In this document: in pieces, positions 1-64,000 of the stretch | Layout: every line of letters starts with the position of its first letter | Position numbering within the stretch: the stretch's first letter is position 1 | Assembly: GCA_024653325.1 (NCBI GenBank) | Contig: JANLFX010000004.1 | Span: forward strand, 6,628-70,627 | DNA length: 64,000 nt | Direction of reading: 5' to 3' | Source: Anaerolineae bacterium | Lineage (GTDB): Bacteria > Chloroflexota > Anaerolineae > JACIWR01 | The notes under the pieces: model-generated | What the model was told of the DNA's origin: nothing | The model's database searches: none | Seen by the model: the letters and a program-made list of their open reading frames with translations, nothing else | Program-made: the position numbers and the translations under genes

Positions 1-8
1 AGGTTAGA

Positions 9-2255
9 TTGGAAGTGCTGGGCCGTTTCCCGGTCTTGCCGATACCCGGAGCTGCGGCTGGCGATGTGCTCGCTATGGCCGTGACCTCGTCCACCATCAC
101 ATTTACCAATCCTTATGACGGGACGGATCAGCAGGCCAGGATTGTGCTTCCCGATGATTACAGCGGTGACCCTGTGCCCCTGGTAATCTATGTTCACGGC
201 CGGAGCTCGGACATGTACGAGGGTGAAAATACTATTGGCGAAGCGACCAGAAACAAGGGCTGGCTGCTGGCCACGCCGCAGTTGCACGGTAGTTGGCCCT
301 ATCCACCAGATCCACCAGGGAAATATGCTTATGCCTCCCTGGAAAGCCAATATGACATCATCGGCGCCATGAATTACATGCTTGACCATTACAATGTGAT
401 TACAGATCGCATTTATCTGGTGGGCTATTCAATGGGCGGCCAGATTGCCACAGTCACGGCAGGCAAGTTTCCCCATGTGTTCGCTGCTGTGTTTGATAAC
501 AAGGGTCCAACGAATATGGCGGAATGGTACTACGAGCAAGCAGAGTATTATGAAAGCTTCAACCATCCGCACGTGCAAGCCATGAGGCAAGAATGTCATG
601 TCAATGAACTCGAGCGAGATCCAACTGAGAATCCTTTTTGCTATCAACGCCGCTCGGGGGTCAATTTCGCCAGCAACTACATCCACATGCCGATCTCGAT
701 TACCCACAGCGTCAGCGACACGCTTGTGCCTATCCACCATTCACGAGATTTCCGCGACGCCGTCAACAGCTATAGCCCAGACCGCCCGGTCACCGTTTAT
801 GAGGATACTATAATAGGCCCTACATGCGGTGAGCCTTACCATTGTTACGAACCCGACCCGATGGATGTGCTGAATTTCCTGGAGCAATTCACCTTGAACA
901 ATAACCCGACCAGTATCAACATCACCACCGACGAATCAAAATCCTATCATTGGCTGAACGTCATTCAAACGGGTGGCGATCACTGGTCGCAGGTACAAGT
1001 CGCCTACTATCCCATCACGGCTACCGTGACGGCCCTGATCTCAGATACCGCGCCATTAACCCTGGCCTTCAACCTTGGTTCAACGGCTCTGACCTATGAG
1101 AGGATCTCCGATAAGCTGAAACAACCGGGCATGGGACTGCCGGCGACGACTTATCTGATCAAAGGGGGAGATAATAATTACCTGCACAACTATGAATCCG
1201 GTTACCTGACCACGACTCTGTCCACTACGGGTGAGTTTGGCCTGACCATTTCGGCGATTACAGTGGACCTTTCGGCTTACCCGGACATGGTATCGGGATG
1301 GCAAACGTCCACCTCAGCAGTCACAGCTATAGTGAGAGATCATCTGGATAATCCTGTTCCAGACGGCACAATCGTAGAGTTTTCTGCGACCGAAGGTACC
1401 TTTCCCAACGGGAGTGCAGTTTACACGGCTACCGTCACGGGAGGCCAAGTCACAACTACCTTAACCCTGCCGCCTGAAAAGGCATCGGCGGAGATCGCCG
1501 CCTGGATAGGAAGCGTTACCAATACCACCACAATAAACGTGATTTACCCGTCCATAGAAATGACGGTCACGCCAGATCGGGCAATGGTCTACAGCGGGCA
1601 GATGGTCACTTACACTTATCAGATCACCAACACCGGTGATGTAACGCTGACCGATGTGACCGTGGAGGACGACAACGGCACGCCAGAAGACAGCGGTGAT
1701 GATGTCATCGCCTGCACCGGTCTGACCTTGGCTCCGGAAGCCATGGCTGGCTGTAGCCGCAATGCGACGTTAACTCATACCGTAACCAATAAAGTTACCG
1801 TTACCGGGCTGGACCCGCTGAGCAACGATATTTCAGATGAAGACACGGCAACTATCAGCATTATCTCGCCGGCCATAGAAATGACGGTCACGCCGGATCA
1901 GGCAATGGTCTACAGTGGGCAGATGGTCACTTACACTTATCAGATCACCAACACTGGTGATGTAACGCTGACCGATGTGACCGTGGAGGACGACAACGGC
2001 ACGCCGGACGATGACGGCGATGATCTCACAGTATGTACCGGGATCACCCTGGAGGCAGGAGCAACAACCAATTGTAGCCGTCTAGCTACGCTGACCGAGA
2101 CTACGGTCATCATAGCCACTGCCACTGGACAAGACCCCTTGGGCAATGCGGTTGTTGCCAGCGACGCGGTGACCATTACAGTTCAACCGCCAGAAGAAAT
2201 TCCTACAAGCATCTACCTTCCTGTTGTTATGAGAAATAGTAGTTACGTACCTTGA
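9..2255 (+). CDS. Probable 5'-partial surface protein: alpha/beta-hydrolase (esterase/depolymerase-like, GYSMGG nucleophile elbow) N-region followed by two tandem DUF11 ('conserved repeat domain') units; C-terminal tail ...IYLPVVMRNSSYVP
   Basis: GxSxG motif 'GYSMGG'. Two ~107-aa repeats (IEMTVTPDxAMVYSGQMVTYTYQITNTGDVTLTDVTVEDDNGTP...) typical of DUF11. No signal peptide at the ORF start, so the gene probably begins upstream of the window. Confidence 0.6.
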   Translation: MEVLGRFPVLPIPGAAAGDVLAMAVTSSTITFTNPYDGTDQQARIVLPDDYSGDPVPLVIYVHGRSSDMYEGENTIGEATRNKGWLLATPQLHGSWPYPPDPPGKYAYASLESQYDIIGAMNYMLDHYNVITDRIYLVGYSMGGQIATVTAGKFPHVFAAVFDNKGPTNMAEWYYEQAEYYESFNHPHVQAMRQECHVNELERDPTENPFCYQRRSGVNFASNYIHMPISITHSVSDTLVPIHHSRDFRDAVNSYSPDRPVTVYEDTIIGPTCGEPYHCYEPDPMDVLNFLEQFTLNNNPTSINITTDESKSYHWLNVIQTGGDHWSQVQVAYYPITATVTALISDTAPLTLAFNLGSTALTYERISDKLKQPGMGLPATTYLIKGGDNNYLHNYESGYLTTTLSTTGEFGLTISAITVDLSAYPDMVSGWQTSTSAVTAIVRDHLDNPVPDGTIVEFSATEGTFPNGSAVYTATVTGGQVTTTLTLPPEKASAEIAAWIGSVTNTTTINVIYPSIEMTVTPDRAMVYSGQMVTYTYQITNTGDVTLTDVTVEDDNGTPEDSGDDVIACTGLTLAPEAMAGCSRNATLTHTVTNKVTVTGLDPLSNDISDEDTATISIISPAIEMTVTPDQAMVYSGQMVTYTYQITNTGDVTLTDVTVEDDNGTPDDDGDDLTVCTGITLEAGATTNCSRLATLTETTVIIATATGQDPLGNAVVASDAVTITVQPPEEIPTSIYLPVVMRNSSYVP
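1548..2180. repeat. Tandem direct DNA repeat, period ~321 bp (two DUF11 coding units). The first ~140 nt of each unit are near-identical (1548-1690 vs 1869-2011).
   Basis: Direct reading: ccgtccatagaaatgacggtcacgccagatcgggcaatggtctacagcgggcagatggtcacttacacttatcagatcaccaac... recurs with 5 substitutions. Confidence 0.85.
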
Positions 2256-2264
2256 TGGAGCGAA

Positions 2265-3461
2265 ATGCTAACCGGGCATAATTTTGTTTATTTTGGACCA
2301 GGGCCGTGGTTGGGTTTGTGGCGCAACCGACACCACCTAATGAGCAGGTTTGCTCATGGTAATCAGGTGCTGTATGTAGAGCCGCCGCCATATCTCCGAC
2401 CCGTTGTACATCAACTATCACAAGGTTGGGAGGGCTGGCAGAGCCTGCGAAATCCATGCCTGAGCCAGGTGCAGGATAACCTGTACGTTTACCACAGCCC
2501 AGCCTACGCCCCAGTTAGTGGACGTCCGCCTTTGAGCACGATAACCCATGTCATACGCCAGGCCTTGCTCTTGCGGGCGATGCAGCGTCTGGGGATGGAA
2601 CAACCCATCATCTGGCTCTCGCAGCCAAAAATGGGAAGCCTGATCGGTCAATTCCATGAGCGGTTGACAATCTATCACGTGGTGGATGAGTACACCGCCT
2701 ACCACGGCGTAACGACGGAAATGGCTTCCTGGATTCGTCTCCAGGAAAAACAACTCATGGCCCGGGTAGATTTGGTGATTGTGGTCTCATCCACACTGTG
2801 GGAAGCCAAACGGCCCTACAACCCACATACCTATTGGGTACCCAACGGTGTGGACCTGGTGGCTTTCAACCGTGCGTTGACCGAGAAAACTCCTCCAGCA
2901 GACCTGAATGCTATCCCGGAACCGCGGCTTGTCTATGCCGGGCTAATTGGTGTGCGACTCGATTTGACTTTGCTGCTCGCTGTCGCCCGGCGACATCCAG
3001 ACTGGTCACTTGTCTTTATAGGACAGGTGGATGACCGAGGATGTGAGGATGAACTGGCCAATTTGCAATCTTTGCCCAATGTTCACTTTTTGGGCCTGAA
3101 GCCAGCCTCCGTCGTGCCCCGTTATTTACTGGCTTGCCAGGTATGTCTGCTGCCCTATCGTCGGAGCGAGGAGTCTCGGCACATAGACCCGATTAAGCTG
3201 TACGAGGGACTGGCTTCTGGGAAACCCATTGTATCTACTCCTATCCCGGCGGTGTTACCTTACGGCGATCTGATCTGGCTGGCTTCTGACGATAGTGAAT
3301 TCGAAGCGGCGGTACAAGAAGCCCTGGCGGAACGGGATGATAGCAGAGCGGCACAACGGCGGTCTTTGGCGGCGGAACACACCTGGGAAAAGAGAGTAGA
3401 GCAGATTTCGACCCTGATCCAGTCCCGCCTTCGTGATAATAAGCGGGTTAAGCAGGGGTGA
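2265..3461 (+). CDS. GT-B fold glycosyltransferase (family 1/4 domain)
   Basis: C-terminal motif ...YEGLASGKPIVSTPIP... characteristic of Glycos_transf_1. N-terminal region resembles the GT4 N-domain. Confidence 0.7.
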   Translation: MLTGHNFVYFGPGPWLGLWRNRHHLMSRFAHGNQVLYVEPPPYLRPVVHQLSQGWEGWQSLRNPCLSQVQDNLYVYHSPAYAPVSGRPPLSTITHVIRQALLLRAMQRLGMEQPIIWLSQPKMGSLIGQFHERLTIYHVVDEYTAYHGVTTEMASWIRLQEKQLMARVDLVIVVSSTLWEAKRPYNPHTYWVPNGVDLVAFNRALTEKTPPADLNAIPEPRLVYAGLIGVRLDLTLLLAVARRHPDWSLVFIGQVDDRGCEDELANLQSLPNVHFLGLKPASVVPRYLLACQVCLLPYRRSEESRHIDPIKLYEGLASGKPIVSTPIPAVLPYGDLIWLASDDSEFEAAVQEALAERDDSRAAQRRSLAAEHTWEKRVEQISTLIQSRLRDNKRVKQG

Positions 3462-3468
3462 GAAACCG

Positions 3469-4704
3469 ATGACCAATCGCAGCTATCGTGTCCTTTACGT
3501 GGAAAATGCAAACAGTGTGGGAGGATCCATTATCAGCGTTTATCGGCTGGTGCAGCAGTTGAACCGCCAGCACTATGAGCCGATCATCCTGTTCCATCGT
3601 CCCAATGGCTACGAGCCTCGCTTTCGCGCCTTGGGCATCGAGGTTATTGTACTGGACGGTAAGGAAACACCCCAGGCTCAAGCCGGTAGTGGTCATTCCC
3701 GCGACATCGCGGCCTGGCTCGGTCACTACAGCTCAACTCTGGCTCACACTTACCGCAGGCTGAAATCCATCTACTTGTTGGGAAGCCAAACCCTACCGGA
3801 GTCACGACGCATCTATCGCATCATCAAGGACCGCAGGATTGACCTTGTACATCTGAACAATCGGCTGAGCAGCAACCGCAGCGGAGCCCTGGCCGCGCGA
3901 TGGGCTCGCACGCCCTGTCTATGCCATGTTCGTGACTTCGACCATCTGACCTGGTTTGATCGTTGGCTAGTAAAAAGGGTAGACCATTTTGCTTTTATGT
4001 CGCGTGCCCTGGAACAGAGTCTGAAGGCTGCCGAACCCTCCCTTCGCGGGTCGGTCGTTTACGATGGTCTGGAGCTGGATAGATTTTTGACTTCACAAGA
4101 CAAGGCCAACTTTCGTCAAGAATTGGGACTGAGCAATGATGATTTTGTGGTGGGGAATGTGGGCCGGTTGGTGCCCTGGAAGGGGCAGGAGGTCTTCCTG
4201 CGCGCGCTGGCCCGCGTCGCGCCGCAGATCCGTAACCTCAAAGCACTGATTGTGGGCGACCCGGACCCGCCGGCAGAGACCGCCTATTTGAAACATTTGC
4301 AATCTCTGGTTCAGGAACTGGGCCTGTCGGATATTGTACGGTTCACGGGGTTTTATTCGGACATTCCCCGCCTTATGGCTTCGCTGGATGTGCTGGTGCA
4401 CAGCTCCTCGTCGCCGGAGCCTTTCGGCATCGTGGTGATCGAGGGCATGGCGGCGGGCAAACCGGTGATTGCTACCAGAGCCGGTGGGGTGCTGGACATC
4501 ATCGAAGATGGTGATAACGGCCTGCTGGTGCCCGTTGGAGACGACCAGAGTATGGCCGAGGCGATTTTGACTCTGGCTCGCTGTCCTGATCTGGCGGCTC
4601 GGCTGGGGACGAATGCACGGCAACGCGTAACAGCTTGTTTCACAGTGACTCAGTACGTCCAGACGGTGCAAACTATCTACCAGAGTTTACTGGAGGAGAG
4701 ATAG
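3469..4704 (+). CDS. Glycosyltransferase family 4
   Basis: EPFGIVVIEGMAAGKPVIATRAGGVLDIIEDGDNGLLV, the classic GT4 EX7E-region motif. Start chosen at MTNRSYRVLYVENANSVGGS. Confidence 0.85.
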   Translation: MTNRSYRVLYVENANSVGGSIISVYRLVQQLNRQHYEPIILFHRPNGYEPRFRALGIEVIVLDGKETPQAQAGSGHSRDIAAWLGHYSSTLAHTYRRLKSIYLLGSQTLPESRRIYRIIKDRRIDLVHLNNRLSSNRSGALAARWARTPCLCHVRDFDHLTWFDRWLVKRVDHFAFMSRALEQSLKAAEPSLRGSVVYDGLELDRFLTSQDKANFRQELGLSNDDFVVGNVGRLVPWKGQEVFLRALARVAPQIRNLKALIVGDPDPPAETAYLKHLQSLVQELGLSDIVRFTGFYSDIPRLMASLDVLVHSSSSPEPFGIVVIEGMAAGKPVIATRAGGVLDIIEDGDNGLLVPVGDDQSMAEAILTLARCPDLAARLGTNARQRVTACFTVTQYVQTVQTIYQSLLEER

Positions 4705-4840
4705 CGTACGATTTTGCCTGAAGGGTCTGGACAATGTCACTGTGTGCAGAGGGACAGGGCTGGGAGGTTCAGGAGGTATAGAACAGGGCGATGGAAGCCA
4801 ACATAGCCTCGGATCATAAAGACCTCAGGAGGGAAGAATC

Positions 4841-5872
4841 ATGAGTGTGGAAGAGTTTGTACAGTATATGCGTATTCTACTGAAGAGGTGGTGGCTGTTT
4901 CTGATCCTGTGCGGTACCACTTTAGGGGCTATCCTGTTTAGCTTCTATACAGCCCCTCCCCAGTACAGAGCCACTGTTCACTTTCTCGTAAACGCCCCCC
5001 CATCTGGGGATGTAACTCTTTACCCGGGCTTCGATCAGCCTACCCAGAGTCAGCAAATCGCGGCCACCCAGTCTCGTTTCATGGAGATATTGCAAAGTTC
5101 GACGGTGACCTGGCAAACTGTGAGAACCATCCAGGCCTCGATGGATGGCGATGAGCTCAAGCGGCGGACTGTGGTGGATAAACCAACGGATTCGGAATTC
5201 ATTCGCGTATCCGTGTTAGCCGATGAACCCCAGGAGGCAGCCGATTTAGCCAATGCACTGGTAGATACGGCCAAACAGTATTACGGTCAGATTTTGGCTA
5301 ACCCCTCGGCTTTGGCCCGCGAATTCATCTCCATGCAGGTAGAGGATGCTTTTCAGGAACTCCAGGCCGCCAAGCAGGCATTGGCGGATTTTAAGAAAAA
5401 GCATCAGATTGGAGATTTGCCGGCCGAAATCCAGGCCCAAAGAACCATTCTCTGGAATCTGATCCTGGAACACGACCAGGCCGTAGCCAACAAGCAAACC
5501 GATCAAGCGGCGGCTTACGATATACTTATCTCCCAACGCCAGGAAGAGCTCCAACGGCTGACCGCGCTAAGCGATGAGTATGAAGACTTGAACGACGCTA
5601 TCAAGAGAGCCGAAACCTATTACAAGTTCCTGCTGGATAAGGAGACCGAAGCCAAGCTGAAGGAGAATGAGATCCTCAACGCTGCTTTCATCCAGGTAAT
5701 CGAGCCAGCCCGTCCACCGCGGGAGCCTGTGTCACCTATCAATCTCAAAGTCCTTGCCCTCGGCAGCCTATCGAGCCTGATTGCCAGTATAGTGATCGCT
5801 TTTGCGCTTGAATACAAAGAGTCTCAGCAAACGCAAAAAACAAAGAAGCCAGTAGCGAGTTTTGCCTCATGA
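4841..5872 (+). CDS. Polysaccharide co-polymerase / chain-length determinant (Wzz-like, no kinase domain)
   Basis: N-terminal TM (WWLFLILCGTTLGAILF) plus a Wzz-type motif (PPQYRATVHFLV). Long coiled-coil middle and a C-terminal TM. GGAGGG ribosome-binding site upstream. Confidence 0.7.
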   Translation: MSVEEFVQYMRILLKRWWLFLILCGTTLGAILFSFYTAPPQYRATVHFLVNAPPSGDVTLYPGFDQPTQSQQIAATQSRFMEILQSSTVTWQTVRTIQASMDGDELKRRTVVDKPTDSEFIRVSVLADEPQEAADLANALVDTAKQYYGQILANPSALAREFISMQVEDAFQELQAAKQALADFKKKHQIGDLPAEIQAQRTILWNLILEHDQAVANKQTDQAAAYDILISQRQEELQRLTALSDEYEDLNDAIKRAETYYKFLLDKETEAKLKENEILNAAFIQVIEPARPPREPVSPINLKVLALGSLSSLIASIVIAFALEYKESQQTQKTKKPVASFAS

Positions 5873-5927
5873 CTCGCACATTCAGTGTAGTCAATCAATT
5901 AAAGACTCACGAACCGTAAGGACGTAT

Positions 5928-7403
5928 GTCATGAGAATGCTAACCTTGCCTGCCGCCTGGACACAATCCCGCTTGTTCTCCGGGATACGCTGGTGCTTCT
6001 ACGCCTTGGTTGCAGGAGTAGTGGGCTGGCAATTGGGCCGAATGCTGGCCTCGCCCTCCAGCGATCTCGTGGCTCCCCTGGTTTTCATGGGTGCCTGCAT
6101 CCTTATCACTCTAAACCGCCCATTAGAGGGACTTCTTCTCGCCCTGATTTTGCATCCTTTTATCAATTTCTTCTACCTAAATATTGACCTCGGGGCAGGC
6201 ATTCCTTCCATCAGCTTACTGAGGATGATTGTCGCCATCGTATTCGCACTTATCCTTGCCCGGGTGGCTACGGGGCAGTATGGCTCTTTACGTCTTACCT
6301 GGACTGACGTGTTCATGCTTTTAACCACATTAGGGCTGGGGATAGCCGCGATACGTGGCACCGCCGCCACAAAATATCTCCAGTGGCTGTTCGACAAGTT
6401 CATGACGCCTTACATGATCTACTATATCACCAAACGTCTGATCACCAATCGCACTACACTCCACCGAACTCTGTGGGCCACGATGATTATTGGCGCTTAT
6501 TGTGGTATCTATGGAATTTACACCCAGACAACAGGCAACATCCTTTTCGTAGAAGGGGAACTCACAGGGCCTCTCTGGTATAACGAGCATCTCCGTATTA
6601 TGAGGGGTCTGCTGGATTCACCTCACGTGTTCGGGCTTGTATTCTCGTTAGCGATACCTATAAATTTTTACTTGCTCATTAAGGCTTCCACACCGGGAAA
6701 AAAATTGTTACTGGGCTTGGCACTGGCCATTACCATGGGGGGGCTTTTCTTCACCTACAAACGCACAGCCTGGATAGCCACGATAGCCAGCTTCCTGGTC
6801 ATTACGTTCTTTTTCCCGCGCTTTAGGCGACTGTTTCTGGTCCTCCTCCTTTTGGCTACTGTTATCATCGTACTGTATTCGGATCAGATCAGCGATAGCG
6901 CAGTGGTCACTCAACGACTGGGCGAGAAGACAAACACGCTCAACGGACGGCTCGAGCTGTGGGAAACTGCCTGGCGGGACTGGAAACGGGCTCCCTACTT
7001 TGGTTATGGCCTGGGAGGGTTCTTTGCCAAATCCTCGCTGAAAGCTATTGAAAGTCACTACCTGTGGCTTCTGGTAGATGCCGGTCTTGTGGGATTTGTG
7101 CCTTACGCTTTGGTCTTCATACTTATTTTCAAGACCAGCGTCCGGCTCTTTCGAGCCAGAGCGCCAGCCATCTTCGCAGAACCGGACCTGGTGGCAATGT
7201 TCTGGGGCACGTTTGCCGCCTATTTGGTCAGCCTTTCCACCGTGGTCATGAACCATGAGCTTCCGCACGATCTGCTCTTTCTGCTGGCTGGCGCAATAGT
7301 TGGCTCCCAGGAAGTTTTCTTAAACCGACAGGACGACGACCGCTCCCAAATAGAGCCCCGTATACAACTCAGACATGCCAATAAGGGGGAAAGCACGTTA
7401 TGA
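5928..7403 (+). CDS. O-antigen ligase/polymerase-like (Wzy_C domain) polytopic membrane protein
   Basis: About 10-12 predicted TM helices with a large loop (…WETAWRDWKRAPYFGYGLGGF…) typical of O-antigen ligase family. Start is ambiguous between 5862 and 5928. Confidence 0.65.
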   Translation, partial: VMRMLTLPAAWTQSRLFSGIRWCFYALVAGVVGWQLGRMLASPSSDLVAPLVFMGACILITLNRPLEGLLLALILHPFINFFYLNIDLGAGIPSISLLRMIVAIVFALILARVATGQYGSLRLTWTDVFMLLTTLGLGIAAIRGTAATKYLQWLFDKFMTPYMIYYITKRLITNRTTLHRTLWATMIIGAYCGIYGIYTQTTGNILFVEGELTGPLWYNEHLRIMRGLLDSPHVFGLVFSLAIPINFYLLIKASTPGKKLLLGLALAITMGGLFFTYKRTAWIATIASFLVITFFFPRFRRLFLVLLLLATVIIVLYSDQISDSAVVTQRLGEKTNTLNGRLELWETAWRDWKRAPYFGYGLGGFFAKSSLKAIESHYLWLLVDAGLVGFVPYALVFILIFKTSVRLFRARAPAIFAEPDLVAMFWGTFAAYLVSLSTVVMNHELPHDLLFLLAGAIVGSQEVFLNRQDDDRSQIEPRIQLRHANKGESTL

Positions 7404-8605
7404 GAGTAGCTATTCTTGGGGACTATCCTCTGGAACCAGATCGCATCGCTGGCGGCGTGGAAGCCGTCATCAGCTATCTCGTCGCCGAACTGAGAAAATT
7501 CACAGATCTTGAACTTCACGTGGTGACATTTCATGAGGATGTGCGACAGCGATATGTATGTCAACAGGAAAGCAATCTCACGGTGCACTATCTGCCGCCT
7601 GCCTACCGCTTTGCCAACGTGACTTTCTTTGTGATCAACAAGTTCCTATTGCTTCGGGAGCTGGCGGACATCAAACCGGATTTGATCCATGCTCACGTCG
7701 CGGGCACTTACGCTGAGGTGGCCCATATGACAGGACTTCCCGCTGTCTTAACCTTGCATGGTATTAGATACCGCAGCCAATGGTTACAGAAAGGATGGGT
7801 GAACCGGCTGGTGCGACGGCCGTTGATTGCCCGCGAGGAAAGGGCCAGCGTCAGAAAGGCCCGTCATATCATCGCTATTAATCCCTGTATCCAGGAGGAG
7901 TTCGGTCCCCTCATCCGGGCGACTGTCTACCCTATTGAAAATCCGGTTCCCGATAAGTTCTTCAACCTGGAGAGGCGGGAGAAGGGGGCCCGGATACTGT
8001 ATGTGGGTCGCATAACCGAGGGCAAAGGGATCGCGCTTTTGATCCAGGCGATGGTCTCTGTGAGGGACCGAGTGCCGGATGCCCAGCTTCATCTGGCGGG
8101 CGAGGCGAGCAGCACCTCTTATCAGCGGTCTTTGCAGGATCTGGTGGAAGGCCTGGGGTTGGAGGAGAAGGTGCATTTCCTGGGCCTTCTGGATGAGGAG
8201 CATTTGCTTGAGGCATATGAGCAATGCGCATTGGTGGTCCTGCCCTCTTATCATGAAACGGCCCCTATGGCAATTCAGCAGGCTATGGCCGCGGGGAAAC
8301 CGGTGGTGGCCACAAGGGTGGGAGGGGTGCCTTATATGGTGTTGCAAGAGGAGACGGGTCTGCTGGTTGAGTATGGAGACGTCCTCGGGCTGGCGGAAGC
8401 AATGGTTCGCCTCCTGTACGATGACGCACTGCGGGCGCGATTGGGAGAAAGGGCCAGGGAGGAAGCAGTTCGGCGATTCCGTGCAGCAGTTGTGGCCTGC
8501 CGAACTTATGAGGTGTATCGAAAGCTCTTCGAGGAGTTTCAGGGAGGGAAGCTGTGGCGGGGATATTCGGCATTTATGACCCGGAAATGGCTCGGGAGCA
8601 CCTGA
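7400..8605 (+). CDS. Glycosyltransferase family 4
   Basis: ETAPMAIQQAMAAGKPVVATRVGGVPYMVLQEETGLLVEYGD, a GT4 signature. Start overlaps the upstream stop (ATGA). Confidence 0.85.
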   Translation: MRVAILGDYPLEPDRIAGGVEAVISYLVAELRKFTDLELHVVTFHEDVRQRYVCQQESNLTVHYLPPAYRFANVTFFVINKFLLLRELADIKPDLIHAHVAGTYAEVAHMTGLPAVLTLHGIRYRSQWLQKGWVNRLVRRPLIAREERASVRKARHIIAINPCIQEEFGPLIRATVYPIENPVPDKFFNLERREKGARILYVGRITEGKGIALLIQAMVSVRDRVPDAQLHLAGEASSTSYQRSLQDLVEGLGLEEKVHFLGLLDEEHLLEAYEQCALVVLPSYHETAPMAIQQAMAAGKPVVATRVGGVPYMVLQEETGLLVEYGDVLGLAEAMVRLLYDDALRARLGERAREEAVRRFRAAVVACRTYEVYRKLFEEFQGGKLWRGYSAFMTRKWLGST

Positions 8606-10443
8606 TAGACCTGGCCCTGCGTATGCAGTCCGTTATCACCCATCAATCGTGGTACCAGGGCCGAACGGTCGCACAACCGCCGCTGGCGGCCGGACGGGTG
8701 GGCCTGGGGATTGTCAACCCACAGCCGCAGCCGGCCAGCAACGAGGATGAGACGGTCCTGGTGTGGATGGATGGCGAGATTTACGACTTCCAGCGACAGG
8801 AGCTTTCCCGCCGGTTGCAGGCGGCCGGTCACAGGCTTGAGGGTAAGGGCGATGCAGAGCTACTGGCTCACCTATATGAGGATGAGGGTGAGGATTGTTT
8901 TTACAACCTTGATGGTACGTTCGCTGTGGCGATTTTCGACAACCATCTGAACAAGTTGCTGATCGGCGTGGATCGTGATGCCTCGCGGCAATTGTATTTC
9001 TATACCTGCGACAACCGATTCCTGTTTGCCTCGGAAGTTAAGGCCATCCTGCAGGACCATCGTGTGCCGCGCCGGTTGGATGAACAGGGCCTGGTCGAGT
9101 TCTTCACCTTCCGTCATCCCCTCGGTGAGCGTACGCTGATCAGGGATGTGCGTTTCCTGCCTGCTGGCTGTCTGGTCGTCTTCTGTAATGGCCAGGCTCA
9201 GGTCAGGCGCTACTGGGAACCGGTTGTGGTTGATGATTTTTCTCGATCGCGAGAAGAGTACCTGGCCGAGCTGGAGGCGGGATTGCGATGGGCGCTGGAA
9301 CGTCAGTTGTATGACGACAGGCCCATTGGTGAGATGTTGAGTGGGGGCCTGGATTCCCGCTTGTTGGCTGGCATGATACCGCCCCAGCGGATGGAGCACT
9401 TCCATACCTTCAGTCGAGGCCCACTGGAATGCTGGGATGTCAGATTTGGTACCCTGGTTGCCAGGGCAATCGGCAGCCAGCATCATATCTTTGAGCTCAA
9501 GCCGGATTTTCTCCCCCCCCTGGCCAGACAGGGCGTGTGGTTGACCGACGGGCTGATGACCGTGATGGATATCTATGAGTTGAGTTCCATTGAGCTGGTC
9601 AAGTCCTGTGTTGACGTTGTCTTCCTGGGTCTCGGCCGAGGTTGTGGCATTTTGGGCGGTGTGGAATTGAGCAAAAGGCTGCTGGAGGCCCGAAATCTGG
9701 ACGAAGCGGCGCAGGAGTTTTTCGCTCGACAGGGGACTTATATTCCCCAGGATATGCAGGCCCGGTTGCTCTCTGGCCAGCTCTATAAGAATACACAGGG
9801 CGCAGCCTTTGAGACCTTCCGTCAGATGCTGGAGAGCTGTCAGGCCGACACTCCCGCCGGTCAGGTTGAGGTCTTCTGTATCCAGTGCCGCTGGCCGCGG
9901 TCGGCAAACTATGGCCCTTTTCTGGCCCGCACACAGGTGGAGACCCGCCACCCCTATAATGATAATGACTTCTCTGATCTGGCGTGTCGGGTGCCCGCCC
10001 GCTGGCGGCTGAAGCGGCAGATGGAGATAGCCCTTCTCAAGCGCGTCCGGCCTGACCTGGCCCGGATCCCCTATGACTATACGGGCTTGCCGGCCAGCGT
10101 CAGCACCCCCACTGTCATGTTCATTCAGCGTGGGCTTTATTATATGCGCCGCCGGGCAAGTTATCTGACCCGGGGGTGGATCCCGGCCGGCACGGAACGG
10201 GAACGGGCTAACTATCCGGTCTGGTTTCGCACCAGCCTACGAAAATGGCTGGAAGGTATCCTGCTGGATCGGCGCACGCTGGGTCGCGGTTATCTAAACG
10301 AAGCCTTTCTCAGACAGATGATCCGCGATCACATGAATGGTCGTCGAGACTATTCTATCCAGTTCGGGCTTTTGCTGACCTTTGAGTTGTGGAACCGCCT
10401 GTTCATAGACGGGGAGCCTGTGACCACCGATGCGCCGGGTTAA
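8554..10443 (+). CDS. Asparagine synthetase family (AsnB-like) amidotransferase with degenerate glutaminase active site
   Basis: N-terminal domain aligns to class-II GATase (…GEIYD…, …GDAEL…). Synthetase PP-loop SGGLDS is present (EMLSGGLDSRLL). N-terminus reads M-A-G-IFGI, not M-C-G-I. Confidence 0.8.
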   Translation: MAGIFGIYDPEMAREHLIDLALRMQSVITHQSWYQGRTVAQPPLAAGRVGLGIVNPQPQPASNEDETVLVWMDGEIYDFQRQELSRRLQAAGHRLEGKGDAELLAHLYEDEGEDCFYNLDGTFAVAIFDNHLNKLLIGVDRDASRQLYFYTCDNRFLFASEVKAILQDHRVPRRLDEQGLVEFFTFRHPLGERTLIRDVRFLPAGCLVVFCNGQAQVRRYWEPVVVDDFSRSREEYLAELEAGLRWALERQLYDDRPIGEMLSGGLDSRLLAGMIPPQRMEHFHTFSRGPLECWDVRFGTLVARAIGSQHHIFELKPDFLPPLARQGVWLTDGLMTVMDIYELSSIELVKSCVDVVFLGLGRGCGILGGVELSKRLLEARNLDEAAQEFFARQGTYIPQDMQARLLSGQLYKNTQGAAFETFRQMLESCQADTPAGQVEVFCIQCRWPRSANYGPFLARTQVETRHPYNDNDFSDLACRVPARWRLKRQMEIALLKRVRPDLARIPYDYTGLPASVSTPTVMFIQRGLYYMRRRASYLTRGWIPAGTERERANYPVWFRTSLRKWLEGILLDRRTLGRGYLNEAFLRQMIRDHMNGRRDYSIQFGLLLTFELWNRLFIDGEPVTTDAPG

Positions 10444-12772
10444 TGTCCGATACCCCATCTGGCGGATTCAGGCCGTCCTCGCCAAAGGCCCAGAGCACCT
10501 GCTGAGGCTGGGTCAATGGTATGCAGGGCAGGCTGCTCAGCAAGCCTTCAGGTCCTGGCGTCCTTCGGCAGTGGGCGAAAGGGCATTCCTCGCTCAGCTT
10601 TCCATGCCCTCCGCCCGGCAGGCTAGGCGAGACGGCGATCCTGTGGCATTGAAGCGGGCGGTGGCTCACCACTTCCGGAAGCGTGCCCGGCCTGTGTTCT
10701 TTTTCGACCCGAATGACATCCAGGCTCTTGTCGTCAACGTGCAGGAAGCGGATAAAAAACGCACCATCGCTCAGGCCGATGAGATCTGTGATCTTGTTTT
10801 CCGCTTCCGTGGGGAGCCGCCTGTAGCGTTCGATGGGCCGGTGGATTGGTTCTACTGCCCACGGGGGAACCGCGATTGGACATGGGAGCTGAATCGCCAT
10901 AGCTACTTTGTGACCCTGGGGCGGGCTTATGCTTATACCGGGGACGATCGTTACGTTCACACTTTCCGCGATCTGTTGCTCGATTGGCTCAAGCGTAACC
11001 CGGTGGGACTCGACCAGCCCAATTGGGCCAGTGTGCTCGAGGTCGCTTACCGCATCAATGCCTGGATATGGGCTTACCATCACTTTCGGGTGGCTCCCGG
11101 TCTCGACGACGATGCTCTGCTTGCCTGTCTGCGTGGCCTGTGGATTCACGGCCGCTATCTGGCGGCCAACCTGGAGTATCACGTGCCCAACAATCACCTG
11201 CTGCTGGAAAGCAAAGCCTTGGCGATGTGCGGCCTGTTGTTCCCCGAGTTCAGGGATGCAGGCGAGTGGCTCGAACGCGGGCTTTCTATCCTGTGGCAGC
11301 AACTCCGCCGGCAGGTTGGTCCGGATGGTGTGCACAGGGAACAGGCAACCATGTACCACCGGATGATCACCAGCGAATTGCTTGAGCTGCTCGTGCTGTT
11401 GGACAACAACGGCATCGTCGTGCCTCCAGGCATGAAGGACATTTTCAAGCGATTGCTCGATTTTGAACGTGCTTTCACAGGGCCCGATGGTCAGATTCCT
11501 CTGATCGGCGACTCGAGCCTCAGCGATAGCTATATTCGCTTCTCCGCCCTGTCCGGCGGAGCCGTTTTCCTGGGTTGTGCCGGTGGTGCGCCCGCCGCCA
11601 TTGACGAGGCGACCCTGTGGCTTCTGGGTCTGGAGCGGGTTGCACGACCGTCGCCGTCCGGCGAAGTTTTGGCCCCTCCGGCTTCGCAGGCTTTCCCTGA
11701 GGGTGGCTATTTCATCATGCGGGATGGCGATGGCCGGGAAGCCCCTTATCTGATTTTTGACTGCGGGCCTTTCAGCTATCGCCCGGCACCGGGCCACGGC
11801 CATGCGGATGCCCTGAGTTTTGAATTGCATGCCTGCGGGCGACCGCTGATCGTCGATCCAGGGGTATACACCTACCACCTGGGAAGGCAATGGCGCAACT
11901 ACTTTCGGAGCACCCCGGCTCACAACACGGCCGTCGTGGACGGAGAGGACCAGTCGTTGTTGCTGGGTACGTGGCATATCCTCCGACCGGCACGGGTTAC
12001 GCTCCACGAGTGGGTGACCACCCGGCAATTTGACTTTGTGGACGGTTCCCACGACGGATATACACGCCTTCGTCAGCCCATCATTCATCGGCGGCAGATC
12101 TTCTTCGCCAAACCTGAATACTGGGTCATCTTCGACCTTCTTAATGGGCAGGGCCAGCACCGATTCGATCTCTACTTTCACCTGATGCCCGATGCACGGG
12201 TTTCCCTCGACCCGCTTTCGGGCGCGGCTCGCATCGAGTACAGCAACGGCGTGGGCCTTCTGGTCTGCCCGGCCATCTATGCCGGTTCCCAGGCTGAGGT
12301 TATCGCCGGCAGTCTCGACCCAATCCAGGGCTGGGTTTCCCGGTATTCAGGCGAAAAGACTCCCGCGCCAACCTTGCGATACGGGAAGGTCATAGATGCC
12401 CCGACTATGTTCGTCACCGTTCTTTATCCCTCTGCCCGGATGGATCGGGCCGCTGTCAGGGTGTCGCCACTGGTTGTGACCGACGGGGAGAGGGCTTTCG
12501 ACGAGGTAACAGTGACCGGGCTGAGAGTTGAAGTGGGCCCATATGTGGACTATCTGGTGGTGGATCGTCGTGAACAGCCGGGCCGCAAGGCCTTCGGCCG
12601 CTACATCACCGACGGGAGACTCGTTTATCTACGCCGGTGTACCTCAGGCAGTGGGCCGATCAAGGCTGTTATCCATCGAGGTAGCGAGCTCAGGCTGAGC
12701 AGCGAACCATGGATCGTGCGTGCTGAAGGGCCTGTATCCCGTGAACCTACGGAGTATAACGGCTGGAGTTAA
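10430..12772 (+). CDS. Heparinase II/III-like protein (alginate-lyase-like N-domain + Hepar_II_III C-domain; PL12/PL15/PL17-type fold), no signal peptide
   Basis: Motif HGHADALSFELHACGRPLIVDPGVYTYH is typical of Hepar_II_III family. The architecture fits at 780 aa. The N-terminus lacks a signal peptide. Confidence 0.7.
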   Translation: MRRVNVRYPIWRIQAVLAKGPEHLLRLGQWYAGQAAQQAFRSWRPSAVGERAFLAQLSMPSARQARRDGDPVALKRAVAHHFRKRARPVFFFDPNDIQALVVNVQEADKKRTIAQADEICDLVFRFRGEPPVAFDGPVDWFYCPRGNRDWTWELNRHSYFVTLGRAYAYTGDDRYVHTFRDLLLDWLKRNPVGLDQPNWASVLEVAYRINAWIWAYHHFRVAPGLDDDALLACLRGLWIHGRYLAANLEYHVPNNHLLLESKALAMCGLLFPEFRDAGEWLERGLSILWQQLRRQVGPDGVHREQATMYHRMITSELLELLVLLDNNGIVVPPGMKDIFKRLLDFERAFTGPDGQIPLIGDSSLSDSYIRFSALSGGAVFLGCAGGAPAAIDEATLWLLGLERVARPSPSGEVLAPPASQAFPEGGYFIMRDGDGREAPYLIFDCGPFSYRPAPGHGHADALSFELHACGRPLIVDPGVYTYHLGRQWRNYFRSTPAHNTAVVDGEDQSLLLGTWHILRPARVTLHEWVTTRQFDFVDGSHDGYTRLRQPIIHRRQIFFAKPEYWVIFDLLNGQGQHRFDLYFHLMPDARVSLDPLSGAARIEYSNGVGLLVCPAIYAGSQAEVIAGSLDPIQGWVSRYSGEKTPAPTLRYGKVIDAPTMFVTVLYPSARMDRAAVRVSPLVVTDGERAFDEVTVTGLRVEVGPYVDYLVVDRREQPGRKAFGRYITDGRLVYLRRCTSGSGPIKAVIHRGSELRLSSEPWIVRAEGPVSREPTEYNGWS

Positions 12773-12777
12773 TTAAG

Positions 12778-14070
12778 ATGCCGATCATCGCTTACGTCTC
12801 GCAACAGTTTCCCTGCCTTACTATGACCTTCATTTACCGCGAGGTCCTGGCTCTCCGTCGTTATGGCCTGACTATCCGCCCGATTTCGACGTGGCGCCCT
12901 CCGGCAGGCGTGATGTCCGAAGAGGCAGTAGAGCTGATCGGTGAAACCTTCTACATCTTTCCATTGCCCTGGCTAAGGCTGCTGGGCAATCACCTGCACT
13001 ACTTACTGACACGACCGGGGCGCTATCTGGGGACGTTGGGGCGACTTGTGCTCTTTAACCGTGAGCCGCTCAGGCACCGCTTACGCCTGCTGGTCCATTT
13101 TATCTACGCCGTCCGGGCCGCTGCTGAGATAGAGCGCTGCCAGGCTCAGCATATTCACGCCGACTTTGCTTTGAACGCTGCCACGGTCGCTATGGTGGCT
13201 TCGTGGCTTACCGGCAGACCTTTCAGCTTTACTGCCCACGCCGCCGATATCTTTGTTGACCCCATCCTGCTCCGGGAGAAGATCGCAGCCGCTTCTTTCG
13301 TAGTGTCCATCTCGGAATATAACAAGCGACACTTGGTCAGTATAGCGGGTGATAACGGAGTAGCCGGTAAGATTCATTTAGTTCACTATGGACTGAACAT
13401 AGATCAGTTCACTCCCAATCCGAACCGAAAACCGAACGCTGTCCCGGTGCTCCTGACTGTCGGGCGGTTGGTTGAGAAAAAGGGCCTCCAGTATCTGGTG
13501 AAAGCCTGCCGCATTCTGGTCGAGCAGGGGTATGAGTTCGAGTGTCTGATCGTTGGTCAGGGGCCTGAAGAGAAGATGCTGCGCCAGCTCATTCGGGAGT
13601 ACGGCCTGGGCGAGCGGGTTCATCTGCTTGGGGCGATGCCTCAGGAACGGGTGCGGGAATTGTTCCGGCGGGCCGATCTCTTCGTCCTCCCGTGTGTGGT
13701 GGCCAGCAACGGCGATCGGGACGGCATCCCCGTGGTCCTGATCGAAGCGATGGCGATGGGGTTGCCTGTGGTCTCGACCTCTCTTTCGGGCATACCGGAG
13801 CTGATCGAAAACGGGGTGAGCGGCTGGGTGGTCTCCCCTCATGACGAGGAAGAGCTGGCCGGGGCGATGGCTAAGTTGTTGCGGGATCCTCACCAGCGGG
13901 CGAGGATGGGCGCTGTCGGGCGACGTAAGGTTCTGGAGGAGTTCAACATAGAGCGGAGTGCAGCTCAACTGTGTGCCCTGTTCAACGGGTCAACGACCGG
14001 ACGATGCGAAGCGGTAGCGATGGCAGTAGAGGATGGGTTGGAATGTTCTTCAAGAAATGGTTCTGTGTAG
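12778..14070 (+). CDS. Glycosyltransferase family 4
   Basis: …VVLIEAMAMGLPVVSTSLSGIPELIENGVSGWVV…, a GT4 motif. Confidence 0.8.
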   Translation: MPIIAYVSQQFPCLTMTFIYREVLALRRYGLTIRPISTWRPPAGVMSEEAVELIGETFYIFPLPWLRLLGNHLHYLLTRPGRYLGTLGRLVLFNREPLRHRLRLLVHFIYAVRAAAEIERCQAQHIHADFALNAATVAMVASWLTGRPFSFTAHAADIFVDPILLREKIAAASFVVSISEYNKRHLVSIAGDNGVAGKIHLVHYGLNIDQFTPNPNRKPNAVPVLLTVGRLVEKKGLQYLVKACRILVEQGYEFECLIVGQGPEEKMLRQLIREYGLGERVHLLGAMPQERVRELFRRADLFVLPCVVASNGDRDGIPVVLIEAMAMGLPVVSTSLSGIPELIENGVSGWVVSPHDEEELAGAMAKLLRDPHQRARMGAVGRRKVLEEFNIERSAAQLCALFNGSTTGRCEAVAMAVEDGLECSSRNGSV

Positions 14071-15122
14071 GGAAGGCAATAGCACAGGACGGGCTTGTCC
14101 GGTGGGCAATTTGCATTATGTTTGCAGGTTTTCTTTTGTTGTCGTTTGCTTTCAAAGGCCTGGGTGCGAAATTGCCTGACCCCAGCGGGCTGGGAGGTCT
14201 GAAGGGCGATGATTCGCCGACTCCCTCCGGCAATTATCCGATGTTCCTGCCGCTTGTAATGCGCAGTGAAACATGGCGGCCCTTTTCCGACAACAGCCCC
14301 TGGAATCTTCCCATCCCTGCCAATCCGGCAATAGATCCCAATTCCGGTGCGATGATCGCCCATCTCCAGCAATCGTCGAGTCCTGTGTTCTGGATCAATA
14401 TCTACACCTATACTGTGCCTGTCTGGATGGCCGACAGCTCTACCCCTGAATACAAAGTAACCTGCACGCAGGGGTACTGTGGACCCGACTTTGACCACGT
14501 CCCCATTCCCGACGGAGCTGTCCCTGATCCGGGCAGTGATGCTCACATGCTCATCCTGGACTTGGGAAGGCATACGTCGTGGGATATGTGGCTGGCGCAT
14601 CAGGCCCAGGACGGCTCCTGGACGGCCGGGTTTGGCACGACGTTCGATCTCAATGGAGACGGGGTGAAACCCTACGGGCAAGGAAGCGCTCGCGGCTCGG
14701 GCTTTCCGTTGGCAGCAGGGCTGATCTATGCAGACGAAGTTAGAGCAGGACACATCCGTCACGCGTTGGTTATGGCCTACGACTGGCCCCGTAACTGCCT
14801 GGTATATCCGGCCAGCACCAACTGTGGCCTGAGCTCCGCTTCTGATGCCATCCCGATAGGTGCCCGTTTGCAATTAGACCCATCGCTGAACCTGGACACA
14901 CTTGGATTGAGCCCGGGGGGCAAAGTGGTGGCCCGGGCCATGCAGGAATATGGGGTGTACGTAGGTGACAACAGTTATGGCCTTAGCCTCTACGCCGAAT
15001 CCTTTTATGGAAAACCAGAGGACCCCTGGAAAGAGCTTCTCAAAGAAAATGACCTCGTTAAGCTTCCGATCAACAAATTGCGGGTGCTCAAATTGGGTGA
15101 ATTAAGATGCGATCCCCATTAG
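14043..15122 (+). CDS. Hypothetical secreted protein (signal peptide or signal anchor, then …FLPLVMRSETWRP… motif)
   Basis: Start at MFFKKW with GAGG 8 nt upstream, and a hydrophobic h-region (AICIMFAGFLLLSFAF). No family recognised. Alternative start at 13971. Confidence 0.4.
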   Translation: MFFKKWFCVGKAIAQDGLVRWAICIMFAGFLLLSFAFKGLGAKLPDPSGLGGLKGDDSPTPSGNYPMFLPLVMRSETWRPFSDNSPWNLPIPANPAIDPNSGAMIAHLQQSSSPVFWINIYTYTVPVWMADSSTPEYKVTCTQGYCGPDFDHVPIPDGAVPDPGSDAHMLILDLGRHTSWDMWLAHQAQDGSWTAGFGTTFDLNGDGVKPYGQGSARGSGFPLAAGLIYADEVRAGHIRHALVMAYDWPRNCLVYPASTNCGLSSASDAIPIGARLQLDPSLNLDTLGLSPGGKVVARAMQEYGVYVGDNSYGLSLYAESFYGKPEDPWKELLKENDLVKLPINKLRVLKLGELRCDPH

Positions 15123-17503
15123 TCTCAGACCGATGGCCGCTCTACGGGAGGAGGCCTCACCCTATCAATCAAAGAAAGCAGAAGTATGGAGAAACGATAA
15201 AGGCCGGTTTAGCCATCCCATTCATCATTAGCCTTATCACCATAGTCAGCGTACTGGCCTGCGGGACGACGCGCTGGATAGCTTCGCCTGAATCACCAGT
15301 GAAGGCTCCTGCTACCGCCAGCCCGTACATGTGGACCCGCCACACGGTGGGCGGCGGTGGCGGACAGACTGGCATTGCTATAGATCCGATGAATACCGAA
15401 GTCGTTTACGTGACCACCGACAATGGCGGGATCATCAAGTCAACCGACGGTGGGGAAACCTGGTTCTCAATCAACAATAACATCGGCAACCGCCTGCTTG
15501 CTGATGTGGAGCTCGATCCCCTTGATCCCAACGTCATATACGTAGCAGCGCAGGTCTATGCCAAAAGCCCCAGTTGGAGCGACGATCCCACGAATGGGGA
15601 ACTCTACCGTTCCCGAGATGGAGGACAAAGCTGGGAGATAGTGCACGCCGAGGGCATGGGCCCAGGAGACGGACGGTGTTTTGGGATCGTGCAATGGCCG
15701 AGCACGAGAAGTATCCTCATCCCCTACGATCCAGCAGATCCAGACCGTTACGATGCTGATAGCGACCATCTCACGGATATGATTTACATTGGGGGATGGG
15801 ATGCGGATGAGGCAAGCGCTGACAAACGAGCAGGCATCTGGAAAAGCACCGATGAGGGGGTTACCTTCACCCAGATTGCCTTGAATGATAAAAACATCTG
15901 GGTACTGCGTCAAGACCCCGATGATCCGGAAACTTTGTATGCCGGAACACATGGAGACGGCTTATTCGTCAGTCGAGATGGGGGGATTAACTGGGAGGAC
16001 TGGTGCGACCGGATCCCCATACCAATGATCAGCGACATCGCCATTGTCCCGAATACCGATACTTTGTATGTGGCTACCAACGGATTATTTAGCCAGTATG
16101 GCGGTGACAAATATCGAGACAAACGGGGGATCTACAAGAGTACCGATGGAGGGGCAAGCTTTTTCCCTGTCAATTCGGGGTTGGAAAAGACCAGTTTGAA
16201 TTTCGAAGTATTACTCTTAGATCGAACCGATTCCTCAGGAAAGACGCTTTACACCGGCCCCTGGTGGGGAAACAGACAAGGCATCTACAAGACTACCGAC
16301 GGAGGAGTTCGTTGGACGCAGATGAAACACGAGGTTGTGCGGAACCCCTATTGGTTCTCCCGTTTCGATAATCTGTGGACGCTGGAACAGGCTGACGATG
16401 GCACAATGTTTGCAGGCACTTGGCGGGGTATCTACCGTTATAATCCAACGAGCCAGCGTTGGGAAATTAAAGTAAACGGATTGGGCAATGTAAGCGTACA
16501 GAGCATCGCTTTTGAACCGGGCAACAGTTCGACCATCTATCTCGGCATCCTGGATAGTACCCCCTGGAAGAGTGTGGATAAAGGATTGACGTGGTCGAAC
16601 ATCGGCAGGGGGTTCACCACGGCGGATGGAGCACAAGAGGCTGGTGCTTCTGATTTTGCCATCTCAGAGACCAATCCCCAAATCATATACGCGACGGGTA
16701 TAGGCTCCAGTGGCCGTTATCTCAGCGCGGTCAACAAATCTCAAGATGGGGGGGCCCACTGGCGCCGGATCACCAATGGTTTGCCTGCCACTACATCTGA
16801 GGATCCCCAGTGGCAGGCCACCGCCATCGTAGTCAGTGCACACGATCCTGACGTCGCCTATGTCGCTTTACAGATGAAATCAGGGGGCGGGCGCATCTAC
16901 AAGACAATCAATGGTGGCAGGCAATGGAATGAAGTGTACGCGTTCCCTGAGAACCCTACAGACCTAGCCATCTCCTCGACCGATCCGGAGACAATTGTGT
17001 GTGCCACTGAACGGGGAGTCATCCACGTTGGGAAAGAAGGTGGTAGCCAGTGGCAATCGCACGATCTCGGTCTGGGGTTGCTCTACGCTGTTGATGTGTT
17101 CCCCACCGATCCGGATAGAATTTTGGTCGGCGCGAATATCGCCGGGGCTTTTTTAACCACCGACGGGGGAGATTCCTGGCAGCACATTTTTGATGCTGAC
17201 AAGCTCCAGCAGTTCATCGGTGATCTTGCCCTGAGCGCATTCGCCCGAGAACGTTACTGGCCAACAACTACGGCAGTCAAGTTCGATCCCCATGATCCCA
17301 ATACTCTGTACATAGGCCACAACCCAAGTATATGGATGGGGATAGGCGTGCTGAAATCCACTGATGGCGGTCAGAGTTGGGTCTCGTTAACGGATGCGGG
17401 ATTTCAAATGCGCTCAGTCAGCGATTTCGATCTGGATCCACTGACCGGTGATTTGGCAGTGGGAACATGGGAGGTCTACTACTATCACGCAGATGCGAAG
17501 TGA
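15107..17503 (+). CDS. BNR/Asp-box repeat beta-propeller protein (sialidase/xyloglucanase-like fold), N-terminal signal anchor
   Basis: About 12 Asp-box motifs (S-x-D-x-G-x-T-W), for example STDGGETWFSI, SRDGGQSWEIV, STDGGASFFPV, TTDGGVRWTQM, SQDGGAHWRRI, STDGGQSWVSL. One TM helix near the N-terminus. Confidence 0.8.
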   Translation: MRSPLVSDRWPLYGRRPHPINQRKQKYGETIKAGLAIPFIISLITIVSVLACGTTRWIASPESPVKAPATASPYMWTRHTVGGGGGQTGIAIDPMNTEVVYVTTDNGGIIKSTDGGETWFSINNNIGNRLLADVELDPLDPNVIYVAAQVYAKSPSWSDDPTNGELYRSRDGGQSWEIVHAEGMGPGDGRCFGIVQWPSTRSILIPYDPADPDRYDADSDHLTDMIYIGGWDADEASADKRAGIWKSTDEGVTFTQIALNDKNIWVLRQDPDDPETLYAGTHGDGLFVSRDGGINWEDWCDRIPIPMISDIAIVPNTDTLYVATNGLFSQYGGDKYRDKRGIYKSTDGGASFFPVNSGLEKTSLNFEVLLLDRTDSSGKTLYTGPWWGNRQGIYKTTDGGVRWTQMKHEVVRNPYWFSRFDNLWTLEQADDGTMFAGTWRGIYRYNPTSQRWEIKVNGLGNVSVQSIAFEPGNSSTIYLGILDSTPWKSVDKGLTWSNIGRGFTTADGAQEAGASDFAISETNPQIIYATGIGSSGRYLSAVNKSQDGGAHWRRITNGLPATTSEDPQWQATAIVVSAHDPDVAYVALQMKSGGGRIYKTINGGRQWNEVYAFPENPTDLAISSTDPETIVCATERGVIHVGKEGGSQWQSHDLGLGLLYAVDVFPTDPDRILVGANIAGAFLTTDGGDSWQHIFDADKLQQFIGDLALSAFARERYWPTTTAVKFDPHDPNTLYIGHNPSIWMGIGVLKSTDGGQSWVSLTDAGFQMRSVSDFDLDPLTGDLAVGTWEVYYYHADAK

Positions 17504-17527
17504 GGATAATCTCAAAGGATTGCGCCA

Positions 17528-18565
17528 ATGACCACCATTGCCAGCAGAAGTAAAGTGCCGGGGGTAGAACACAATCAGACATTAAGCCCAGTTCGTCCAG
17601 CTCTGTTTTTGGCCTGGTCCCCACCCAGCCACACCCGGCGCAGCGAGTTGATGGCTCGCAGAATGGGTATTCCTCTACGGCGGGTTCATGTCTTAAAGAT
17701 GAAGCCCTACCTGGCCCCGCTGCGCTACGTCGTTCAGGCATTTTTGACCTTGATAATATTGTTTCGTGAACGACCTAGAGCGGTGTTTGTCCAGAACCCA
17801 CCCATCTTTGCACCGTTGCTCGCCTGGATTTACTGTGCCCTCACTGGAAGCGGCCTGATTATTGACTCCCACACCGACGCACTGCAAAGCCGAATCTGGA
17901 AGTGGTCATTACCCCTACACCGCTTTCTGTCGCGCCGTGCCCTGACCACTATCGTCACCAACGATTATTTGAGCCAAACCGTCGCCCAATGGGGAGCCCG
18001 CACCCAAATCATTGTTGATGTTCCTAGTGATCTGCCCACGGGCCGACCATACCCTACCGGTTATCCTTTCAACATCGCCATGATCAGTTCCTTCGCACCG
18101 GACGAGCCTCTGGATGAGGTGATCGAGGTCGCTTGCAGCCTGCCCGAGGTTGGCTTTTACGTCACTGGCGATCCGGTACAGGGTTTCAAACGGTTGCCTG
18201 CCAGCCTGCCTCCCAACCTGCGACTGACCGGCTTTCTGCCTGATGACGAGTACTACGGCCTGCTGCGTTCGGTGCAAGCAGTGATGGCTCTGACAACTGA
18301 AGATCACACTATGCAGCGTGGCGCCTGTGAGGCCGTCTGGCTGAGCCAGCCGATTATCACCTCCGACTGGCCGCTGTTGCGGCAGGCTTTCCACAAAGGA
18401 ACTATCCACGTGGACAACACCGTCGAGGGCATCCGAAGCGGTGTGCTGCAAATGCGCGCCAGGTATCCGCAATTAGCCAGTGAGATTTTGCTATTGCAAG
18501 AGGAGCGAAGACGGCAGTGGCAAGCCATCGAGCAAAAGTTAGATACCCTGATCGGGCAAACCTGA
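17528..18565 (+). CDS. Putative glycosyltransferase-like protein (divergent GT-B C-domain)
   Basis: …QRGACEAVWLSQPIITSD… resembles the E-x7-E / G-x-P region of GT4/GT1. Otherwise weak. Start uncertain. Confidence 0.4.
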   Translation: MTTIASRSKVPGVEHNQTLSPVRPALFLAWSPPSHTRRSELMARRMGIPLRRVHVLKMKPYLAPLRYVVQAFLTLIILFRERPRAVFVQNPPIFAPLLAWIYCALTGSGLIIDSHTDALQSRIWKWSLPLHRFLSRRALTTIVTNDYLSQTVAQWGARTQIIVDVPSDLPTGRPYPTGYPFNIAMISSFAPDEPLDEVIEVACSLPEVGFYVTGDPVQGFKRLPASLPPNLRLTGFLPDDEYYGLLRSVQAVMALTTEDHTMQRGACEAVWLSQPIITSDWPLLRQAFHKGTIHVDNTVEGIRSGVLQMRARYPQLASEILLLQEERRRQWQAIEQKLDTLIGQT

Positions 18566-18590
18566 AACCCAGGAAAAGGACTGAACGTTC

Positions 18591-19886
18591 ATGAATTACA
18601 TTGCCCATCTTATCCACTCCAAGGGCCTCGGCCAATTAGTTCATCGGGGGTTAGTCATTTCCCGGCATTATGGCGCAACGCCTGAAAAAATGATGCGGGC
18701 GTTCGACCAACTTATCGGTACATTGGAGCAATACGGATGTCGGGCGACATTTCCTGTCACCGCCGTGGCTCTGGCTAGGCATCCGACCCCTTTCCACCGG
18801 TTGCAGGAACGCGGGATGGAACTTGCCATTCATGGATGGACCCATGTGAACCTGGAACGCTACTCTTTAGAGCAGCAGCGTGAGCATCTGGCCAGGGCCA
18901 TGGACATCTTTGGCCGGTACCACATCCCGGTAAAAGGTTTTCGCTCCCCCTATTTGCGACATAACAGTACCATTCGTGAGACAGTTGAAGCGATGGGCCT
19001 TCGATACGTCAGCGATCAGCCTATACTCTGGGAAATAACTGCTGAGTCGCTCCGGTCCCTGGGGAGAAACCAGGCCTATCAGAGAGCTGTTGCCTTTTAT
19101 GCCCCCTGGTCATCGGTTGGCCATTTATCCCTGCCAGTCGTGCAAGGGCAAATTGTTGAAATCCCCGTGTCCTTGCCGGATGATGAGATGTTGGCCGAAC
19201 GGCTGGAAGCCGATAGCGACCAAATTGCGCAGATTTGGACGGAGATTCTACACCAGACCTACGTGAGGGAAGAACTGTTTACCATACAATTTCACCCAGA
19301 AAGAGCAACGATCTGCACCCCAGCTTTGAACCGTGTGCTGTCCGAGGCCCGATCCTACAATCCGCCTGTCTGGATTGCACGCCTGGATGAAATTGCCGGA
19401 TGGTGGCAACAACGGCAAGCACTCCGCATTGATGTGACGCAAGAAGACCCTGATCAATATAACATAGTCATCTATGGACCGACCCAGGCCAATGCTCTGG
19501 TCCGTTCTGCTCAAGTCATTGGTGACTCGACGGCCTGGGGAGACGGGTACCAATTGGTGAAATCGCGCTGCTTCTCAGTACGGTGCAATACTCGGCCCTT
19601 CATTGGCATCTCGAGACGGACCAGTCGCCCTCTGATCAATTTCTTGGAACAGCAAGGCTACCTGGTCGAAATCCACGACGAGTGCACCAGCTATCCGGTC
19701 CATCTTGACTGGCCGAATTTCACACAAGAGGATGAGGGACCCCTCATCCGGCAGATTGAGGCTACCCGATCTCCATTAATCCGCATCAGCCGCTGGCCGG
19801 GCGGCGCGCGCAGTGTCCTGACCATCACTGGCGATGTTGATGCGCTGACCCTGTGGGATTATGGCTTGCGCCTTTTCGGTAAGTAA
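18591..19886 (+). CDS. Polysaccharide deacetylase family (CE4-like) protein with divergent motif 1
   Basis: CE4 motif 2 (IHGWTH) and motif 3 (GFRSPYL) are present. Motif 1 (TFDDG) is replaced by TFPVT. Confidence 0.55.
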   Translation: MNYIAHLIHSKGLGQLVHRGLVISRHYGATPEKMMRAFDQLIGTLEQYGCRATFPVTAVALARHPTPFHRLQERGMELAIHGWTHVNLERYSLEQQREHLARAMDIFGRYHIPVKGFRSPYLRHNSTIRETVEAMGLRYVSDQPILWEITAESLRSLGRNQAYQRAVAFYAPWSSVGHLSLPVVQGQIVEIPVSLPDDEMLAERLEADSDQIAQIWTEILHQTYVREELFTIQFHPERATICTPALNRVLSEARSYNPPVWIARLDEIAGWWQQRQALRIDVTQEDPDQYNIVIYGPTQANALVRSAQVIGDSTAWGDGYQLVKSRCFSVRCNTRPFIGISRRTSRPLINFLEQQGYLVEIHDECTSYPVHLDWPNFTQEDEGPLIRQIEATRSPLIRISRWPGGARSVLTITGDVDALTLWDYGLRLFGK

Positions 19887-19899
19887 TGGACAGAGGGCG

Positions 19900-21084
19900 A
19901 TGAGGAAACGTGCCTGCATAGTCCGTCAAGATTATTTTCCTGAGGACCTGTTGGTCTACCGGGAGGCCGAAGCTTTGCAGGAAGCCGGCTTTGAGGTAGA
20001 TGTCATCTGCTTGTCTTCCTCTCAGCAGCCTCGAGAGGAGATTATCAATGACATTCATATCCACCGCTTACCGCTACAACGCAAGAAACGCGGCATCATC
20101 CGCTACCTGTTTGAATATTTCGCGTTCTTCCTTCTCGTGGCATTCAAGCTGACCGTTTTGCATCTCCAACAGCCCTACATACTCATTCAAGTCAACACCA
20201 TGCCTGATTTCTTAGTGTTTGCCACGTTGATTCCCCGTTTGCTGGGTGCCAAAGTGACGCTCCAGATGTACGAACCGATGCCAGAATTGTGGGCGACCAA
20301 ATTTCATTTTCCACCGGTCATCAGGCTTCTCGAGGTCATTCAGCAGGCGAGTCTACGCTACGCTCATGCCGCCTTTACTGTAAACCAGCAGCTCAAAGAT
20401 ACCCTGGTTGCGCGTGGAGCAGATCCAGCTAAAATCACCGTCGTACTGAATGTTCCTCAGGGACAATTCTTCGAAAGGTATGAATCCGAACCTTCCCCCT
20501 CCTCCGACGGCTACTTTACGTTGATCTGCCATGGCGCCATAGAAGAGCGGTACGGTCACGATACCATGCTGGAAGCCATTCACGCTCTCAAGTCGGTTAT
20601 TCCCAACATTCGCCTGCGCATCCTGGGCAAGGGGAGCTACTTGCAGGAGATTCTCGCTCGGATTGAGGCTCTGGACTTGAGCGACCAGGTGCAGTATCTG
20701 GGCTTTGTTCCCCTACCTCAGTTGGTGGAGGAGCTACGCAGGGCAGATGTAGGCATAGTGGCGCAAAAGTCTTCACCCTATTCTAATCTGGTCCACACAG
20801 GTAAGATGTACGATTACCTGCATTTCGGCAAACCAGTCATCGCTTCCCGCTTGAGAGCAGTGAATGCTTATTTTGACGAAGCAAGTTTGTGCTACTTTGC
20901 CCCAAGCGAGCCTCAAGACCTGGCGCGCGCTATCCAGTATCTCTATGAACACCCGGAGGCGCGAGAGACCTTTGCCAGGAATGCGCGCCAGCTCTACGAA
21001 CGCTATCGTTGGGAAAATCAGAAGCCAACCTATATTGCGGTTTGCCAAGCGCTGGTTGATCAGAACATCCGCAAGATTTCTTAA
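19900..21084 (+). CDS. Glycosyltransferase family 4 (WbuB/WcaI-like)
   Basis: N-terminus MRKRACIVRQDYFPED…REAEALQEAGFEVDVICL and C-terminal …GKMYDYLHFGKPVIAS… are typical of GT4. Confidence 0.75.
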   Translation: MRKRACIVRQDYFPEDLLVYREAEALQEAGFEVDVICLSSSQQPREEIINDIHIHRLPLQRKKRGIIRYLFEYFAFFLLVAFKLTVLHLQQPYILIQVNTMPDFLVFATLIPRLLGAKVTLQMYEPMPELWATKFHFPPVIRLLEVIQQASLRYAHAAFTVNQQLKDTLVARGADPAKITVVLNVPQGQFFERYESEPSPSSDGYFTLICHGAIEERYGHDTMLEAIHALKSVIPNIRLRILGKGSYLQEILARIEALDLSDQVQYLGFVPLPQLVEELRRADVGIVAQKSSPYSNLVHTGKMYDYLHFGKPVIASRLRAVNAYFDEASLCYFAPSEPQDLARAIQYLYEHPEARETFARNARQLYERYRWENQKPTYIAVCQALVDQNIRKIS

Positions 21085-21202
21085 GCCTGGACTCCAGCGA
21101 AACTCTCTTCCTGCTCCCAACGGGTCTGTGACCCGCCAGACACCAGTCGCAGACCGGCCTTGTGACGAAAGACGCCATTTTCTTCATGAAAGGACTTACC
21201 TG

Positions 21203-22519
21203 GTGAAGATTAGCATTTTTGGATTGGGCTACGTGGGATCTGTATCGGCAGGTTGCCTAGCCGCATTGGGCCATGAGGTGATCGGCGTTGACGTGAACCC
21301 GATGAAGGTTGCAATGATCAACGCCAGCCAGAGCCCGGTTATTGAAACAGAGCTGGACGCCCTCATCGCCGAGGGAGTCAGAATTGGCCGGCTCCGCGCC
21401 AGCACTGACGCCAATGAAGCCATTGCCGCTTCCGAAGTCTCGCTGATCTGTGTGGGCACCCCCAGCAACGACAATGGAGATCTGAACCTGACCTATGTGG
21501 AGCGAGTATGCCGCGAGATCGGCCATGCCTTAGCTGAGAAAAACGGCTATCACGTGGTTGTTGTGCGCAGCACTCTGTTGCCCGGTTGCACCGAGGAAAA
21601 GATCATTCCCCTTCTTGAGAGATCTTCAGGGCGTCAGGCAGGGCGAGACTTTGGCGTTTCTTTCAACCCGGAGTTTCTGCGCGAAGGAACGGCCGTGCAT
21701 GACTTCTACTATCCCCCCTTTACCCTGATCGGACAGTATGACAGCCAGGGAGCCGAAATAGCTGCTGTCTTATACACAGGCATTGACGCCCCGTTGTTGA
21801 TTGTCCCGATAAAAGTCGCGGAGATGGTCAAGTACGCCAATAACGCCTTCCACGCCCTGAAGGTCGCTTTTGCCAATGAGATTGGCAACATCTGCAAGCG
21901 CCAGGGGATAGACGGTCACCAAGTCATGGATATTTTTTGTCTCGACAAGAAATTGAACCTGTCCTCACACTATCTTAAGCCAGGTTTTGCCTTTGGCGGC
22001 TCCTGCCTGCCCAAGGACTTGCGGGCCCTGCTCTACCACGCCCATCGTCTGGACCTGAACGTGCCTGTCCTGGAAGCTATTTTGCCGAGTAACGCTCTGC
22101 AGGTCAAGCGAGGCTTTGAGTTAATCAAGCAGACGGGAAAGAAGAAAATTGGAGTGCTGGGCTTCAGCTTCAAAGCCGGTACTGATGACTTGCGGGAAAG
22201 CCCGGTGGTGGAACTAATCGAAATCCTCATTGGCAAGGGTTATCAAGTCAGGGTCTACGACAAGAATGTCTTGCTGGCCCGCTTGCATGGATCAAACCGG
22301 ACTTACATCGAGCGGGAAATCCCCCACATCGCTACATTGATGCGTTCCTCGATGGAAGAGGTATTGGCTGAAAGTGAGGTCATCGTCATCGGCAACAAAG
22401 CTCCCGAGTTTCGCCAGGCGCTCCAGCAACTGCACCAGGATCAGATGATCATTGACCTGGTGCGAATATCACAAGACATTGATTCATCGCCTGCCCGGTA
22501 TGAAGGCATTTGCTGGTAA
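21203..22519 (+). CDS. algD: Nucleotide-sugar 6-dehydrogenase, GDP-mannose 6-dehydrogenase (AlgD-type)
   Basis: VKISIFGLGYVGSVSAGCLAALGHEVIGVDV… Rossmann N-terminus and catalytic GFAFGGSCLPKD. End-to-end resemblance to P. aeruginosa AlgD as recalled from memory, including the C-terminal …EGICW. GTG start with AAAGGA RBS. The longer ORF from 20864 is rejected as an N-extension. Confidence 0.8.
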   Translation: MKISIFGLGYVGSVSAGCLAALGHEVIGVDVNPMKVAMINASQSPVIETELDALIAEGVRIGRLRASTDANEAIAASEVSLICVGTPSNDNGDLNLTYVERVCREIGHALAEKNGYHVVVVRSTLLPGCTEEKIIPLLERSSGRQAGRDFGVSFNPEFLREGTAVHDFYYPPFTLIGQYDSQGAEIAAVLYTGIDAPLLIVPIKVAEMVKYANNAFHALKVAFANEIGNICKRQGIDGHQVMDIFCLDKKLNLSSHYLKPGFAFGGSCLPKDLRALLYHAHRLDLNVPVLEAILPSNALQVKRGFELIKQTGKKKIGVLGFSFKAGTDDLRESPVVELIEILIGKGYQVRVYDKNVLLARLHGSNRTYIEREIPHIATLMRSSMEEVLAESEVIVIGNKAPEFRQALQQLHQDQMIIDLVRISQDIDSSPARYEGICW

Positions 22520-22548
22520 GAATAATTGGTAGCCAAGAGATTCAAACT

Positions 22549-23562
22549 ATGAAAGTTGTTCAGCGGTTAGACGAGCCCTCGTGGCGAGCTTTTGTAGATA
22601 ACCACCCACAGGGCAACATCTTCCACACCCCGGAAATGTTTCAGGTCTTCGCACGAGCCAAAGGGCATCGGCCAACGCTGTGGGCGACCACCGATGACGA
22701 CGGTCAGGTGTTGGCTTTGTTGCTGCCGGTGCAAATCACATTGAAAGGCGGCCCCCTGCGCCGTCTGACCACCCGTGCCGTAGTTTATGGCAGTGTATTA
22801 TGTGCTCCCGGCCCAGAAGGACAGGAAGCCCTGGCCCTGCTGCTGCGTACTTACACCCAGCAAGTAAACGGAGCGCCGCTCTTCACCGAACTGCGTAACC
22901 TATCGGATCTGACAGCAGTGCAACCCATCTTACAGACCCACGGTTTCGCCTACGAGGATCACCTGAACTATCTCATCAACTTGACTCTGCCGCCAGAGAC
23001 TTTGTTTCAGAACATCGGGGCCCGAACGCGCAAACACATCCGCCGCGCCCTAAGGCAAGGGGAGGTGGTGATTGAAGAGGTCACCAAACGAGAACAAATA
23101 GCCACCTGCTATGATTTCCTCTGCCGCACCTATCGGGCGGCCCGCGTTCCCCTCGCTGACCGTTCTCTGTTTGAAACCGCTTTTGACGTGCTCCATCCTA
23201 AAGGCATGGTACGGTTCACCGTGGCCCGTGTGGGTCAAATACCCGTGGTCACTTCGGTAGAGCTGTTGTATAAGGACACGGTCTATGGCTGGTATGGCGG
23301 CGTGGACCGTGCTTATAGCTCCTACCGACCCAACGAGCTCCTGATGTGGCATATTCTGCAGTGGAGTGCCGAAAATAATTATAAGGTCTACGATTTCGGC
23401 GGTGCGGGCAAGCCAAATGAGAAATACGGGGTGCGCGATTTCAAGGCCAAGTTCGGTGGTACCCTGGTCAATTATGGACGCAATACCTATGTCCATAACC
23501 GTTATCTGCTGCACCTGAGCGCTTTGGGATATCGAGTTTACCGTGGTTTGAAAAGACTATGA
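22549..23562 (+). CDS. FemAB-family / acyl-CoA N-acyltransferase-fold (aminoacyl-transferase-like) protein
   Basis: Size and N-terminus (MKVVQRLDEPSWRAFVDNHPQGNIFHTPEMFQVF) resemble FemAB-like proteins found in EPS loci. This is a family-level call only. Confidence 0.5.
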   Translation: MKVVQRLDEPSWRAFVDNHPQGNIFHTPEMFQVFARAKGHRPTLWATTDDDGQVLALLLPVQITLKGGPLRRLTTRAVVYGSVLCAPGPEGQEALALLLRTYTQQVNGAPLFTELRNLSDLTAVQPILQTHGFAYEDHLNYLINLTLPPETLFQNIGARTRKHIRRALRQGEVVIEEVTKREQIATCYDFLCRTYRAARVPLADRSLFETAFDVLHPKGMVRFTVARVGQIPVVTSVELLYKDTVYGWYGGVDRAYSSYRPNELLMWHILQWSAENNYKVYDFGGAGKPNEKYGVRDFKAKFGGTLVNYGRNTYVHNRYLLHLSALGYRVYRGLKRL

Positions 23563-24206
23563 TTCACGCCTGGGAAGTGTTCAAACGCCTCTCCTATGAC
23601 TGGAAGGAAAAGATACAACGAGAGGGCTGGCGGGGAGCCAGTCGCTGGCTGATTGAAGTCCTTGCCCTGCTGCCTTACCGCCACATAGAATACATCGTTT
23701 TCGTCCGTTCCCTGCGCGAGCCGTTGCCCGTTGTCACGCCACGCCTGCCCGTGACTCTGCGACCGGCAACGGAGGCCGACCTGACGCGTTTTCAGGGCCT
23801 GGTGCCACCCTCGGAAATCAGGTACTTCAGCCAGCGGCTGGCTCACGCTCGCCATTGTTTTCTGGCCCTCGACGGCGAGCAACTGGCTGCCTATTGCTGG
23901 GCAACTACTCAGGTGGAGTCCCATGTGGACAATCTCGAGCTGAAATTGCAGCCTGGCGATGTCTATGTAGACGATGCCTTCACTGTACCAGCTTATCGCC
24001 GGCAAGGCATCCAGACCGCCGTACATTTGTATCGCCTGCAATACATGAAAGACCGGGGCTGCCAGCGGGCCATCCTGATCGTGAGTGAAGACAACGTTGC
24101 CTCCCAGCAATTGGTCCGCAAGCTGGGCTATCAAGAGATAGACCGCTTGTCCTTCCGGCGAATTCTATGGAAGCGAATCTACCACTACCACTCAGGTAAA
24201 CTTTAG
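23559..24206 (+). CDS. GNAT family N-acetyltransferase
   Basis: …RRQGIQTAVHLYRLQYMKDRGCQRAILIVSEDNVASQQLVRKLGY… matches GNAT motif A/B. Start overlaps the upstream stop (ATGA). Confidence 0.8.
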   Translation: MIHAWEVFKRLSYDWKEKIQREGWRGASRWLIEVLALLPYRHIEYIVFVRSLREPLPVVTPRLPVTLRPATEADLTRFQGLVPPSEIRYFSQRLAHARHCFLALDGEQLAAYCWATTQVESHVDNLELKLQPGDVYVDDAFTVPAYRRQGIQTAVHLYRLQYMKDRGCQRAILIVSEDNVASQQLVRKLGYQEIDRLSFRRILWKRIYHYHSGKL

Positions 24207-24385
24207 ATCAAAGTACAAGTTAGACCAAAGCGAATGGGGAAACCAAAATCTGGCATCAAGCTCAAATGTGTGAGGGGCAACTTTTTGCAGGTTTCGTGGG
24301 AAGCTGAATTTGCCAAAACACGGTCAGAATGATAAAATACTGACCACCTGTTCCTGGTAGAGCGAGGCATGCCTCGCCCTTACTC

Positions 24386-24462
24386 GCCCCAGTAGCTCAG
24401 CTGGACAGAGCAACTGCCTTCTAAGCAGTGGGTCGCGCGTTCGAATCGCGCCTGGGGTGCCA
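24386..24462 (+). tRNA. tRNA-Arg (anticodon TCT)
   Basis: Folded by hand. Acceptor GCCCCAG/CTGGGGT, D-arm GCTC-AGCTGGACA-GAGC, anticodon stem ACTGC/GCAGT with loop CTTCTAA, variable GGGTC, T-arm GCGCG-TTCGAAT-CGCGC, discriminator G, encoded CCA. Confidence 0.85.
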
Positions 24463-24615
24463 TATCTCCCGCAGGTGCCTACGTGCCTGCGGGTAACTGC
24501 TGCTCAGCCGGGTAGTCGGTTTGCCACCTGCCCTCTCCGTCAGCGAACAGCCACCGAATAAACGAATGCCCGACCATTCGTTTATTCGTTCTACATTCGT
24601 TGACAGCAGACGGCA

Positions 24616-26967
24616 ATGCTTTTGACCAATCCGCGGTCGTTTTGCACAAATTCGGTTATCAGTTCAGTGACTGAAACAACCTGGCTCGATCCCCAACCAA
24701 CCTCTGTGCCACCAGCGCTGCATGAAGCCGTCGGCGGTCACCCCCTGGTAGCGGAAATGCTGGCCCGGCGGGGTGTCCTTACAGCAGCCCAGGCGCGCGC
24801 TTTCCTCGACTCTGATGCTTATTTGCCTGCTTCCCCCTATGAGCTGCCCGACCTTTCCCGCGCTGTAGAACGTATTGAGATAGCCGTTAACCGTGGTGAG
24901 CGGATATGCGTGTGGGGCGATTTCGACGTGGACGGCCAGACGGCGACGGCGGTGCTCGTCGAGGCCCTGCGTGCCCGAGGCGCGAATGTCATCTACCACA
25001 TTCCCAACCGCCGTGAGTCGCATGGCATCCATCGCCCGGTTTTGGAACGGATTATCGCTACCGGCACACGGCTGCTCGTCACCTGTGACACCGGCAGCAC
25101 TGCTCACGAGGCCATTGCCTACGCCAAGACCCAGGACGTAGACGTGATCGTCACCGATCACCACGACCTGCCGCCTGAGTTTCCCCCCGCCTATGCCCTG
25201 ATCAACCCCAAACGTCTGCCTGCCCACCATCCTCTACACGAGCTGCCTGGCGTGGGTACTGCTTACAAGTTGGTCGAGGCCTTGTACGCCAGCGGCGGAC
25301 AGCCATCGGAGGCCGCTCGTGCGCTGGACCTGGTGGCCCTGGGCGTGGTCGCCGACGTAGCCACGCTGACCGGTGACGTGCGCTATCTGCTGCAAAAGGG
25401 ACTGGAGGTGCTGCGTCACACCGAACGTCTGGGCCTGCAAGCCCTGTTCCAGTGCGCGGAATTGAACCCTGCCGGCCTGACGGAGGACCATATTGCTTTC
25501 ATCCTGGCTCCTCGCCTGAACGCCTTGGGCCGCCTGGCAGAGGCCACTATCGCCGTCGAGCTGTTCACTACAGATGATTTGACCCGCGCGCGAACCATCG
25601 CCAGCGAGACGGAGGGCTTGAACAGCCAACGCCAGTTGCTCACCAAACAAGTCCTCGACGCGGCCCTGGCGCAGATCGCGCGCGATTCTTCTTTGCGGGA
25701 ATCCAGCGTCCTGGTGCTGACTCATCCGACGTGGTCAGCGGGTGTCATAGGCATCGTCGCCGGTCGGCTGGCAGAGCGGTTTGGCAAACCCGCTGTGCTG
25801 ATCAGCGCGCCGCCGGGGGAACTGGCCCGCGGCTCGGCCCGCTCTGTCCCCGGCTGTGACATCCACGCCGCCATCGCTGCCCAGGCCCCCCTGCTTCACC
25901 GTTTCGGCGGTCACCCTATGGCCGCCGGATTCTCCATTGAGGCGGAGCGCATCCCCGAATTCCGCGCTGCCCTGGCCCGCACCATCGAGGCCATGACCGG
26001 TGGCACGCTGACCCGCCAACCGTTGCAGATAGACGCTTATTTATCGCTATCCAACCTCTCCCTCGATTTGGTGGCTCAACTGAACCGCTTGGCTCCCTTC
26101 GGGCCAGGCAATCCACCAGTGTGCCTGGCCACGCGTAACCTGCGCATCATCAACGCGACAACCATCGGGCGCACCGACGAACATCGCAAGCTGCTGGTCG
26201 AGGACGAGGCCGGCACAACCCAGACTGTGCTCTGGTGGCAAGGAGCGGATTGGCCTTTGCCAGAGGGGCCCTTTGACCTGGCCTACACCGCCCGGGCCAG
26301 CGATTATCAGGGACAGCCAGAGCTCGAACTGGAGTGGCTGGCCGCGCGGGAGGCAGAACGGCCATCCGTTGTTGTGCAGGGGGCTGCACCAGCCATCGAG
26401 ATCATAGATTATCGGCGCGCCTCGGAACCAGAGGCTCTGCTCCGCCAGTTGCTTGCCAGTGAAGGCATTCAAGTGTGGGCTGAAGGAAAAGTGCCCCACG
26501 GTGTGCCAGGCCTGAGCCGCGATGTCCTGTCGGCGGGGGAGACATTGGTGATCTGGAGCGTGCCGCCCGGCCCAGATGAACTGCAGGCTGTGATAAAGCG
26601 AGTTTCGCCACAGCGGGTGATCCTGTTTGCCACAAATCCAGGGATGGATGAGCCGATGACGTTTCTGCAGCGACTGGCCGGCTTGGTGCGGCATAGCCTG
26701 CGAGTCCGTGAAGGACAGACGAGCTTATCGGCGCTGGCTGCCGCCACCGCTCAACGCGAGACAACGGTGCAGGCTGGCCTTCAATGGCTGGCGGCAAAAG
26801 GGCAGGTACGCATTATCGCCAACACAGGCCATCAGGTGACTTTGGCCGCCGGCGACGGTCAGCGTTCCGCGGAGGTGGAACACTGGCTGCATCGCGTCGT
26901 TGCTCTACTGGAGGAAACGGCGGCCTATCGTGCCTACTTCGCCCGGGCGGACACACCGATCTTGTAG
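24616..26967 (+). CDS. recJ: Single-stranded-DNA-specific exonuclease RecJ (DHH/DHHA1)
   Basis: …ICVWGDFDVDGQTATAVL…, …VIVTDHHD…, plus the GHPMAAGF DHHA1 motif. True start may be downstream of 24616. Confidence 0.9.
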   Translation: MLLTNPRSFCTNSVISSVTETTWLDPQPTSVPPALHEAVGGHPLVAEMLARRGVLTAAQARAFLDSDAYLPASPYELPDLSRAVERIEIAVNRGERICVWGDFDVDGQTATAVLVEALRARGANVIYHIPNRRESHGIHRPVLERIIATGTRLLVTCDTGSTAHEAIAYAKTQDVDVIVTDHHDLPPEFPPAYALINPKRLPAHHPLHELPGVGTAYKLVEALYASGGQPSEAARALDLVALGVVADVATLTGDVRYLLQKGLEVLRHTERLGLQALFQCAELNPAGLTEDHIAFILAPRLNALGRLAEATIAVELFTTDDLTRARTIASETEGLNSQRQLLTKQVLDAALAQIARDSSLRESSVLVLTHPTWSAGVIGIVAGRLAERFGKPAVLISAPPGELARGSARSVPGCDIHAAIAAQAPLLHRFGGHPMAAGFSIEAERIPEFRAALARTIEAMTGGTLTRQPLQIDAYLSLSNLSLDLVAQLNRLAPFGPGNPPVCLATRNLRIINATTIGRTDEHRKLLVEDEAGTTQTVLWWQGADWPLPEGPFDLAYTARASDYQGQPELELEWLAAREAERPSVVVQGAAPAIEIIDYRRASEPEALLRQLLASEGIQVWAEGKVPHGVPGLSRDVLSAGETLVIWSVPPGPDELQAVIKRVSPQRVILFATNPGMDEPMTFLQRLAGLVRHSLRVREGQTSLSALAAATAQRETTVQAGLQWLAAKGQVRIIANTGHQVTLAAGDGQRSAEVEHWLHRVVALLEETAAYRAYFARADTPIL

Positions 26968-27013
26968 GATAAGCTTAAGTTTGTCCTACATCAATGATAC
27001 AAAGGTCGTGATC

Positions 27014-27487
27014 ATGGTGGAGAAAACGAATGCCATGCGGGTACTGGATGCCCACAAAGTACCCTACGAGATCATCACCTTCTCGCCGGACATCCATTCC
27101 GCCGAGGGAGTGGCCGAGGCGGTGGGTATCTCGCCAGCAGAGGTGTACAAGACACTGGTCGTGAGCCGCGAGCACGGCAAACCGCTGCTGGTAATGATCG
27201 CCGGAGATCGTGAATTGGACCTAAAACGGATGGCCCGAGCTGTGGGGGAGAAAAAACTCAAGATGGCCACCTACCGCCAGGCCGAGGAATTGACTGGCTT
27301 GCAAGTGGGGGGCATTTCACCTCTGGCGTTGCTCAACCGTGGGTTCGAGGTTTACATTGATCGCCCGGCGACAGAACTCTCTCACGTGTACGTTAGCGCC
27401 GGACGGCGGGGGATCAACCTGCGGGTGCCGGTCAAAGACCTGATAGCGATTACCAAAGCGAAAGTGGTTGAAGCCACGGGGGAGTAA
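27014..27487 (+). CDS. YbaK/ProX-type aminoacyl-tRNA deacylase (Cys-tRNA(Pro) deacylase-like)
   Basis: MVEKTNAMRVLDAHKVPYEIITF… and …LQVGGISPL… are typical of YbaK domain. Confidence 0.7.
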   Translation: MVEKTNAMRVLDAHKVPYEIITFSPDIHSAEGVAEAVGISPAEVYKTLVVSREHGKPLLVMIAGDRELDLKRMARAVGEKKLKMATYRQAEELTGLQVGGISPLALLNRGFEVYIDRPATELSHVYVSAGRRGINLRVPVKDLIAITKAKVVEATGE

Positions 27488-27530
27488 AAGAACAAAGGTG
27501 CGACGCACTTGGGAAGTGCGTACCTTGTGC

Positions 27531-27941
27531 TCAAGCGACTTTCCGCTTTCTGAAAAGTCTGGCTAACCAGCGTTCTTGTTCTTTCAACACTTCCTCCAGC
27601 GGCTGGACATCGAACGCAGGGCCCAGCCCCACCCGATCGGGCACGGGCACGGGAAGTTTGTAGGCCCGCCAGAACAGTCTGTTCGCGCAGGAAAAGATGA
27701 CCAGGCCGTTCCCGTCCTTCCCTCCATTGGTCTCCAAATACGTCTTTACCAGGTCCAGATCATCGCGCAGTGTGGACTCTTTACCGTTTCCATCCAGATA
27801 CGGAGCTATGCAACGCCTGAAAGTCTCGTAGGCATTTTGCTTTTTCTCTGGGGTGTCGAGTTGGAGATACACGCTCAAAGCCAGACTATCCCGTCCATCA
27901 AACTCCTTTAACGCCTTTAACTCTTTCCTGGAAATCATCAT
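27531..27941 (-). CDS. Hypothetical protein (136 aa)
   Basis: Strong RBS (GGAGGAGG-tca-ATG) on the minus strand. No family confidently recognised. Faintly resembles the N-domain of release-factor-like (baeRF) proteins. Confidence 0.5.
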   Translation of the reverse strand: MMISRKELKALKEFDGRDSLALSVYLQLDTPEKKQNAYETFRRCIAPYLDGNGKESTLRDDLDLVKTYLETNGGKDGNGLVIFSCANRLFWRAYKLPVPVPDRVGLGPAFDVQPLEEVLKEQERWLARLFRKRKVA

Positions 27942-28284
27942 TGACCTCCTCCTGACCTAATACTGAAGAAGAAACAGGCCAGTCCTGCATACACAGGTTT
28001 GGCCTGTTGTATTTCGCACAATTCACCCTTATCCCCTCGTGAGTGTGGAGGAATCGGGTTGGAATGCATTGAATTGATAAGATTGAGCGGACTGGGTGAA
28101 CAAGCATATGACTTATTTGACAAGATGAACTCCGTTGTTCTCTTGTGCTTAAGGAACTGCCAGATCGGCATTATAAGTATAACATAGTTCCAATGAGCTG
28201 TCAAGGGCGATTTGCTCCAGTTTTGGAGCAGATTGAGTTCATAATGGCTAAACCGACATTTGCATGAACCCCGTGACTGGCAGA

Positions 28285-29460
28285 TCACTGCCCAAGCACA
28301 GTCACCCGCTCACTGAGGTTGAAGCCCCGCTGGCGCAGTTCGCTGACGAAGGCCGCCGGAGGCACGAAAGTCTCCACCGATCCGGCGCCTCGTGGGGTCT
28401 CTCCGCGGGCCATCATGGCCACAACGATGGCCGCATCCCAACCTGTAGTGCGTTCCATGGCCGTGAAGCCGGTCACTTCGTCGAAAAAGTCCACGAGTTC
28501 GACCACAGCTTCCGCTTCCTGGCCGTCCTTCTGACCCACGGCCCGCACGCGAATGACCACCAGATCGCGTTCACCTGGGATTGTCACCCTCGGTTCAAAC
28601 AGAGCGTGGAACACATCCCGGGGCACAACCTCGACTGCGCCGACGCGAATGGGATGCAGGTCCCACAGCCCCAGGTCATAGTAGGCCCGGAGTTGGGCGA
28701 AGTGACCGGGATAGCGAACGGTGAAATTCTGGAAAGTCTGCAACTGACCCTCGAAAGTCCACGGCGCAGTGCTGGTGCCCCCACCTGTCACGAATGCCTC
28801 CAAAGTCCCGATGGGCGGCGGAAATTCGACGGTGTGCAACTCGGTCATCGGTCCGACTTTTGTCACCTTGCCTCCGCGGATGAAAACGGCCGGCTCGGCA
28901 TACTCGTTGGTCAACCCGGCAATGTTGAAGGTGAGCAGATAATTGAAGGGAGGTTTGGGATTCTGCGGCAAGCCACCATCCCACATGGTCACTTCGCGCG
29001 GTTTATCCAACAGTTTCATGGTATAAACCATGAGGGTAGTGCCCAGGCCGGGTACCTGTCCGCAGTCAGGAATAATACTGATGCCTTTTGCTTTGGCTTC
29101 CGCATCCAAAGCCTGTTGCTGGCGGACGATGTCGGTATTACCGCCCAGGTCACACATACTGGCCCCCGCTTCGATGGCGGCGCGGGTGATGCTCAGGTTG
29201 TAGTAGTACGGTACCGCGCTGAGGAAGGCATCAATGTCGCGCAACACGCGCACCACAGCCGCATGCTCAGTGACGTCTACTTGAGCGGCTTCAGCGCTGT
29301 CGGTACCCAGCAGGGCATTTACCCGTTGAGCAGCAGCCCGGGCCTGTTCCAGATTGGCGTCGGCCAGGACCACGCGGGCCGCATCGCCATGCTTGGCCAG
29401 ATCATAAGCGGCAGCGGTACCCTGCCGCCCCGCGCCCAATACAGCGTAGTTGTAAGCCAT
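28285..29460 (-). CDS. Saccharopine dehydrogenase NADP-binding domain family oxidoreductase
   Basis: MAYNYAVLGAGRQGTAAAYDL… Rossmann start. AGGAGG RBS immediately upstream of the ATG at 29460. Confidence 0.7.
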   Translation of the reverse strand: MAYNYAVLGAGRQGTAAAYDLAKHGDAARVVLADANLEQARAAAQRVNALLGTDSAEAAQVDVTEHAAVVRVLRDIDAFLSAVPYYYNLSITRAAIEAGASMCDLGGNTDIVRQQQALDAEAKAKGISIIPDCGQVPGLGTTLMVYTMKLLDKPREVTMWDGGLPQNPKPPFNYLLTFNIAGLTNEYAEPAVFIRGGKVTKVGPMTELHTVEFPPPIGTLEAFVTGGGTSTAPWTFEGQLQTFQNFTVRYPGHFAQLRAYYDLGLWDLHPIRVGAVEVVPRDVFHALFEPRVTIPGERDLVVIRVRAVGQKDGQEAEAVVELVDFFDEVTGFTAMERTTGWDAAIVVAMMARGETPRGAGSVETFVPPAAFVSELRQRGFNLSERVTVLGQ

Positions 29461-29546
29461 GGATCCTCCTGTTTTGACAAGGGTATCAGAGCAGCGTATA
29501 ATGGCGGCCAAAGTTTGGACCGTGATAACAACGTAGGAGGAGACTG

Positions 29547-29789
29547 ATGAACTTTTTCACCGTTTCTGACCTGCCGGCGACAGAAATGCTGCCGGGCATC
29601 ACTCGTCATGAGCAGATCACCTATGTACTGGAAGGGACAATGGACTTCACCCTGGGCTCGGAAACGCGCATTCTGCGCGCCGGTGATGGGGTGTGCATCC
29701 CGCCGAACACGCCCCACAGCGCCCGCATCCTCGAGGCGCCCACCCGCGCCCTCGATGCCTGGCATCCGGTGCGCGAGGATTATAAGTAG
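29547..29789 (+). CDS. Cupin-2 domain small protein
   Basis: …HEQITYVLEGTMDFTLGSETRILRAGDGVCIPPNTPHSA… shows the cupin G(X)5HxH…/PxH pattern. GGAGGAG RBS. Confidence 0.65.
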   Translation: MNFFTVSDLPATEMLPGITRHEQITYVLEGTMDFTLGSETRILRAGDGVCIPPNTPHSARILEAPTRALDAWHPVREDYK

Positions 29790-29813
29790 AAAAGGTGACG
29801 AACGCAGCCAGGC

Positions 29814-31202
29814 TTATCGGCGGGCCAGGATCGCCCGCGCGGCAACCAGCCCAGCAGCCGAGGCCTGTACCAGTCCACGGGTGATTCCCGCTCCATCGCC
29901 GACGGCGAACAAATTATGTACCTCGGTTTCCAGTTCGGTGCTCAACCGCAAACGGCTGGAGTAGAACTTGACTTCAACCCCGTAAAGCAAGGTGTGCCGT
30001 GAAGCCACGCCTGGCACAACCTCGTCCAGGGCATGGATCATCTCCAACAGACTAACCACATAGCGATAGGGCAAGACCAGATTGAGATCACCTGGAGTGG
30101 CGTCCTTTAACGTGGGAGTGACGATGGAGCGCGCCAGCCGTTGCGCATTTGTACGGCGGCCCGATTCCAGGTCGCCCAGGCGCTGCACCAATACTCCGCC
30201 GCCAAGCAGGTTGGCTAGACGGGCGATGGACTTTCCGTAGGTAATGGGATCATCAAAGGGCTCAGTGAAGTTCTTGCTCACCAACAGGGCAAAGTTGGTA
30301 TTGGCCGTTTTGTGATCGGCATAGGAATGCCCGTTGACGGTGATCACGTCGCCGGCGAACTCAGTGGTCACCTCGCCGTAAGGACACATGCAGAAGGTGC
30401 GTACCTGGTCATCGAAGGCGCGCGAATAATAGATGAACTTGGACTCATACACCAGACGGGTAATGGGTTCCAGGACTGTAGCCGGCACCTCGACGCGGAT
30501 ACCCAGGTCTACCGGATTGCGGGCCAGGGTCAAACCCAGATCCGCGGACACGTCTTTGAGCCAGGATGCGCCTTCGCGCCCCGGAGCCAGGATCACAAAC
30601 TCGCTGTCGAGCCTTTCCCCACGGGCTGTTTCTATCCCCACGATGCGGCCATTGGCGGTCCGCACGCTGGAAACAAGGGTGCGTGGTTGGATTTGCACCC
30701 CACGACGCAGGAGTTCGTCGCGCATGGCACGCATAATCTCAGCACAGCGCTCAGTACCCATGTGCCGGATGGGCACCGAGACAAAACGCAGCCCGGCCAA
30801 TGCTGCCCGTTTCTCCAATTGTTCAACTTCGTCAGTACGGGTACCATATACCGTTGGACTGGCCCCGTAACCCACGTAGGTACGGTCTACCTCGGCGATG
30901 AGCTCCCGCGTCCGCGCCTCCCCCAGAATCTCCGGCAAATGGCCACCAACGGCCGGCGAAAGAGTGAGTTTGCCGTCGGAAAAGGCCCCGGCTCCACCCC
31001 AACCGGAAAGCAGCGCACAGGGCTGGCAACGAGCGCATCGGCCGGTCTCTCGGGCAGGACAGCGCCGCTTCTCGATGTCCGGTCCTTTATCGAGAATGAC
31101 TATACGCAGGTCAGGGCGTTGACTCAGTTCCAGGGCAGCGAAAATACCCGCCGGTCCTGCCCCGACGATGATCACGTCATACGCATTACTGTTGTCTGTC
31201 AT
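29814..31202 (-). CDS. FAD-dependent oxidoreductase (uncharacterised FAD-dependent dehydrogenase family)
   Basis: YDVIIVGAGPAGIFAALEL is a GxGxxG FAD-binding N-terminus, about 460 aa. Confidence 0.75.
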   Translation of the reverse strand: MTDNSNAYDVIIVGAGPAGIFAALELSQRPDLRIVILDKGPDIEKRRCPARETGRCARCQPCALLSGWGGAGAFSDGKLTLSPAVGGHLPEILGEARTRELIAEVDRTYVGYGASPTVYGTRTDEVEQLEKRAALAGLRFVSVPIRHMGTERCAEIMRAMRDELLRRGVQIQPRTLVSSVRTANGRIVGIETARGERLDSEFVILAPGREGASWLKDVSADLGLTLARNPVDLGIRVEVPATVLEPITRLVYESKFIYYSRAFDDQVRTFCMCPYGEVTTEFAGDVITVNGHSYADHKTANTNFALLVSKNFTEPFDDPITYGKSIARLANLLGGGVLVQRLGDLESGRRTNAQRLARSIVTPTLKDATPGDLNLVLPYRYVVSLLEMIHALDEVVPGVASRHTLLYGVEVKFYSSRLRLSTELETEVHNLFAVGDGAGITRGLVQASAAGLVAARAILARR

Positions 31203-31238
31203 GTTCCTTGCAAAAAATAGGCAAGTTGGAAACTTGCC

Positions 31239-34118
31239 CTACAGGGCCAGCACCTGTTTCAGAAACTGGCCGGTGTAGCTTTCCGGCACGCGAGCTACAT
31301 CCTCAGGCGTGCCCTCGGCAACGATGTAGCCGCCAGCGTCACCGCCCTCTGGCCCAAGGTCAATGATCCAGTCGGCGACCTTGACGATGTCCGGGTGGTG
31401 CTCAATAATAACCACCGTATTTCCCCGCTCCACCAGTTTGTTCAGCACGCGGAGCAATTTGTCCACGTCAGCAGCGTGCAGGCCCACGCTGGGCTCGTCC
31501 AGGACGTAAAGCGTCTGCCCCGTAGCCCGTTTGGAAAGTTCCCGCGAGAGCTTCACCCGCTGCGCCTCGCCCCCAGAAAGAGTGGGTGCCGGCTGACCGA
31601 GCTTGATATAGCCCAATCCCACATCGCGCAGAGTCTTCAGTTTGGCGCGGATAGCCGGAATGGCCTCAAAAAAGTCCATCGCCTCGTCTACGGTCATGTC
31701 CAATACTTCGGCGATGTTCTTCCCCTTATAGCGTACCTGCAGGGTCTCCCGGTTGTAGCGCGTGCCTTTGCAGACGTCGCATGGGATGTAAATATCTGGC
31801 AGGAACTGCATCTCGATACGAATCTGGCCCTGGCCCTGGCACGCCTCACAGCGCCCCCCTTTGACGTTGAACGAGAAACGACCCGCCGTGTAACCGCGAA
31901 TCTTCGAATCCGGGAGCTGGGCGAACAGCTCACGGATGGGAGTAAAAAGGTTGGTGTAAGTTGCCGGGTTGCTTCTGGGCGTGCGACCAATGGGCGATTG
32001 GTCAATGTTGATCACCTTGTCAATGTATTCCGCGCCTGAAATGCTCTCGTGCTCACCAGCCCGTTCCCTGGCTCCATGCAACATCTGAGCCAGCCGCTTG
32101 TAAAGAACCTCCACCAACAACGTGCTCTTCCCGGAGCCGGATACCCCGGTTATACACACGAATTTGCCCAGAGGGATATGCACGTCAATGTGCTTGAGAT
32201 TGTGCTCGCTCGCCCCATAGATGACCAACTCCTGCCCCGTCCCAGGACGCCGTTTTCTGGGAACGGGGATACGCTTGCGTCCGGACAGATACTCCCCGGT
32301 AATCGAGTTCTTGTTGCGCAGTATCTCTTCTACGGGCCCGGTGGCTACTACATACCCGCCGTTTTCACCGGCACCCGGCCCCAGGTCAATCACCCAATCG
32401 GCGGCGCGGATGGTGGCCTCGTCGTGCTCAACCACGATCAGGGTATTGCCCAGGTCGCGCATTCCCTGGAGGGTACGGATCAAGCGGGCGTTATCGCGCT
32501 GATGTAAGCCGATGCTCGGCTCGTCCAGAATGTAGATGACGCCCATGAGTTGGGAGCCGATTTGCGTGGCCAGACGGATGCGCTGCGCTTCCCCGCCGGA
32601 AAGGGACACCGCCGTGCGGTCCAGCGTCAGATAATCCAATCCCACGTCGGCCATGAAGTTTAACCGGGCGCGAATCTCTTTAAGAATGCGGTCAGCGATC
32701 ATGAGCTGGCGTTCGGTAAGCAATGGTTTCTTCCCATCGTCCTCTGTGCCCTGCAGCTCCTGCACCCAGCGCAGCGCCTGGGATACGGACATCTCAGTCA
32801 CTTCCGCGATGTTCTTTCCCGCCACCGTGACGGCCAGTGATTCTGGTTTCAGCCGTCGGCCACCACAGGCTGGACAGGGTGAGTAAACCATGTATTCCTC
32901 GATCTTACTGCGGGCATAGTCGGAGATAGTTTCCGCGTAGCGCCGCCGAAGGTTGTTGATCACCCCTTCGAAAGTGGTCTCGTAATAGCGCCGCTGCCCC
33001 TCCCGGTTTTGATAAGAGACCCGCACTCGTTCAGGGCCGCTGCCGTACAGGAGGATATCCAACTGCTGGGCGGTCAGTTCGCGCACGGACACACTCATCG
33101 GGATGTGAAAGTGTTCGGCTGCCGCGCGGAGAAGCTGAGCATAGTAGCCATCGTCGCGACTGGCGAAGTTCCAGGGCTGGATCGCCCCTTCTTCCAGAGA
33201 AAGGTCAGGGTTGGGGATCACCAGTGCAGGATCAATCTCCATACGCACGCCCAATCCCTGGCAGGTGGGACAGGCCCCGTGCGGGCTGTTGAACGAGAAT
33301 GAACGTGGTTCAAACTCGGCGAAACTGATGCCACACTGCGCACAGGCGAAATGTTCGGAGAAAAGCAGGTCCTGCGGAGGCTCGACCGAGACGTTCTGGA
33401 CGATGACTACCCCCTCCCCCAGACGCAGGGCCGTTTCCACTGAATCTGTGACCCGAGCTACGTCATGGCCCTCATCGCTGTGGCTGATGACCAACCGATC
33501 AACCACGGCCTCGATGGTATGCATTTTGTAGCGGTCAAGTTCTATCTCCTCGTCCACGTCATGTATTACGCCGTCCACCCGCACGCGGACAAAACCGGCT
33601 TTACGCACATCCTCGAATACCGCCTTATGATGTCCTTTGCGGTCTTTGATCAGCGGAGCGAGGATCAACAGCCGCGTTCCCTCCGGCAAAGAAAGGATGG
33701 CATCCACAATCTGCTGGGCGCTCTGCCGTTGAATTTCCCGGCCACATTGGGGACAGTGAGGTGTGCCCACGCGGGCGTAGAGCAAACGCAGATAATCGTA
33801 TATCTCGGTAACCGTGCCTACTGTCGAACGAGGGTTGTGGCCCGCACTGCGCTGGCTGATAGAGATAGCCGGTGAAAGCCCCTCAATTTGGTCCACATCG
33901 GGCTTTTCCATCTGACCCAGGAACTGGCGAGCGTAAGCGGATAGTGACTCAACATAACGACGCTGGCCCTCAGCGTAGATGGTATCGAAGGCCAGAGATG
34001 ATTTGCCAGAGCCGGAGATGCCGGTGATCACCACCAGTTTATCGCGGGGGATCTCCACCGTGATGTTTTTGAGATTATGTTCGCGCGCGCCGCGCACGAT
34101 GATTTTGTCTTGAGGCAT
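31239..34118 (-). CDS. uvrA: Excinuclease ABC subunit A (UvrA)
   Basis: Two ABC ATPase modules ([12 protein letters not shown]…, [10 protein letters not shown]…), Zn-finger CxxC pairs, signature LSGGEAQR x2. 959 aa. Confidence 0.95.
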
Positions 34119-34312
34119 GGTTTAACCCGGTTGCCGGTTGTGAGATTAAGAACTGATGTTCTATTGCAATTATACACGTTTTCACGCACCTCGTCAACTG
34201 CGAACGATTATTGTAGCACGGAATCCTGCTTTCGGCAAAAGCCAGGATGATGGAAGCACATTGGGTGCGTTTCAGTTTCGGGGCTGGTTTGTCCCGTAGC
34301 GGCCAACCGCTG

Positions 34313-34379
34313 CTGCGTCCTGAGCCCAGCGAAGGGCTGCGTCCTGAGCCCAGCGAAGGGCTGCGCCCTGAGCGAAGGG
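34313..34379. repeat. Tandem 24-bp repeat (ctgcgtcctgagcccagcgaaggg), about 2.8 copies, in the uvrA-lacI intergenic region
   Basis: Direct reading of the sequence. Confidence 0.8.
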
Positions 34380-34473
34380 TAGCCGCGCTTTCCATAGCGC
34401 GGCCGACGGCCCCCAGCACCGCGCAGGCCCACTGTCGTGACCGGGGTTGCGCGGTAAGAAACCGCGCTACCAT
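34380..34473. repeat. Dispersed intergenic repeat, copy A (module 1 tagccgcgctttccatagcgcg; module 2 ccggggttgcgcggtaagaaaccgcgctaccat)
   Basis: The same two modules recur at 41941-42006. Each module forms a short GC hairpin. Confidence 0.75.
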
Positions 34474-34566
34474 ATTCTGGGGGGATGAGAGAGGGCTCCG
34501 CGGCCAGGGCACAGCAGCGACTCGCCCCCAAAGTGAAATACGCCCATCACAATCACATTTTCATAG

Positions 34567-34595
34567 TTGACAAAACCCTCAATCTGTGATAAAAT
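34567..34595 (+). promoter_or_regulatory. Sigma70-like promoter TTGACA-17 nt-TAAAAT upstream of lacI-family gene
   Basis: TTGACA at 34567-72 and TAAAAT at 34590-95 with a 17-nt spacer. Confidence 0.5.
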
Positions 34596-34608
34596 TTAGA
34601 AAATTAAT

Positions 34609-34635
34609 CGGTAACGATACCGGTATTGTTACCGG
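34609..34635. promoter_or_regulatory. Palindromic candidate LacI-family operator (cGGTAACGATACC|GGTATTGTTACCg)
   Basis: 12-bp arms with one mismatch, located between the predicted -10 and the lacI start. Confidence 0.5.
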
Positions 34636-34670
34636 CCATGGGCGGAAAGGTTGGGACGAGGGATCCTCTC

Positions 34671-35696
34671 ATGAGACGCAAGAAAGGCACCGTTACTATC
34701 CAAGATGTAGCCGAGACTGCGGGCGTGTCCGTCTCAACTGTATCCCGCGTGCTCAACAACAAAGACGACGTGGCTCCAGCAACCTACGAAAAGGTGCAAA
34801 GAGTGATCGAGGAATTGGGATACACCTCGAGCCTGGCAGCCAGAAGCATGCGCAGCCGACGGACCGGTGTCATCGGCCTCATCGTGCCCGATGTGGGGGA
34901 CCCTTTCTCCATCCTGGTGATGAAGGGCGTCAATCGGGCCATTACCGAGCTTGACTACGACCTGATTATCTACACCAGCGGCAGCATCAAAAAACGCTCA
35001 GCGGCGGAACGAGAACGGCACTTTGTCTCCCTGCTTAACGGCAGCATCGCTGATGGCGTTATCATCGTCACCCCCGCAGCCACTACCTTCTCCACAGCAG
35101 CCCCCGTCGTCACTATTGACCCTAACAATGAATGCCCCGAATGTCTGACGATCATTGCCACGAACCACGCCGGCGCCATAGCCGCCATGGAGTATTTGAT
35201 CGGCCTGGGACACCGCCGTATCGGCTTTATCAGCGGTCGTCCCGATTTGCAGAGCGCCAACCACCGTCTACAGGGCTACCTCGATGCCCTGCGCCAGGCC
35301 AACATCCCACAGGATCCGGCCCTGATCGAGATAGGTGATTTCTCAAGGGAGACGGGGCGCATCTGCGCCCGAAGGCTCTTGTCCTTGCCCGAGCCGCCGA
35401 CGGCAATTTTTGCCGCGAACGATCAATCAGCCTTTGGGGCCATCGAAGCGGCGCGGGAAATGGGTCTACGTGTGCCTGATGACCTGTCAGTGGTCGGATT
35501 CGATAACATCCCCGAAGCTGCCTACTACAATCCAGCCCTCACCACCGTTGATCAGTTCATCGAACAGATGGGCTATGTAGCCACTGAAATGTTGCTAGGT
35601 TTGGTTCAAGGAGAGCCCTTGGAGAACGACCTGCACCTGATGCCCACGCAGCTTGTGGTCAGAGATTCCTGCCGGGCCATCACCGGCAACGCCTGA
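34671..35696 (+). CDS. LacI-family transcriptional regulator
   Basis: HTH VTIQDVAETAGVSVSTVSRVLNN and periplasmic-binding-like core. GGA-rich RBS. Confidence 0.85.
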   Translation: MRRKKGTVTIQDVAETAGVSVSTVSRVLNNKDDVAPATYEKVQRVIEELGYTSSLAARSMRSRRTGVIGLIVPDVGDPFSILVMKGVNRAITELDYDLIIYTSGSIKKRSAAERERHFVSLLNGSIADGVIIVTPAATTFSTAAPVVTIDPNNECPECLTIIATNHAGAIAAMEYLIGLGHRRIGFISGRPDLQSANHRLQGYLDALRQANIPQDPALIEIGDFSRETGRICARRLLSLPEPPTAIFAANDQSAFGAIEAAREMGLRVPDDLSVVGFDNIPEAAYYNPALTTVDQFIEQMGYVATEMLLGLVQGEPLENDLHLMPTQLVVRDSCRAITGNA

Positions 35697-35770
35697 AAGG
35701 GCCGGAGAACTAATTTCGTCTGAAGGAATACCAGGAACATAAGCGGCAAAACAAAATCTCTTTTTTCCAC

Positions 35771-35808
35771 CTTCCGGTATCGTTACCGGCAACGTTACCG
35801 ATACCGGA
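35771..35808. promoter_or_regulatory. Second palindromic operator-like site (ttCCGGTATCGTTACCGG-ca-ACGTTACCGATACCGGaa) upstream of the SBP gene
   Basis: Shares the GGTAACGATACCGG half-site family with the site at 34609. Confidence 0.5.
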
Positions 35809-35983
35809 AGTTGAAAGGGGGTGATGGCAAATCCGACGCAATGGGACCAGAAACGGGTACAGGCCTTCACTCCTGCCCTGACCTGACAGAAAGAAGACCT
35901 GCACCCAGACCCGTGTGGAGCAGTTCCACACAGGGTACAGTTTATCAGACTTTTTTCACAAAGTCAAGGAGGAATAAGAAGCG

Positions 35984-37993
<2,010 letters not shown>

Positions 37994-38095
37994 CTCCCAA
38001 AAGCCCTGAGGCAGTGTCCCTTGGGCGGGTCGTATCGCCCGCCCAAGGGCACTTTTTCAAAGCGACTGGATGAACAGGCATATCGAGAAACAGTG

Positions 38096-39094
38096 ATGAC
38101 ATTCATAAAACGGTATCTTATTCCCCGGCTGATTCAGTATTTTTTAGTGATATTCCTCGGCATCACCGCGGTGTTCATCATCCCTCGTCTCACGCCAACG
38201 GATCCGGTGCAGCGGACGATTGCCCAGCTCAGGTCGCAGGGATCCTACCTGGACCCCGCGTCTATGGACCAATTTATCAACGATCTGACTGAGTTGTACG
38301 GTCTCCAGGGATCCATGCCCGAGCAGTACATCGCGTTTTGGAGAAGGTTGTTCCACGGAGACTTCGGGGTTTCTTTCTTCCAGTTTCCGACGCCGGTAAA
38401 CCGGCTGATCGCCAGAGCATTGCCGTGGACGGCGGGCCTGTTACTGACGACGACGTTGCTCTCCTGGACAATCGGGAACATCATCGGCGGGCTGGCCGGT
38501 TACTTTTCCCGTAAGCGCTGGTCGCAGGCTCTCGACTTCGTGGCCATGGTCATCCGCCCGCTGCCCTACTATATCTTTGCTTTTGCCCTTCTCCTCCTAC
38601 TCGTTCGTTGGTTTCCGGTTGCCGGGGGGACCGACATTGGGAGAAAGGCGGCGTTCAACTGGCCTTTTATAAAGGACGTGCTCAGACATGCTTTCCTCCC
38701 AGCCCTATCGCTAACCATCCTCGGCGGGGCAGCCAATTTTCAGATCATGAAGCTGATCGTGCAGAACGTCAACTCCGAGGATTTCGTTCAATACGCCAAG
38801 TTGGGTGGTGTCGAAGAAAGCAGAATTGTGTCGAAATATGTGATCCAGAACGCCATGCTTCCACAGATCACGAATCTGGCCTTGTCGCTCGGACAGGTCT
38901 TCAGCGGCGCACTGATCACCGAGATCGTTTTCTCCTACCCTGGCCTCGGCACGCTCCTTTACAACGCCATCATTACCGGGGATTATAATTTGATCATGGG
39001 CATCACGCTCCTTTCGATTGTAGCCATCACTACAGCGATTCTGATCATTGATCTGCTGTACCCCCTCTTCGATCCCAGGGTGAGATATTTATAA
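38096..39094 (+). CDS. ABC transporter permease (DppB/OppB-like)
   Basis: Six TM helices with an EAA-like loop. Co-directional with the SBP. Confidence 0.8.
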   Translation: MTFIKRYLIPRLIQYFLVIFLGITAVFIIPRLTPTDPVQRTIAQLRSQGSYLDPASMDQFINDLTELYGLQGSMPEQYIAFWRRLFHGDFGVSFFQFPTPVNRLIARALPWTAGLLLTTTLLSWTIGNIIGGLAGYFSRKRWSQALDFVAMVIRPLPYYIFAFALLLLLVRWFPVAGGTDIGRKAAFNWPFIKDVLRHAFLPALSLTILGGAANFQIMKLIVQNVNSEDFVQYAKLGGVEESRIVSKYVIQNAMLPQITNLALSLGQVFSGALITEIVFSYPGLGTLLYNAIITGDYNLIMGITLLSIVAITTAILIIDLLYPLFDPRVRYL

Positions 39095-39108
39095 GGAGCG
39101 CGGACACG

Positions 39109-39960
39109 GTGAGAGTACTCAGAGACCTCTTCAGGGATTACCGGTTTGCATTGAGTTTTGGCGTCCTGTGCCTGTTGCTTATCCTGTCCACCCTCACCAT
39201 CTTTTCGCCCTACGACCCGACCCGCTGGGGGGTCGTTCCCAGGGACCTGAAGCCGTCATGGAAGTATCTCCTGGGCACCAACTCCAAAGGACAGGACGTC
39301 TTTTGGCAAGCGGCATTCGCCGTGCGCAACTCGCTGATCATCTCGGTGATTGCCGGAACAGTTTCGCGGGTCATTGCCGTGCTCGTAGGCATGGTTGCCG
39401 GCTACAAAGGACGGTTCACCGATAGAGTCCTTATGTTCATTAGCGATAGTTTCCTGGTCATCCCTTTGTTCCTTATCATCGTTATGCTGGCCATGTTGGT
39501 ACGAGATAAGATGAATCTCGTGACATTGGGACTCCTGTTGGCTTTCTTCGGTTGGGCCTGGGATGCGCGGGTGATCCGCTCCCAGATACTGAGTTTGCGC
39601 GAGCGGGAGTTCACCCAAACAGCGATTCTTTCCGGGACGGGCACTCTGCGCCTTGTGCTGAACGAGTACATGCCCTTCGCCACGCCTTTGGTATTCTCCA
39701 CCCTGATTAACAACATGTCTTGGGCGATTGGGATGGAGATGACGCTGGCCGTTCTCGGCCTGGTGAACCTGGATATTCCCACGCTGGGAACGATGCTGCA
39801 ATGGGCGATCAGTTACCAGGCGATGCTGCTGGGGTACTGGTGGTGGATTTGGACCCCAGTTGTCTTGGCCGTTTTCCTGTTTGTGGCTTTGTACTGGCTC
39901 TCGGTTAGCATCAGCGAATACCTGGATCCAAGAACAAGAATCCAGCGGGTGGGGGTGTAG
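39109..39960 (+). CDS. ABC transporter permease (DppC/OppC-like)
   Basis: Polytopic; BPD_transp_1-like. Confidence 0.8.
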   Translation: MRVLRDLFRDYRFALSFGVLCLLLILSTLTIFSPYDPTRWGVVPRDLKPSWKYLLGTNSKGQDVFWQAAFAVRNSLIISVIAGTVSRVIAVLVGMVAGYKGRFTDRVLMFISDSFLVIPLFLIIVMLAMLVRDKMNLVTLGLLLAFFGWAWDARVIRSQILSLREREFTQTAILSGTGTLRLVLNEYMPFATPLVFSTLINNMSWAIGMEMTLAVLGLVNLDIPTLGTMLQWAISYQAMLLGYWWWIWTPVVLAVFLFVALYWLSVSISEYLDPRTRIQRVGV

Positions 39961-39970
39961 TGAGAGAGCG

Positions 39971-40975
39971 ATGGATCAGACAATACTGCGTACCGAAAAA
40001 TTAAAAGCCTTCTACGTGCTCGACGTGCTGGGCACGCGCAAGGTGGTGAAAGCGGTCAATGAGGTTGACCTCGATATCCAGGAGAACGAAATTTACGGGA
40101 TTGCCGGCGAAAGCGGGTGCGGCAAGACAACTTTACTGAAAGCGCTCTACGCCGCCATCGAGCCACCGTTGAGATTGATCGGCGGGAAGGTCTACTACCG
40201 GGTGAACGGTAAGGAGATCGAAGTCTCTTCTCTCAGCGCGGAGGAGAAGAGAAGGTTGCGCTGGGAATATGTCTCCTACGTTCCGCAGGGTTCGATGAGC
40301 GTGCTCAATCCGGTGATCAAGTTGAAAGAAACCTACTGGGACTTCCTGGACAGTCACATGAGTGGAAAAACAAAGGACGAAGCCTTTGAGATCGCCAAAC
40401 AACATATTTCGGCGTTGGGGCTTCCTCAAAATATTCTGGAGGCCTATCCCCATCAGTTGTCCGGCGGGATGAGGCAACGGGTCACCATCGCCCTGGCAGC
40501 GCTTCTGAAACCCCGCATCATCATCGCCGATGAGCCCACCACGGCCCTCGATGTTATCGTCCAGAGGGGGGTCGTGCAGCTTCTGAAGGATATTCAGAAG
40601 AGTTTACAAAACACAATCGTCCTGGTAACGCACGACATGGGCGTGCAGGCTAACATCGCCGATCGGATCGCTATCATGTACGCCGGAAAGATAGTTGAAG
40701 AAGCGACAACCGGGAGAATTCTCGGCGCCCCCCTCCACCCCTATACCAGGTATCTGATCAACTCGCTGCCGAGATTCGGAGACAAAACGCCCCGCGAGAG
40801 TGTACCAGGATGTCCGCCTTCTCTTATAGATCTGCCCAGCGGTTGCCCCTTCCATCCCAGGTGCCCCTATGCTTTAGAAATCTGCGCCAACCAGATGCCG
40901 AGCTCCATTGACCTGGATACCAACCACAAAGTCGCCTGCTGGTTAATTGGAGGGAAGGATGGAAAAGCTTCTTGA
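39971..40975 (+). CDS. ABC transporter ATP-binding protein (DppD/OppD-like)
   Basis: Walker A GESGCGKTT, signature LSGGMRQR, C-terminal oligopeptide-type extension with CxxC. Confidence 0.85.
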   Translation: MDQTILRTEKLKAFYVLDVLGTRKVVKAVNEVDLDIQENEIYGIAGESGCGKTTLLKALYAAIEPPLRLIGGKVYYRVNGKEIEVSSLSAEEKRRLRWEYVSYVPQGSMSVLNPVIKLKETYWDFLDSHMSGKTKDEAFEIAKQHISALGLPQNILEAYPHQLSGGMRQRVTIALAALLKPRIIIADEPTTALDVIVQRGVVQLLKDIQKSLQNTIVLVTHDMGVQANIADRIAIMYAGKIVEEATTGRILGAPLHPYTRYLINSLPRFGDKTPRESVPGCPPSLIDLPSGCPFHPRCPYALEICANQMPSSIDLDTNHKVACWLIGGKDGKAS

Positions 40976-41915
40976 AGTCGAGCATCTGAGCAAAGTTTTC
41001 ACCCGGGGGAGCGTGTTCTCGCGGATCAGGATAACGGCCACCGACAACGTGTCGTTTTACATCAAACCGGCGGAGATTTTCGCTTTGGCCGGCGAGAGCG
41101 GTTGTGGGAAAACCACCATCGCCAGGATGATTTTAGGCTTCGAGGAACCTTCCTCAGGCGTCATTGTGCACAAGGGCAAGAGAGAGGCCCAAAAAGAAAA
41201 GGTGTGGATCACCGAGGGTATCCAGGCAGTTTTCCAAAATCCCTTCGGGACCTTTAACCCTTTGAGAACTGTGGATCGGTATTTCTTTGAGACTATCCAG
41301 AATTACAAACTGGTCAGGAATAAAGAAGATGCCATTAGATTGATTGATGAGAAACTGAAGGCAGTAGGCCTTTCCTACGAAGAGTTCTCTGGCAAGTACC
41401 CCAGTGAGTTTTCCGGGGGTCAATTGCAGCGGATTTCCATCGCCAGGGCCCTGTTGACCAATCCCACTCTCCTGATTGCCGATGAACCTGTTTCGATGGT
41501 TGATGCTTCCTTGAGAATGTCTATCGTGAACCTGTTCAAAAAGCTCAAGGAAGAGTTTGGCGTGAGCGTGTTATATATCACGCACGACCTGGCCACCGCC
41601 TATTATGTGAGTGATCGCATCGCCATCATGTTCAGGGGGAACATCGTGGAAATGGGACCCGTGGAGAAGGTGTTGATGGAGCCCAAGCACCCATACACCA
41701 AGCTGCTGCGCGAATCCATCCCCGAAGCGGATTCCAACAAGCGCTGGGATACAGTGATCACTCTTGCCGATACGGAGTACGAGGAGTATCTGCGGGCCGG
41801 GTGCAAATTCGCAGGGCGGTGCCCGGATGTGATGGATAGGTGCAAGGACAAAGCCCCCCCGGATGTTTATGTGGACGGTGTGCTCGTCAAATGTCACAAG
41901 TATGCCGGGGAGTGA
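40959..41915 (+). CDS. ABC transporter ATP-binding protein (DppF/OppF-like)
   Basis: Walker A GESGCGKTT, signature FSGGQLQR. Confidence 0.85.
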   Translation: MEKLLEVEHLSKVFTRGSVFSRIRITATDNVSFYIKPAEIFALAGESGCGKTTIARMILGFEEPSSGVIVHKGKREAQKEKVWITEGIQAVFQNPFGTFNPLRTVDRYFFETIQNYKLVRNKEDAIRLIDEKLKAVGLSYEEFSGKYPSEFSGGQLQRISIARALLTNPTLLIADEPVSMVDASLRMSIVNLFKKLKEEFGVSVLYITHDLATAYYVSDRIAIMFRGNIVEMGPVEKVLMEPKHPYTKLLRESIPEADSNKRWDTVITLADTEYEEYLRAGCKFAGRCPDVMDRCKDKAPPDVYVDGVLVKCHKYAGE

Positions 41916-41940
41916 TTTGGTGGTGTTGAGTCCTGTAAAG

Positions 41941-42006
41941 TAGCCGCGCTTTCCATAGCGCGATCTGTCGCAACCGGGGTTGCGCGGTAAGAAGCCGCGC
42001 CTACCA
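41941..42006. repeat. Dispersed intergenic repeat, copy B (same two modules as 34380-34473, with a shorter spacer)
   Basis: tagccgcgctttccatagcgcg … ccggggttgcgcggtaagaagccgcgcctaccat. Confidence 0.75.
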
Positions 42007-42087
42007 TCGCTGGATTCTGTTAGCAGAAACCGGATCCGGGTTTGTCTGACAAACTGAATTATCAACAACTTATCGGAGCTTATCTCT

Positions 42088-44688
42088 ATGTACAAAGAAC
42101 CTTCATCACCCATTGAAGAACGTGTAGCCGACCTGGTCTCTCAGATGACTCTGGAGGAAAAGGGTTCACAGATGGTTTTTGATGCCCCGGCCATCGAGCG
42201 GCTGGGTATCCCCCAGTACAACTGGTGGAATGAGTGTTTGCACGGTGTGGGACGGGCCGGCGTGGCCACGGTGTTCCCGCAGGCCATTGGCCTGGCCGCT
42301 ACCTGGGATACCGACCTGATATACCGGATCGCGACCGCCATCTCCGATGAGGCCCGGGCCAAACACCACGAAGCAGTCCGGCGCGGCATTCGGGAGATAT
42401 ATACCGGCCTGACCTTCTGGTCGCCGAATATCAACATTTTCCGTGACCCCCGCTGGGGGCGAGGGCAGGAAACCTATGGGGAAGATCCCTATTTGACCGC
42501 TCAGATGGGTGTGGCTTTCGTGAAAGGGTTGCAAGGGGATGATCCCCGCTATCTGAAGCTGGTGGCCACGCCTAAGCATTATGCCGTTCACAGTGGCCCA
42601 GAGTCTGACCGGCATCACTTTGACGCGCAGGTTGATGAACGGACACTGCGGGAGACTTACCTGTACGCCTTTGAAGCTTGTGTCAAAGAGGCAAAAGCTG
42701 CTTCTGTAATGGGAGCCTATAACCGCGTCAACGGGGAGCCCTGCTGTGCCAGCCCGACGTTGCTGGAGAAAATCCTGCGCCAGGAATGGGGCTTCAACGG
42801 GTACGTGGTATCCGATTGTGGAGCCATTTTCGACATATACGCCCATCACCGGGTGGTAGATACACCAGAGGCAGCGACAGCTTTGGCGGTACAGAACGGC
42901 TGCGACCTCGAGTGCGGCGAGGTGTACTCGGCCCTGCTCGAAGCTGTAGCCCAAGGCCTGATCCCCGAAGAGGCTATTGACCGCGCAGTCAAGCGACTTT
43001 TCACCGCGCGCTTCCGTCTGGGCATGTTCGATCCCCCAGAGCAGGTTCCTTACACCCAAATCCCCTACCAAGTTGTTGACTCCCCAGAACATCGTGCGCT
43101 GGCCTTGCAGGCGGCGCGGGAGTCCATCGTCCTGCTCAAAAACGAGGGCAATTTACTGCCCTTGCGCAAAGACCTCAAGTCCATCGCCGTCATCGGCCCC
43201 AACGCCGATGATCTGCGGGTGCTGTTGGGCAACTACAGCGGCACGCCAACCAGGGCCATCGCCCCGTTGGAGGGCATTCGCAGGAAGATCTCGCCTGCCA
43301 CCAGGCTCTACTACGCGCAAGGGTGCGAAATAGCCGAAGGTGTCCCCTCGCTGGAAGTCATCCCCTCCACCTACCTGCATCCGACAGATGCCGATGCACA
43401 AGCCAGAGGTCTGAGAGCCGATTACTACGACAACCCCAGCTTCGCAGGTGAGCCTGTACTGAGTCGGGTTGACCGCATCATTGATTTCATTTGGAAAAAC
43501 ACCACTCCGCTCACGGGCCAGTGGGGAGATAGCTTCGCCGTGCGCTGGACAGGCTATCTGGTGCCGCCGGTGAGCGGGACCTACGGGCTGGGCGTCCACG
43601 GCTTCAGCGAATATCGCCTCTACCTGGATGGCAAACTGATCGTGGAATATAAGGGTGTGCACCATCCTATCCTCGACCGTAAAGAGGTTGAGCTGGAAGC
43701 CGGACGGCTTTATAACCTCCGGCTGGATTACGTGAGCCGGGGTCTCGACCCGCAGGTGCAACTTTTGTGGGCACTCCCCAAAGTGGACTATGAGGCTCAG
43801 GCGCTGGAGACGGCCAGGAAAGCGGACGTGGTTATCGCTGTGATGGGCATCTCTCCCGCTCTGGAGGGAGAAGAGATGCCGGTGAGGGTGAAAGGCTTTG
43901 CCAGCGGTGACCGCACCGACATCCGGTTGCCCGCTCCGCAAGAGAGACTACTCCAGCAAATCCACGCCCTGGGCAAGCCAGTGGTACTGGTGTTACTCAA
44001 CGGCAGTGCACTGGCCGTGAACTGGGCCGCCGAGCACATCCCGGCCATCGTTGAGGCCTGGTATCCTGGGCAGGCCGGTGGGGAGGCCATCGCTGACGTT
44101 TTGTTTGGCGATTATAACCCCGCCGGGCGGTTGCCGGTTACCTTCTACAAGGCAGTGGAAGATTTGCCCCCCTTTGAAGATTACCGGATGGAAGGCCGCA
44201 CCTATCGTTACTTCCAGGGAGAGCCTCTCTTTCCCTTTGGTTACGGCCTGAGCTATACCACGTTTGAGTTCGACAACCTGCGCATTACCCCCTCAGGGGT
44301 TAAAGCAGGGGATCAATTTGCCGTCAGCGTCGAGGTGACCAATACCGGCGACCGTGCCGGCGATGAAGTGGTGCAGCTCTACATTCGCCATCGCGCTGTC
44401 ACCGTCCCTCGGCCCATCAAGGAGCTAAAAGGATTCCAACGCATCTCACTGCAACCAGGGGAGCGCAAAAGGGTGACCTTCATTCTGCACACCAGCCAGC
44501 TTGGGTATTACGATGAGGAAATGCGGTTTGTGGTGCAGCCAGGGACAGTAGAAATAATGGTGGGTTATTCCTCACAGCACCTTCCGCTCAGCGGCACGCT
44601 TAAGATAACCGGCCGGACCACCGAGGTCAGTGCCGACAAGGTTTTCTTTAGCAGCACGAAAATAGAAAGGCTTTGCGCTGTGCCCTAA
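42088..44688 (+). CDS. Glycoside hydrolase family 3 (BglX-like beta-glucosidase/beta-xylosidase) with inserted PA14 domain
   Basis: GH3 N-domain motifs (KHYAVHSGPE, VVSDCGA), fibronectin-like C-terminus, and a PA14-like insert (…DYYDNPSFAGEP…). Confidence 0.85.
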   Translation: MYKEPSSPIEERVADLVSQMTLEEKGSQMVFDAPAIERLGIPQYNWWNECLHGVGRAGVATVFPQAIGLAATWDTDLIYRIATAISDEARAKHHEAVRRGIREIYTGLTFWSPNINIFRDPRWGRGQETYGEDPYLTAQMGVAFVKGLQGDDPRYLKLVATPKHYAVHSGPESDRHHFDAQVDERTLRETYLYAFEACVKEAKAASVMGAYNRVNGEPCCASPTLLEKILRQEWGFNGYVVSDCGAIFDIYAHHRVVDTPEAATALAVQNGCDLECGEVYSALLEAVAQGLIPEEAIDRAVKRLFTARFRLGMFDPPEQVPYTQIPYQVVDSPEHRALALQAARESIVLLKNEGNLLPLRKDLKSIAVIGPNADDLRVLLGNYSGTPTRAIAPLEGIRRKISPATRLYYAQGCEIAEGVPSLEVIPSTYLHPTDADAQARGLRADYYDNPSFAGEPVLSRVDRIIDFIWKNTTPLTGQWGDSFAVRWTGYLVPPVSGTYGLGVHGFSEYRLYLDGKLIVEYKGVHHPILDRKEVELEAGRLYNLRLDYVSRGLDPQVQLLWALPKVDYEAQALETARKADVVIAVMGISPALEGEEMPVRVKGFASGDRTDIRLPAPQERLLQQIHALGKPVVLVLLNGSALAVNWAAEHIPAIVEAWYPGQAGGEAIADVLFGDYNPAGRLPVTFYKAVEDLPPFEDYRMEGRTYRYFQGEPLFPFGYGLSYTTFEFDNLRITPSGVKAGDQFAVSVEVTNTGDRAGDEVVQLYIRHRAVTVPRPIKELKGFQRISLQPGERKRVTFILHTSQLGYYDEEMRFVVQPGTVEIMVGYSSQHLPLSGTLKITGRTTEVSADKVFFSSTKIERLCAVP

Positions 44689-45100
44689 CCTGTTGAACAC
44701 TTCAGCAAGCGGGCGTACTCGTCAGGTGAGAACCCTTTCAGTTCCGCGCCCTGATGGGGGCGGTCGTTGTAATAGGCGATGAATTCAGCCAGCAACGCTG
44801 CCAGTTCATCGGGGTCATTCCAGCTCCGCTTCTCCAGCCATTGCTTCAGGGTCAGCACAAAGCGCTCTACAATGCTGTTGGTCTGGGGATGATGGGGCGC
44901 GATGCGCACGTGCAAGAATCCCATCTCAGCGGCAAACCGGGCAAAAACCTGGGCGATGAACTGAGCGCCGTTATCGCTGACCACGAACTGTACACCCGCA
45001 GGCCAATAGGCACGTAAGGCGGCCACAATCTCCTCTGCCGTCACATGTTGAAGTGGACGCTTTTCAATACCTACATGTTCATCAGCCTTGTGGGTGGCAC
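44685..45100 (-). pseudogene. Transposase remnant: C-terminal part of a DDE integrase core (rve) domain, N-terminus missing
   Basis: …VQFVVSDNGAQFIAQVFARF…HPQTNSIVERF…YYNDRPHQGAE… matches the rve C-terminal half. Upstream in-frame sequence is not transposase-like. Confidence 0.55.
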
Positions 45101-45390
45101 CGGGGGCGGGATTTTCCGTTACATGTTTAGCCGCTTCCTGCGTGAGGCAGCAGGAATCACCGGAGATGCGCGGTTCATAGAAAGTGCCGATGAATTCCAG
45201 CGCATCGGCGATGCCTGGGAGGAACTGGGCGAATGGTTCCGCCGCACCTCCGAAGCATCCGACCCCGCCTCGTTTTTGGGCGAATGCGTGGCCCCGTTCA
45301 ATGCCCTGGCCGACCAGGAAGAGGCAGCATGGCAACGGCTGCGGGAGCTGGTGCAATAGTCAGGGGCGACGCACCTTTAAGGGAGACGTG

Positions 45391-45801
45391 ATGTCAAACG
45401 AGCGAAAGATGTTGGCCGCCCCGTGCGGCCTGTATTGTGGCAGTTGCACTGAGTTGTTGCTGGACGATACCTGTCACGGTTGCGGCTGCGAATGTGGCGA
45501 GTGCGCAGCCGGACCTCACCACAACGTTTGTGCCATTTACCACTGTTGCGTCATCGAAAAGGGCCTGGAGACCTGCGCCGGGTGCGACGATTTCCCCTGT
45601 ACGCAACTCATCCAATTCGCCTACGACCCTATCTGGCGCACCCACCTCCCTGTCCTGGAAAATCTCAGGCGGATACAGCGCATCGGCGTGGAGGCCTGGC
45701 TGGACGAGCAGCAAGCATACTGGGCCGACCGGAAACGGTTAGACAGGTGGCTTCAGTTGCACAGGGAGTGCGAGGCCAAATACGAGCAGGGATGGGGCTA
45801 G
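45391..45801 (+). CDS. DUF3795-like cysteine-rich protein
   Basis: APCGLYCGSCTE… plus CxxC…CxxC pattern. AAGGGAG RBS. Confidence 0.55.
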   Translation: MSNERKMLAAPCGLYCGSCTELLLDDTCHGCGCECGECAAGPHHNVCAIYHCCVIEKGLETCAGCDDFPCTQLIQFAYDPIWRTHLPVLENLRRIQRIGVEAWLDEQQAYWADRKRLDRWLQLHRECEAKYEQGWG

Positions 45802-45814
45802 GGAAAAAGAGGCT

Positions 45815-46822
45815 ATGTCAATGGGCGATTGGAAAGGCGTTCTTAAGGCGGATCCTATAGACTGGCTCCTGGCTGAGGGTGCGCCCTGGACCCGCTACCG
45901 CACGTTGGTGGACCTACTGGGCCGGCCCGAAGATGACCCTGAGGTACAGGCCGCTCACGCCGGGATGCTGGCCCACCCGCAGGTGCAGGGACTCATCGCT
46001 GAGGCTGCTGCCTGGCCCGGCTATGCTCTCCGGCGGCACAACGACGCTGCTCACCCCCTTCACAAATTCAGCATCCTGGCCGATTTCGGTGTCCGGGCCG
46101 ATGACCCCGGCGTGGACCGGGCGCTTGCTGCCGTGCTGGCTCACCAGTCGTCGGAAGGCGCTTTCCAGAGCCTGGTGAACGTGGCCAAGGCCTTTGGCGG
46201 CACGGGAGAGGATATGTGGACGTGGATGCTGTGCGACGCGCCGCTGCTGCTCTATGCCCTGCTGGTGATGGGTTTGGGTGAAGATAAGCGCGTGCAACGG
46301 GCGGTGGATCATCTGGTCGGTCTGCTGGATGATAACGGCTGGCGCTGCGTTGTCGCACCGGAATTGGGGAGATTTCGCGGGCCAGGGCGCAAGGATGACC
46401 CCTGCCCCATCGCCAACCTCTTCGCGCTGAAAGCCCTGGCTCAGGTGCCGGAATCGCTGGACAGTCCCGCCACGCGAGCCGGTGCTGAGATGCTCCTCCA
46501 CCACTGGGAGCATCAAAGCGAGCGCAAGATTTACATGTTCGGCATCGGCACCGACTTTCGCAAGCTCAAGTACCCCTTCGTCTGGTATGACATCCTGCAC
46601 GTGGTGGACGTGCTCAGCCGTTTCCCCTTCGTTCACGCCGACCCTCGCTTTCGGGAGATGGTGGAGACCATCGCTGCTCAGGCCGATGGAAACGGACGCT
46701 ACACCGCCAGTTCGATGTACAAACCGTGGCAAGGCTGGCCCTTCGCCGATAAGAAGAATCCCTCGCCGTGGCTCACTTTCCTGGTGCGACGGGTGCAAAA
46801 GCGGATTGGACAGGTGGCTTGA
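45815..46822 (+). CDS. Hypothetical protein, possibly alpha/alpha-toroid (prenyltransferase/terpene-cyclase-like repeats)
   Basis: Weak QxxxGxW-like repeats (HQSSEGAFQS, DDNGWRC, ADGNGRYT). Low-confidence fold guess. Confidence 0.35.
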   Translation: MSMGDWKGVLKADPIDWLLAEGAPWTRYRTLVDLLGRPEDDPEVQAAHAGMLAHPQVQGLIAEAAAWPGYALRRHNDAAHPLHKFSILADFGVRADDPGVDRALAAVLAHQSSEGAFQSLVNVAKAFGGTGEDMWTWMLCDAPLLLYALLVMGLGEDKRVQRAVDHLVGLLDDNGWRCVVAPELGRFRGPGRKDDPCPIANLFALKALAQVPESLDSPATRAGAEMLLHHWEHQSERKIYMFGIGTDFRKLKYPFVWYDILHVVDVLSRFPFVHADPRFREMVETIAAQADGNGRYTASSMYKPWQGWPFADKKNPSPWLTFLVRRVQKRIGQVA

Positions 46823-46855
46823 AGCCATCACCGGCAAGAACGGAGGAAAAATCTG

Positions 46856-47202
46856 ATGGACAAGATGATCGCTTACTGCGGGTTGATCTGCACCGATTGC
46901 CCGGCCTACATCGCCACACAGGCGAACGACCGGGCCGCACTGGAGCGGGTGGCCGCCCAATGGCGGGAGGAGTTCAACGCGCCGACATCACCGCCGAGTC
47001 TGTCATCTGCGACGGTTGCCTGGGCAGCGATGGACGACACTGCAGTCACTGCTTCGAGTGCGAGATCCGCGCCTGCGGCTTGGAGCGGGGTGTAGTCAAT
47101 TGCGCTTATTGCGATGACTACGCTTGTGAAAAGTTAGAGGGCTTCTTCGGCTTTGTGCCCGATGCCAAAGCGACTTTGGACGAGATCCGGCAGAACCTTT
47201 GA
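46856..47202 (+). pseudogene. DUF3795-like gene with a +1 frameshift near 46975-46985 (N-part in one frame, Cys-rich C-part in the next)
   Basis: Frame A MDKMIAYCGLICTDCPAY…EEFNA then frame B ADITAESVICDGCLGSDGRHCSHCFECEIRACGLERGVVNCAYCDDYACEKLEGFF. Confidence 0.5.
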
Positions 47203-47743
47203 TAGAGAGAGCTTGAAAACTTCCTCCCCTGGGGCTGCGCCCTTCCCTGCTAATAATGGTGCAACACCAATAGCAGGCGGGCGTCGTATTTCACCGCGCT
47301 GCCGCCCTACTGTGACGCGGCGGGTTCGACCACCTCGAAGTTCGAGGTAGTGATGGTCGCCGTTGCCGGGTCCTGGCCATCCGTCCATGGCCCGTAGACA
47401 ATTGGGATCTGGGTCAGATCAACGTTGAGCTGCTCGATAACGACCTGCCACCGGGTCTTGGCGGCCGGCAGCGATGTGCCCGCGAGCTGGCCAGTCAGCG
47501 CGTTGACCTGCTCGTCGGTCAGGTGCAGAACGGCAGTGTGGATGTCCTCGGCATAAAAAGTGAATCCACTTCACAATTCACGCGCTCCGCGTGGAAATGA
47601 GACTAGGACGCGTCACCTCAGAAGAGTTCTTCGTGTCTCCGTGGTCCGATCGTGCTTTTTCAATGGCCAGGACGGGGAGCCTGACCCAGGAGTTGGTGTC
47701 AGGGCAGAGAGGACCCGGCTCCCCCCTGCATGGGGACAGCCAC

Positions 47744-48058
47744 CTACTTTCCGGGCCGGACGGGCTCAGGGACGACCGGGGACGGACCCCAGAGTTCGGT
47801 GGTCACGTTGAGGGCCAGCGTGTGCAGCTCATTGAGCACTTGCTGGATGTTCTCATGGCTCCACCAAGCGGCCCACGCGGCCATGTCGGCGAACTCGTAG
47901 GTCACCACGGCTTGAGTCGCCCCGCTGGCCGACCGGTACGCCCGGAACTCGACCACCCCCGGCACGGCCAGGGTGCGCGGGATCGCTCTCTTGGTCCACT
48001 CCAGGTAGGCGTCCGCCTTATCCGGGTGGATGTCCCACTTCACAACATAGAGCACCAT
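47744..48058 (-). CDS. ABM/Dabb-like (dimeric alpha+beta barrel) small protein
   Basis: About 100 aa with pattern MVLYVVKWDIHPDKADAYLEW…VEFRAY… typical of the ABM fold. Confidence 0.45.
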   Translation of the reverse strand: MVLYVVKWDIHPDKADAYLEWTKRAIPRTLAVPGVVEFRAYRSASGATQAVVTYEFADMAAWAAWWSHENIQQVLNELHTLALNVTTELWGPSPVVPEPVRPGK

Positions 48059-48286
48059 CGTTTTTCACCTCCTTCCCTGTCCCTACAGATTACCGCCAGA
48101 GCGCTGCGAGTCCTTCCCCCAGACAAAGACCTAGGGTGCTCACAGGATGGCCTGCAGCACAATATAGAACACGAATCCTGCTGGTGTCTTTGCTTCTCCA
48201 ACCGCTGCTGTTGCTCCCGCATCTGTCGTTGCAAGCGTTCCTGCTCGTTCATTCCAAAGGGATTCACCTCAATGCCTCCTTATCCC

Positions 48287-48553
48287 TCACTCTCTGAACC
48301 AGGCGGGATCTATGGCCTCCACCAGATAGATGGCCTCGACGGGGAAGAGCTCCATCCCTCTCAAGGCCACCTGGATGGCCGCTTCCTCTGGCGCCTCCCA
48401 CTCGGAGAGGAGGCGATTGTCTTCTGGGAGGACCCAGCTTCTCAGCCATTTGGAGCCGTTGGGCGAGGCAACGACGATAGCCTTGCCCGCCGCGATCACC
48501 TCGTCCTGAGTGGCCACATCGGGCAACCTGTGAATCACGAGAAACTTCGACAT
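48287..48553 (-). CDS. DUF4242-like small protein
   Basis: MSKFLVIHRLPD…; size and pattern resemble DUF4242. Confidence 0.4.
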   Translation of the reverse strand: MSKFLVIHRLPDVATQDEVIAAGKAIVVASPNGSKWLRSWVLPEDNRLLSEWEAPEEAAIQVALRGMELFPVEAIYLVEAIDPAWFRE

Positions 48554-48567
48554 TTGTGTCACCTCCA

Positions 48568-49857
48568 TTAGAATGCCAATGTCTTAGCCAACCGCTTGGC
48601 CAGAGCAACGATTGTCAGAATCGGCGGCGCACCGGGTGGTGTGGGAAACACGCTGGCATCACAGACGAAGAGGCTGTCCACCTTGGTCTGCAAATGCTTG
48701 TCCACGACCTTGCCCATGGCAGCCGTTCCACCAGGGTGAGCGCCTTGCGGCTTAGAGACCACAATGGACTTGCCATCTGCGCCTGCTTTGACTAATATCT
48801 CCTTTGCTATTGAGGAGCCTCCTTGCAATCTCGTCCAGTCCCTTTTGGTCACTGGCTTGGAGACCGTTCCATCGGGATAGACGCGACCGACCGGCTCGTC
48901 CACGATCTTGGTCATGATGCCCATCAGCCTGCGTGTGGGCAGAGCGGGGCCCCTCGCACCGATCTCCATGAACCTGACCATCCTGTGGTGATTCACGTGA
49001 GGGGACAGGATGAACCCCTTGCTCTGGTGGAACTCGTGGTCAACGAGCGTCATCGAGGGTTCGTGAATCTGATTGAGCCCTTCCGTCACCCCATAGGTGT
49101 TCACAAAGAGATCAACGAACAAACCATGGCCTGCATCTCTGATTCCCGATTGTTGCAGGATCACAGGGGTGCCCAGTCCGCCGGCGGCGAGGATGACCAC
49201 GTCTGCCGGGATCTCGATCTCGCCGTGCGGTCCCACGCCCCTGACACCCTTTACCCTCCCGTTTTCCAGCAGAACCTGCTCAATCGTGGTGCTGTAGAGG
49301 ATGTCGGCTCCATGTTGTCTGGCCTCTTCCAGGTAATCCAGAGCCGTCCATTTGGCGCCTTTCACGCATCCCAACAGACATTGCCCACACTTCTGGCATT
49401 TCACCGGGTCTATGAACTTGGGCATCGGCTCCATCTTGTAACCCAGCTCTTTGGATGCCCACATGATTCTCTCGGAGCCCTCCGACAGGAGCTCTTCGGC
49501 GATGGGACAGACGCCCATCTCTCTCTCCGCTTCGGCGAATTCCTCGTCCAGGGCGATGCCGAAATCGCCCAGCTCCTCTTCCAGGCAGCGGGTGGCGTTG
49601 CCGGCGGAGACAACCGTGGACCCTCCCGCCATGAGGGCCCTCCACAGAATCACCCCCTCTTTCGACTTTGCAGGCGTTTTGGTCAGCCTGTTGGCGTCGA
49701 AGTAGCGGAGAGCGTCCCGAAAGGTCCCGATCTTTTCCTCGTACCTTCCCTTTTCTACTACCAGCACCTCCTTGCCATTCTTGCTCAGTTCCCTTGCCAG
49801 GGTAGCCCCACCCGCTCCTGAACCCACGATTAAGAACTCGTACTTCCTGCCTTTCAT
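48568..49857 (-). CDS. FAD-dependent oxidoreductase, short GMC-like
   Basis: N-terminal FLIVGSGAGGATLARELS (GxGxxG). C-terminal GMC_oxred_C-like …FVCDASVFPTPPGAPPILTIVALA…. Confidence 0.7.
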   Translation of the reverse strand: MKGRKYEFLIVGSGAGGATLARELSKNGKEVLVVEKGRYEEKIGTFRDALRYFDANRLTKTPAKSKEGVILWRALMAGGSTVVSAGNATRCLEEELGDFGIALDEEFAEAEREMGVCPIAEELLSEGSERIMWASKELGYKMEPMPKFIDPVKCQKCGQCLLGCVKGAKWTALDYLEEARQHGADILYSTTIEQVLLENGRVKGVRGVGPHGEIEIPADVVILAAGGLGTPVILQQSGIRDAGHGLFVDLFVNTYGVTEGLNQIHEPSMTLVDHEFHQSKGFILSPHVNHHRMVRFMEIGARGPALPTRRLMGIMTKIVDEPVGRVYPDGTVSKPVTKRDWTRLQGGSSIAKEILVKAGADGKSIVVSKPQGAHPGGTAAMGKVVDKHLQTKVDSLFVCDASVFPTPPGAPPILTIVALAKRLAKTLAF

Positions 49858-49911
49858 GTTCTTAATTACCTCCTTGCCACTTTTCCCTCAGGACATATTC
49901 GAGCCCGTACT

Positions 49912-50334
49912 CTATTTCACCGGCAGCAGGTGAGTCGTTGCGTCACCGGCCATGCGGATAGCCCTGATGATCTCCTCCGGGTCGGCGTCCTTGGAGAGGA
50001 AAGCAATGGTTCCCACCTCCCTGGCCCAGGCCCGGAAAGCCTCTCCACTATGGAAGCTGAGGATGATCACTTTCACCCGGGGCCACCTCTCTCGGATGGT
50101 CCTGGTCGCCCACAGGCCGCCCCGCTCAGGCATGTCAATGTCCATCAGGACGACGTCAGGCCGGAGATATTCGCTCTTCTCCACCGCTTCCCGGCCATCC
50201 CGGGCCGGCTCCAGCACCTCTATCCCTTCCTCCTGTTGCAACATCCGAGAGAAGCTCTGGCGATAGGCCGCGTTGTCCTCGGCGATGAGCACCTTGATGC
50301 CGTTCACATGTGCCTCCACCCAGGTGCGACGCAT
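49912..50334 (-). CDS. Stand-alone response-regulator receiver (CheY-like) protein
   Basis: …KVLIAEDN…DVVLMDIDMP… shows the receiver Asp pocket. Confidence 0.7.
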   Translation of the reverse strand: MRRTWVEAHVNGIKVLIAEDNAAYRQSFSRMLQQEEGIEVLEPARDGREAVEKSEYLRPDVVLMDIDMPERGGLWATRTIRERWPRVKVIILSFHSGEAFRAWAREVGTIAFLSKDADPEEIIRAIRMAGDATTHLLPVK

Positions 50335-50426
50335 TTCTGAAGTACATCGCACCTTCACCTTCACACTTTCAGCATACCACAGGGCTACCCTGCTGTCATG
50401 AGACTACGGGCCTAGCCGGGATAAGA

Positions 50427-50448
50427 AAAAAGGCCCATCTTGCGATGG
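50427..50448 (-). terminator. Rho-independent terminator (AGGCCCATC-ttgcg-GATGGGCCT followed on the minus strand by a U-tract) downstream of the LuxR-family gene
   Basis: A6 run on the + strand immediately 5' of the hairpin, which is a T-run on the minus strand. Confidence 0.65.
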
Positions 50449-50482
50449 GCCTGGGAGCCTATCTCTCCCCTCACCCTCTTCG

Positions 50483-50522
50483 CCCCCTCTCCTCTCTCCG
50501 CAGGCGGAGAGGGGAGAGGGGG
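50483..50522. repeat. Long polypyrimidine/polypurine inverted repeat hairpin (ccccctctcctctctccgc-agg-cggagaggggagaggggg), 17/18 bp stem
   Basis: Direct reading. Lies ~120-150 nt upstream of the receiver gene start. Confidence 0.7.
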
Positions 50523-50541
50523 TTGGGGGAGTGGGGTGAGG

Positions 50542-51219
50542 TCATTCCACCTTCACCAACCCCTTGCGAATGGCGTAGAGCATGGCCTGGGTGCGGTCGT
50601 AGACGTGGAGCTTGGAGAAGATGTTGTTGATGTGGTTCTTCACCGTCTTCTCGCTGATGCAGAGCTCCTGGGCGATTTCCTTGTTGGGGCGGCCTTCGGC
50701 GATGAGGGTGAGCACCTCCATCTCACGAGGGGTGAGTTCGTTAACGAGGGGGGGCTGCTTGCCAGGCAGGGCGGCGAACTGCCGCAGCACCTTCTGGGCG
50801 ATGGTGGGTCCCAGGAGCGATTCGCCGTGGGCGACGGCGCGGATGGCCCGCAGCATGGTCTCTGGGTCGGCGTCCTTGAGGATGTAGCCCCGGCCGCCAG
50901 CCTGCAGGCCGCGGAAGACGAACTCATCGTTCTCATACATGGTGACGAAGATGATGCCGATGTGGGGCATCTCCCGGCGGAGGGTGCGGGTGGCCTCGAT
51001 GCCGTCCATGGCTTGCCCTGAGCCAGCCGAAGGGTCGGGCATCCTGATGTCCTTGAGGATGACGTCGGGCATCAGGTCTCGGGCCTGCTCCAGCGCCTCG
51101 CGACCTGTGGCGGCCTCGCCCACCACCTGCATGTCCTCTTCCGCCTCCAGCATCTTGCGCATGCCCTTGCGGAAGAGGGTGTGATCATCAGCGATGAGGA
51201 TGCGGATCTTGTCCGTCAT
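50542..51219 (-). CDS. Two-component response regulator, NarL/FixJ (LuxR HTH) family
   Basis: MTDKIRILIADDH… receiver plus C-terminal LTPREMEVLTLIAEGRPNKEIAQELCISEKTVKNH LuxR HTH. Confidence 0.85.
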   Translation of the reverse strand: MTDKIRILIADDHTLFRKGMRKMLEAEEDMQVVGEAATGREALEQARDLMPDVILKDIRMPDPSAGSGQAMDGIEATRTLRREMPHIGIIFVTMYENDEFVFRGLQAGGRGYILKDADPETMLRAIRAVAHGESLLGPTIAQKVLRQFAALPGKQPPLVNELTPREMEVLTLIAEGRPNKEIAQELCISEKTVKNHINNIFSKLHVYDRTQAMLYAIRKGLVKVE

Positions 51220-51241
51220 GGCTACCCCCTCGCAAACCAAA

Positions 51242-51276
51242 CCCTTGCGAAGGTTTTAAACCTTCGCAAGGGTTTG
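51242..51276. repeat. REP-like palindrome (cccttgcgaaggttttaaaccttcgcaaggg), left flank of RAYT
   Basis: About 13-15 bp perfect stem. Its twin lies at 51866-51898. Confidence 0.85.
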
Positions 51277-51279
51277 GGC

Positions 51280-51843
51280 TTATGTGTCCAGATAGTACGC
51301 TTCCAATTCCCGCTCCAGCTTCTCACTGAGTGATGCGGTGATAAAGGCTTCGTAGTCACCAGGCGTTGGGAAGTACTGCTGGACGAAATCGCGATCCACC
51401 AGCGTGCCACTGCGCTTCCCTACCCATTCCAGGTAGTTGCTGTAAGGCCAATCTCCTGGGTGTGCTACCAGGCCGGCTTCAACTGGATTCAAGTGGATGT
51501 AGCGACACACCTGGATGACATAAGCCTCGGTATCCACCAGCACGCTCTTGGGCCGGCCTTCAAACAACGTGCCACTGCGTTCTTGCTGCTTATTGAAGGC
51601 CTGCGTGTAACTATTGAAGAGCCGCTGGAGGAATGGCGAGATTGCGCCGTCTTCCTCCGGCCTGAAGAGGAAATGGTAGTGATTCGGCATCAAGCAGTAC
51701 GCAATCACGGTCAGCGGGTACTCGCACAGAAACTTCTTGGCTCGCCGGAGCAGAAAGAGGTAGTTGCCATCGTTGGCGAAGATGCGCTCACGGTTGCATC
51801 CGCGGTTGTATACGTGGTAGTAGTAGCCGGCCAGGTACTTCAT
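51280..51843 (-). mobile_element. REP-associated tyrosine transposase (RAYT) / IS200-IS605-family Y1 transposase-like
   Basis: YHVYNRG N-terminus, HuH motif (CLMPNHYHFLF) and …IHLNPVEAGLV…DWPYSNY… catalytic-Tyr region. Flanked by identical palindromes. Confidence 0.75.
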
Positions 51844-51863
51844 GTTTCCTCATACACTACCCT

Positions 51864-54263
51864 CTACCCTTGCGAAGGTTCTAAACCTTCGCAAGGGTAA
51901 AGCGGGATTAGGGCTCTCACCGTCGTCCCTCGCCCCGGCGCGCTTTCGATCTCGAACTGCCCGCCGAGTTGCTCCACCCGTTCCCTCATGCTCCACAGCC
52001 CCAGATGCGTCCCCGACCGGGGTGCCTCGGGATCGAATCCTCGCCCGTCGTCGGCGATGCGCAAGGTCACATGTCGCTCATCCTGCTGCAGGGTCACCTC
52101 AACTCGCTGCGCCTGGGCATGCCGGACCACGTTGTTCAGCCCCTCCTGAGCGATCCGAAACAGGGCTGTCTCCACCGGTGCTGGGAGGTGTCGGCCTTCG
52201 TCCGCCGTGAACTCGATGACCAACCCGTGCTCTTGCTGGCAGTGAGCCAGGTAGTCTCGCAAGGCCGGCACCAGCCCCAGCTCATCCAGCGCCGCCGGCC
52301 GCAGGTCGTACATCAGGCGGCGAATGTCCCGAATGCTGGCCTGAGCCTGCTCAGCCAGTTCTTCGATCTCCCCGGCGACCGGGTGGTGGTCTTGTTCCAG
52401 GAGCTTGCGGGCGGTGCGTAGGCGTAGGTTCAGGCTGGCCAGGGCAGGCCCCAGCCCGTCATGAAGCTCGCGGGCGATGCGCCCCCGCTCCTCCTCCTGG
52501 GCCGCTGTCACCAGGGCCAACTGCTGACGCAGGATGGCCATCCGCTCTTCGTGTAATCGCGCGTTCTCCAGGGCCAGGGCCGCGCTGTGAGCCAGGGTGG
52601 TCAGCAGTTCCACGTCCTCCTGGGTGTAGAGATCGCCGGAGCGCTTCTCTCCCAGGGTCAGGACGCCTACCAACTGCTCGCCGGTCAGAAGAGGCACGGC
52701 CAGCGTCGCCCCGATCCTGCGCAGATCCTCGGCCTGAGGGGAGCGGTCGTCAGGAAGCAACAGCAAAGGACGTTGCACCCGGGTCAGCCAGGTGACCAGA
52801 CTCCAGACTTCCGAAGTCCCCGAGACTTCGGAAGTCTCGCCGTCGTCCAGCAGCCAAATCCTGGCCCCCTGGGCGCCCAAGGTCTCGCTCACTGTGTCCA
52901 GCACTAGGTGTACTACCTCCTCTTTGTCGCGCAGGGTGCTCAGGTCCCGGCTGAAAGCGGTTAGCGCCTGGCGCACCTCGTACTCTCGCCGGAAGAAGGC
53001 GCGGTCCACGAAGGTCTGGATTCGATTGCGAGCTGGCTGGAAGAGGACGGCGATGAGCAGCGCCGGGGCCAGGGCAGCCAGGAAGGATGGCTGGCCGCTC
53101 AGTCCCTGGAAGAGGTAGCCGGTGAGCAGGGAGAGGAGCAGGAAGACAGTGGTGAGGGTGACCGTCAGCAACGAGTAGACCAACCCCTTACGCACCACCA
53201 CCCGGGTGTCTAAGAGCTGGTAGCGCAGGACGGCGTAGCCAACGGAGAGGGGGTAGAGGGTGGCGATGATGCCACCCCAGTGCATGCTGGCCGGGGGTGG
53301 AAAATGGAGGACGGCAGGACCCCACAGGAAGACAATCCAGCCTCCCAGGCCCAGGCTGATGCCCACCAGGAGCACCACGGCTTGCTGCCGGATCAGCGGC
53401 GAAGCCTTCTTCCGCAGGGCGATCTGGAGCAAGGGAACCGTCTTGTTGACTACCGAGCCCAACGCGAGCACCACGAAATGGCCCCAGGTGCCTGACCAGA
53501 GGTACAGGCGCCACAGGGAGGGGGTGTCCAGGTGGGAGGCCAGGAAAAAGAGCGTGGGGAAATAGACCGTGAAGGCGGCAGCCAGGGCCACGAAGGCCGG
53601 GATCAGAAGCCAGCGGGCCAGGAACTCCTTGCGCGCCCGGTCGGCGGGGAAGCTCCAGAAGAAGATCCAGCCAGCCACGGCGGCGATCGCCGTCCAGGGA
53701 TGGACCAGATACGCCGTCCACTTCTGCTGGCTGAGGTAACAATCCCACACCGCCCCGACGATGCTCGCCCAGAGCAGAAGGTAAAGGAGGAGATAGCGAT
53801 TAAGCCGACCGTTGGGGTTGCGCGCGTAGACGAAGATGCCCACGGCCAGGGAGAAGAGGGCAAAAAGAAGTCCCCCGGGGATAAAGCGCCACAGGATGTC
53901 GGCAGTGAACTCCATGGTGGGCACAGCGATCTGGAGCCTCTGGTCGCCCCGCTCCACAGTGTAGACCACGATGCCGCCGATGCCTGCCTCCCTCACCAGG
54001 CGGCGTATCTCCCGCCAGTGCTGCCCGTTCACCGCCACAATGCGATCCCAGGGGCGCAGGCCGGCCTGCCAGCCGGTAAAGTCCTGAGGGGTGAAGCCGC
54101 TGACGATGCGGTCTGGGGTGTAGAAGAAGCCGGGGAAGGGATGACCGATCTGGCTGGCGACGGAATAGAGAGAAGCGGCCCAGATCAGGGCAGCCGCCAG
54201 AATCACGCCCGCCACCACCCAGCGGGGGTGTACACTAGGAGAAGTGGCAAAGACACGCCTCAT
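51864..54263 (-). CDS. Sensor histidine kinase (N-terminal PDZ-like region, polytopic membrane domain, GAF, HisKA_3 + HATPase_c; NarX/LiaS class)
   Basis: HisKA_3 H-box (ELHDGLGPALASL). G-boxes (…GRGTTVRALIPL). GAF-like segment. Multiple TM helices. Start at MRRVFATS with GAGGAG RBS. Confidence 0.8.
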   Translation of the reverse strand: MRRVFATSPSVHPRWVVAGVILAAALIWAASLYSVASQIGHPFPGFFYTPDRIVSGFTPQDFTGWQAGLRPWDRIVAVNGQHWREIRRLVREAGIGGIVVYTVERGDQRLQIAVPTMEFTADILWRFIPGGLLFALFSLAVGIFVYARNPNGRLNRYLLLYLLLWASIVGAVWDCYLSQQKWTAYLVHPWTAIAAVAGWIFFWSFPADRARKEFLARWLLIPAFVALAAAFTVYFPTLFFLASHLDTPSLWRLYLWSGTWGHFVVLALGSVVNKTVPLLQIALRKKASPLIRQQAVVLLVGISLGLGGWIVFLWGPAVLHFPPPASMHWGGIIATLYPLSVGYAVLRYQLLDTRVVVRKGLVYSLLTVTLTTVFLLLSLLTGYLFQGLSGQPSFLAALAPALLIAVLFQPARNRIQTFVDRAFFRREYEVRQALTAFSRDLSTLRDKEEVVHLVLDTVSETLGAQGARIWLLDDGETSEVSGTSEVWSLVTWLTRVQRPLLLLPDDRSPQAEDLRRIGATLAVPLLTGEQLVGVLTLGEKRSGDLYTQEDVELLTTLAHSAALALENARLHEERMAILRQQLALVTAAQEEERGRIARELHDGLGPALASLNLRLRTARKLLEQDHHPVAGEIEELAEQAQASIRDIRRLMYDLRPAALDELGLVPALRDYLAHCQQEHGLVIEFTADEGRHLPAPVETALFRIAQEGLNNVVRHAQAQRVEVTLQQDERHVTLRIADDGRGFDPEAPRSGTHLGLWSMRERVEQLGGQFEIESAPGRGTTVRALIPLYPCEGLEPSQG
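51866..51898. repeat. REP-like palindrome (cccttgcgaaggttctaaaccttcgcaaggg), right flank of RAYT; also encodes the last 12 codons and stop of the histidine kinase
   Basis: Minus-strand reading ctt tac cct tgc gaa ggt tta gaa cct tcg caa ggg tag = LYPCEGLEPSQG*. Confidence 0.85.
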
Positions 54264-54633
54264 ATCTAATCTCCTCTCGACCGTTGAGGAATGGGAAACC
54301 TGAGCCACCACTAGGCGCGCTTATCTGAGAAACCTATAATTATTTTACAACAGATACAATCAGAAATCAATCTTGACAGACCTGGAGGCGCATGTTAGTT
54401 TGGAGGTTGATTCTGCCACCCGCAGTCTGGGATAGAGTTGGTGCGTTACTTCATGCTCACCGACATGCGCCAGGAGCCCCGCAGAGAGTGTGCCGGGCTC
54501 CTGGCCTCTTCTCGTACAAGTTAAAGTGGTGGGCCAAGCCGATCGTCACCGTGGCATAGGCTCAGGGTTCAACCCAGTAAGGGCGTCGGTGTGGCCGTGG
54601 GCGGCATTGGCGTCAATGCCCTGCTGTAGGCCG

Positions 54634-55020
54634 TCATTTTTTCTTGGCGGCATAGTATTCGGCCATAGCTGTGTAGCGAGCGGCATCGGCATCAATACCC
54701 CGCTGTACGCTGGTTTCTTCCTTGGCGGCATAGAATGCGCCCATGGCGGTGTACCGGGCGGCGTCGGCGTCAATACCTCGTTGTATGCTCTCGTTCTTGG
54801 CGGCATAGTATTCGGCCATAGCTGTGTAGCGGGCAGCATCGGCGTCAATACTGCGCTGTAGGCTGTCCTCATTTTCGGTAACAATGGCGGCTGGCTGGGT
54901 TTCTGCTGTTGGAATGGTGCTCACAAGAATACCCACGATCAATCCAACGGCCAAGATGGTCATGGCAACCACGACTGGCTTGAGCCATTGCTTGATAACG
55001 AGTGAATTTGCTGACATCAT
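54634..55020 (-). CDS. Small membrane-anchored protein with three tandem 22-aa repeats (QRGIDADAARYTAMAEYYAAK)
   Basis: GGAGG RBS 6 nt upstream of the ATG. N-terminal TM helix. The 66-bp DNA repeats 1 and 3 are near-identical. Confidence 0.6.
   Translation of the reverse strand: MMSANSLVIKQWLKPVVVAMTILAVGLIVGILVSTIPTAETQPAAIVTENEDSLQRSIDADAARYTAMAEYYAAKNESIQRGIDADAARYTAMGAFYAAKEETSVQRGIDADAARYTAMAEYYAAKKK
54640..54870. repeat. Tandem 66-69 bp coding repeats (3 units) with a 4th degenerate out-of-frame unit at ~54560-54633
   Basis: cttggcggcatagtattcggccatagctgtgtagcg(a/g)gc(g/a)gcatcggc(a/g)tcaata recurs at 54646 and 54784. Confidence 0.8.
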
Positions 55021-55236
55021 TTACCTCCCTATTTGTTGGATTAAGAAATTCTGGATCCTTGTCTCCCAATAGACCTGTCATGCATAAGCATCACCTCTCT
55101 TCAAACTCTGGTAGATGTACCTCTGGGGGCTGATTTTGCACTCAGTATAACAGAGAAAGGTGGCGAGAAGGCGGCGGGAACGTGGCGAAAACGAGGCGGT
55201 TGAAAAATCAGTTCTTTTGATGTATAATGCCCATAG

Positions 55237-58200
55237 GTGTTGGATTTGCTACAGGCTCTTTCAGAAGGGGGAACGGTGGCGCATCTGTCACTTTCCTGCC
55301 TGGGACCTTTCCAGGTGACGTTGGATGGGCAACCGGTCATGGGCTTTAAATCGAACAAGGTCCGGGCCCTGCTGGCTTATCTGGCCGTGGAAGCGGACCG
55401 GCCGCATCGCCGTGAGGTGTTGGCCGGATTGCTGTGGCCCGATTGGCCTGACCGAGACGCCCTCAGCAACCTGCGCTACACTCTGGCCAATCTCCGGCAG
55501 GTGATCGGCGATCGCACAGCGGAACCGCCTTTCTTACTCATTACCCGCGACACGATCCAGTTCAACCCGGCCAGCGATTACTGGCTCGATGTCACGGCTT
55601 TCATAGACCTGATTGGTCTCCGAGATATGTCAGGTCTAGAAAGGGCCGTTGCTATGTACCAAGGCAGCTTCCTGGAGGGCTTCTCTGTCAGCGACAGCCC
55701 CGCCTTCGAGGAATGGGCACTGCTTACCCGGGAGCAGATCGGCCGCCAGATGTTGTTCGCACTCCATAGCCTGGCGGCAACCTACGAGCAACGCGGCCAG
55801 TACGAGCAAGCCCAGTCCCGTGCCCGGCGGCAAGTCGAGCTCGAGCCTTGGGACGAGGCAGCCCACCAACAACTGATGCGAGCGCTGGCCCTCAGCGGTC
55901 AGCGCAGCGCCGCCCTGTCCCAGTATGAGATCTGTCGCCGTCTCCTGGCCGAAGAGCTGGGCGTCGAGCCGGCTGCAGAAACGACGCGGCTGTACGAGCA
56001 GATCCGAGATGGCAAGCTGAAAACCACTGCGCCTTCCCTTGTTTCCCCTCCCGATCTCACCGCCAGACTTCCCCCTTTTCTGGCAGAAGAGGCACCTCCG
56101 GTTGAGGTGCCTGTTTTTGTCGCTCGCGAGAGTGAGTTGGCGCAACTGGAGGGGTTTCTGAATCTGGCGCTGGCCGGCCGGGGTCGGGTGACATTCGTCA
56201 CCGGGGAAGCGGGCAGCGGCAAGACGGCCCTGCTCCAGGAATTCACCCGCCGGGCTCAAGAGGCCCATGACGACCTGATCGTTGCCAGTGGGAACTGCAA
56301 TGCCTACACCGGCATCGGCGACCCCTACCTGCCCTTCCGCCAGATCCTGGGGTTGCTGACCGGCGATGTCGAGGCCCGGTGGGCAGCGGGAGCCATGACC
56401 AGAGAACACGCCTGCCGCCTGTGGAATACGCTCCCCCTTACGACGCAGGCGCTGGTAGACGCCGGGCCGGACCTGATTGATACCTTCGTCCCTCGCGCCG
56501 CTTTGCTTGAGCGGGCTATGACCTATGCGCCCAATGGGACAGGCTGGCTGAACCGCCTGGATGAGCTTGTTGAACGCCGGCCGACCACCGTTTCCAGCGC
56601 TCCCGGCCCCCAACAGAGCGATTTGTTCCAGCAGTACACCAGGGTGCTGCTGGCCCTGGCGCAACGGGCACCATTGCTCTTGGTGGTGGATGACTTGCAA
56701 TGGGCGGACCTGGGCTCGATTAGCTTGCTCTTCCACCTGGGGCGACAGTTGACGGGCAGCCGTATCCTGATCGTGGGCGCTTACCGCCCGGAAGAAGTCG
56801 CATTGGGCAGGGACGGAGCCCGGCATCCCTTGGAGCCCGTGCTCAACGAGTTCCAGCGCGACTTTGGCCACATCACAGTGGATTTGGGCCAGGCCAAGAG
56901 CCGGGACTTTATCGAGGCTTTGCTGGACAGCGAGCCAAACCGGCTGGGGGTCGCGTTTCGGGAGATGCTCTACCGACAAACTCGCGGCCATCCCCTGTTC
57001 ACCATTGAATTGCTGCAAGGCCTGCAGGAGCGGGAGGATCTGGTCCAGGACCCAGAGGGCCGCTGGGTGGAGGGGCCGGCGTTGGACTGGGAGACCCTGC
57101 CGGCACGGGTGGAGGCAGTGATCGCGGAGCGCATCGGTCGTCTGGCCGAACCATTACAGGCTGCATTGCGGGTGGCCTGCGTGGAGGGTGAGATATTCAC
57201 CGCCGAGGTGGTAGCCCGGGTACGGGCGACCGACGAGCGAGAGATGCTGGGCCGCTTAAGCAGTGAGTTGGACAGGAAGCATCATCTGATACGGGCCGAG
57301 AGCATCCAGCGCGTGGACGACCAGCTCCTGTCCAGCTACCGTTTCCGGCATATCCTCTTCCAGAGATACCTGTACAGCAGCCTGGACGAGGTAGAACGGG
57401 TGTACCTGCACGAGCAAGTTGGGACTGCTCTGGAGGGGCTGTACGGCGCTCAGGAGCAGGTCGCGGCTATCGCTGTGCAGTTGGCGCTGCACTTTCAGAA
57501 AGCCAGGATAACGGAAAAGGCGATCCATTACCTGCGCCAGGCCGGGGAAAGGGCCGTGGAACTGTCCGCCTATCAGGAGGGGATCGCTCACCTGACCAGA
57601 GGGCTGGCCTTGCTCATGGCCCTGCCGGACTCCCCCGGGCGCGCGCAGCAAGAACTCGCCCTGCAACTGGCCCTCGGCATGGCCTGGATAGGCTTCAAGG
57701 CCTTTTCAGACCCAGAAGTGGAAAAAGCCTACACCAGGGCCCGCGAACTGTGCCTGCAGACGGGGAAGACGCCGCAGATTTGCCGGGTACTGGGTGAGCT
57801 GTCTATCATGTACTATGTGCGGGCCGAGCATCAGAGGGCGCGTGAGCTGGCAGAAGAGGCGCTTAGCCTCGCTCAGCAGACTGAGGACCCGCTGCTCGTG
57901 GCAGTGGGCCACTGGTATTTGGGATTTATCTTGTTCTGTCTCGGAGAATACACGACAGCCCTAGGTCACCTGGAGCAGGTGATTGCTTTCTACAACCCTG
58001 AGCAGCACCATCGCTCCTTCGTAGTATTGCGCGGGTCGGATGTAGGACCGAGCGCCCTGGCCTACGCGGCTTGTTGCTCGTGGTGCCTTGGTTATCCCAA
58101 TCAGGCCCTGAACCGCAGCCAGGAGGCGCTGGCCCTGGCGCGAGAGCTGGGCCACCCCTTTTCACTGGCCGATGTCCTCTTTTATGCGGGTTGCATGTTC

Positions 58201-58803
58201 AACGAGATGCGCCGCGATGCACAGGCATTCAAGAACAATGCGGAGGAGCTGATGCAAATAGCGCATGAGAAGGTTCCAGGCTGGCTGGGACAGGGAACTC
58301 GCTTCTGGGGAAAGGCGCTGGCCATGCTGGGACAGGTCCAAGAAGGGATGGTGCAAATACGCCAGGGCATGGCGATTGACCAGTCTGTAGGCATACGGTT
58401 GTACTTGTCAGAGACACTTGGCTCTCTGGCTGAGGCGCAGGCCAAGACCGGACACCCGGAGGAAGGACTGACCACGCTGAACGAAGCGCTCGCCCTGGTG
58501 GAACAGACGGACGAGCGCCACTGGGAAGCAGAGCTTTATCGTCTGAAGGGAGAGTTGCTGCTCATGCAGGGCGATGAAGCTGAAGCCGAAGCCAGCTTTC
58601 AGAAGGCCATCGAGGTGGCCCGTCGCCAGCAGGCCAGGTCATGGGAGCTGCGGGCGACGGTGAGCCTGTGCCGCCTATGGCAGAAACAGAGCAGGGCTGA
58701 CGAAGCGCGGCAGATGCTCGCCGAGATTTATGGTTGGTTCACCGAAGGGTTTGACACACCAGACTTGAAAGAAGCGCAGGCGCTTCTCGAAAGTTTATCA
58801 TGA
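55237..58803 (+). CDS. STAND-class regulator: SARP/AfsR-like BTAD (winged-helix + bacterial transcriptional activation domain) + AAA/NB-ARC ATPase + TPR repeats
   Basis: N-terminus LSCLGPFQVTLDGQPV…KVRALLAYLAV… (BTAD). Walker A VTGEAGSGKTAL. Long C-terminal TPR-like helical repeats. Confidence 0.8.
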   Translation: MLDLLQALSEGGTVAHLSLSCLGPFQVTLDGQPVMGFKSNKVRALLAYLAVEADRPHRREVLAGLLWPDWPDRDALSNLRYTLANLRQVIGDRTAEPPFLLITRDTIQFNPASDYWLDVTAFIDLIGLRDMSGLERAVAMYQGSFLEGFSVSDSPAFEEWALLTREQIGRQMLFALHSLAATYEQRGQYEQAQSRARRQVELEPWDEAAHQQLMRALALSGQRSAALSQYEICRRLLAEELGVEPAAETTRLYEQIRDGKLKTTAPSLVSPPDLTARLPPFLAEEAPPVEVPVFVARESELAQLEGFLNLALAGRGRVTFVTGEAGSGKTALLQEFTRRAQEAHDDLIVASGNCNAYTGIGDPYLPFRQILGLLTGDVEARWAAGAMTREHACRLWNTLPLTTQALVDAGPDLIDTFVPRAALLERAMTYAPNGTGWLNRLDELVERRPTTVSSAPGPQQSDLFQQYTRVLLALAQRAPLLLVVDDLQWADLGSISLLFHLGRQLTGSRILIVGAYRPEEVALGRDGARHPLEPVLNEFQRDFGHITVDLGQAKSRDFIEALLDSEPNRLGVAFREMLYRQTRGHPLFTIELLQGLQEREDLVQDPEGRWVEGPALDWETLPARVEAVIAERIGRLAEPLQAALRVACVEGEIFTAEVVARVRATDEREMLGRLSSELDRKHHLIRAESIQRVDDQLLSSYRFRHILFQRYLYSSLDEVERVYLHEQVGTALEGLYGAQEQVAAIAVQLALHFQKARITEKAIHYLRQAGERAVELSAYQEGIAHLTRGLALLMALPDSPGRAQQELALQLALGMAWIGFKAFSDPEVEKAYTRARELCLQTGKTPQICRVLGELSIMYYVRAEHQRARELAEEALSLAQQTEDPLLVAVGHWYLGFILFCLGEYTTALGHLEQVIAFYNPEQHHRSFVVLRGSDVGPSALAYAACCSWCLGYPNQALNRSQEALALARELGHPFSLADVLFYAGCMFNEMRRDAQAFKNNAEELMQIAHEKVPGWLGQGTRFWGKALAMLGQVQEGMVQIRQGMAIDQSVGIRLYLSETLGSLAEAQAKTGHPEEGLTTLNEALALVEQTDERHWEAELYRLKGELLLMQGDEAEAEASFQKAIEVARRQQARSWELRATVSLCRLWQKQSRADEARQMLAEIYGWFTEGFDTPDLKEAQALLESLS

Positions 58804-58854
58804 CTGACGCGGGGGAAAGCCGCGACTTAGAAAACACTCCTCAAGAGGCAGAGC

Positions 58855-59658
58855 GTGATCGTAAAAGAGATAAACTGCAAGTCCATCCTGACCAAATCGG
58901 GCATTGAGGGCGTTGACTACGCCCTCAATCCCTATGTGGGTTGTGCACACGGCTGCGTGTACTGTTACGCCAGTTTTATGAAGCGCTTCACCGGTCACCC
59001 GGAGGAATGGGGCACCTTCGTGGACGTCAAAGTCAACGCGGCAGAGGTGCTGGCCCGCCAGATGCGACGGGCGAAGCCGGGCAATATCTCCTCCGGCACG
59101 GTGACCGACCCCTATCAACCGCTGGAGGCACGGTACGAGATCACCCGCGCCTGCCTGCAGGTACTCGCGGACCACGATTTTCCTGTCTCCATCCTCACCA
59201 AATCCGACCTGGTACTGCGCGACCTCGACCTCCTCCGCCGCCTCAAGAATGTGGAAGTGGGTTTTACCATCACCACTCTGGACGAAGAAGTGCAGCGATT
59301 TTTTGAGCCAGGCTCCTCCCCTGCCTCGGCACGCCTGGCGGCCCTGGCAGAACTGGCAAAGGCGGGGATCAAAACCTGGGCCTTCTGCGGCCCGTTCTTG
59401 CCCTTCCTCTCGGACGGTGAAGAACAGATAGATGCCCTCTTTGCAGCACTGGCGAGGGCTGGTATTTCGTACATCATCGTGGACAGCATGAAGCTCAGCG
59501 GCGCAATTGGGGGAAAGGTCAGGAGAGCGTTGGAAAAACACTACCCCGACCTGGTGGAGGGATACCGCCACATCGCCGCCAACCGCCAGCCCTATCACGG
59601 GGCGCTGATGGCCAGGGCGCGAATGCTTGCTGAGAAGCACGGCCTGACAATAGAGTAG
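58855..59658 (+). CDS. Radical SAM protein, SplB-like ('DNA repair photolyase' COG1533 family)
   Basis: …LNPYVGCAHGCVYCYA… (CxxxCxxC). Family-typical N-terminus KEINCKSILTKS. Confidence 0.65.
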   Translation: MIVKEINCKSILTKSGIEGVDYALNPYVGCAHGCVYCYASFMKRFTGHPEEWGTFVDVKVNAAEVLARQMRRAKPGNISSGTVTDPYQPLEARYEITRACLQVLADHDFPVSILTKSDLVLRDLDLLRRLKNVEVGFTITTLDEEVQRFFEPGSSPASARLAALAELAKAGIKTWAFCGPFLPFLSDGEEQIDALFAALARAGISYIIVDSMKLSGAIGGKVRRALEKHYPDLVEGYRHIAANRQPYHGALMARARMLAEKHGLTIE

Positions 59659-59705
59659 CGGGTCAACGAGCAATGAGTAACACGTTACCCGCTACTCTTT
59701 ATTCG
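59653..59705 (+). terminator. Hairpin (gagtagcgggt…acccgctactc) + T-tract after the radical SAM gene; possible terminator with a long loop
   Basis: 11-bp stem, 23-nt loop, followed by tttattcg. Confidence 0.35.
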
Positions 59706-59899
59706 TTGACTTGTTACTTTGGACTACAACGATGGGCGTTCGATGAGCTTTTATTGCACGGCATTTTGCTTGTCATCTGAGCCCTTTGATTGCACTCAAG
59801 GACTGGCCTCTGCGTTCTCGGCGGTAAACAAACACGAGAATTGTATGTTGGGTGGAGATGTGGTAAAATAGAATAATCACTAAACGAGGAGGTTAACTT

Positions 59900-60598
59900 A
59901 TGGAGTTACTGGACTATCTGAGAATCCTGCGCCGACGCGGCTGGATCATCATTCTCCTTGCTGTGATCGCCGCTGCCAGCGCCTACGGCTTCAGTAAAAC
60001 CATGACACCCATCTACCGCGCCGAGATCAAACTCAATGTCATCCCCGCCCGCGCTGACTGGGGACTGAGCAACACAGCCAAAGACCTGCTGCGCAACTAC
60101 GGAGTCAATATCCACTCTCACAAAACAGCGCAGAAGATCATTGATCGGGCCCAACTGGACATGACCACTTACGAACTGCTGGAGAAAATGAATGTTAACC
60201 CCGAAACGTCCGATTTCACCATCCTGATCGATGCCAAAGACCCTAATCCGAATGTGGCCATCCAGATCGTGCAAACCGCAGCCGAGGTCTTTGTCGAGCG
60301 TCAACGCGAATGGAATGCCCAACAAGACAAACAGGACCGGATAGACGTTTCTATTGTTGACGACGCCCGTGATGCACCTCTCTACTCGCCCAAGACCAAA
60401 ATCAATACCCTGGCGGGAGGAATAGCCGGGGCGCTGCTGGGCGGGATCATTGTCTTCTTCCTGGAGTGGTTGGAATCGAGCGTGGTGCGCTCCTCGCAGG
60501 ATGTGGAACGCGCCCTGGGCATTCCTGTGCTGGGCGCTATCCCGGTCACTTCTGATGGCAGTGGGACGCGACGTCTGCTGCGCATTCGCACAAAATGA
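59900..60598 (+). CDS. Polysaccharide co-polymerase modulator (CapA/YwqC/Wzz-N type, PCP2b)
   Basis: N-terminal TM (WIIILLAVIAAASAYGF) plus Wzz-type motif and C-terminal TM. GAGGAGG RBS. Confidence 0.7.
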   Translation: MELLDYLRILRRRGWIIILLAVIAAASAYGFSKTMTPIYRAEIKLNVIPARADWGLSNTAKDLLRNYGVNIHSHKTAQKIIDRAQLDMTTYELLEKMNVNPETSDFTILIDAKDPNPNVAIQIVQTAAEVFVERQREWNAQQDKQDRIDVSIVDDARDAPLYSPKTKINTLAGGIAGALLGGIIVFFLEWLESSVVRSSQDVERALGIPVLGAIPVTSDGSGTRRLLRIRTK

Positions 60599-60615
60599 GC
60601 CAGGAGGAAATCTGA

Positions 60616-61281
60616 ATGGCCTTAAACGATCTGATTACCGTCACCAACCCCCGCTCACCAATTAGCGAGGCTTTTCGCACCCTGCGCACCAACTTAGAAT
60701 TCTCCAGCCTGGATCACCCTTTGCACACCATGGTCGTCACCACAGCCACACCTGAGGAGGGTAAGTCCACCACCTTGGCCAATCTGGCAGTGATCATGGC
60801 CGAGGGCGGCAAGCGAGTCATTTTGGTGGACTGCGATCTGCGCCGACCGGCATTGCACGACATTTTCGGAATACCCAACGACGAAGGGCTAACGGCCATG
60901 CTGCGCAACAACGCGGCATTGAACGACCCCCCCTTGCAGGAGGTGGGCATCGAGGGCTTATCACTGCTGCCCAGCGGTCCTCTACCCGCCGACCCGGTCG
61001 TGTTGCTGGGCTCGCGACGCATGGGAGAAGTTATCGCCACCCTAAAAGAACGAGCTGACCTGGTCCTTTTCGACGCGCCCCCCGTGGTGGCCGTTACCGA
61101 CGCTGCCGTACTTGCCGCTCGGACCGATGGTGTGCTCCTCCTCCTGCGAGCCGGAAGCACCCGCCGCGAATACGCGCAGCGTGCCAAAGAGCTGCTGGAA
61201 AAAGTCAACGTGCGCATAATCGGAGCTGTGCTCTGCAATGCACCTTTTGATGCAACATTCCGGCGCTACTACGCGACGTAG
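60616..61281 (+). CDS. BY-kinase (CapB/YwqD/CpsD-type tyrosine-protein kinase ATPase)
   Basis: Walker A TTATPEEGKSTTLANLAV and Walker A'/B (ILVDCDLRRP, LVLFDAPPV). GGAGGA RBS. Confidence 0.8.
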   Translation: MALNDLITVTNPRSPISEAFRTLRTNLEFSSLDHPLHTMVVTTATPEEGKSTTLANLAVIMAEGGKRVILVDCDLRRPALHDIFGIPNDEGLTAMLRNNAALNDPPLQEVGIEGLSLLPSGPLPADPVVLLGSRRMGEVIATLKERADLVLFDAPPVVAVTDAAVLAARTDGVLLLLRAGSTRREYAQRAKELLEKVNVRIIGAVLCNAPFDATFRRYYAT

Positions 61282-61320
61282 AACGGGCTTAAGCCATTCT
61301 ACAATGGGAGTGAGATTGTA

Positions 61321-62715
61321 ATGAAAACAACTTTAATCTACGCCGGAATCTCCGGCTACGGATTCAACAGCCTGGGCCGAGGCATGGAAGCCGGCTGGAT
61401 CAGCCATGGTCTGGCCCATTTAAGCAGTGCTGCCAAAAGCGCAGGTTTCGAGATTGATCTTATTGACCTGCGGGCCCTGAAAGGATGGGAAGATTTTCGC
61501 ACCGAAATCGAGAAGCGTCGGCCAAACGTGACCGGACTGACCATGATGAGCGTGGACTACAATCCGGTGATGCAGTGTGTAGACATGATCAAAGACATTG
61601 ACCCCCAAATCGTCACCGTGGTCGGCGGGCCGCATCCCACCCTGGCTTTGGATGAGGTGGCTGCCAATCCCCATATTGATTACATCGTCACCCACGAAGG
61701 GGAGATAACCTTTCCCAAACTGCTGGCGGCTATCCGCGATGGAAATCCGCCCCAGGAACGGGTCCTCCACGGCGAGATGCCCATCTTGGACAACCTGCCC
61801 TTCCCGGACCGCGACCTGTTTCTCGACGAGTGGCGACGCTGGGGCTACGATCTTGACTCGCCGGAGGTGCCCTTCGTCCCGGAACTACCACCACCTTTTC
61901 TGACCATAATTGCCGGCCGGGGATGTAAATACAACTGCAATTTCTGCCAGCCCGCCGAGCGCATCCTTTTTGGCCGTCAGGTGCGCCGTCGCAGTGCGCC
62001 CAACATCATCGCCGAGCTGAAAATCCTGCGCGATAAGTACCACTTCGCCTCCCTCATGTTCCACGATGACACCCTGACTGAGGATCGAGAGTGGGTGCGC
62101 GAATTCTGCCGTCTCTACCAGGAAGAGGGCTTCACCCAACCGTTTTTCTGTCAATCGCGGGCGGACATCATCGTCCGTCACGAAGACATGGTCAAGCTGA
62201 TGGCGGACGCTGGCTGTCGGGGCTATTTCATTGGCTTCGAGAGCGGAAACGACCGGGTGCTCAAATTCCTGCGCAAAGGTACTACCCGCGAGATGAACTT
62301 GCAAGCAGCGCGCATCTGCCGGAAATACGGCATCTCCATCTGGGCCAACTACATGCTAGGCATCCCTACCGAGACCAAAGAAGAGGTCATGGATACCATC
62401 TCCATGCTCAAGGAAATTGATCCGGACTACTACAGCCCGGCTTTCTACACCCCCCATCCGGGCAGTGATTTGTATGAATACTGCGTCGAAAACGACTTAT
62501 CGCTCATCACCAGCCACGACCAGTACCGACGCAACCCCACCGAGACCAAAATCAGAGGCCAGGACTACGAATTCCTGCAATGGGCGCTCGTTGAATCACA
62601 ACGGCGCACCAGGTGGAACGCAGCCAAACGCCAGGCTAAATACTACTGGCAACGCTATGCTCAACCACGCAAAGCCCTGCGCAAACTGCGGCGGTTAATG
62701 ACCAGGACAACATAG
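61321..62715 (+). CDS. B12-binding domain radical SAM protein (class B)
   Basis: N-terminal B12-binding-like domain. rSAM cluster motif GRGCKYNCNFCQP (C-x3-C-x2-C). Confidence 0.8.
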   Translation: MKTTLIYAGISGYGFNSLGRGMEAGWISHGLAHLSSAAKSAGFEIDLIDLRALKGWEDFRTEIEKRRPNVTGLTMMSVDYNPVMQCVDMIKDIDPQIVTVVGGPHPTLALDEVAANPHIDYIVTHEGEITFPKLLAAIRDGNPPQERVLHGEMPILDNLPFPDRDLFLDEWRRWGYDLDSPEVPFVPELPPPFLTIIAGRGCKYNCNFCQPAERILFGRQVRRRSAPNIIAELKILRDKYHFASLMFHDDTLTEDREWVREFCRLYQEEGFTQPFFCQSRADIIVRHEDMVKLMADAGCRGYFIGFESGNDRVLKFLRKGTTREMNLQAARICRKYGISIWANYMLGIPTETKEEVMDTISMLKEIDPDYYSPAFYTPHPGSDLYEYCVENDLSLITSHDQYRRNPTETKIRGQDYEFLQWALVESQRRTRWNAAKRQAKYYWQRYAQPRKALRKLRRLMTRTT

Positions 62716-62763
62716 TGATACACCACTTGTCGCCAGCGACGAAGGCGTCCTGAAACCGGTCAT

Positions 62764-63042
62764 TTGGGAACAACTATGTCCAATCCGACGATATACCGCT
62801 ATCCAAGACAGGTTATTCGCAATCCCGATGGCACAGTTACCGAGGTTGAAAGAAATCTCAGGCAGAATGGTGACGTGTCAATCATTGTAAAGGTGAAAGA
62901 TTCGACAGGACATTACCTGGTGGTATATCATCTAGTTTACGACTCCGAGGGACAGTTGGTACACGGTCCACACGAGATTCCCGGTAGTCGAGATGCCGAC
63001 TATGATAAGCCATTTCCACGCGGTATTGGGAGGCAGCCATGA
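62764..63042 (+). CDS. Hypothetical small protein (beta-rich), translationally coupled to the next ORF
   Basis: ORF only; stop overlaps the next start (ATGA). No family recognised. Confidence 0.3.
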   Translation: MGTTMSNPTIYRYPRQVIRNPDGTVTEVERNLRQNGDVSIIVKVKDSTGHYLVVYHLVYDSEGQLVHGPHEIPGSRDADYDKPFPRGIGRQP

Positions 63043-63362
63043 GCATGGCTCTGATAAAAGAAACGGTCAAGAGAATTGACGACTTCCTGTCAGGAAAGAG
63101 TACAAGAGAAGAGACGTGGCAATGGGCAATCAACATTCTGACCCAGCAGACTTTCGGTGCCGATGAGCTGCTTTTAGAAGAAGCCATCACCGCTCTAGCA
63201 TGCCTGCACGATGCAGATGATCGCCTTGACACTGCGAATGAAGACCTAATTTATTTCAGAAATTGCCTGCTGGAGAAGACGCCGTACGCCATCTCCGTGG
63301 AATTCCCCGCGACACGGGTGGCAGATGAAAGAACAGACTATACAACCCCTGAGGAGGACTGA
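63039..63362 (+). CDS. Hypothetical small acidic helical protein
   Basis: ORF only; acidic C-terminus (…TPEED). No family recognised. Confidence 0.3.
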   Translation: MSMALIKETVKRIDDFLSGKSTREETWQWAINILTQQTFGADELLLEEAITALACLHDADDRLDTANEDLIYFRNCLLEKTPYAISVEFPATRVADERTDYTTPEED

Positions 63363-63365
63363 CCA

Positions 63366-64000
63366 TTGCGAAACCTGCTTATCACCGGCGGAGCCGGCTT
63401 CATCGGCTCCAACTTCGTGCGTTACATGCTGGAAACATATCCTGATTATCACCTGGTCGTTTACGATAAGCTGACCTATGCCGGTAATTTGGACAATCTC
63501 AAAGACGTGGCCGAGCGCTTTGTTGGTCGCTATGCCTTCGTCCAGGGCGACATCGCCGACGCGGGCAAAGTGGACGAGGTGATGCGGGAACATGAAATAG
63601 ACACCATCGTCAATTTCGCTGCCGCTACCCACGTGGACCGCTCGCTGATGGAACCGGATGAGTTCATCCGTACCGATGTCTTCGGCACCTACGTGCTCTT
63701 GGAAGCCGCCAAGAAGTTCGGAGTGGAACGCTATCATCAGGTCAGCAGTGTGACTGGCGATACTCCATTGCTGGTGCGCGATGAGCGAACCGGTGAGATC
63801 AGCCTGCGTGCAATTGCCGACTTAGCAAATGTGCCCCTAGACCAATTCTCGGTGCTGACATTGACCCCGGATTTCCAGGTGACTTTTCGCCGCATGGGGC
63901 GTCTGATCAGTCACCCGGCCCATGAGATTTACGAGATCACCTTCAATGGCGGTGGTCAGGTGCGGGTAACCGCTTCTCATTCCATCTTCATCTTCGAAGG
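63366..64000 (+). CDS. rfbB: dTDP-glucose 4,6-dehydratase (RmlB/RfbB), 3'-partial, interrupted by an intein beginning at Ser after …RYHQVS (intein continues past the window end)
   Basis: TTG start with GAGGAGG RBS. LITGGAGFIGSNFV Rossmann, …LTYAGN…, …NFAAATHVDRS…GTYVLLEAA… match RmlB up to the conserved HxxS preceding the catalytic TDE. Confidence 0.8.
   Translation, partial: MRNLLITGGAGFIGSNFVRYMLETYPDYHLVVYDKLTYAGNLDNLKDVAERFVGRYAFVQGDIADAGKVDEVMREHEIDTIVNFAAATHVDRSLMEPDEFIRTDVFGTYVLLEAAKKFGVERYHQVSSVTGDTPLLVRDERTGEISLRAIADLANVPLDQFSVLTLTPDFQVTFRRMGRLISHPAHEIYEITFNGGGQVRVTASHSIFIFE
63738..64000 (+). mobile_element. Intein (Hint domain), N-terminal part: Ser1 nucleophile, block A SVTGDTPLLV, block B RVTASHSIFIF
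   Basis: Block A and block B (TxxH) consensus read directly from the translation. Inserted exactly between HQVS and the expected TDEVYG of the host dehydratase. Confidence 0.75.

What the first reader, a model, noticed from the sequence alone, without database searches (positions are those of the whole stretch)
1..24206. 24-kb co-directional glycan cluster combining an AlgD-type GDP-mannose dehydrogenase, a cytoplasmic heparinase II/III (PL15/PL17-fold) protein, AsnB-like and FemAB-like transferases, a CE4-like deacetylase and an O-antigen-ligase-like protein. It resembles exosortase-associated EPS loci but shows no exosortase or flippase in the window.
The gene set is about 5 GT4/GT1, a Wzz-like PCP, a Wzy_C/O-antigen-ligase-like gene, an AsnB-like amidotransferase, a FemAB-like gene, a GNAT, a polysaccharide deacetylase with degenerate motif 1, and a nucleotide-sugar dehydrogenase. 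This mirrors the accessory genes of exosortase/PEP-CTERM EPS loci, where exosortase-associated amidotransferase, FemAB-related protein, PEP-CTERM-locus deacetylase and a probable O-glycosylation ligase co-occur. The AlgD-like dehydrogenase (recalled near-colinear match to P. aeruginosa AlgD, ending …EGICW) implies GDP-mannuronic acid as a precursor. The 780-aa heparinase II/III-like protein has the two-domain architecture of PL15/PL17 oligo-uronate lyases but no signal peptide. Taken together this points to a mannuronate-containing, possibly amidated/aminoacylated and partially deacetylated polymer, perhaps a protein O-glycan given the ligase-like gene and the adjacent DUF11 surface protein. 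No Wzx flippase, ABC exporter, exosortase or priming phosphoglycosyltransferase is in the window; they may lie upstream of position 1.
Basis: partly seen in the sequence, partly recalled or inferred. Interest (0 to 1): 0.55.

Follow-up and report, generated by a model that had tools for sequence, protein, structure and literature searches.

The report
Anaerolineae mannuronate surface-glycan gene cluster
The first 24 kb of the window are most of a roughly 31-kb surface-polysaccharide gene cluster from an uncultured Chloroflexi (Anaerolineae) bacterium; it really does have an alginate-type GDP-mannuronate-forming enzyme and a signal-less heparinase-like enzyme, but it goes with an ABC exporter found just upstream, not with an exosortase system.

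Summary
The gene inventory is real. Seventeen co-directional ORFs fill window 1-24206 and end at a tRNA-Arg.

**Supported**
- The dehydrogenase is AlgD-type: 54% identical end to end to P. aeruginosa GDP-mannose 6-dehydrogenase, 535 bits against 268 for the best UDP-glucose dehydrogenase.
- The 780-aa heparinase-like protein has no export signal. Its closest solved relatives are PL12 heparinase III, and its catalytic Asn/Tyr/His are invariant.

**Not supported**
- No exosortase was found in 70 kb.

**New here**
- A near-identical contig of the same organism shows the locus continuing 6.6 kb upstream: wzm, wzt (with Wzt_C), GT4, CE4, GT2, acetyltransferase.
- One syntenic relative adds a Bac_transf priming transferase.
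- The AsnB-like protein has lost its glutaminase cysteine in all eight Anaerolineae-type orthologues examined.
- Across 79 species-level loci the heparinase-like gene sits next to an AsnB-like gene (40) and GT4 genes. AlgD-type is the only recurrent sugar dehydrogenase.

Verdict: an uncharacterised variant of an ordinary kind of locus, containing a conserved module of unknown function. Moderate to low interest.

The parts
1..2255 (+). 3' part of a gene for a secreted alpha/beta-hydrolase (CE1/PHB-depolymerase-like esterase, GYSMGG nucleophile motif) with two DUF7507/DUF11 repeats. The gene starts 375-474 nt upstream of the window and encodes 876-909 aa.
   Evidence: Pfam DUF7507 76.5 bits, Peptidase_S9 and BD-FAE. 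NCBIfam PHA-depolymerase-like hit below cut-off. Full gene on L003:6175/6274-8904, with a hydrophobic N-terminus if the GTG at 6175 is the start. Found at the same position in relatives L004, L008, L019, L025 and L084-L087.
2265..3461 (+). GT-B glycosyltransferase (TuaH/WcaI-like).
   Evidence: Glyco_trans_1_4 and Glycos_transf_1. TuaH 95.8 bits, below cut-off. Orthologues of 394-406 aa in relatives support the long start.
3433..4704 (+). GT4 glycosyltransferase.
   Evidence: Glycos_transf_1 149 bits plus Glyco_transf_4. TIGR03088 139.6 bits against a cut-off of 409.
4841..5872 (+). Wzz-like polysaccharide co-polymerase with two transmembrane segments and no kinase domain.
   Evidence: Wzz 26.7 bits, GNVR 23.1 bits. 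Transmembrane segments at residues 17-35 and 304-322. TIGR03007 46 bits against a cut-off of 279.
5862..7403 (+). Polytopic Wzy_C-family protein, either an O-antigen-ligase-like enzyme or a polymerase. The public gene call starts at 5931.
   Evidence: PF04932 57.8 bits at residues 286-415. About 10-12 hydrophobic segments. TIGR03097 42.1 bits against a cut-off of 188.1. No PDB sequence relative.
7400..8605 (+). GT4 glycosyltransferase.
   Evidence: Glycos_transf_1 131.7 bits. The exact protein is on record in GCA_029907125.1 and in JGI sample 3300038743.
8554..10443 (+). AsnB-like ATP-pyrophosphatase (adenylating) enzyme. The N-terminal glutaminase nucleophile Cys is replaced by Ala. Its end overlaps the next gene by 14 nt.
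   Evidence: Asn_synthase and GATase_7. TIGR01536 195 bits against 267, and TIGR03108 184 against 817. N-terminus is MAGIFG or MPG(L/I)(F/V) in 8 Anaerolineae-type orthologues but MCGI in distant paralogues; N74 is changed to D; the SGGLDS PP-loop is kept.
10430..12772 (+). Signal-less heparinase II/III-superfamily protein, closest to PL12 heparinase III: an (alpha/alpha) toroid followed by a beta-sandwich.
   Evidence: Hepar_II_III_N 155.7 bits and Hepar_II_III_C 176.6 bits. PDB 4MMH, 4FNV and 5JMD at 116-119 bits, with HepIII Asn240/Tyr294/His424 aligned to N255/Y309/H456. These residues are invariant in 27 homologues. AF2 pLDDT 88.3. Foldseek hits: PL12 at E about 1e-32, then PL39, PL17, PL15 and human DS-epimerase 6HZN. 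No hydrophobic N-terminus.
12778..14070 (+). GT4 glycosyltransferase (EpsE/WcaL-like). A GT4 gene is the commonest immediate neighbour of the heparinase-like gene.
   Evidence: Glycos_transf_1 154 bits. EpsE 228.5 bits against a cut-off of 400. Neighbour statistics.
14043..15122 (+). Membrane-anchored extracytoplasmic protein of an unannotated family.
   Evidence: No Pfam or NCBIfam hit. Transmembrane segment near the N-terminus. More than 230 homologues, none annotated. AF2 pLDDT 87.6 but no PDB fold match, best E 0.3. Syntenic in L004, L007, L008 and L012.
15107..17503 (+). Membrane-anchored BNR/Asp-box beta-propeller protein (GH74-like, F510_1955-like).
   Evidence: Sortilin-Vps10 102.8 bits and BNR. 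NF045728 131.7 bits against a cut-off of 175. Weak PDB hits to GH74 xyloglucanases, at most 47 bits. Transmembrane segment at residues 34-52.
17528..18565 (+). GT-B-like protein. Only the N-terminal GT4-type domain is detectable.
   Evidence: Glyco_trans_4_4 26.6 bits, below cut-off. Orthologues in 10 loci that also carry the heparinase-like gene.
18591..19886 (+). CE4-like (polysaccharide deacetylase) domain protein lacking the Asp-Asp of motif 1, with a C-terminal extension of about 250 aa.
   Evidence: Polysacc_deac_1 62.9 bits, matched from profile position 21 onward. The sequence shows ISRHYG, HGWTH, FRSPY and FHPE. TIGR03006 34.4 bits against a cut-off of 276.
19861..21084 (+). GT4 glycosyltransferase.
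   Evidence: Glycos_transf_1 74 bits and Glyco_trans_4_4 59 bits.
21203..22519 (+). AlgD-type GDP-mannose 6-dehydrogenase (438 aa, GTG start).
   Evidence: 1MFZ/1MUU/1MV8: 534.9 bits, E 1e-159, full length, 236/438 identical, catalytic Cys268 in FGGSCLPKD, C-terminus EGICW. TIGR03026 409 bits, above its cut-off of 190. Start codon context.
22510..23562 (+). FemAB-like (Acetyltransf_6) acyl/aminoacyl-transferase.
   Evidence: Acetyltransf_6 83.8 bits and FemAB 56.5 bits. TIGR03019 70.2 bits against a cut-off of 260. Weak PDB hits to FemX and FmhB.
23559..24206 (+). GNAT N-acetyltransferase, the last gene of the cluster.
   Evidence: Acetyltransf_1 46.7 bits.
24386..24462 (+). tRNA-Arg(TCT), marking the 3' boundary. 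recJ follows at 24616.
   Evidence: ARAGORN and Rfam, 66.4 bits. RecJ TIGR00644 497 bits.

Best explanation
Window 1-24206 is the downstream four-fifths of a locus of at least 30.8 kb and 24 genes, all on one strand. It would make a decorated, mannuronate-containing cell-surface heteroglycan in an uncultured Anaerolineae bacterium (Chloroflexota).

**Shown**
- The gene inventory.
- The AlgD-type GDP-mannose 6-dehydrogenase.
- An intact PL12-like catalytic triad in a protein without an export signal.
- Loss of the glutaminase nucleophile in the AsnB-like enzyme.
- A Wzm/Wzt(Wzt_C) ABC exporter, a canonical NodB-like CE4, a GT4, a GT2 and a hexapeptide O-acetyltransferase directly upstream in the same genome.
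- Gene-for-gene synteny in other Anaerolineae and related Chloroflexota, one of which also has a Bac_transf priming transferase and Rml-like genes at the 5' end.

**Inferred mechanism**
1. A lipid-linked glycan is built at the cytoplasmic face by about 8-9 glycosyltransferases, using GDP-ManA among the donors.
2. It is modified there by the translationally coupled pair of AsnB-like adenylating enzyme and PL12-like enzyme. That pair would act on uronate C6/C5 chemistry: C5-epimerisation or eliminative trimming, with carboxyl activation or amidation from ammonia or another amine rather than glutamine.
3. It is N-deacetylated and re-acylated by the CE4, FemAB-like and GNAT proteins, and O-acetylated.
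4. It is exported by Wzm/Wzt.
5. It is then handed by the Wzy_C-family protein, helped by the Wzz-like protein, to an acceptor outside the membrane.
6. It is remodelled outside by the anchored esterase, the BNR propeller and the unknown-domain protein.

It is not an exosortase/PEP-CTERM-type system and not an alginate (Alg8/Alg44) system.
For: - **Domain content and layout:**
- **AlgD:** 535 bits full length against 268 for the nearest UDP-glucose dehydrogenase; 54% identity; Cys268 conserved.
- **PL12-like protein:**
- **Same-genome contig:** 99.99% identical over 18.6 kb. It shows wzm, wzt+Wzt_C, GT4, CE4, GT2 and Hexapep upstream of window position 1.
- **Relatives:** L084/L085, L086 and L087 keep the wzm-wzt...esterase-GT-GT4-Wzz-Wzy_C order. 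L084/L085 and L086 continue it into GT4-AsnB-heparinase, while L087 carries its heparinase-like gene in the upstream module. L086 adds Bac_transf plus RmlA/B/C-like genes.
- **No Wzx:** none was seen in any Anaerolineae-type locus examined.
- **Downstream synteny:** the window's gene order is kept in L004, L007, L008, L012 and L018 at 50-90% identity.
- **Across 79 species-level loci:**
  - AsnB-like is an immediate neighbour of the heparinase-like gene in 40.
  - A GT4 gene is the upstream neighbour in 32 and the downstream neighbour in 27.
  - An AlgD-type dehydrogenase (at least 45% identity) lies on the same strand within 10 kb in at least 19.
  - Other sugar dehydrogenases appear in only 2.
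- **AsnB-like enzyme:** Cys1 and Asn74 lost, PP-loop kept, in 8 orthologues.
- **Exosortase models:** all below cut-off.
Against: - No chemistry or expression data exist.
- A Wzz-like co-polymerase next to a Wzy_C protein is the hallmark of Wzx/Wzy polymerisation, not of ABC export. The upstream wzm/wzt module could therefore serve a second glycan.
- No priming transferase is visible in the 70.6 kb available for this genome.
- The closest relative, L004 (82%), has no AlgD between GT4 and FemAB within the 22 kb held. Mannuronate may therefore be a strain-variable component.
- In Acidobacteriota the same heparinase/AsnB module sits in loci with Wzx flippases, so the module is not tied to ABC export.
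- Lyase and epimerase cannot be told apart from sequence or fold.
- Absence of a signal peptide rests on a hydropathy scan and the N-terminal sequence. No dedicated predictor was run.
Confidence: 0.6

Rival explanations
1. One reading: an exosortase/PEP-CTERM-associated EPS locus whose exosortase, flippase and priming enzyme lie outside the window.
For: The best-named NCBIfam hits for several genes are XrtA-associated models: TIGR03097, TIGR03108, TIGR03019, TIGR03006, TIGR03007 and TIGR03088. The gene set (AsnB-like, FemAB-like, CE4, Wzy_C) is superficially the same.
Against: - Every one of these hits is 3-8 fold below the curated cut-off, and TIGR03108 matches only the N-terminal half.
- No Exosortase_EpsH domain was found in any ORF scanned in the window, and none is on record among the called genes of the upstream 6.6 kb or of syntenic relatives.
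- The exporter found is Wzm/Wzt.
- ORF1 ends ...IYLPVVMRNSSYVP, which is not a PEP-CTERM tail.
- The AsnB-like enzyme lacks the Cys that TIGR03108-type amidotransferases use.
- The host is Chloroflexota, which by general knowledge lacks an outer membrane. This was not tested here.
Confidence: 0.04
2. There are two juxtaposed systems. The window genes form a Wzx/Wzy-dependent heteropolysaccharide locus: Wzz plus Wzy_C acting as polymerase, with Wzx and the priming transferase elsewhere. The upstream wzm-wzt-GT4-CE4-GT2-acetyltransferase block makes a separate ABC-exported glycan.
For: - Wzz-like and Wzy_C genes are adjacent.
- In Acidobacteriota the heparinase/AsnB/AlgD module co-occurs with Polysacc_synt_3 flippases and Wzy_C proteins.
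- The secreted esterase gene sits between the two blocks.
Against: - No Wzx was seen in about 32 kb of any of four Anaerolineae-type genomes, while wzm/wzt is always present in the same order and strand.
- The two blocks stay fused at 60-82% protein identity.
- In L087 a heparinase-like gene sits inside the wzm/wzt block.
Confidence: 0.22
3. It is a protein O-glycosylation system of the S-layer-glycan type. The ABC-exported lipid-linked glycan is transferred by the Wzy_C protein, acting as an O-oligosaccharyltransferase, onto surface proteins such as the co-encoded esterase/DUF11 protein.
For: - Wzm/Wzt plus a Wzy_C-family protein without Wzx is the layout of S-layer glycan clusters of Geobacillus/Paenibacillus (general knowledge; reviewed in PMC2943079, listed but not read in detail).
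- The secreted repeat protein is conserved inside the locus in at least eight relatives.
Against: - No test can tell a ligase from a polymerase or an O-oligosaccharyltransferase. The Wzy_C protein has no detectable PDB relative.
- ORF1 has a plausible enzymatic role of its own, with a Ser-nucleophile esterase motif.
- No S-layer protein was identified.
Confidence: 0.2
4. The heparinase-like protein is catabolic. It would be a cytoplasmic oligo-uronate lyase that recycles imported or mis-made uronate oligomers, like the PL15/PL17 exolyases, and has no role in building the glycan.
For: - The fold and catalytic residues are those of lyases.
- PL15 Atu3025 and PL17 Alg17c are structural neighbours.
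Against: - Its start overlaps the end of the AsnB-like gene by 14 nt.
- It is flanked by glycosyltransferases in 79 species-level loci.
- No uronate transporter or downstream catabolic genes are in any locus inspected.
- A heparinase II/III-like gene is required for capsule production in V. vulnificus (PMC6037467).
Confidence: 0.08

Closest known systems
ABC-transporter-dependent O-antigen and S-layer glycan pathways (Wzm/Wzt with a Wzt_C glycan-binding domain, then a WaaL/WsaB-type Wzy_C ligase)
   Same: - Wzm (ABC2_membrane) and Wzt with Wzt_C lie directly upstream in the same genome.
- A Wzy_C-family polytopic protein is present.
- Many cytoplasmic GT4/GT2 enzymes are present.
- A Bac_transf priming enzyme is present in a syntenic relative.
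- No Wzx is present.
   Different: - A Wzz-like co-polymerase is present.
- There is no recognisable chain-terminating methyltransferase or kinase in this genome.
- The host is a Chloroflexota bacterium with no lipid A-core acceptor (general knowledge).
- The acceptor is unknown.
Alginate biosynthesis (algD-alg8-alg44-algKEGXLIJFA) of Pseudomonas and Azotobacter
   Same: - The dehydrogenase is AlgD-type, 54% identical, with the same catalytic Cys.
- A lyase-fold enzyme and an O-acetyltransferase accompany it. In alginate operons a C5-epimerase (AlgG) and a lyase (AlgL) act on the mannuronate polymer (general knowledge).
   Different: - There is no Alg8/Alg44 synthase and no AlgK/E/X/G/I/J/F.
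- The lyase-fold protein is PL12-like and lacks an export signal, whereas AlgL is a periplasmic PL5 enzyme.
- Many GT4 enzymes imply a heteropolymer.
Signal-less heparinase II/III-like proteins in surface-polysaccharide loci: V. vulnificus VV0358 and P. aeruginosa PA14 HepP
   Same: - Same Pfam superfamily.
- No typical export signal was reported for HepP (PMC5732420).
- VV0358 is needed for capsule and serum resistance (PMC6037467).
- Both are in or near glycan loci.
   Different: - Direct sequence relationship to the window protein was not tested.
- Neither has a defined biochemical role in biosynthesis.
- HepP was reported to clear heparin in a plate assay.
PL12 heparinase III (Pedobacter HepC 4MMH; Bacteroides BT4657 4FNV/5JMD)
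   Same: - Best sequence matches (about 119 bits) and best fold matches (E about 1e-32, target-normalised TM up to 0.79).
- Asn/Tyr/His catalytic residues conserved.
   Different: - About 20% identity.
- 149 bits against a cut-off of 700 for the HepC equivalog model.
- No signal peptide.
- Biosynthetic rather than catabolic gene context.
- An extra C-terminal segment of about 100 aa.
Uronamide-forming AsnB-like amidotransferases of O-antigen loci (WbpS/WbqG type) and TIGR03108
   Same: - Asn_synthase PP-loop domain (SGGLDS) next to uronate-forming and uronate-transferring enzymes.
- Canonical MCGI versions neighbour the heparinase-like gene in other phyla.
   Different: - In the Anaerolineae clade Cys1 is changed to Ala or Pro and Asn74 to Asp, so glutamine cannot be hydrolysed.
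- Scores are below all curated cut-offs.
Human dermatan-sulfate epimerase 1 (6HZN), a lyase-fold uronate C5-epimerase
   Same: - The AF2 model aligns with a query-normalised TM of 0.60 (E 2e-16), the same range as true lyases of PL15/17/39.
- It shows that this fold can epimerise instead of cleave.
   Different: - 12% identity.
- No evidence here for epimerase activity.

Membership tests
Exosortase A (XrtA)/PEP-CTERM-associated EPS locus | Accessory proteins reach the curated cut-offs of TIGR03097, TIGR03108, TIGR03019, TIGR03006, TIGR03007 and TIGR03087/03088/04063. | tested here: not met
   Scores against cut-offs: 42/188, 184/817, 70/260, 34/276, 46/279, 35/317, 140/409 and 84/442 bits.
Exosortase A (XrtA)/PEP-CTERM-associated EPS locus | An exosortase (EpsH/Xrt) gene in or near the locus. 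| tested here: not met
   No Exosortase_EpsH hit in any ORF scanned in the 64-kb window, and none on record among the called genes of the 6.6 kb upstream or of syntenic relatives. The rest of the genome was not available.
Exosortase A (XrtA)/PEP-CTERM-associated EPS locus | PEP-CTERM sorting signal on co-encoded secreted proteins. | tested here: not met
   ORF1 ends IYLPVVMRNSSYVP, with no PEP motif, transmembrane segment and Arg-rich tail. Checked by eye only.
AlgD-type GDP-mannose 6-dehydrogenase | Closer to AlgD than to UDP-glucose or UDP-ManNAc dehydrogenases over the full length. | tested here: met
   1MFZ 534.9 bits, residues 1-438 against 1-436. Next best is UDP-glucose dehydrogenase 3VTF at 268 bits, and UDP-ManNAcA dehydrogenase 4R16 scores 160 bits.
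AlgD-type GDP-mannose 6-dehydrogenase | Catalytic Cys268 in the GGSCLPKD motif. | tested here: met
   The motif is identical and lies at position 268.
AlgD-type GDP-mannose 6-dehydrogenase | [quoted passage not shown] | not testable with these tools
   Needs an enzyme assay.
Alginate synthase system (Alg8/Alg44/AlgK/E/G/X/L/I/J/F) | Alg8-type GT2 synthase with its Alg44 partner, plus a periplasmic scaffold and porin. | tested here: not met
   No such hits among the 24 locus proteins. The only GT2 is 349 aa and EpsE/TuaG-like.
PL12 heparinase III | Sequence and fold similarity with conserved Asn/Tyr/His catalytic residues. | tested here: met
PL12 heparinase III | Reaches the HepC equivalog cut-off (NF045573/NF045572). 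| tested here: not met
   149 bits against 700, and 141 against 600.
PL12 heparinase III | Secreted or periplasmic enzyme with a signal peptide that degrades heparan sulfate. | tested here: not met
   There is no hydrophobic N-terminus in the window protein or in the 27-sequence consensus. The gene context is biosynthetic. Activity was not tested.
Glutamine-dependent AsnB-type amidotransferase (including WbpS-like and TIGR03108) | N-terminal Cys nucleophile of the class II glutaminase domain. | tested here: not met
   The N-terminus is MAGIFG, and Ala or Pro occupies this position in 8 orthologues. Asn74 is changed to Asp.
Glutamine-dependent AsnB-type amidotransferase (including WbpS-like and TIGR03108) | PP-loop SGGxDS of the synthetase domain. 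| tested here: met
   LSGGLDS at residues 261-267.
ABC-transporter-dependent glycan pathway | Wzm permease and Wzt ATPase, here with a Wzt_C domain, encoded in the locus. | tested here: met
   L003:107-991 and 1001-2293 on the same-genome contig, 4.4-6.5 kb upstream of window position 1. Conserved in relatives.
ABC-transporter-dependent glycan pathway | Priming polyprenol-phosphate transferase. | tested here: inconclusive
   None in the 70.6 kb of this genome. Bac_transf is present at the 5' end of the syntenic locus L086.
Wzx/Wzy-dependent pathway | Wzx (MOP/Polysacc_synt) flippase in the locus. | tested here: not met
   Absent from the window, from the upstream 6.6 kb and from the Anaerolineae-type relatives. 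Present in Acidobacteriota loci that carry the heparinase module.
CE4 metal-dependent de-N-acetylase | Motif 1 Asp-Asp (TFDD-type; catalytic base and metal ligand) together with the His-His of motif 2. | tested here: not met
   The 18591 protein has ISRHYG at motif 1. HGWTH and RSPY are present. The upstream CE4 (L003:3586-4365) looks NodB-like, 135 bits over nearly the whole model, though below the 240-bit cut-off.

The most novel reading that the evidence does not exclude
The signal-less PL12-like protein, its adjacent AsnB-like adenylating enzyme and a GT4 form a cross-phylum biosynthetic module, seen in Chloroflexota, Acidobacteriota, Planctomycetota and Gemmatimonadota. The module would work on mannuronate supplied by an AlgD-type dehydrogenase at the cytoplasmic face. 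Two versions are possible:

- **(a) Epimerase.** A new class of lyase-fold C5-epimerase makes L-guluronate (or its amide) residues on lipid-linked intermediates, a bacterial counterpart of animal dermatan-sulfate epimerase.
- **(b) Chain-terminating lyase.** The enzyme leaves a 4,5-unsaturated non-reducing cap that cannot be elongated and could be the signal read by Wzt_C.

In Anaerolineae the AsnB partner has lost glutamine hydrolysis. It may only activate the C6 carboxylate, or use ammonia or another amine.
Probability: 0.25. Interest if true: 0.7.

Novelty: new variant of a known kind. Interest (0 to 1): 0.35.

Why it matters
Surface-glycan loci are commonplace, and this one is not a new kind of system.

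Three points are still useful.

1. **Envelope glycan of an uncultured group.** It gives a concrete, conserved gene set for an envelope glycan of Anaerolineae. These are abundant, mostly uncultured filamentous bacteria whose surface polymers are chemically unknown. It also predicts a uronic acid, mannuronate, that is otherwise associated mainly with alginate.

2. **Role of signal-less heparinase II/III-like proteins.** Their job in capsule and O-antigen loci is unresolved, although one is required for capsule production in V. vulnificus. The recurrent heparinase-like/AsnB-like/GT4 triad with AlgD-type dehydrogenases gives a specific, testable hypothesis: uronate C5/C6 chemistry on the cytoplasmic side.

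3. **A pitfall in automated annotation.** XrtA-associated model names appear as best hits for generic AsnB, FemAB, CE4 and Wzy_C proteins far below threshold. They should not be read as system membership.

Tried and rejected
- **Exosortase reading.** Rejected after the NCBIfam cut-off comparison and after finding no exosortase domain.
- **UDP-glucose dehydrogenase reading.** NCBIfam's best named hits (AglM, TuaD) suggested it. The hits are below cut-off, NCBIfam listed no AlgD-specific hit, and the PDB comparison is decisive for AlgD.
- **Exact-protein look-ups.** The ORF-finder versions of the 398-aa GT and the 780-aa protein were not on record. Look-ups with the 401-aa GT4 and with the start used by the public gene call (2532) succeeded.
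- **Sequence further upstream of wzm in this genome.** Not possible, because the contig starts there. Relatives were used instead.
- **Promoter, terminator and repeat scans.** Counts were at chance level. The only repeats are the DUF7507 domain duplication and the BNR motifs.
- **Rfam.** Only the tRNA was found.
- **PDB sequence search for the Wzy_C protein.** Nothing was found, so ligase and polymerase could not be separated.
- **Fold search for the unknown membrane-anchored protein.** No match, despite a confident model.
- **Literature searches.** No characterised function turned up for biosynthetic heparinase II/III-like proteins or for Chloroflexi AlgD homologues beyond the two papers cited. 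The GLCE-type bacterial C5-epimerases (PMC3068255) are a different family.
- **Catabolic role for the lyase-like gene.** Considered and judged unlikely (see rival explanations).

Full report

Yes. Between positions 9 and 24206 every long ORF lies on the + strand. Neighbouring genes overlap or are fewer than 30 nt apart, except for gaps of 136 nt (4704/4841) and 118 nt (21084/21203).

- five complete GT4/GT1 glycosyltransferases (2265, 3433, 7400, 12778, 19861) and a sixth GT-B-like protein (17528);
- a Wzz-like co-polymerase (4841) with two transmembrane segments;
- a polytopic Wzy_C protein (5862);
- an AsnB-like protein (8554);
- a Hepar_II_III_N plus Hepar_II_III_C protein of 780 aa (10430);
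- a CE4-like protein (18591);
- a nucleotide-sugar dehydrogenase whose real start is the GTG at 21203;
- a FemAB-like protein (22510) and a GNAT (23559).

The CE4-like protein does have a degenerate motif 1: ISRHYG in place of the usual Asp-Asp (TFDD-type) motif, with HGWTH and RSPY retained.

The cluster ends at a tRNA-Arg(TCT) at 24386-24462, followed by recJ. Its G+C is 0.52-0.56 over most of its length, against 0.58-0.65 downstream.

One is a 798-aa BNR/Asp-box propeller with weak GH74 and F510_1955 similarity (15107-17503). The other belongs to an unannotated family (14043-15122).

"ORF1" is a secreted alpha/beta-hydrolase (CE1/PHB-depolymerase-like, GYSMGG motif) with two DUF7507/DUF11 repeats. 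It is truncated by the window edge.

**2. Where does it come from and what lies upstream?**

The 401-aa GT4 is on record on a 48-kb contig of a MAG annotated as Anaerolineae bacterium (GCA_029907125.1) and on a JGI metagenome contig. Both are 99.99% identical to the window over 18.6 kb.

A second look-up reached the start of that contig. Upstream of window position 1, on the same strand, lie:
- wzm (ABC2_membrane);
- wzt (ABC_tran plus Wzt_C);
- a GT4;
- a NodB-like CE4 (135 bits over nearly the whole model, below its 240-bit cut-off);
- a GT2;
- a hexapeptide O-acetyltransferase (WbbJ/WcaF-like);
- the 5' end of ORF1.

The locus is therefore at least 30.8 kb and 24 genes. The "missing exporter" exists, and it is an ABC transporter.

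The rest of the window (24.6-59 kb) is unrelated: recJ, uvrA, a LacI/ABC/GH3 operon, IS remnants and regulators. No exosortase, Wzx or priming transferase is there. A different polysaccharide locus seems to begin at 59.9 kb, with a CpsC-like PCP and a BY-kinase.

**3. Testing the interpretation**

(a) *AlgD.* The 438-aa protein aligns end to end with P. aeruginosa GDP-mannose 6-dehydrogenase: 1MFZ, 534.9 bits, 236/438 identical, Cys268 in an identical GGSCLPKD motif, C-terminus EGICW. The best UDP-glucose dehydrogenase reaches 268 bits and UDP-ManNAcA dehydrogenases 160 bits or less.

(b) *Exosortase analogy.* The second refutation criterion is met. All of the models below score far under their curated cut-offs, and TIGR03108 covers only the glutaminase-like half.

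| Model | Score (bits) | Cut-off (bits) |
|---|---|---|
| TIGR03097 | 42 | 188 |
| TIGR03108 | 184 | 817 |
| TIGR03019 | 70 | 260 |
| TIGR03006 | 34 | 276 |
| TIGR03007 | 46 | 279 |
| TIGR03087 | 35 | 317 |
| TIGR03088 | 140 | 409 |
| TIGR04063 | 84 | 442 |

These are superfamily-level hits whose names happen to mention XrtA. ORF1 has no PEP-CTERM tail.

(c) *Heparinase-like protein.*
- Its closest solved relatives by sequence are PL12 heparinase III enzymes (4MMH, 4FNV, 5JMD; 116-119 bits).
- HepIII Asn240/Tyr294/His424 align with N255/Y309/H456. These are invariant in 27 homologues of 43-81% identity.
- A confident AF2 model (pLDDT 88.3) matches PL12 best (E about 1e-32, target-normalised TM up to 0.79). 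PL39, PL17, PL15 and PL40 lyases follow, as does human dermatan-sulfate epimerase 1 (query-normalised TM 0.60).
- "PL15/PL17 fold" is therefore right at fold level but not the nearest family. The fold alone cannot separate lyase from epimerase.
- Neither the protein nor the family consensus has a hydrophobic N-terminus.

(d) *AsnB-like protein.*
- Its N-terminus is MAGIFG, so the class II glutaminase nucleophile Cys is absent.
- In eight orthologues from Anaerolineae-type loci (39-90% identity) the position is Ala or Pro, and Asn74 of the oxyanion hole is Asp.
- The distant AsnB-like proteins next to heparinase-like genes in Acidobacteriota keep MCGI and NGEIYN.
- The PP-loop SGGLDS is retained.
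- Glutamine-dependent amidation is therefore excluded for this clade. Adenylation of a carboxylate remains plausible, with ammonia or another nucleophile. This last step is inference.

**4. Comparative context**

A pattern scan of one genome per species returned 80 loci encoding relatives of the heparinase-like protein. They come from Chloroflexota, Acidobacteriota (mostly Pyrinomonadaceae), Planctomycetota, Gemmatimonadota and others.

Clustering the ORFs of these loci gave the following:
- GT4 genes occur in 67 of 81 sources (the 80 loci plus the window locus).
- AsnB-like genes occur in 53, and are the immediate neighbour of the heparinase-like gene in 40 of 79.
- A GT4 gene is the upstream neighbour in 32 and the downstream neighbour in 27.
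- An AlgD-type dehydrogenase (at least 45% identical to the window protein) lies on the same strand within 10 kb in at least 19 loci, and in 12 of the 43 with full flanks.
- Other nucleotide-sugar dehydrogenases appear in only two loci.

In Acidobacteriota the neighbours include Polysacc_synt_3 flippases and Wzy_C proteins. The module is therefore not tied to one export route.

Within Anaerolineae-type genomes the whole window order is conserved at 50-90% identity: esterase, GT, GT4, Wzz, Wzy_C, GT4, AsnB-like, heparinase-like, GT4, unknown, BNR, GT-like, CE4, GT4, +/-AlgD, FemAB, GNAT (L004, L007, L008, L012, L018).

Look-ups with esterase homologues show the upstream block (DRL_cat oxidoreductase, wzm, wzt, CE4, GT2, Hexapep; the GT4 is kept only in the closest relative) preserved in three further genomes. 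In one of these (L086) it is preceded by Bac_transf and RmlA/B/C-like genes. No Wzx was seen in any Anaerolineae-type locus.

Relatives carry extra decorations: an APH-like kinase, an FkbM methyltransferase, a sulfotransferase, a sulfatase and PMT_2-like GT-C proteins. AlgD is absent from the 22 kb held for the closest relative, L004.

**5. Most likely function**

Shown: the inventory and its conservation. Everything below is inferred.

A lipid-linked heteroglycan containing mannuronate is assembled in the cytoplasm. It is modified there by the coupled AsnB-like and PL12-like enzymes and by de-N-acetylation, acylation and O-acetylation. It is exported by Wzm/Wzt. The Wzy_C protein then transfers it, or possibly polymerises it, with the Wzz-like protein. 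The anchored esterase, the BNR propeller and the unknown-domain protein process it outside the cell.

The Wzz-like gene is the main misfit for a pure ABC pathway. This keeps alive the rival that two systems are juxtaposed.

A protein O-glycan variant (S-layer-glycan-like layout) is compatible with the data but untested.

A catabolic role for the lyase-like gene is unlikely given its context. V. vulnificus also needs a heparinase II/III-like gene to make capsule (PMC6037467). P. aeruginosa HepP is a related, signal-less and poorly understood case (PMC5732420).

**6. Novelty and score**

The kind of system, a surface-glycan biosynthesis locus, is ordinary. The combination is an uncharacterised variant:
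- an AlgD-type dehydrogenase outside an alginate operon;
- Wzm/Wzt plus Wzz/Wzy_C without Wzx;
- a Cys-less AsnB-like enzyme;
- a cytoplasmic PL12-like enzyme;
- a Chloroflexota host.

The heparinase-like/AsnB-like/GT4(/AlgD) module recurs across phyla without a known function. That is worth a biochemical test, but it is not surprising enough for a high score.

Interest is 0.35. The most novel reading still open is a lyase-fold C5-epimerase or a chain-terminating lyase, at about 0.25 probability.

Noticed in passing
window 59900-62715: A second polysaccharide locus appears to start here. It has a CpsC-like chain-length determinant (59900-60598) and a BY-kinase (60616-61281; TIGR01007 164 bits, above its cut-off of 108). 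A B12-binding radical-SAM enzyme follows (61321-62715).
   Followed up: no
window 8554-10443 and orthologues in L004, L008, L012, L018, L025, L084, L086: This is a clade of AsnB-like proteins. The glutaminase nucleophile Cys1 is Ala or Pro and Asn74 is Asp, while the PP-loop is intact. Neighbouring-phylum versions keep MCGI.
   Followed up: yes
window 14043-15122: Membrane-anchored extracytoplasmic protein of a family with no Pfam or NCBIfam model. It has more than 230 homologues, including hits attributed to archaeal and Nitrospirae MAGs, and is sometimes fused to CARDB, fn3 or Big domains. The AF2 model is confident (pLDDT 87.6), but no PDB fold match was found (best E 0.3, MltA).
   Followed up: partly
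L003:8860-8904 (window 2211-2255) and window about 14240-14270: A short LP(L/V)VMR motif occurs at the extreme C-terminus of the esterase/DUF7507 protein (IYLPVVMRNSSYVP). It also occurs shortly after the membrane anchor of the unknown protein (FLPLVMRSE). It may be a lineage-specific sorting or processing motif.
   Followed up: no
window 24386-24604: tRNA-Arg(TCT) lies immediately after the cluster. A 30-nt imperfect inverted repeat (24539-24568 / 24575-24604) sits before recJ. The cluster has lower G+C than the flank, which is compatible with, but no proof of, horizontal acquisition.
   Followed up: no
window 44685-45356 (-) and 51280-51843 (-): Mobile-element remnants: an rve integrase-core fragment and an IS200-like Y1 transposase.
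   Followed up: no
window 34626-44688: A LacI-family regulator, a family-5 solute-binding protein, two permeases, two oligo_HPY ATPases and a GH3 glycosidase with a PA14 insert. This is a likely oligosaccharide uptake and hydrolysis operon, unrelated to the cluster.
   Followed up: no
L087:2421-9078; L019:5500-6903; L084:15469-16359: Syntenic relatives carry other decorations. L087 has a sulfotransferase between wzm and wzt and a second heparinase-like gene in the ABC block. L019 has a sulfatase. L084, L087 and L018 have an APH-like kinase. L008 and L012 have an FkbM methyltransferase.
   Followed up: partly
L084:1848-3572: A 574-aa protein with about 12 hydrophobic segments and no Pfam hit lies directly upstream of wzm in the closest relative. 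The window genome's contig breaks exactly where its homologue would be.
   Followed up: partly
window 1530-2146: A 296-nt direct repeat (75% identical; a 160-nt core is 92.5% identical). It is the duplicated DUF7507 domain of ORF1, not a mobile or regulatory repeat.
   Followed up: yes

Follow-up and report, generated by a model that had tools for sequence, protein, structure and literature searches.

The AsnB-like protein encoded in the window (the whole stretch of 64,000 nucleotides analysed here) belongs to the AsnB-type two-domain proteins, which combine an Ntn fold with a PP-loop synthetase domain, and within them to a large and diverse subfamily that is apparently uncharacterised. The glutaminase nucleophile, the oxyanion Asn and the aspartate pocket have all been lost, so that the protein is predicted to be glutaminase-dead and to make no asparagine, while the PP-loop has been retained. 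As the best explanation, to which we give a probability of roughly 55%, we propose that this Cys-less protein has no glutaminase activity and uses ATP to form an amide, independently of glutamine, on the glycan of the surrounding locus. The relevant features are listed in Table 1.

Table 1. Positions of the AsnB-like gene, its motifs and its neighbours in the window
Feature	Position	Strand	Remark
Co-directional glycan-assembly locus	2265..24206	+	
Upstream GT4 glycosyltransferase	7400..8605	+	Overlaps the AsnB-like start by 52 nt
Shine-Dalgarno GGGAGGG	8542-8548	+	5 nt 5′ of GTG
AsnB-like GTG start	8554-8556	+	Shine-Dalgarno-to-codon-2 element, 8542..8559
Codon 2, GCG (Ala)	8557-8559	+	Cys1 position of canonical enzymes
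AsnB-like ORF	8554..10443	+	629 aa, GTG start
N-terminal Ntn-fold domain (pseudo-glutaminase)	8554..9153	+	Residues 1 to ~200
D73-G74-E75-I76-Y77-D78	8770..8787	+	HMMER alignment to 1CT9, MAFFT, HHalign
C-terminal PP-loop (N-type ATP pyrophosphatase) synthetase-like domain	9154..10443	+	
PP-loop S263-G-G-L-D-S268 + Arg269	9340..9360	+	'SGGLDSR' family signature
L358-G-L-G-R-G-C-G365	9625..9648	+	Degenerate counterpart of E. coli S346-G-E-G-S-D-E352 (HHalign)
PL12 heparinase-III-like gene, downstream	10430..12772	+	780 aa, 14-nt overlap with the AsnB-like gene
PL12-like catalytic position N255	11192-11194	+	Kept
PL12-like catalytic position Y309	11354-11356	+	Kept
PL12-like catalytic position H458	11801-11803	+	Kept
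NDP-sugar 6-dehydrogenase	20864..22519	+	UDP-glucose or UDP-ManNAc dehydrogenase-like; true start probably near 21200

Gene start and loss of the glutaminase site

The product of the ORF is identical to the database protein 'asparagine synthetase B [Anaerolineae bacterium]', and its N-terminus, GTG-GCG, reads M-A-G-I-F-G. The first-pass annotation of this DNA had stated that the Cys nucleophile is replaced by Ala and that no in-frame Cys occurs upstream, and both statements hold for the ORF; the Cys codon is absent from orthologous DNA, too. An in-frame TGA lies 17 codons 5′ of the GTG, which is the first start codon after it, and the intervening peptide, GVSKALRGVSGREA, contains neither a Cys nor a further start codon. 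Two ways in which the annotation itself might have failed, namely a sequencing error at codon 2 and a true start elsewhere with an intact MCG, were both looked for. At the aligned start, the orthologous DNA (four loci and one 91%-identical sequence) has ATG followed by CCG, GCA, CCC, CCA or GCA, and all full-length close homologues (49–84% identity) begin with M-[A/P]-G. Because these five independent sequences carry ATG and an Ala or Pro codon at the aligned position, a sequencing error and a misplaced start are excluded, the latter also by the upstream stop.

The protein has the Pfam architecture GATase_7 + Asn_synthase. When it was aligned with E. coli AsnB and with Cys-containing relatives, the catalytic positions Cys1, Arg30, Arg49 and Asn74 were all found to be gone. 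The substitutions in the N-domain are Cys1 to Ala, Arg30 to Gln, 'GPD' to 'SWY' and Asn74 to Asp; the Arg49 position is occupied by Gly50 according to HHalign and MAFFT, with an Arg two residues upstream, while the HMMER pairwise alignment places Arg48 there. Gly75, Glu76 and Asp98 are kept. The first pass had also reported an Asn-to-Asp change at the oxyanion position on the basis of the last residue of GEIYN, which is Asn79. The change itself is real, but the oxyanion residue is Asn74, the first Asn of V-N-G-E-I-Y-N; in the 'WMDGEIYD' of the window protein, D73 stands at this position and D78 at that of Asn79. Thus, the nucleophile of the class II (Ntn) glutamine amidotransferases is missing, with Ala or Pro at residue 2 throughout the clade, and so are Asn74 and Arg49. 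That the protein is glutaminase-dead, unable to hydrolyse glutamine, is therefore a strongly supported prediction from its residues, on more losses than the first pass had seen.

The AlphaFold2 model (pLDDT 94.9, pTM 0.94) is predicted to have the two-domain AsnB fold: its best PDB matches by Foldseek are TsnB9, E. coli AsnB, human ASNS, beta-lactam synthetase and CarA, with TM-scores of 0.74 to 7YLZ and 0.61 to 1CT9. Both domains are under purifying selection, dN/dS against the 91%-identical orthologue being 0.13 for the N-domain and 0.09 for the C-domain. The N-domain would survive as a structural 'pseudo-glutaminase'.

A large Cys-less family

An exhaustive profile search was performed, and the best 150 representatives, 148 of them new, were taken; these were full-length matches with 282–1081 bits. 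At residue 2, the 148 new representatives have P (82), S (27), A (16), G (6) and T (4), and only 2 have C. The singular variant envisaged in the first pass was therefore not borne out: a large family is defined by the loss of the Cys, and since this loss is shared across it, the window gene is neither an error nor a one-off. The top hits alone form at least ~145 clusters at 50% identity. Pairwise identity within the family is ~25–30%, and 28 clade members share on average 69% identity per alignment column; the close relatives of the window protein are Anaerolineae/Chloroflexota MAGs.

Three features characterise this family. One concerns Arg30, Arg49, Asn74, Asp351 and Glu352: all 64 Cys-containing relatives have these residues, and each Cys-less group has either lost them or relaxed their conservation. 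Residue mapping by HHalign agrees with this, and Glu348 and Glu352 of the aspartate pocket are missing from the family as well. Another is that an Arg directly follows the PP-loop in 158 of 158 Cys-less proteins as against 0 of 69 Cys-containing ones. The last is that the PP-loop itself is kept, save minor variants such as TGG and D[AG]R: D238 is invariant, G235 and G236 are found in 139 and 140 of 140 proteins, respectively, and Gly347 in 132 of 140. In the lack of a curated model, we defined the family by M-[P/S/A/G/T]-G, the Arg after the PP-loop, the loss of Arg30, Arg49 and Asn74, and a C-terminal 'FELWxRxFxD' helix; the window protein has MAG, SGGLDSR and FELWNRLFID.

The synthetase domain

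The C-domain scores 98 bits against PF00733 (cut-off 21), which places it in the N-type ATP pyrophosphatase (PP-loop) superfamily, and it includes a long helical C-terminal extension common to the long Cys-containing AsnB-like relatives that were recovered. The PP-loop SGGLDS pointed out in the first pass is present at residues 263–268. Within the L358–G365 stretch, Gly347 alone is kept, and the HHalign counterparts of the aspartate-pocket residues Glu348, Asp351 and Glu352 are Leu360, Cys364 and Gly365, respectively. In human ASNS, Glu364, Asp367 and Glu368 bind the aspartate moiety and Lys466 contacts the phosphate (PMC6748925). The Glu348 position is hydrophobic in the clade; only about half of the Cys-less family retains Asp351, which is a Cys in the window protein, and no conserved Lys of the family could be aligned to the essential catalytic Lys449. 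Ser346 is a ribose contact; its position is Leu or Phe in the clade. The pocket for aspartate and beta-aspartyl-AMP (Glu348, Asp351, Glu352 and Lys449) is thus not preserved, and on these residues the window protein is certainly no asparagine synthetase.

Enzymes of the N-type ATP pyrophosphatase group activate acids by adenylation and then join them to ammonia; in the beta-lactam synthetases, an intramolecular amine takes its place (PMC6594144). The description of the protein as adenylation-competent is plausible and partly supported: the PP-loop and an essentially invariant Gly347 speak for ATP-dependent adenylation, but Ser346, Glu348, Asp351, Glu352 and Lys449 are not conserved. Since the aspartate-pocket residues and Lys449 are not conserved, any adenylation chemistry would have to use a remodelled site. 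Many polar residues of the C-domain are invariant in the clade, including H284, D295, H311, T331, R449, E463, R465, D470 and R551.

Gene neighbourhood

The genes of the locus run in the order GT, GT4, Wzz-like, Wzy/O-antigen-ligase-like, GT4, AsnB-like, PL12-like and GT4, followed by an unknown gene, BNR, GT4-like, polysaccharide deacetylase, GT4, dehydrogenase, FemAB-like and GNAT. The FemAB-like, deacetylase and O-antigen-ligase-like genes weakly match PEP-CTERM-system models. The order Wzy, GT4, AsnB-like, PL12-like, GT4 is kept in relatives of 59–73% identity, the GT4/AsnB-like adjacency is kept in L002, L003, L005, L006, L022, L023 and L026, and both gene overlaps are kept in L009. Adjacency to a PL12 gene reaches down to 39% identity; most members of the Cys-less family are without this neighbour. 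The catalytic Asn/Tyr/His of the PL12-like protein, for which the catalytic residues of 4MMH served as reference (PMC12088678), are intact in 8 of 8 loci, and no obvious signal peptide is visible in its sequence.

The first pass had placed an AlgD-type GDP-mannose dehydrogenase next to the AsnB-like gene. The dehydrogenase in fact lies 10.4 kb downstream with seven ORFs in between, and the link to GDP-ManA is unsupported: the NCBIfam models that fit it best describe UDP-glucose 6-dehydrogenases (AglM and TuaD types) and UDP-ManNAc dehydrogenases, and no GDP-mannose dehydrogenase model is among the matches listed. Such a gene was detected within ±10 kb in only ~8 of 80 metagenome loci, many of these loci being short. 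Given this distance and frequency, the link to a uronate is specific to the window locus and weak. Distant Cys-less members adjoin GT4, GT2, dehydrogenase and Gfo/Idh genes, and one sub-lineage adjoins housekeeping genes (M48 peptidase, rplM), which indicates that the family is not exclusively glycan-associated.

Proposed function and alternatives

The mechanism that we propose would proceed in three steps. The AsnB-like protein would bind ATP; a carboxylate of the glycan or glycan precursor from the Wzy-type locus would then be adenylated; and a nucleophile other than glutamine, which may be free ammonia, an amine or amino acid, or the substrate's own amino group, would attack the adenylate, as in other Cys-less AsnB relatives (beta-lactam synthetase, CarA and the lasso-peptide cyclases). 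A uronic acid is the obvious candidate for the carboxylate, and such a substrate may reasonably be inferred because the locus encodes both an NDP-sugar 6-dehydrogenase and a conserved PL12 uronate-lyase homologue with intact catalytic residues.

It is conceivable, although we think it unlikely, that both sites are dead and that the protein is a non-catalytic scaffold or regulatory subunit of glycan assembly, serving for instance the GT4 and PL12-like proteins encoded on either side. The complete loss of the glutaminase site, the unconserved synthetase-site residues (Ser346 to Lys449, above) and the tight gene coupling, with the 52-nt and 14-nt overlaps both maintained in L009, would fit such a role. 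Nucleotide loops, however, are normally lost in pure scaffolds, and here the Gly-Gly and Asp of the PP-loop are near-invariant and the next Arg strictly so at ~25–30% identity; the many clade-invariant polar residues and the low dN/dS of the C-domain argue in the same direction.

Another possibility is that the AsnB-like protein activates a uronate carboxylate, by adenylation or amidation, and thereby allows a translationally coupled cytoplasmic PL12-like partner to abstract the C5 proton. Instead of simple amidation, the result during biosynthesis would be epimerisation or 4,5-elimination. The pairing of the two genes down to 39% identity with a conserved 14-nt overlap, the intact Asn/Tyr/His and the lack of a visible signal peptide in the PL12-like sequence are compatible with this chemistry, and lyases and uronate C5-epimerases have fold and mechanism in common (PMC8006597). 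It is nevertheless purely inferential and improbable, as the PL12 neighbour is absent from most of the family and the Asn of PL12 enzymes itself neutralises the carboxylate, so that adenylation is not needed. We know of no precedent for adenylation-assisted C5 chemistry. Finally, an ordinary glutamine-dependent AsnB/WbpS-type amidotransferase, its Cys1 masked by a sequencing error, a wrong start or a cleaved propeptide, is suggested by the database names 'asparagine synthetase B' and 'asparagine synthase (glutamine-hydrolysing)' but is already refuted by the sequence data: the in-frame stop 17 codons upstream with its Cys-free interval, the Ala/Pro codon 2 in orthologous DNA from five independent sequences, the lack of the Cys in more than 140 family representatives, the accompanying loss of Asn74, Arg49 and Arg30, and scores below every NCBIfam equivalog cut-off.

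Since the members of the family lack the nucleophile, the oxyanion Asn and the aspartate pocket, the name 'asparagine synthase (glutamine-hydrolysing)', judged from these residues, cannot be correct, and a separate annotation model could be built for them on the M-P/S/A-G N-terminus and SGGLDSR at the PP-loop. In many uncultured bacteria, the family points to a step of surface-glycan biosynthesis that would depend on ATP. The loss of Cys1 covaries strictly with the gain of the Arg after the PP-loop, which offers a testable clue to the way in which the active site was remodelled, and the conserved pairing with an apparently cytoplasmic heparinase-III homologue, catalytically intact by its residues, is a second unexplained feature. 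A bolder reading, which we consider rather doubtful, is that the Cys-less Arg-bearing proteins form an unrecognised class of glycan-modifying adenylating enzymes that activate the carboxylates of sugars and join them to non-ammonia nucleophiles (amino acids, amines or intramolecular amino groups, for example), and that in the Anaerolineae clade the activation is coupled to a cytoplasmic PL12-like partner, by which the activated uronate is epimerised at C5 or undergoes elimination while the glycan is being made. If true, it would explain how amino-acid-amidated or lactam-type uronic acids arise, for which, to our knowledge, few biosynthetic enzymes have been identified.

Comparison with known systems

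E. coli AsnB (PDB 1CT9) and human ASNS share with the window protein the two-domain fold (Foldseek probability 1.00), GATase_7 + Asn_synthase, the PP-loop SGGLDS, Gly75, Glu76 and Asp98. They differ from it in possessing Cys1, Arg30, Arg49 and Asn74, in the Glu348/Asp351/Glu352 pocket and Lys449, which are not conserved in the window protein, and in lacking its extra Arg after the PP-loop and its long C-terminal helical extension. The crystallised 1CT9 chain, which we take to be an engineered C1A mutant, begins with ASIFGVFD; its Ala at position 1 corresponds to the natural Ala of the window protein. The window protein stays below the cut-offs of TIGR01536 (195.4 against 267.1 bits) and NF006949 (122.5 against 499 bits), and the best match of this type among 61 family members (E-value 4.4e-72) is by estimate still below the cut-off.

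The closest proteins outside the family, at 25–33% identity, are the XrtA/PEP-CTERM amidotransferase (TIGR03108) and other long Cys-containing AsnB-like relatives, which have the same C-terminal extension and a similar setting beside GT4 genes. In contrast to the window protein, all of them start with MCGI, have Arg30, Arg49, Asn74, Asp351 and Glu352 at 100%, and have Ser, Thr or Ala, but in no case Arg, as the residue that follows their PP-loop; against TIGR03108, the window protein reaches 183.9 bits (cut-off 816.9), with the best stretch covering residues 1–318 only. The O-antigen uronamide amidotransferases of the WbpS/WbtH type, to which the first pass had likened the protein, are likewise AsnB homologues in glycan clusters, with a proposed role in uronic-acid amidation. 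Bordetella wbmC/I/Z have been described as glutamine-dependent amidotransferase family proteins (PMC2615507). Compared with these types, likened here by description only, the window protein would be unable to use glutamine.

TsnB9, a hydroxyamidotransferase of a natural-product pathway (PDB 7YLZ), is the top PDB match in both sequence (E 1e-18) and structure (TM 0.74). Its identity to the window protein is ~19% over an alignment that runs from residue 57 on and leaves the N-terminus outside the comparison, and its PP-loop is followed by Ser ('SGGLDSS') instead of Arg. The lasso-peptide isopeptide-forming cyclases (NF033535) and the albusnodin/ikarugamycin-type macrolactam cyclases are AsnB homologues that form ATP-dependent amide bonds without glutamine. 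NF033535 was matched weakly by all 61 family members tested, the window protein scoring 111.2 bits (cut-off 525); at the window locus no lasso precursor-peptide or leader-peptidase context was seen, and glycosyltransferases adjoin the gene.

Beta-lactam synthetase and the carbapenam synthetase CarA have an N-domain without the Cys nucleophile, as the window protein does. They keep the catalytic Lys (Lys443), to which no conserved residue corresponds in the window protein. Both have the AsnB fold, in which the PP-loop domain adenylates a carboxylate and the amide is closed with a substrate-borne amine, not with ammonia (PMC6594144). They match the window model in structure with TM-scores of 0.52–0.55, without a significant phmmer match in sequence; their genes belong to antibiotic pathways, whereas the window gene lies in a glycan locus.

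Start codon and domain structure of the AsnB-like protein

The ORF of the AsnB-like protein begins with GTG GCG GGG ATA TTC GGC ATT (M-A-G-I-F-G-I), 5 nt downstream of a ribosome-binding site, GGGAGGG. A same-frame TGA lies 17 codons upstream of the start, and the peptide encoded in between, GVSKALRGVSGREA, contains neither a Cys nor another start codon. In the orthologous loci (those in other genomes and metagenomes carry L-numbers), an ATG occupies the aligned start and is followed by CCG (L002), GCA (L003 and L009), CCC (L005), or CCA (L006); every full-length close homologue (49–84% identity) was found to begin with M-[A/P]-G. The first-pass annotation had reported that the Cys nucleophile is absent from residue 2, and the residue is indeed Ala2 (GCG), with a Cys-free upstream frame. 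Since the orthologous ATG starts and the M-[A/P]-G N-termini agree, the two findings that could have overturned this report are excluded: a TGY restored at codon 2, where the orthologues have Ala or Pro codons, and another start giving MCG, where the upstream TGA, the lack of Cys, and the aligned starts leave no room for one. Thus, the upstream frame and the orthologue DNA rule out a sequencing error at codon 2 and a misplaced start.

The protein is 100% identical to an Anaerolineae MAG database entry named 'asparagine synthetase B'. Pfam places GATase_7 and GATase_6 at residues 57–167 and Asn_synthase at residues 240–498. The protein is far below the cut-off of every NCBIfam equivalog: 195 bits (cut-off 267) for TIGR01536, 184 (817) for TIGR03108, 122 (499) for the AsnB model NF006949, and 111 (525) for the lasso cyclase model NF033535. 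AlphaFold2 gave a confident two-domain model (pLDDT 94.9, pTM 0.94), the best PDB matches of which were TsnB9, E. coli AsnB, human ASNS, beta-lactam synthetase, and CarA.

Catalytic positions and constraint

As the first-pass annotation had suggested, the catalytic positions were aligned, and the losses were mapped against E. coli AsnB (asnB from NC_000913; its numbering is used below) with MAFFT, with profile-profile HHalign, and with an HMMER alignment to PDB 1CT9. In the N-domain, Cys1 is replaced by Ala2, Arg30 by Gln, and 'GPD' by 'SWY', while Gly75, Glu76, and Asp98 are retained. Arg49 corresponds to Gly50 in MAFFT and HHalign; this position is ambiguous, however, as the HMMER pairwise alignment puts there Arg48, two residues upstream. 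In AsnB, the oxyanion residue is Asn74, the first N of 'VNGEIYN'; in the AsnB-like protein it is Asp73. Hence, the Asn-to-Asp change proposed earlier for the oxyanion position is real, but the residue cited for it was Asn79 (D78). With Cys1, Arg30, and Asn74 replaced, and Arg49 likewise by MAFFT and HHalign, the proposal that the glutaminase is dead holds: the protein has no glutaminase.

In the synthetase domain, the ATP PP-loop SGGLDS is retained at residues 263–268, as had been noted, together with Gly347, while Ser346 and Glu348 are replaced by Leu, Asp351 by Cys, and Glu352 by Gly. A sequence search for an equivalent of Lys449 found no reliably alignable conserved counterpart, MAFFT in auto mode and HHalign giving no dependable match; Arg551, offered by MAFFT L-INS-i, was rejected, being unsupported by these two. 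In human ASNS, Glu364, Asp367, and Glu368 contact the aspartate part of the intermediate, the phosphate of which is contacted by Lys466 (PMC6748925); these four residues correspond to E. coli Glu348, Asp351, Glu352, and Lys449. The aspartate-binding residues are replaced and the phosphate-contacting Lys has no reliable counterpart, and therefore the AsnB-like protein is not an asparagine synthetase.

The protein shows no sign of decay and is maintained. Comparison with the 91%-identical orthologue of L009 gave a dN/dS of 0.13 in the N-domain and 0.09 in the C-domain. In an alignment of the 28-member clade, the mean column identity was 69%, and many polar residues of the C-domain were invariant.

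The Cys-less family

In a word-indexed protein search, the clade seemed to stand alone, with about 35 members and, beyond them, MCGI proteins at ≤33% identity; repeating the search with a diverse family alignment (A4) gave the same candidates and added none. When genome contigs were scanned with the protein alone, L009 was the only close relative to appear, the remaining matches being canonical MCGI proteins. The metagenome loci came from a scan with A5, an alignment closer than A4. An exhaustive profile search reached 79,349 representatives at E≤1e-3, that is, the whole AsnB superfamily, of which the best 150 were full-length matches of 282–1081 bits. Among the 148 new ones of these 150, residue 2 is Pro in 82, Ser in 27, Ala in 16, Gly in 6, Thr in 4, and Cys in only 2, and about 11 have an unusual N-terminus with Leu, Val, Lys, Tyr, or Arg; the other non-Cys residues are small and compatible with Met removal. 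No consistent nucleophile is seen at this position.

In 64 Cys-containing relatives, conservation is 100% at each of Arg30, Arg49, Asn74, Asp98, Asp351, and Glu352; these positions are lost or relaxed in every Cys-less group, the Ser group included. The PP-loop is kept throughout the family and is followed by an invariant Arg: 'SGG.DSR' occurs in all 148 strict matches, with minor variants (e.g., TGGLDSR, SGGLDAR) in 10 more proteins, and the Arg occurs in none of 69 Cys-containing proteins.

Ser at residue 2 (MSGVFG...) is found in about 18% of the family representatives (P0160, P0189, P0196, P0212, and about 23 others), and Ser is able to serve as an Ntn nucleophile. In this group, however, Asn74 is mostly replaced by Ala, Ser, or Thr and Arg49 is also gone, so that by their residues these proteins do not look like working glutaminases, and Ser or Thr as an alternative Ntn nucleophile was rejected as a general explanation.

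The family has no specific NCBIfam model, and its members are named 'asparagine synthase (glutamine-hydrolysing)', 'asparagine synthase-related protein', or 'hypothetical protein' at their sources.

The glycan locus and wider neighbourhoods

The gene lies in a co-directional Wzy-type glycan locus with the order GT, GT4, Wzz-like, Wzy/O-antigen-ligase-like, GT4, AsnB-like, heparinase II/III-like, GT4, unknown, BNR, GT4-like, polysaccharide deacetylase, GT4, NDP-sugar dehydrogenase, FemAB-like, and GNAT. The order Wzy-GT4-AsnB-like-heparinase-like-GT4 is repeated in relatives of 59–73% identity (L002, L003, L005, L023, and L026), and the heparinase-like neighbour is still present at an identity as low as 39% (L029). 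The GT4 stop of more distant orthologues lies just upstream of the AsnB-like start.

Positions of the features in the window and in related loci (L-numbers)
Feature	Locus	Position (strand)	Remark
S9 peptidase/esterase-like domain with DUF7507 repeats	window	9-2255 (+)	5' edge of locus
Same protein	L002; L006	1-1616; 1-1562	5' edge; conserved in three relatives
O-antigen-ligase-like	window	5862-7403	TIGR03097, weak, far below cut-off
AsnB-like	window	8554-10443 (+)	629 aa
GT4/AsnB-like overlap	window; L009	8554-8605; 10001-10052	52 nt
AsnB-like/heparinase-like overlap	window; L009	10430-10443; 11877-11890	14 nt
PL12 homologue	window	10430-12772 (+)	directly 3' of AsnB-like gene
PL12 homologue	L002; L003	9926-12286; 9905-12190	
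PL12 homologue	L005; L009	10024-12333; 11877-14210	
PL12 homologue	L023; L028; L029	5297-7639; 6814-9420; 2734-5070	
ORF of 383 aa	window	13971-15122 (+)	no Pfam/NCBIfam match; conserved in L026 (376 bits, phmmer)
Polysaccharide deacetylase	window	18591-19886	TIGR03006, weak, far below cut-off
GT4	window	19861-21084	
Dehydrogenase ORF, as listed	window	20864-22519 (+)	221-nt overlap with GT4
FemAB-like (Acetyltransf_6)	window	22510-23562	TIGR03019, weak, far below cut-off
GNAT	window	23559-24206	
Cys-less paralogue pairs	L070; L073; L071	751-4681; 4501-8282; 9989-12660	tandem or nearby, single glycan loci
Cys-less pair	L028	2752-4644; 9438-11222	'SGGHDSR' in second copy

The heparinase-like gene product belongs to PL12 and is homologous to heparinase III (4MMH, E 2e-33). 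The catalytic residues of heparinase III, Asn240, Tyr294, and His424 (PMC12088678), align with N255, Y309, and H458, and all three are kept in 8 of 8 orthologous neighbours. Inspection of its N-terminus found no hydrophobic signal. This degradative-type lyase fold, encoded in a biosynthesis operon and predicted to be cytoplasmic, could have a C5-epimerase-like or trimming role.

An AlgD-type GDP-mannose dehydrogenase had been placed next to the AsnB-like gene; this did not stand, since the dehydrogenase is 10.4 kb off and best matches UDP-glucose and UDP-ManNAc dehydrogenases rather than a GDP-mannose dehydrogenase. Its ORF as listed carries a 114-residue N-terminal extension, and its real start is probably near 21200, because the Pfam domain begins at residue 115. 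No enrichment of dehydrogenase genes near Cys-less members was seen among the metagenome loci. The three TIGR models in the table belong to the XrtA/PEP-CTERM system.

The distant Cys-less members lack a PL12 neighbour and usually adjoin GT4, GT2, dehydrogenase, or Gfo/Idh genes; some are tandem paralogues. A sub-lineage with 'LPGIAGI.DLEGK' N-termini and apparently TTG starts occurs in metagenome loci (L047-L049, L053-L059, L061-L063, L081, L086), where it adjoins ribosomal protein L13 (rplM) and an M48 peptidase (checked in L047 and L061 by Pfam and in L054 and L081 by inspection). Because these are housekeeping and not glycan genes, the family may also have a non-glycan role.

Function of the AsnB-like protein

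The PP-loop is strongly constrained and the synteny is conserved. Most likely, the enzyme still adenylates a carboxylate with ATP, and the adenylate would then be joined to a nucleophile from a source other than glutamine. In N-type ATP pyrophosphatases, this partner is generally ammonia, and in beta-lactam synthetases it is an intramolecular amine (PMC6594144). The obvious candidate carboxylate would be a uronic acid, because the locus has a dehydrogenase and a PL12-type neighbour acting at C5 of uronates. With Lys449 missing, its phosphate contact may be made instead by the Arg that invariably follows the PP-loop.

An attractive but unlikely rival reading, drawn from the synteny with the PL12-like gene, is a module in which adenylation would be coupled to C5 chemistry by the PL12-like partner. 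If the protein were a pure scaffold, a near-invariant PP-loop would not be expected. A canonical AsnB enzyme with a hidden Cys is refuted by the N-terminal evidence.

The literature searched yielded no description of an AsnB homologue without Cys from a glycan locus, nor of a gene pair of AsnB and heparinase types; this absence is weak evidence, as subscription journals were mostly outside the search. Cys-less AsnB homologues are known elsewhere, namely beta-lactam synthetase, CarA, and the lasso cyclases, so that the loss of Cys is unsurprising in kind. Two features appear to be new: a large family found mainly in glycan loci, with a clean sequence signature and covariation of Cys loss and Arg gain, and the pairing, in the Anaerolineae clade, of a Cys-less AsnB-like protein with an intact PL12 homologue predicted to be cytoplasmic.

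Follow-up and report, generated by a model that had tools for sequence, protein, structure and literature searches.

A RAYT gene with matched flanking palindromes, probably inserted as one unit into a kinase-regulator operon of an Anaerolineae-like bacterium

We interpret positions 51237-51899 of the window (the whole 64,000-nt stretch of DNA analyzed here) as a "REPtron": the gene for a REP-associated tyrosine transposase (RAYT) with its cognate repeats on both sides, which probably was inserted as a unit into the spacer between a sensor kinase and a response regulator of an Anaerolineae-like member of the Chloroflexota. We regard it as an authentic REP/RAYT cassette whose gene is ordinary but which represents an under-described variant of the system. 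The biology of REPs and RAYTs is known almost wholly from the Gammaproteobacteria and from RAYT Groups 2 and 3.

The kinase-regulator operon and its insertion

The sensor histidine kinase gene (51864-54263, or to 54311, minus strand) encodes a transmembrane region followed by GAF, HisKA_3, and HATPase_c domains, and the NarL/LuxR-type response regulator gene (50542-51219, minus strand) encodes Response_reg and GerE domains. The initial annotation had placed the RAYT gene between these two, in what it described as a convergent arrangement; the location is correct, but all three genes lie on the minus strand and are thus co-directional. A σ70-like promoter match precedes the kinase (54342-54370, minus strand) and an intrinsic-terminator-like hairpin with a T-run follows the regulator (50431-50452, minus strand), both being consensus matches only, and no σ70-like promoter match was found between kinase and regulator. 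The hairpin at 50431-50452 likely marks the end of a kinase-RAYT-regulator transcription unit.

Comparison with orthologous loci bears out the proposal that the element had entered between kinase and regulator. Five such loci have no RAYT; three of them (L130, L131/L132, and L133) carry the regulator directly after the kinase, and one (L218) carries another insert at the same spot. At orthologous loci with 78-86% kinase identity, the regulator follows 15-86 nt past the kinase, whereas in the window it begins 644 nt downstream of the kinase stop codon, in agreement with the separation of about 650 bp noted earlier. The cassette is therefore an insertion. Its closest RAYT relatives (93, 90, and 85% amino-acid identity; 91% nucleotide identity) sit in unrelated contexts. 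Base composition, as a sign of foreign origin, was set aside as weak: the GC content of the cassette (0.54) is lower than that of the kinase (0.65) or the regulator (0.63), but says little because it is close to the window mean (0.57).

As had been read from the sequence, the kinase frame runs through the right-hand palindrome; by our count this supplies the final 11 codons and the stop codon of an ORF ending in ...RALIPL-YPCEGLEPSQG*. The further suggestion that the native 3' end of the gene had been replaced holds in part. The tail is indeed repeat-derived, and orthologous kinases, when their C-termini were compared, did not end in YPCEG; however, only a non-conserved tail has been lost. The HATPase_c match reaches residue 805 of 815, and the kinase domain is judged intact because orthologues are conserved only as far as ...IPL, after which they have tails of 0-40 residues.

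Identity and subclass of the RAYT

The RAYT gene (51280-51843, minus strand) encodes 187 amino acids, with an HUH site at H55-Y-H57 and the catalytic tyrosine, Y115, within YIHLNP; the motifs YHVYNRG, PNHYHFLF (HUH), and RYIHLNPV are all present in the translation. Its identification as a RAYT-type Y1 transposase was confirmed by the profile search that the initial annotation had proposed (Pfam Y1_Tnp, E 5.9e-10) and by sequence and fold matches to TnpA-REP (4er8), the sole significant PDB sequence match. When the AF2 model (pLDDT 94.3), which includes a helical C-terminal tail of 50 amino acids, was searched with Foldseek, 4er8_A was the top fold match (E 9.3e-10, TM 0.64/0.72), compared with E values of about 1e-4 for the TnpA proteins of IS608 and ISDra2. 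Both H55-Y-H57 and Y115-IHLNP are invariant across 43 homologues, and the combination of an HUH motif with a single tyrosine in Y-x-x-x-N-P is the signature of class-2 Y1 HUH enzymes (PMC6006769). Against the NCBIfam model REP_Tyr_transpos (NF047646) the protein scored 75.5 bits, below the equivalog cut-off of 80, a near miss that is expected because its subclass is distant from the E. coli type. The window RAYT is thus a class-2 Y1/HUH enzyme whose nearest match, by sequence as well as by predicted fold, is E. coli TnpA-REP (RAYT, YafM; Group 2, subclass 2.2), with which it shares the HUH motif and the single tyrosine in Y---NP; identity between the two is only 22%, and the motif set NHYH/FE/YIHLNP differs from the DHLH/WE/YIHYNP of the E. 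coli enzyme. The exact protein is recorded on one contig only.

Subclass 2.1 TnpA-REP proteins are described by the motifs NH[YF]H, FQ, and Y[IV]HLNP, together with the class-2 signature Y---NP (PMC6006769). The window RAYT has FE at the second of these positions, its homologues have FQ, and two longer relatives (P0341 and P0379) combine Y1_Tnp with Bac_DnaA_C, the architecture typical of subclass 2.1. Judged by these published motif descriptions and by the longer relatives, the protein appears to fall in subclass 2.1 (Quentin et al. 2018, PMC6006769), equivalent to the Group 1 RAYTs (Bertels et al. 2017, PMC5581495) and to most of the "TIRYT" proteins (Di Nocera et al. 2013, PMC3733652); a broad but patchy spread over phyla is a further likeness. 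Members of subclass 2.1 often have a DnaA_C- or HTH-like C-terminal extension and a median length of 238 amino acids, whereas the window RAYT is short (about 185 amino acids) and ends in its helical tail, in which a profile search detected no HTH family match. Also in contrast to the literature, where subclass 2.1 is associated with no adjacent REP-like structures, or with TIRs containing GGGG[AT][CG]A[CG], the close clade of the window RAYT normally has a matched hairpin pair. The prevailing model likewise holds that RAYTs outside Groups 2 and 3 are without repeats and immobile.

A REP/RAYT system in a Chloroflexi background had been singled out as notable, a claim that we do not uphold: the occurrence is not notable by itself, because RAYT homologues number in the thousands (many of them named RayT by JGI) and because REPs and RAYTs in Chloroflexi or Caldilineae have already been reported (PMC3733652, PMC5581495). 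The branch to which this RAYT belongs is very common: at E ≤ 1e-30 it has 171 clusters at 50% identity, and its sequences number many thousands. What does deserve notice is how the repeat is built, how far it has spread across phyla, and which subclass the RAYT belongs to.

Architecture and dispersal of the repeats

The RAYT gene is bracketed by two near-identical perfect palindromes, as originally described, which we locate at 51237-51277 and 51865-51899. In the upstream repeat (51865-51899), which reads TACCCTTGCGAAGGTT-TAG-AACCTTCGCAAGGGTA in gene orientation, a spacer of 3 nt separates two 15-nt units in inverted orientation. This repeat folds into a 16-bp stem with a 3-nt loop (-34.7 kcal/mol as RNA, z -7.2; -17.6 kcal/mol for the DNA 33-mer), lies 22 nt ahead of the RAYT ATG, and doubles as coding sequence for YPCEGLEPSQG, the tail of the kinase, together with the kinase stop codon. 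On the plus strand, an ORF at 51460-51900 ends in ...LYPCEGSKPSQG, as had been claimed and as is seen in its translation. The downstream repeat (51237-51277), CCAAACCCTTGCGAAGGTTT-T-AAACCTTCGCAAGGGTTTGG, is a perfect hairpin with a 19- to 20-bp stem (RNA hairpin -34.6 kcal/mol) that begins 3 nt past the RAYT stop codon and ends 18 nt ahead of the regulator ATG; if the stem is counted as 16 bp, UUUGGUUUG comes next on the mRNA strand. A terminator-like site was flagged here on the plus strand only. A search of the 64-kb window for the pattern CCCTTGCGAAGGTTYTAAACCTTCGCAAGGG gave hits at 51242-51272 and 51867-51897 only, with 0 matches expected from shuffles, and three other long hairpins in the window (24555-24588, 38018-38049, and 58903-58929) bear no relation to the repeat family.

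Two 15-nt units in inverted orientation, each self-complementary, make up the repeat, which is a discrete element of 33 nt; its arms are self-complementary at 170/240 positions, as against 65 ± 7 in shuffles. Among 94 copies, conservation ends at positions -2 (A in 88/94) and +2 (T in 89/94); positions -1 and +1 are complementary in 70/94 copies, and -3 and +3 in 23/94, which is the chance level. We accordingly rejected the idea of long, covarying stem extensions into the flanks of solitary copies, complementarity beyond -2/+2 being at chance. Also rejected was the GTAG tag suggested by GGGTAGAGGGTAG next to the upstream copy in the window, which is not general. Classical REPs have a conserved GTAG or CGTC tetranucleotide at one foot of the hairpin (Di Nocera et al. 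2013), a tag that the E. coli enzyme requires for cleavage; GTAG accompanies only 3/94 copies. As in the E. coli REP/BIME system, cognate hairpin repeats stand on both sides of the gene, and in other genomes the repeat is also dispersed, but in place of the oriented, imperfect stem of a classical REP we find a perfect, symmetric one composed of two self-complementary 15-nt units, and repeats of this type occur in many phyla and not in one lineage.

REPINs (Bertels & Rainey 2011) are reportedly pairs of inverted REPs that fold into a long hairpin and are mobilized by a RAYT. The apparent mobile unit here is likewise an inverted doublet of short palindromes folding as one long hairpin; unlike a REPIN, which spans about 100 nt, it measures 33 nt with a 3-nt spacer, and its RAYT is of a different group. 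REPINs are, moreover, lineage-specific and vertically inherited according to the literature, whereas the 33-mer has the same sequence in many phyla.

Matched hairpins are typical of homologous RAYTs and lie at the same positions, and their sequence tracks the clade of the enzyme. Counting homologues for which both flanks were present, a matched pair surrounds the gene in 9/13 at ≥50% identity, 5/17 at 40-50%, and 6/41 below 40%. Typically the stem is 15 bp long and the loop 3 nt, and the hairpins stand 12-60 nt ahead of the start codon and 0-20 nt past the stop codon; repeat type follows RAYT clade in a neighbor-joining tree, across 80 unbiased homologue loci. Not every homologue has repeats, since no perfect hairpins other than a G/C homopolymer palindrome were found around two of them (L124 and L126).

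The 33-mer itself is dispersed over many genomes and phyla, usually with no RAYT beside it. Among the matches listed, it occurs in at least 120 stretches from about 75 assemblies and at least 10 phyla (Chloroflexota, Bacteroidota, Ignavibacteriota, KSB1, Poribacteria, Planctomycetota, Cloacimonadota, Lentisphaerota, Gemmatimonadota, Calditrichota, and others), and a RAYT adjoins only 5 of 128 copies, or one RAYT-linked copy for about every 25 solitary ones. Two assemblies each contain at least nine copies of an identical core among these matches. Many solitary copies are found at gene ends and some lie in-frame within genes, for example in the conserved metH (L034). Thirty mechanical ORF calls that overlap the repeat at their 5' ends were dismissed as artifacts, because there is a TTG inside the repeat. 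Carriage by phages was also discounted: 2.9 million viral contigs yielded one palindrome and no RAYT. At four loci with paired solitary repeats (L051, L060, L115, and L068), the intervals between the repeats were examined for a RAYT or other cargo and had nothing informative except serS in L068, and a full-text literature search with the core sequences returned primers and shRNAs only.

A second repeat family is represented at 52805-52837, in-frame in the kinase GAF domain. This element, AGACTTCCGAAGTC-CCCGA-GACTTCGGAAGTCT, has the 15-nt unit AGACTTCSGAAGTCT as a doublet, which is translated as ETSEVSGTSEV; it was found twice in L082 and beside a distant RAYT in L193. Both singlets and doublets of the repeat unit were seen, and units have been gained or lost in 18-nt steps within the kinase gene.

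Alternative explanations and wider reading

We weighed the inserted REP/RAYT cassette against three other explanations. The cassette could be an autonomous insertion sequence of the IS200/IS605 type (as in IS608 and ISDra2), its hairpins serving as left and right ends, its transposase mobilizing nothing but itself, and the solitary palindromes being unrelated or relics of excision. The fold and catalytic chemistry of TnpA are indeed shared, the gene is hairpin-flanked, no target duplication is visible, the cassette as a whole is an insertion relative to orthologous loci, near-identical RAYT genes occupy differing contexts, and Group 1 RAYTs are regarded as the most IS-like (PMC5581495). However, the tyrosine motif is the class-2 YIHLNP and not the class-1 Y[IV]ENQ of IS200, the fold match to TnpA-REP is better than that to the IS608 or ISDra2 enzyme by about five orders of magnitude in E value, both ends are the same symmetric palindrome and not distinct left and right ends, solitary hairpins abound, and the exact protein is recorded on a single contig; we therefore consider this explanation improbable. 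Domestication of the RAYT as an immobile host gene is also unlikely; under this explanation the hairpins would act only as RNA or DNA regulatory structures (terminators or mRNA stabilizers) that have ceased to proliferate, and the arrangement would stem from ordinary recombination. Domestication would accord with the way Group 1, 4, and 5 RAYTs are now seen, as single-copy and co-opted, with the great stability of the hairpins as RNA, and with the many copies at gene ends, yet it fits poorly with the differing presence or absence between closely related operons, the 18-nt steps inside the kinase gene, the sharp 33-nt edges amid unrelated flanks in many phyla, and the in-frame copies inside conserved genes such as metH, where a terminator would not be selected for.

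Less probable still is that the nested palindrome is a double-stranded operator, with four AACCTT/AAGGTT half-sites at 9-nt spacing for a dimeric or tetrameric regulator, so that the link to the RAYT would reflect autoregulation and not mobilization. The self-complementarity of each 15-nt arm and the DnaA-like HTH domains of same-subclass relatives point in this direction; against it, no HTH family was detected in the window protein, copies are scattered through coding and intergenic sites of unrelated genes across phyla, and compensatory change at -1/+1 keeps the long hairpin. Binding to such an operator might be through the C-terminal helical domain of the RAYT.

Returning to an inserted cassette, we postulate that the RAYT would bind the hairpin formed in single-stranded DNA and would cut and rejoin it by means of Y115 and the HUH metal site, with the result that repeat units and doublets, and now and then the entire cassette, would be spread. 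The cassette may have been moved by its own RAYT or have arrived by recombination. Transcription of the RAYT would depend on read-through that starts at the kinase promoter, and the two hairpins of about -35 kcal/mol may modulate expression of the RAYT and the regulator, either stabilizing or attenuating the mRNA; the repeat-encoded kinase tail would be a neutral by-product. The consequence for the operon is probably modest, the kinase domain being intact, although the regulator is now preceded by two strong hairpins and a foreign gene of 564 nt.

What is seen here and at related loci points to cognate repeats in this very common RAYT branch, which differ from those known in their very compact architecture, the lack of a GTAG guide, their cross-phylum distribution, and their frequent in-frame position in proteins. 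Because they are untagged, compact, and symmetric, these repeats offer a simple test of how recognition of a fully symmetric hairpin by a Y1 enzyme works. More tentatively, the short (about 185 amino acids) branch of subclass 2.1/Group 1 may run an undescribed, multi-phylum repeat system of 15-nt modules that co-diversifies with its RAYT and includes a mobile cassette that crosses phyla. If true, this would contradict the picture of REP/REPIN-RAYT systems as restricted to Groups 2 and 3 and strictly vertical. The 15-nt unit would spread both singly and in head-to-head doublets of 33 nt, with a step size of 18 nt (six codons), and such steps would explain why it is tolerated in-frame inside genes. 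In proteins predicted from uncultured bacteria, the repeats also account for odd C-terminal tails and for recurrent inserts of 11 residues ("PCEG...PSQG" or "TSEV...TSEV").

RAYT cassette and its genomic setting

The cassette at 51237-51899 consists of a gene for a REP-associated tyrosine transposase (RAYT; 51280-51843, minus strand) and the two hairpins that flank it. The predicted 187-aa protein carries the motifs YHVYNRG, PNHYHFLF and RYIHLNPV, and the Y1 transposase similarity proposed in the initial annotation was borne out by Pfam (Y1_Tnp, E 5.9e-10); its score against the NCBIfam model 'REP-associated tyrosine transposase', 75.5 bits, was slightly below the cut-off of 80. Escherichia coli TnpA-REP (4er8) was the sole significant PDB sequence match, as well as the top fold match (4er8_A; E 9.3e-10, TM 0.64/0.72) of an AlphaFold2 model with a pLDDT of 94.3, followed by the TnpA proteins of IS608 and ISDra2 (E ~1e-4). 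This is a very large family: E <= 1e-5 was reached by 7,897 of the 8,000 candidates scored, a 50%-identity representative library held 32,676 clusters at E <= 1e-3, 14,537 at E <= 1e-10 and 171 at E <= 1e-30, and many homologues are named RayT by JGI. Judged by its motifs (NHYH, F[EQ] and YIHLNP) and its relatives rather than by reference sequences, the protein appears to match subclass 2.1, equivalent to Bertels Group 1, in the scheme of Quentin et al. 2018 (PMC6006769); the Bac_DnaA_C extension typical of this subclass is present in longer relatives.

The 31-nt palindrome pattern reported earlier occurs exactly twice in the window, where chance would predict no occurrence. The complete perfect hairpins lie downstream (51237-51277; RNA fold -34.6 kcal/mol, z -6.3) and upstream (51865-51899; -34.7 kcal/mol, z -7.2) of the RAYT gene. 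Because the sensor histidine kinase (51864-54263; GAF, HisKA_3 and HATPase_c domains), the RAYT and the NarL/LuxR-type response regulator (50542-51219) are all on the minus strand, the initial annotation is wrong to call the arrangement convergent; it is right that the reading frame of the kinase continues through the upstream hairpin, where it ends in ...IPL-YPCEGLEPSQG*. A sigma-70-like promoter upstream of the kinase (54370-54342) and a terminator-like site after the regulator (50452-50431) are consensus matches only, and a consensus scan found no promoter match between them; this pattern fits a predicted single transcription unit of the three genes. If the stem of the downstream hairpin is counted as 16 bp, it is followed on the mRNA strand by UUUGGUUUG, and for this reason the hairpin may attenuate read-through into the regulator.

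Other features of the window include a long CT-rich/GA-rich inverted repeat (50465-50540; RNA fold -53 kcal/mol, z -3.7), which lies after the stop codon of the regulator and ahead of the terminator-like hairpin (50431-50452). Upstream of the kinase, a 128-aa ORF (54634-55020, minus strand) contains three tandem motifs of ~20 residues (QRGIDADAARYTAM.E/FYAAK); the JGI gene call lists no Pfam match for it. Two further perfect hairpins are unrelated to the repeat family: one (38018-38049, 12-bp stem) follows the ORF at 35984-37993 and precedes a T-run, and is thus terminator-like, and the other (24555-24588, 14-bp stem) is directly upstream of the ORF at 24616-26967.

Insertion between kinase and regulator

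Kinase orthologues (70-86% identity) are conserved up to ...GTTV+A.IPL and then diverge into unrelated tails of 0-40 residues. None ends in YPCEG. Of the 3' end of the kinase gene, whose replacement by the insertion had been proposed, only this non-conserved tail was affected. At orthologous loci the regulator follows the kinase without a RAYT, after 86 nt in L130 (86% kinase identity), 15 nt in L131 and L132 (80%) and 25 nt in L133 (78%). The closest RAYT genes (93, 90 and 85% amino acid identity; 91% nucleotide identity, across the gene only) adjoin neither a kinase nor a regulator. We therefore conclude that the cassette was gained in the lineage of the window. In L218 (81% kinase identity), a HEPN/nucleotidyltransferase pair, toxin-antitoxin-like, occupies the spacer (3192-4066) instead of a RAYT; insertions seem to land in this spacer repeatedly. 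The regulator of L218 is followed, at 4727-4757, by a clade-B-type palindrome (AGGTGCGACGC...GCGTCGCACCT).

Co-variation of RAYT and hairpin, and architecture of the repeat

An unbiased protein-based metagenome scan yielded 80 RAYT homologue loci of 31-70% identity. Among those with both flanks, a matched hairpin pair was present in 9 of the 13 loci with identities of 50% or more, in 5 of 17 at 40-50% and in 6 of 41 below 40%. Almost all of the hairpins combine a 15-bp stem with a 3-nt loop, and they are located 12-60 nt upstream of the ATG and 0-20 nt downstream of the stop codon. Their sequence varies among loci and tracks the RAYT clades of a neighbour-joining tree (AACCTTsCGAAGGTT-like in clade A, AGGTG.....CACCT in clade B, AGAAAC...GTTTCT in clade C); no other finding argues as strongly that protein and repeat work together. 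Homologues in L137, L141 and L165 have two different hairpin types per side, similar to BIME arrays.

One genome per species was scanned for CCTTGCGAAGG-N3-13-CCTTCGCAAGG, revealing at least 120 stretches in ~75 assemblies that represent 10 or more phyla; two of the assemblies had at least nine copies each. Among the matches listed, 94 copies have a 7-nt centre, and their edges are sharp: position -2 is A in 88 and position +2 is T in 89, positions -1 and +1 vary yet are complementary in 70, and complementarity farther out is at chance level. The resulting 33-nt consensus is A-N-CCTTGCGAAGG-TT-NNN-AA-CCTTCGCAAGG-N'-T. Across all RAYT-adjacent repeat types, each 15-nt arm is itself self-complementary (170 of 240 positions pair vs 65 +/- 7 in shuffles). 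Because 15-nt units stand singly around the RAYT gene in L214-L216, spaced by 13-77 nt and in alternating orientation, the basic unit seems to be the 15-mer, and the 33-mer would be a doublet of two such units joined head to head, comparable to a REPIN but very compact. In Cytophagia CAYLWO01 (L003, L066, L070, L078, L083, L090 and L107) and KSB1 (L041 and L095), two different phyla, the 33-mer forms the centre of a longer inverted-repeat element of ~80 nt that both share (tgagcgattgc ... gcaatcgctca).

By analogy with IS200/IS605 and E. coli TnpA-REP (PMC3479197, PMC6006769), the RAYT would recognise the hairpin on single-stranded DNA, and its HUH/Tyr site would cut and join the hairpin DNA. 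Unlike in that paradigm, the 33-nt repeat lacks a guide tetranucleotide; GTAG adjoins it in 3 of the 94 copies and is not general. RAYT/REP systems are already known, including in Chloroflexi (PMC3733652, PMC5581495). REP-like sequences were not found near subclass 2.1 genes by Quentin et al. 2018 (PMC6006769), and Bertels et al. 2017 tied abundant repeats to Groups 2 and 3 only (PMC5581495). In the searchable literature we found no description of cognate repeats for a subclass 2.1-like RAYT, of a nested, untagged 33-nt architecture, of the same RAYT repeat across many phyla, or of a RAYT cassette at different locations in close relatives; these features run contrary to published statements, including those two studies.

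Solitary copies and a second repeat family

The repeat is dispersed largely away from the transposase: among the matches listed, a RAYT homologue adjoins only 5 of 128 copies (L016, L022 (Ignavibacteria, 43% identity) and L111). Approximately 89 of these 128 are intergenic, 30 of them at artefactual TTG 'starts' within the repeat. Another 12 overlap an ORF at its 3' end, like the copy in the window kinase, often with the stop codon in a TTTGAAA or TTTTAAA centre, and 27 lie within ORFs of >=100 aa. Intragenic REPs have been described (PMC3733652). Six intragenic hosts were confirmed as genuine genes (MetH, a NACHT NTPase, a T9SS-tail protein, DUF2298, a hybrid kinase-regulator-AraC protein and a peptidase S10), in which the 33-nt repeat, equivalent to 11 codons, is in frame (L034, 4444-4472; L050, L062, L076, L101 and L102); in B12-dependent methionine synthase, for example, it lies in the activation domain, and in the hybrid protein it lies in the linker.

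A second 15-nt palindromic unit, AGACTTCSGAAGTCT, forms an in-frame doublet at 52805-52837 that encodes ETSEVSGTSEV in a loop of the kinase GAF domain. Exactly one unit is present in the orthologue at 86% identity (GETSEVW), none at 80% and a doublet in L218; from these counts of 0, 1 or 2, unit number evidently changes in 18-nt steps. No cognate RAYT for this family is present in the window; the doublet occurs twice in L082 and also beside a distant RAYT in L193.

Seryl-tRNA synthetase genes were encountered twice: between two solitary repeat copies in an Anaerolineales genome (L068, 1549-2909), and as serS adjoining a RAYT homologue in another metagenome (L126, 2523-4558).
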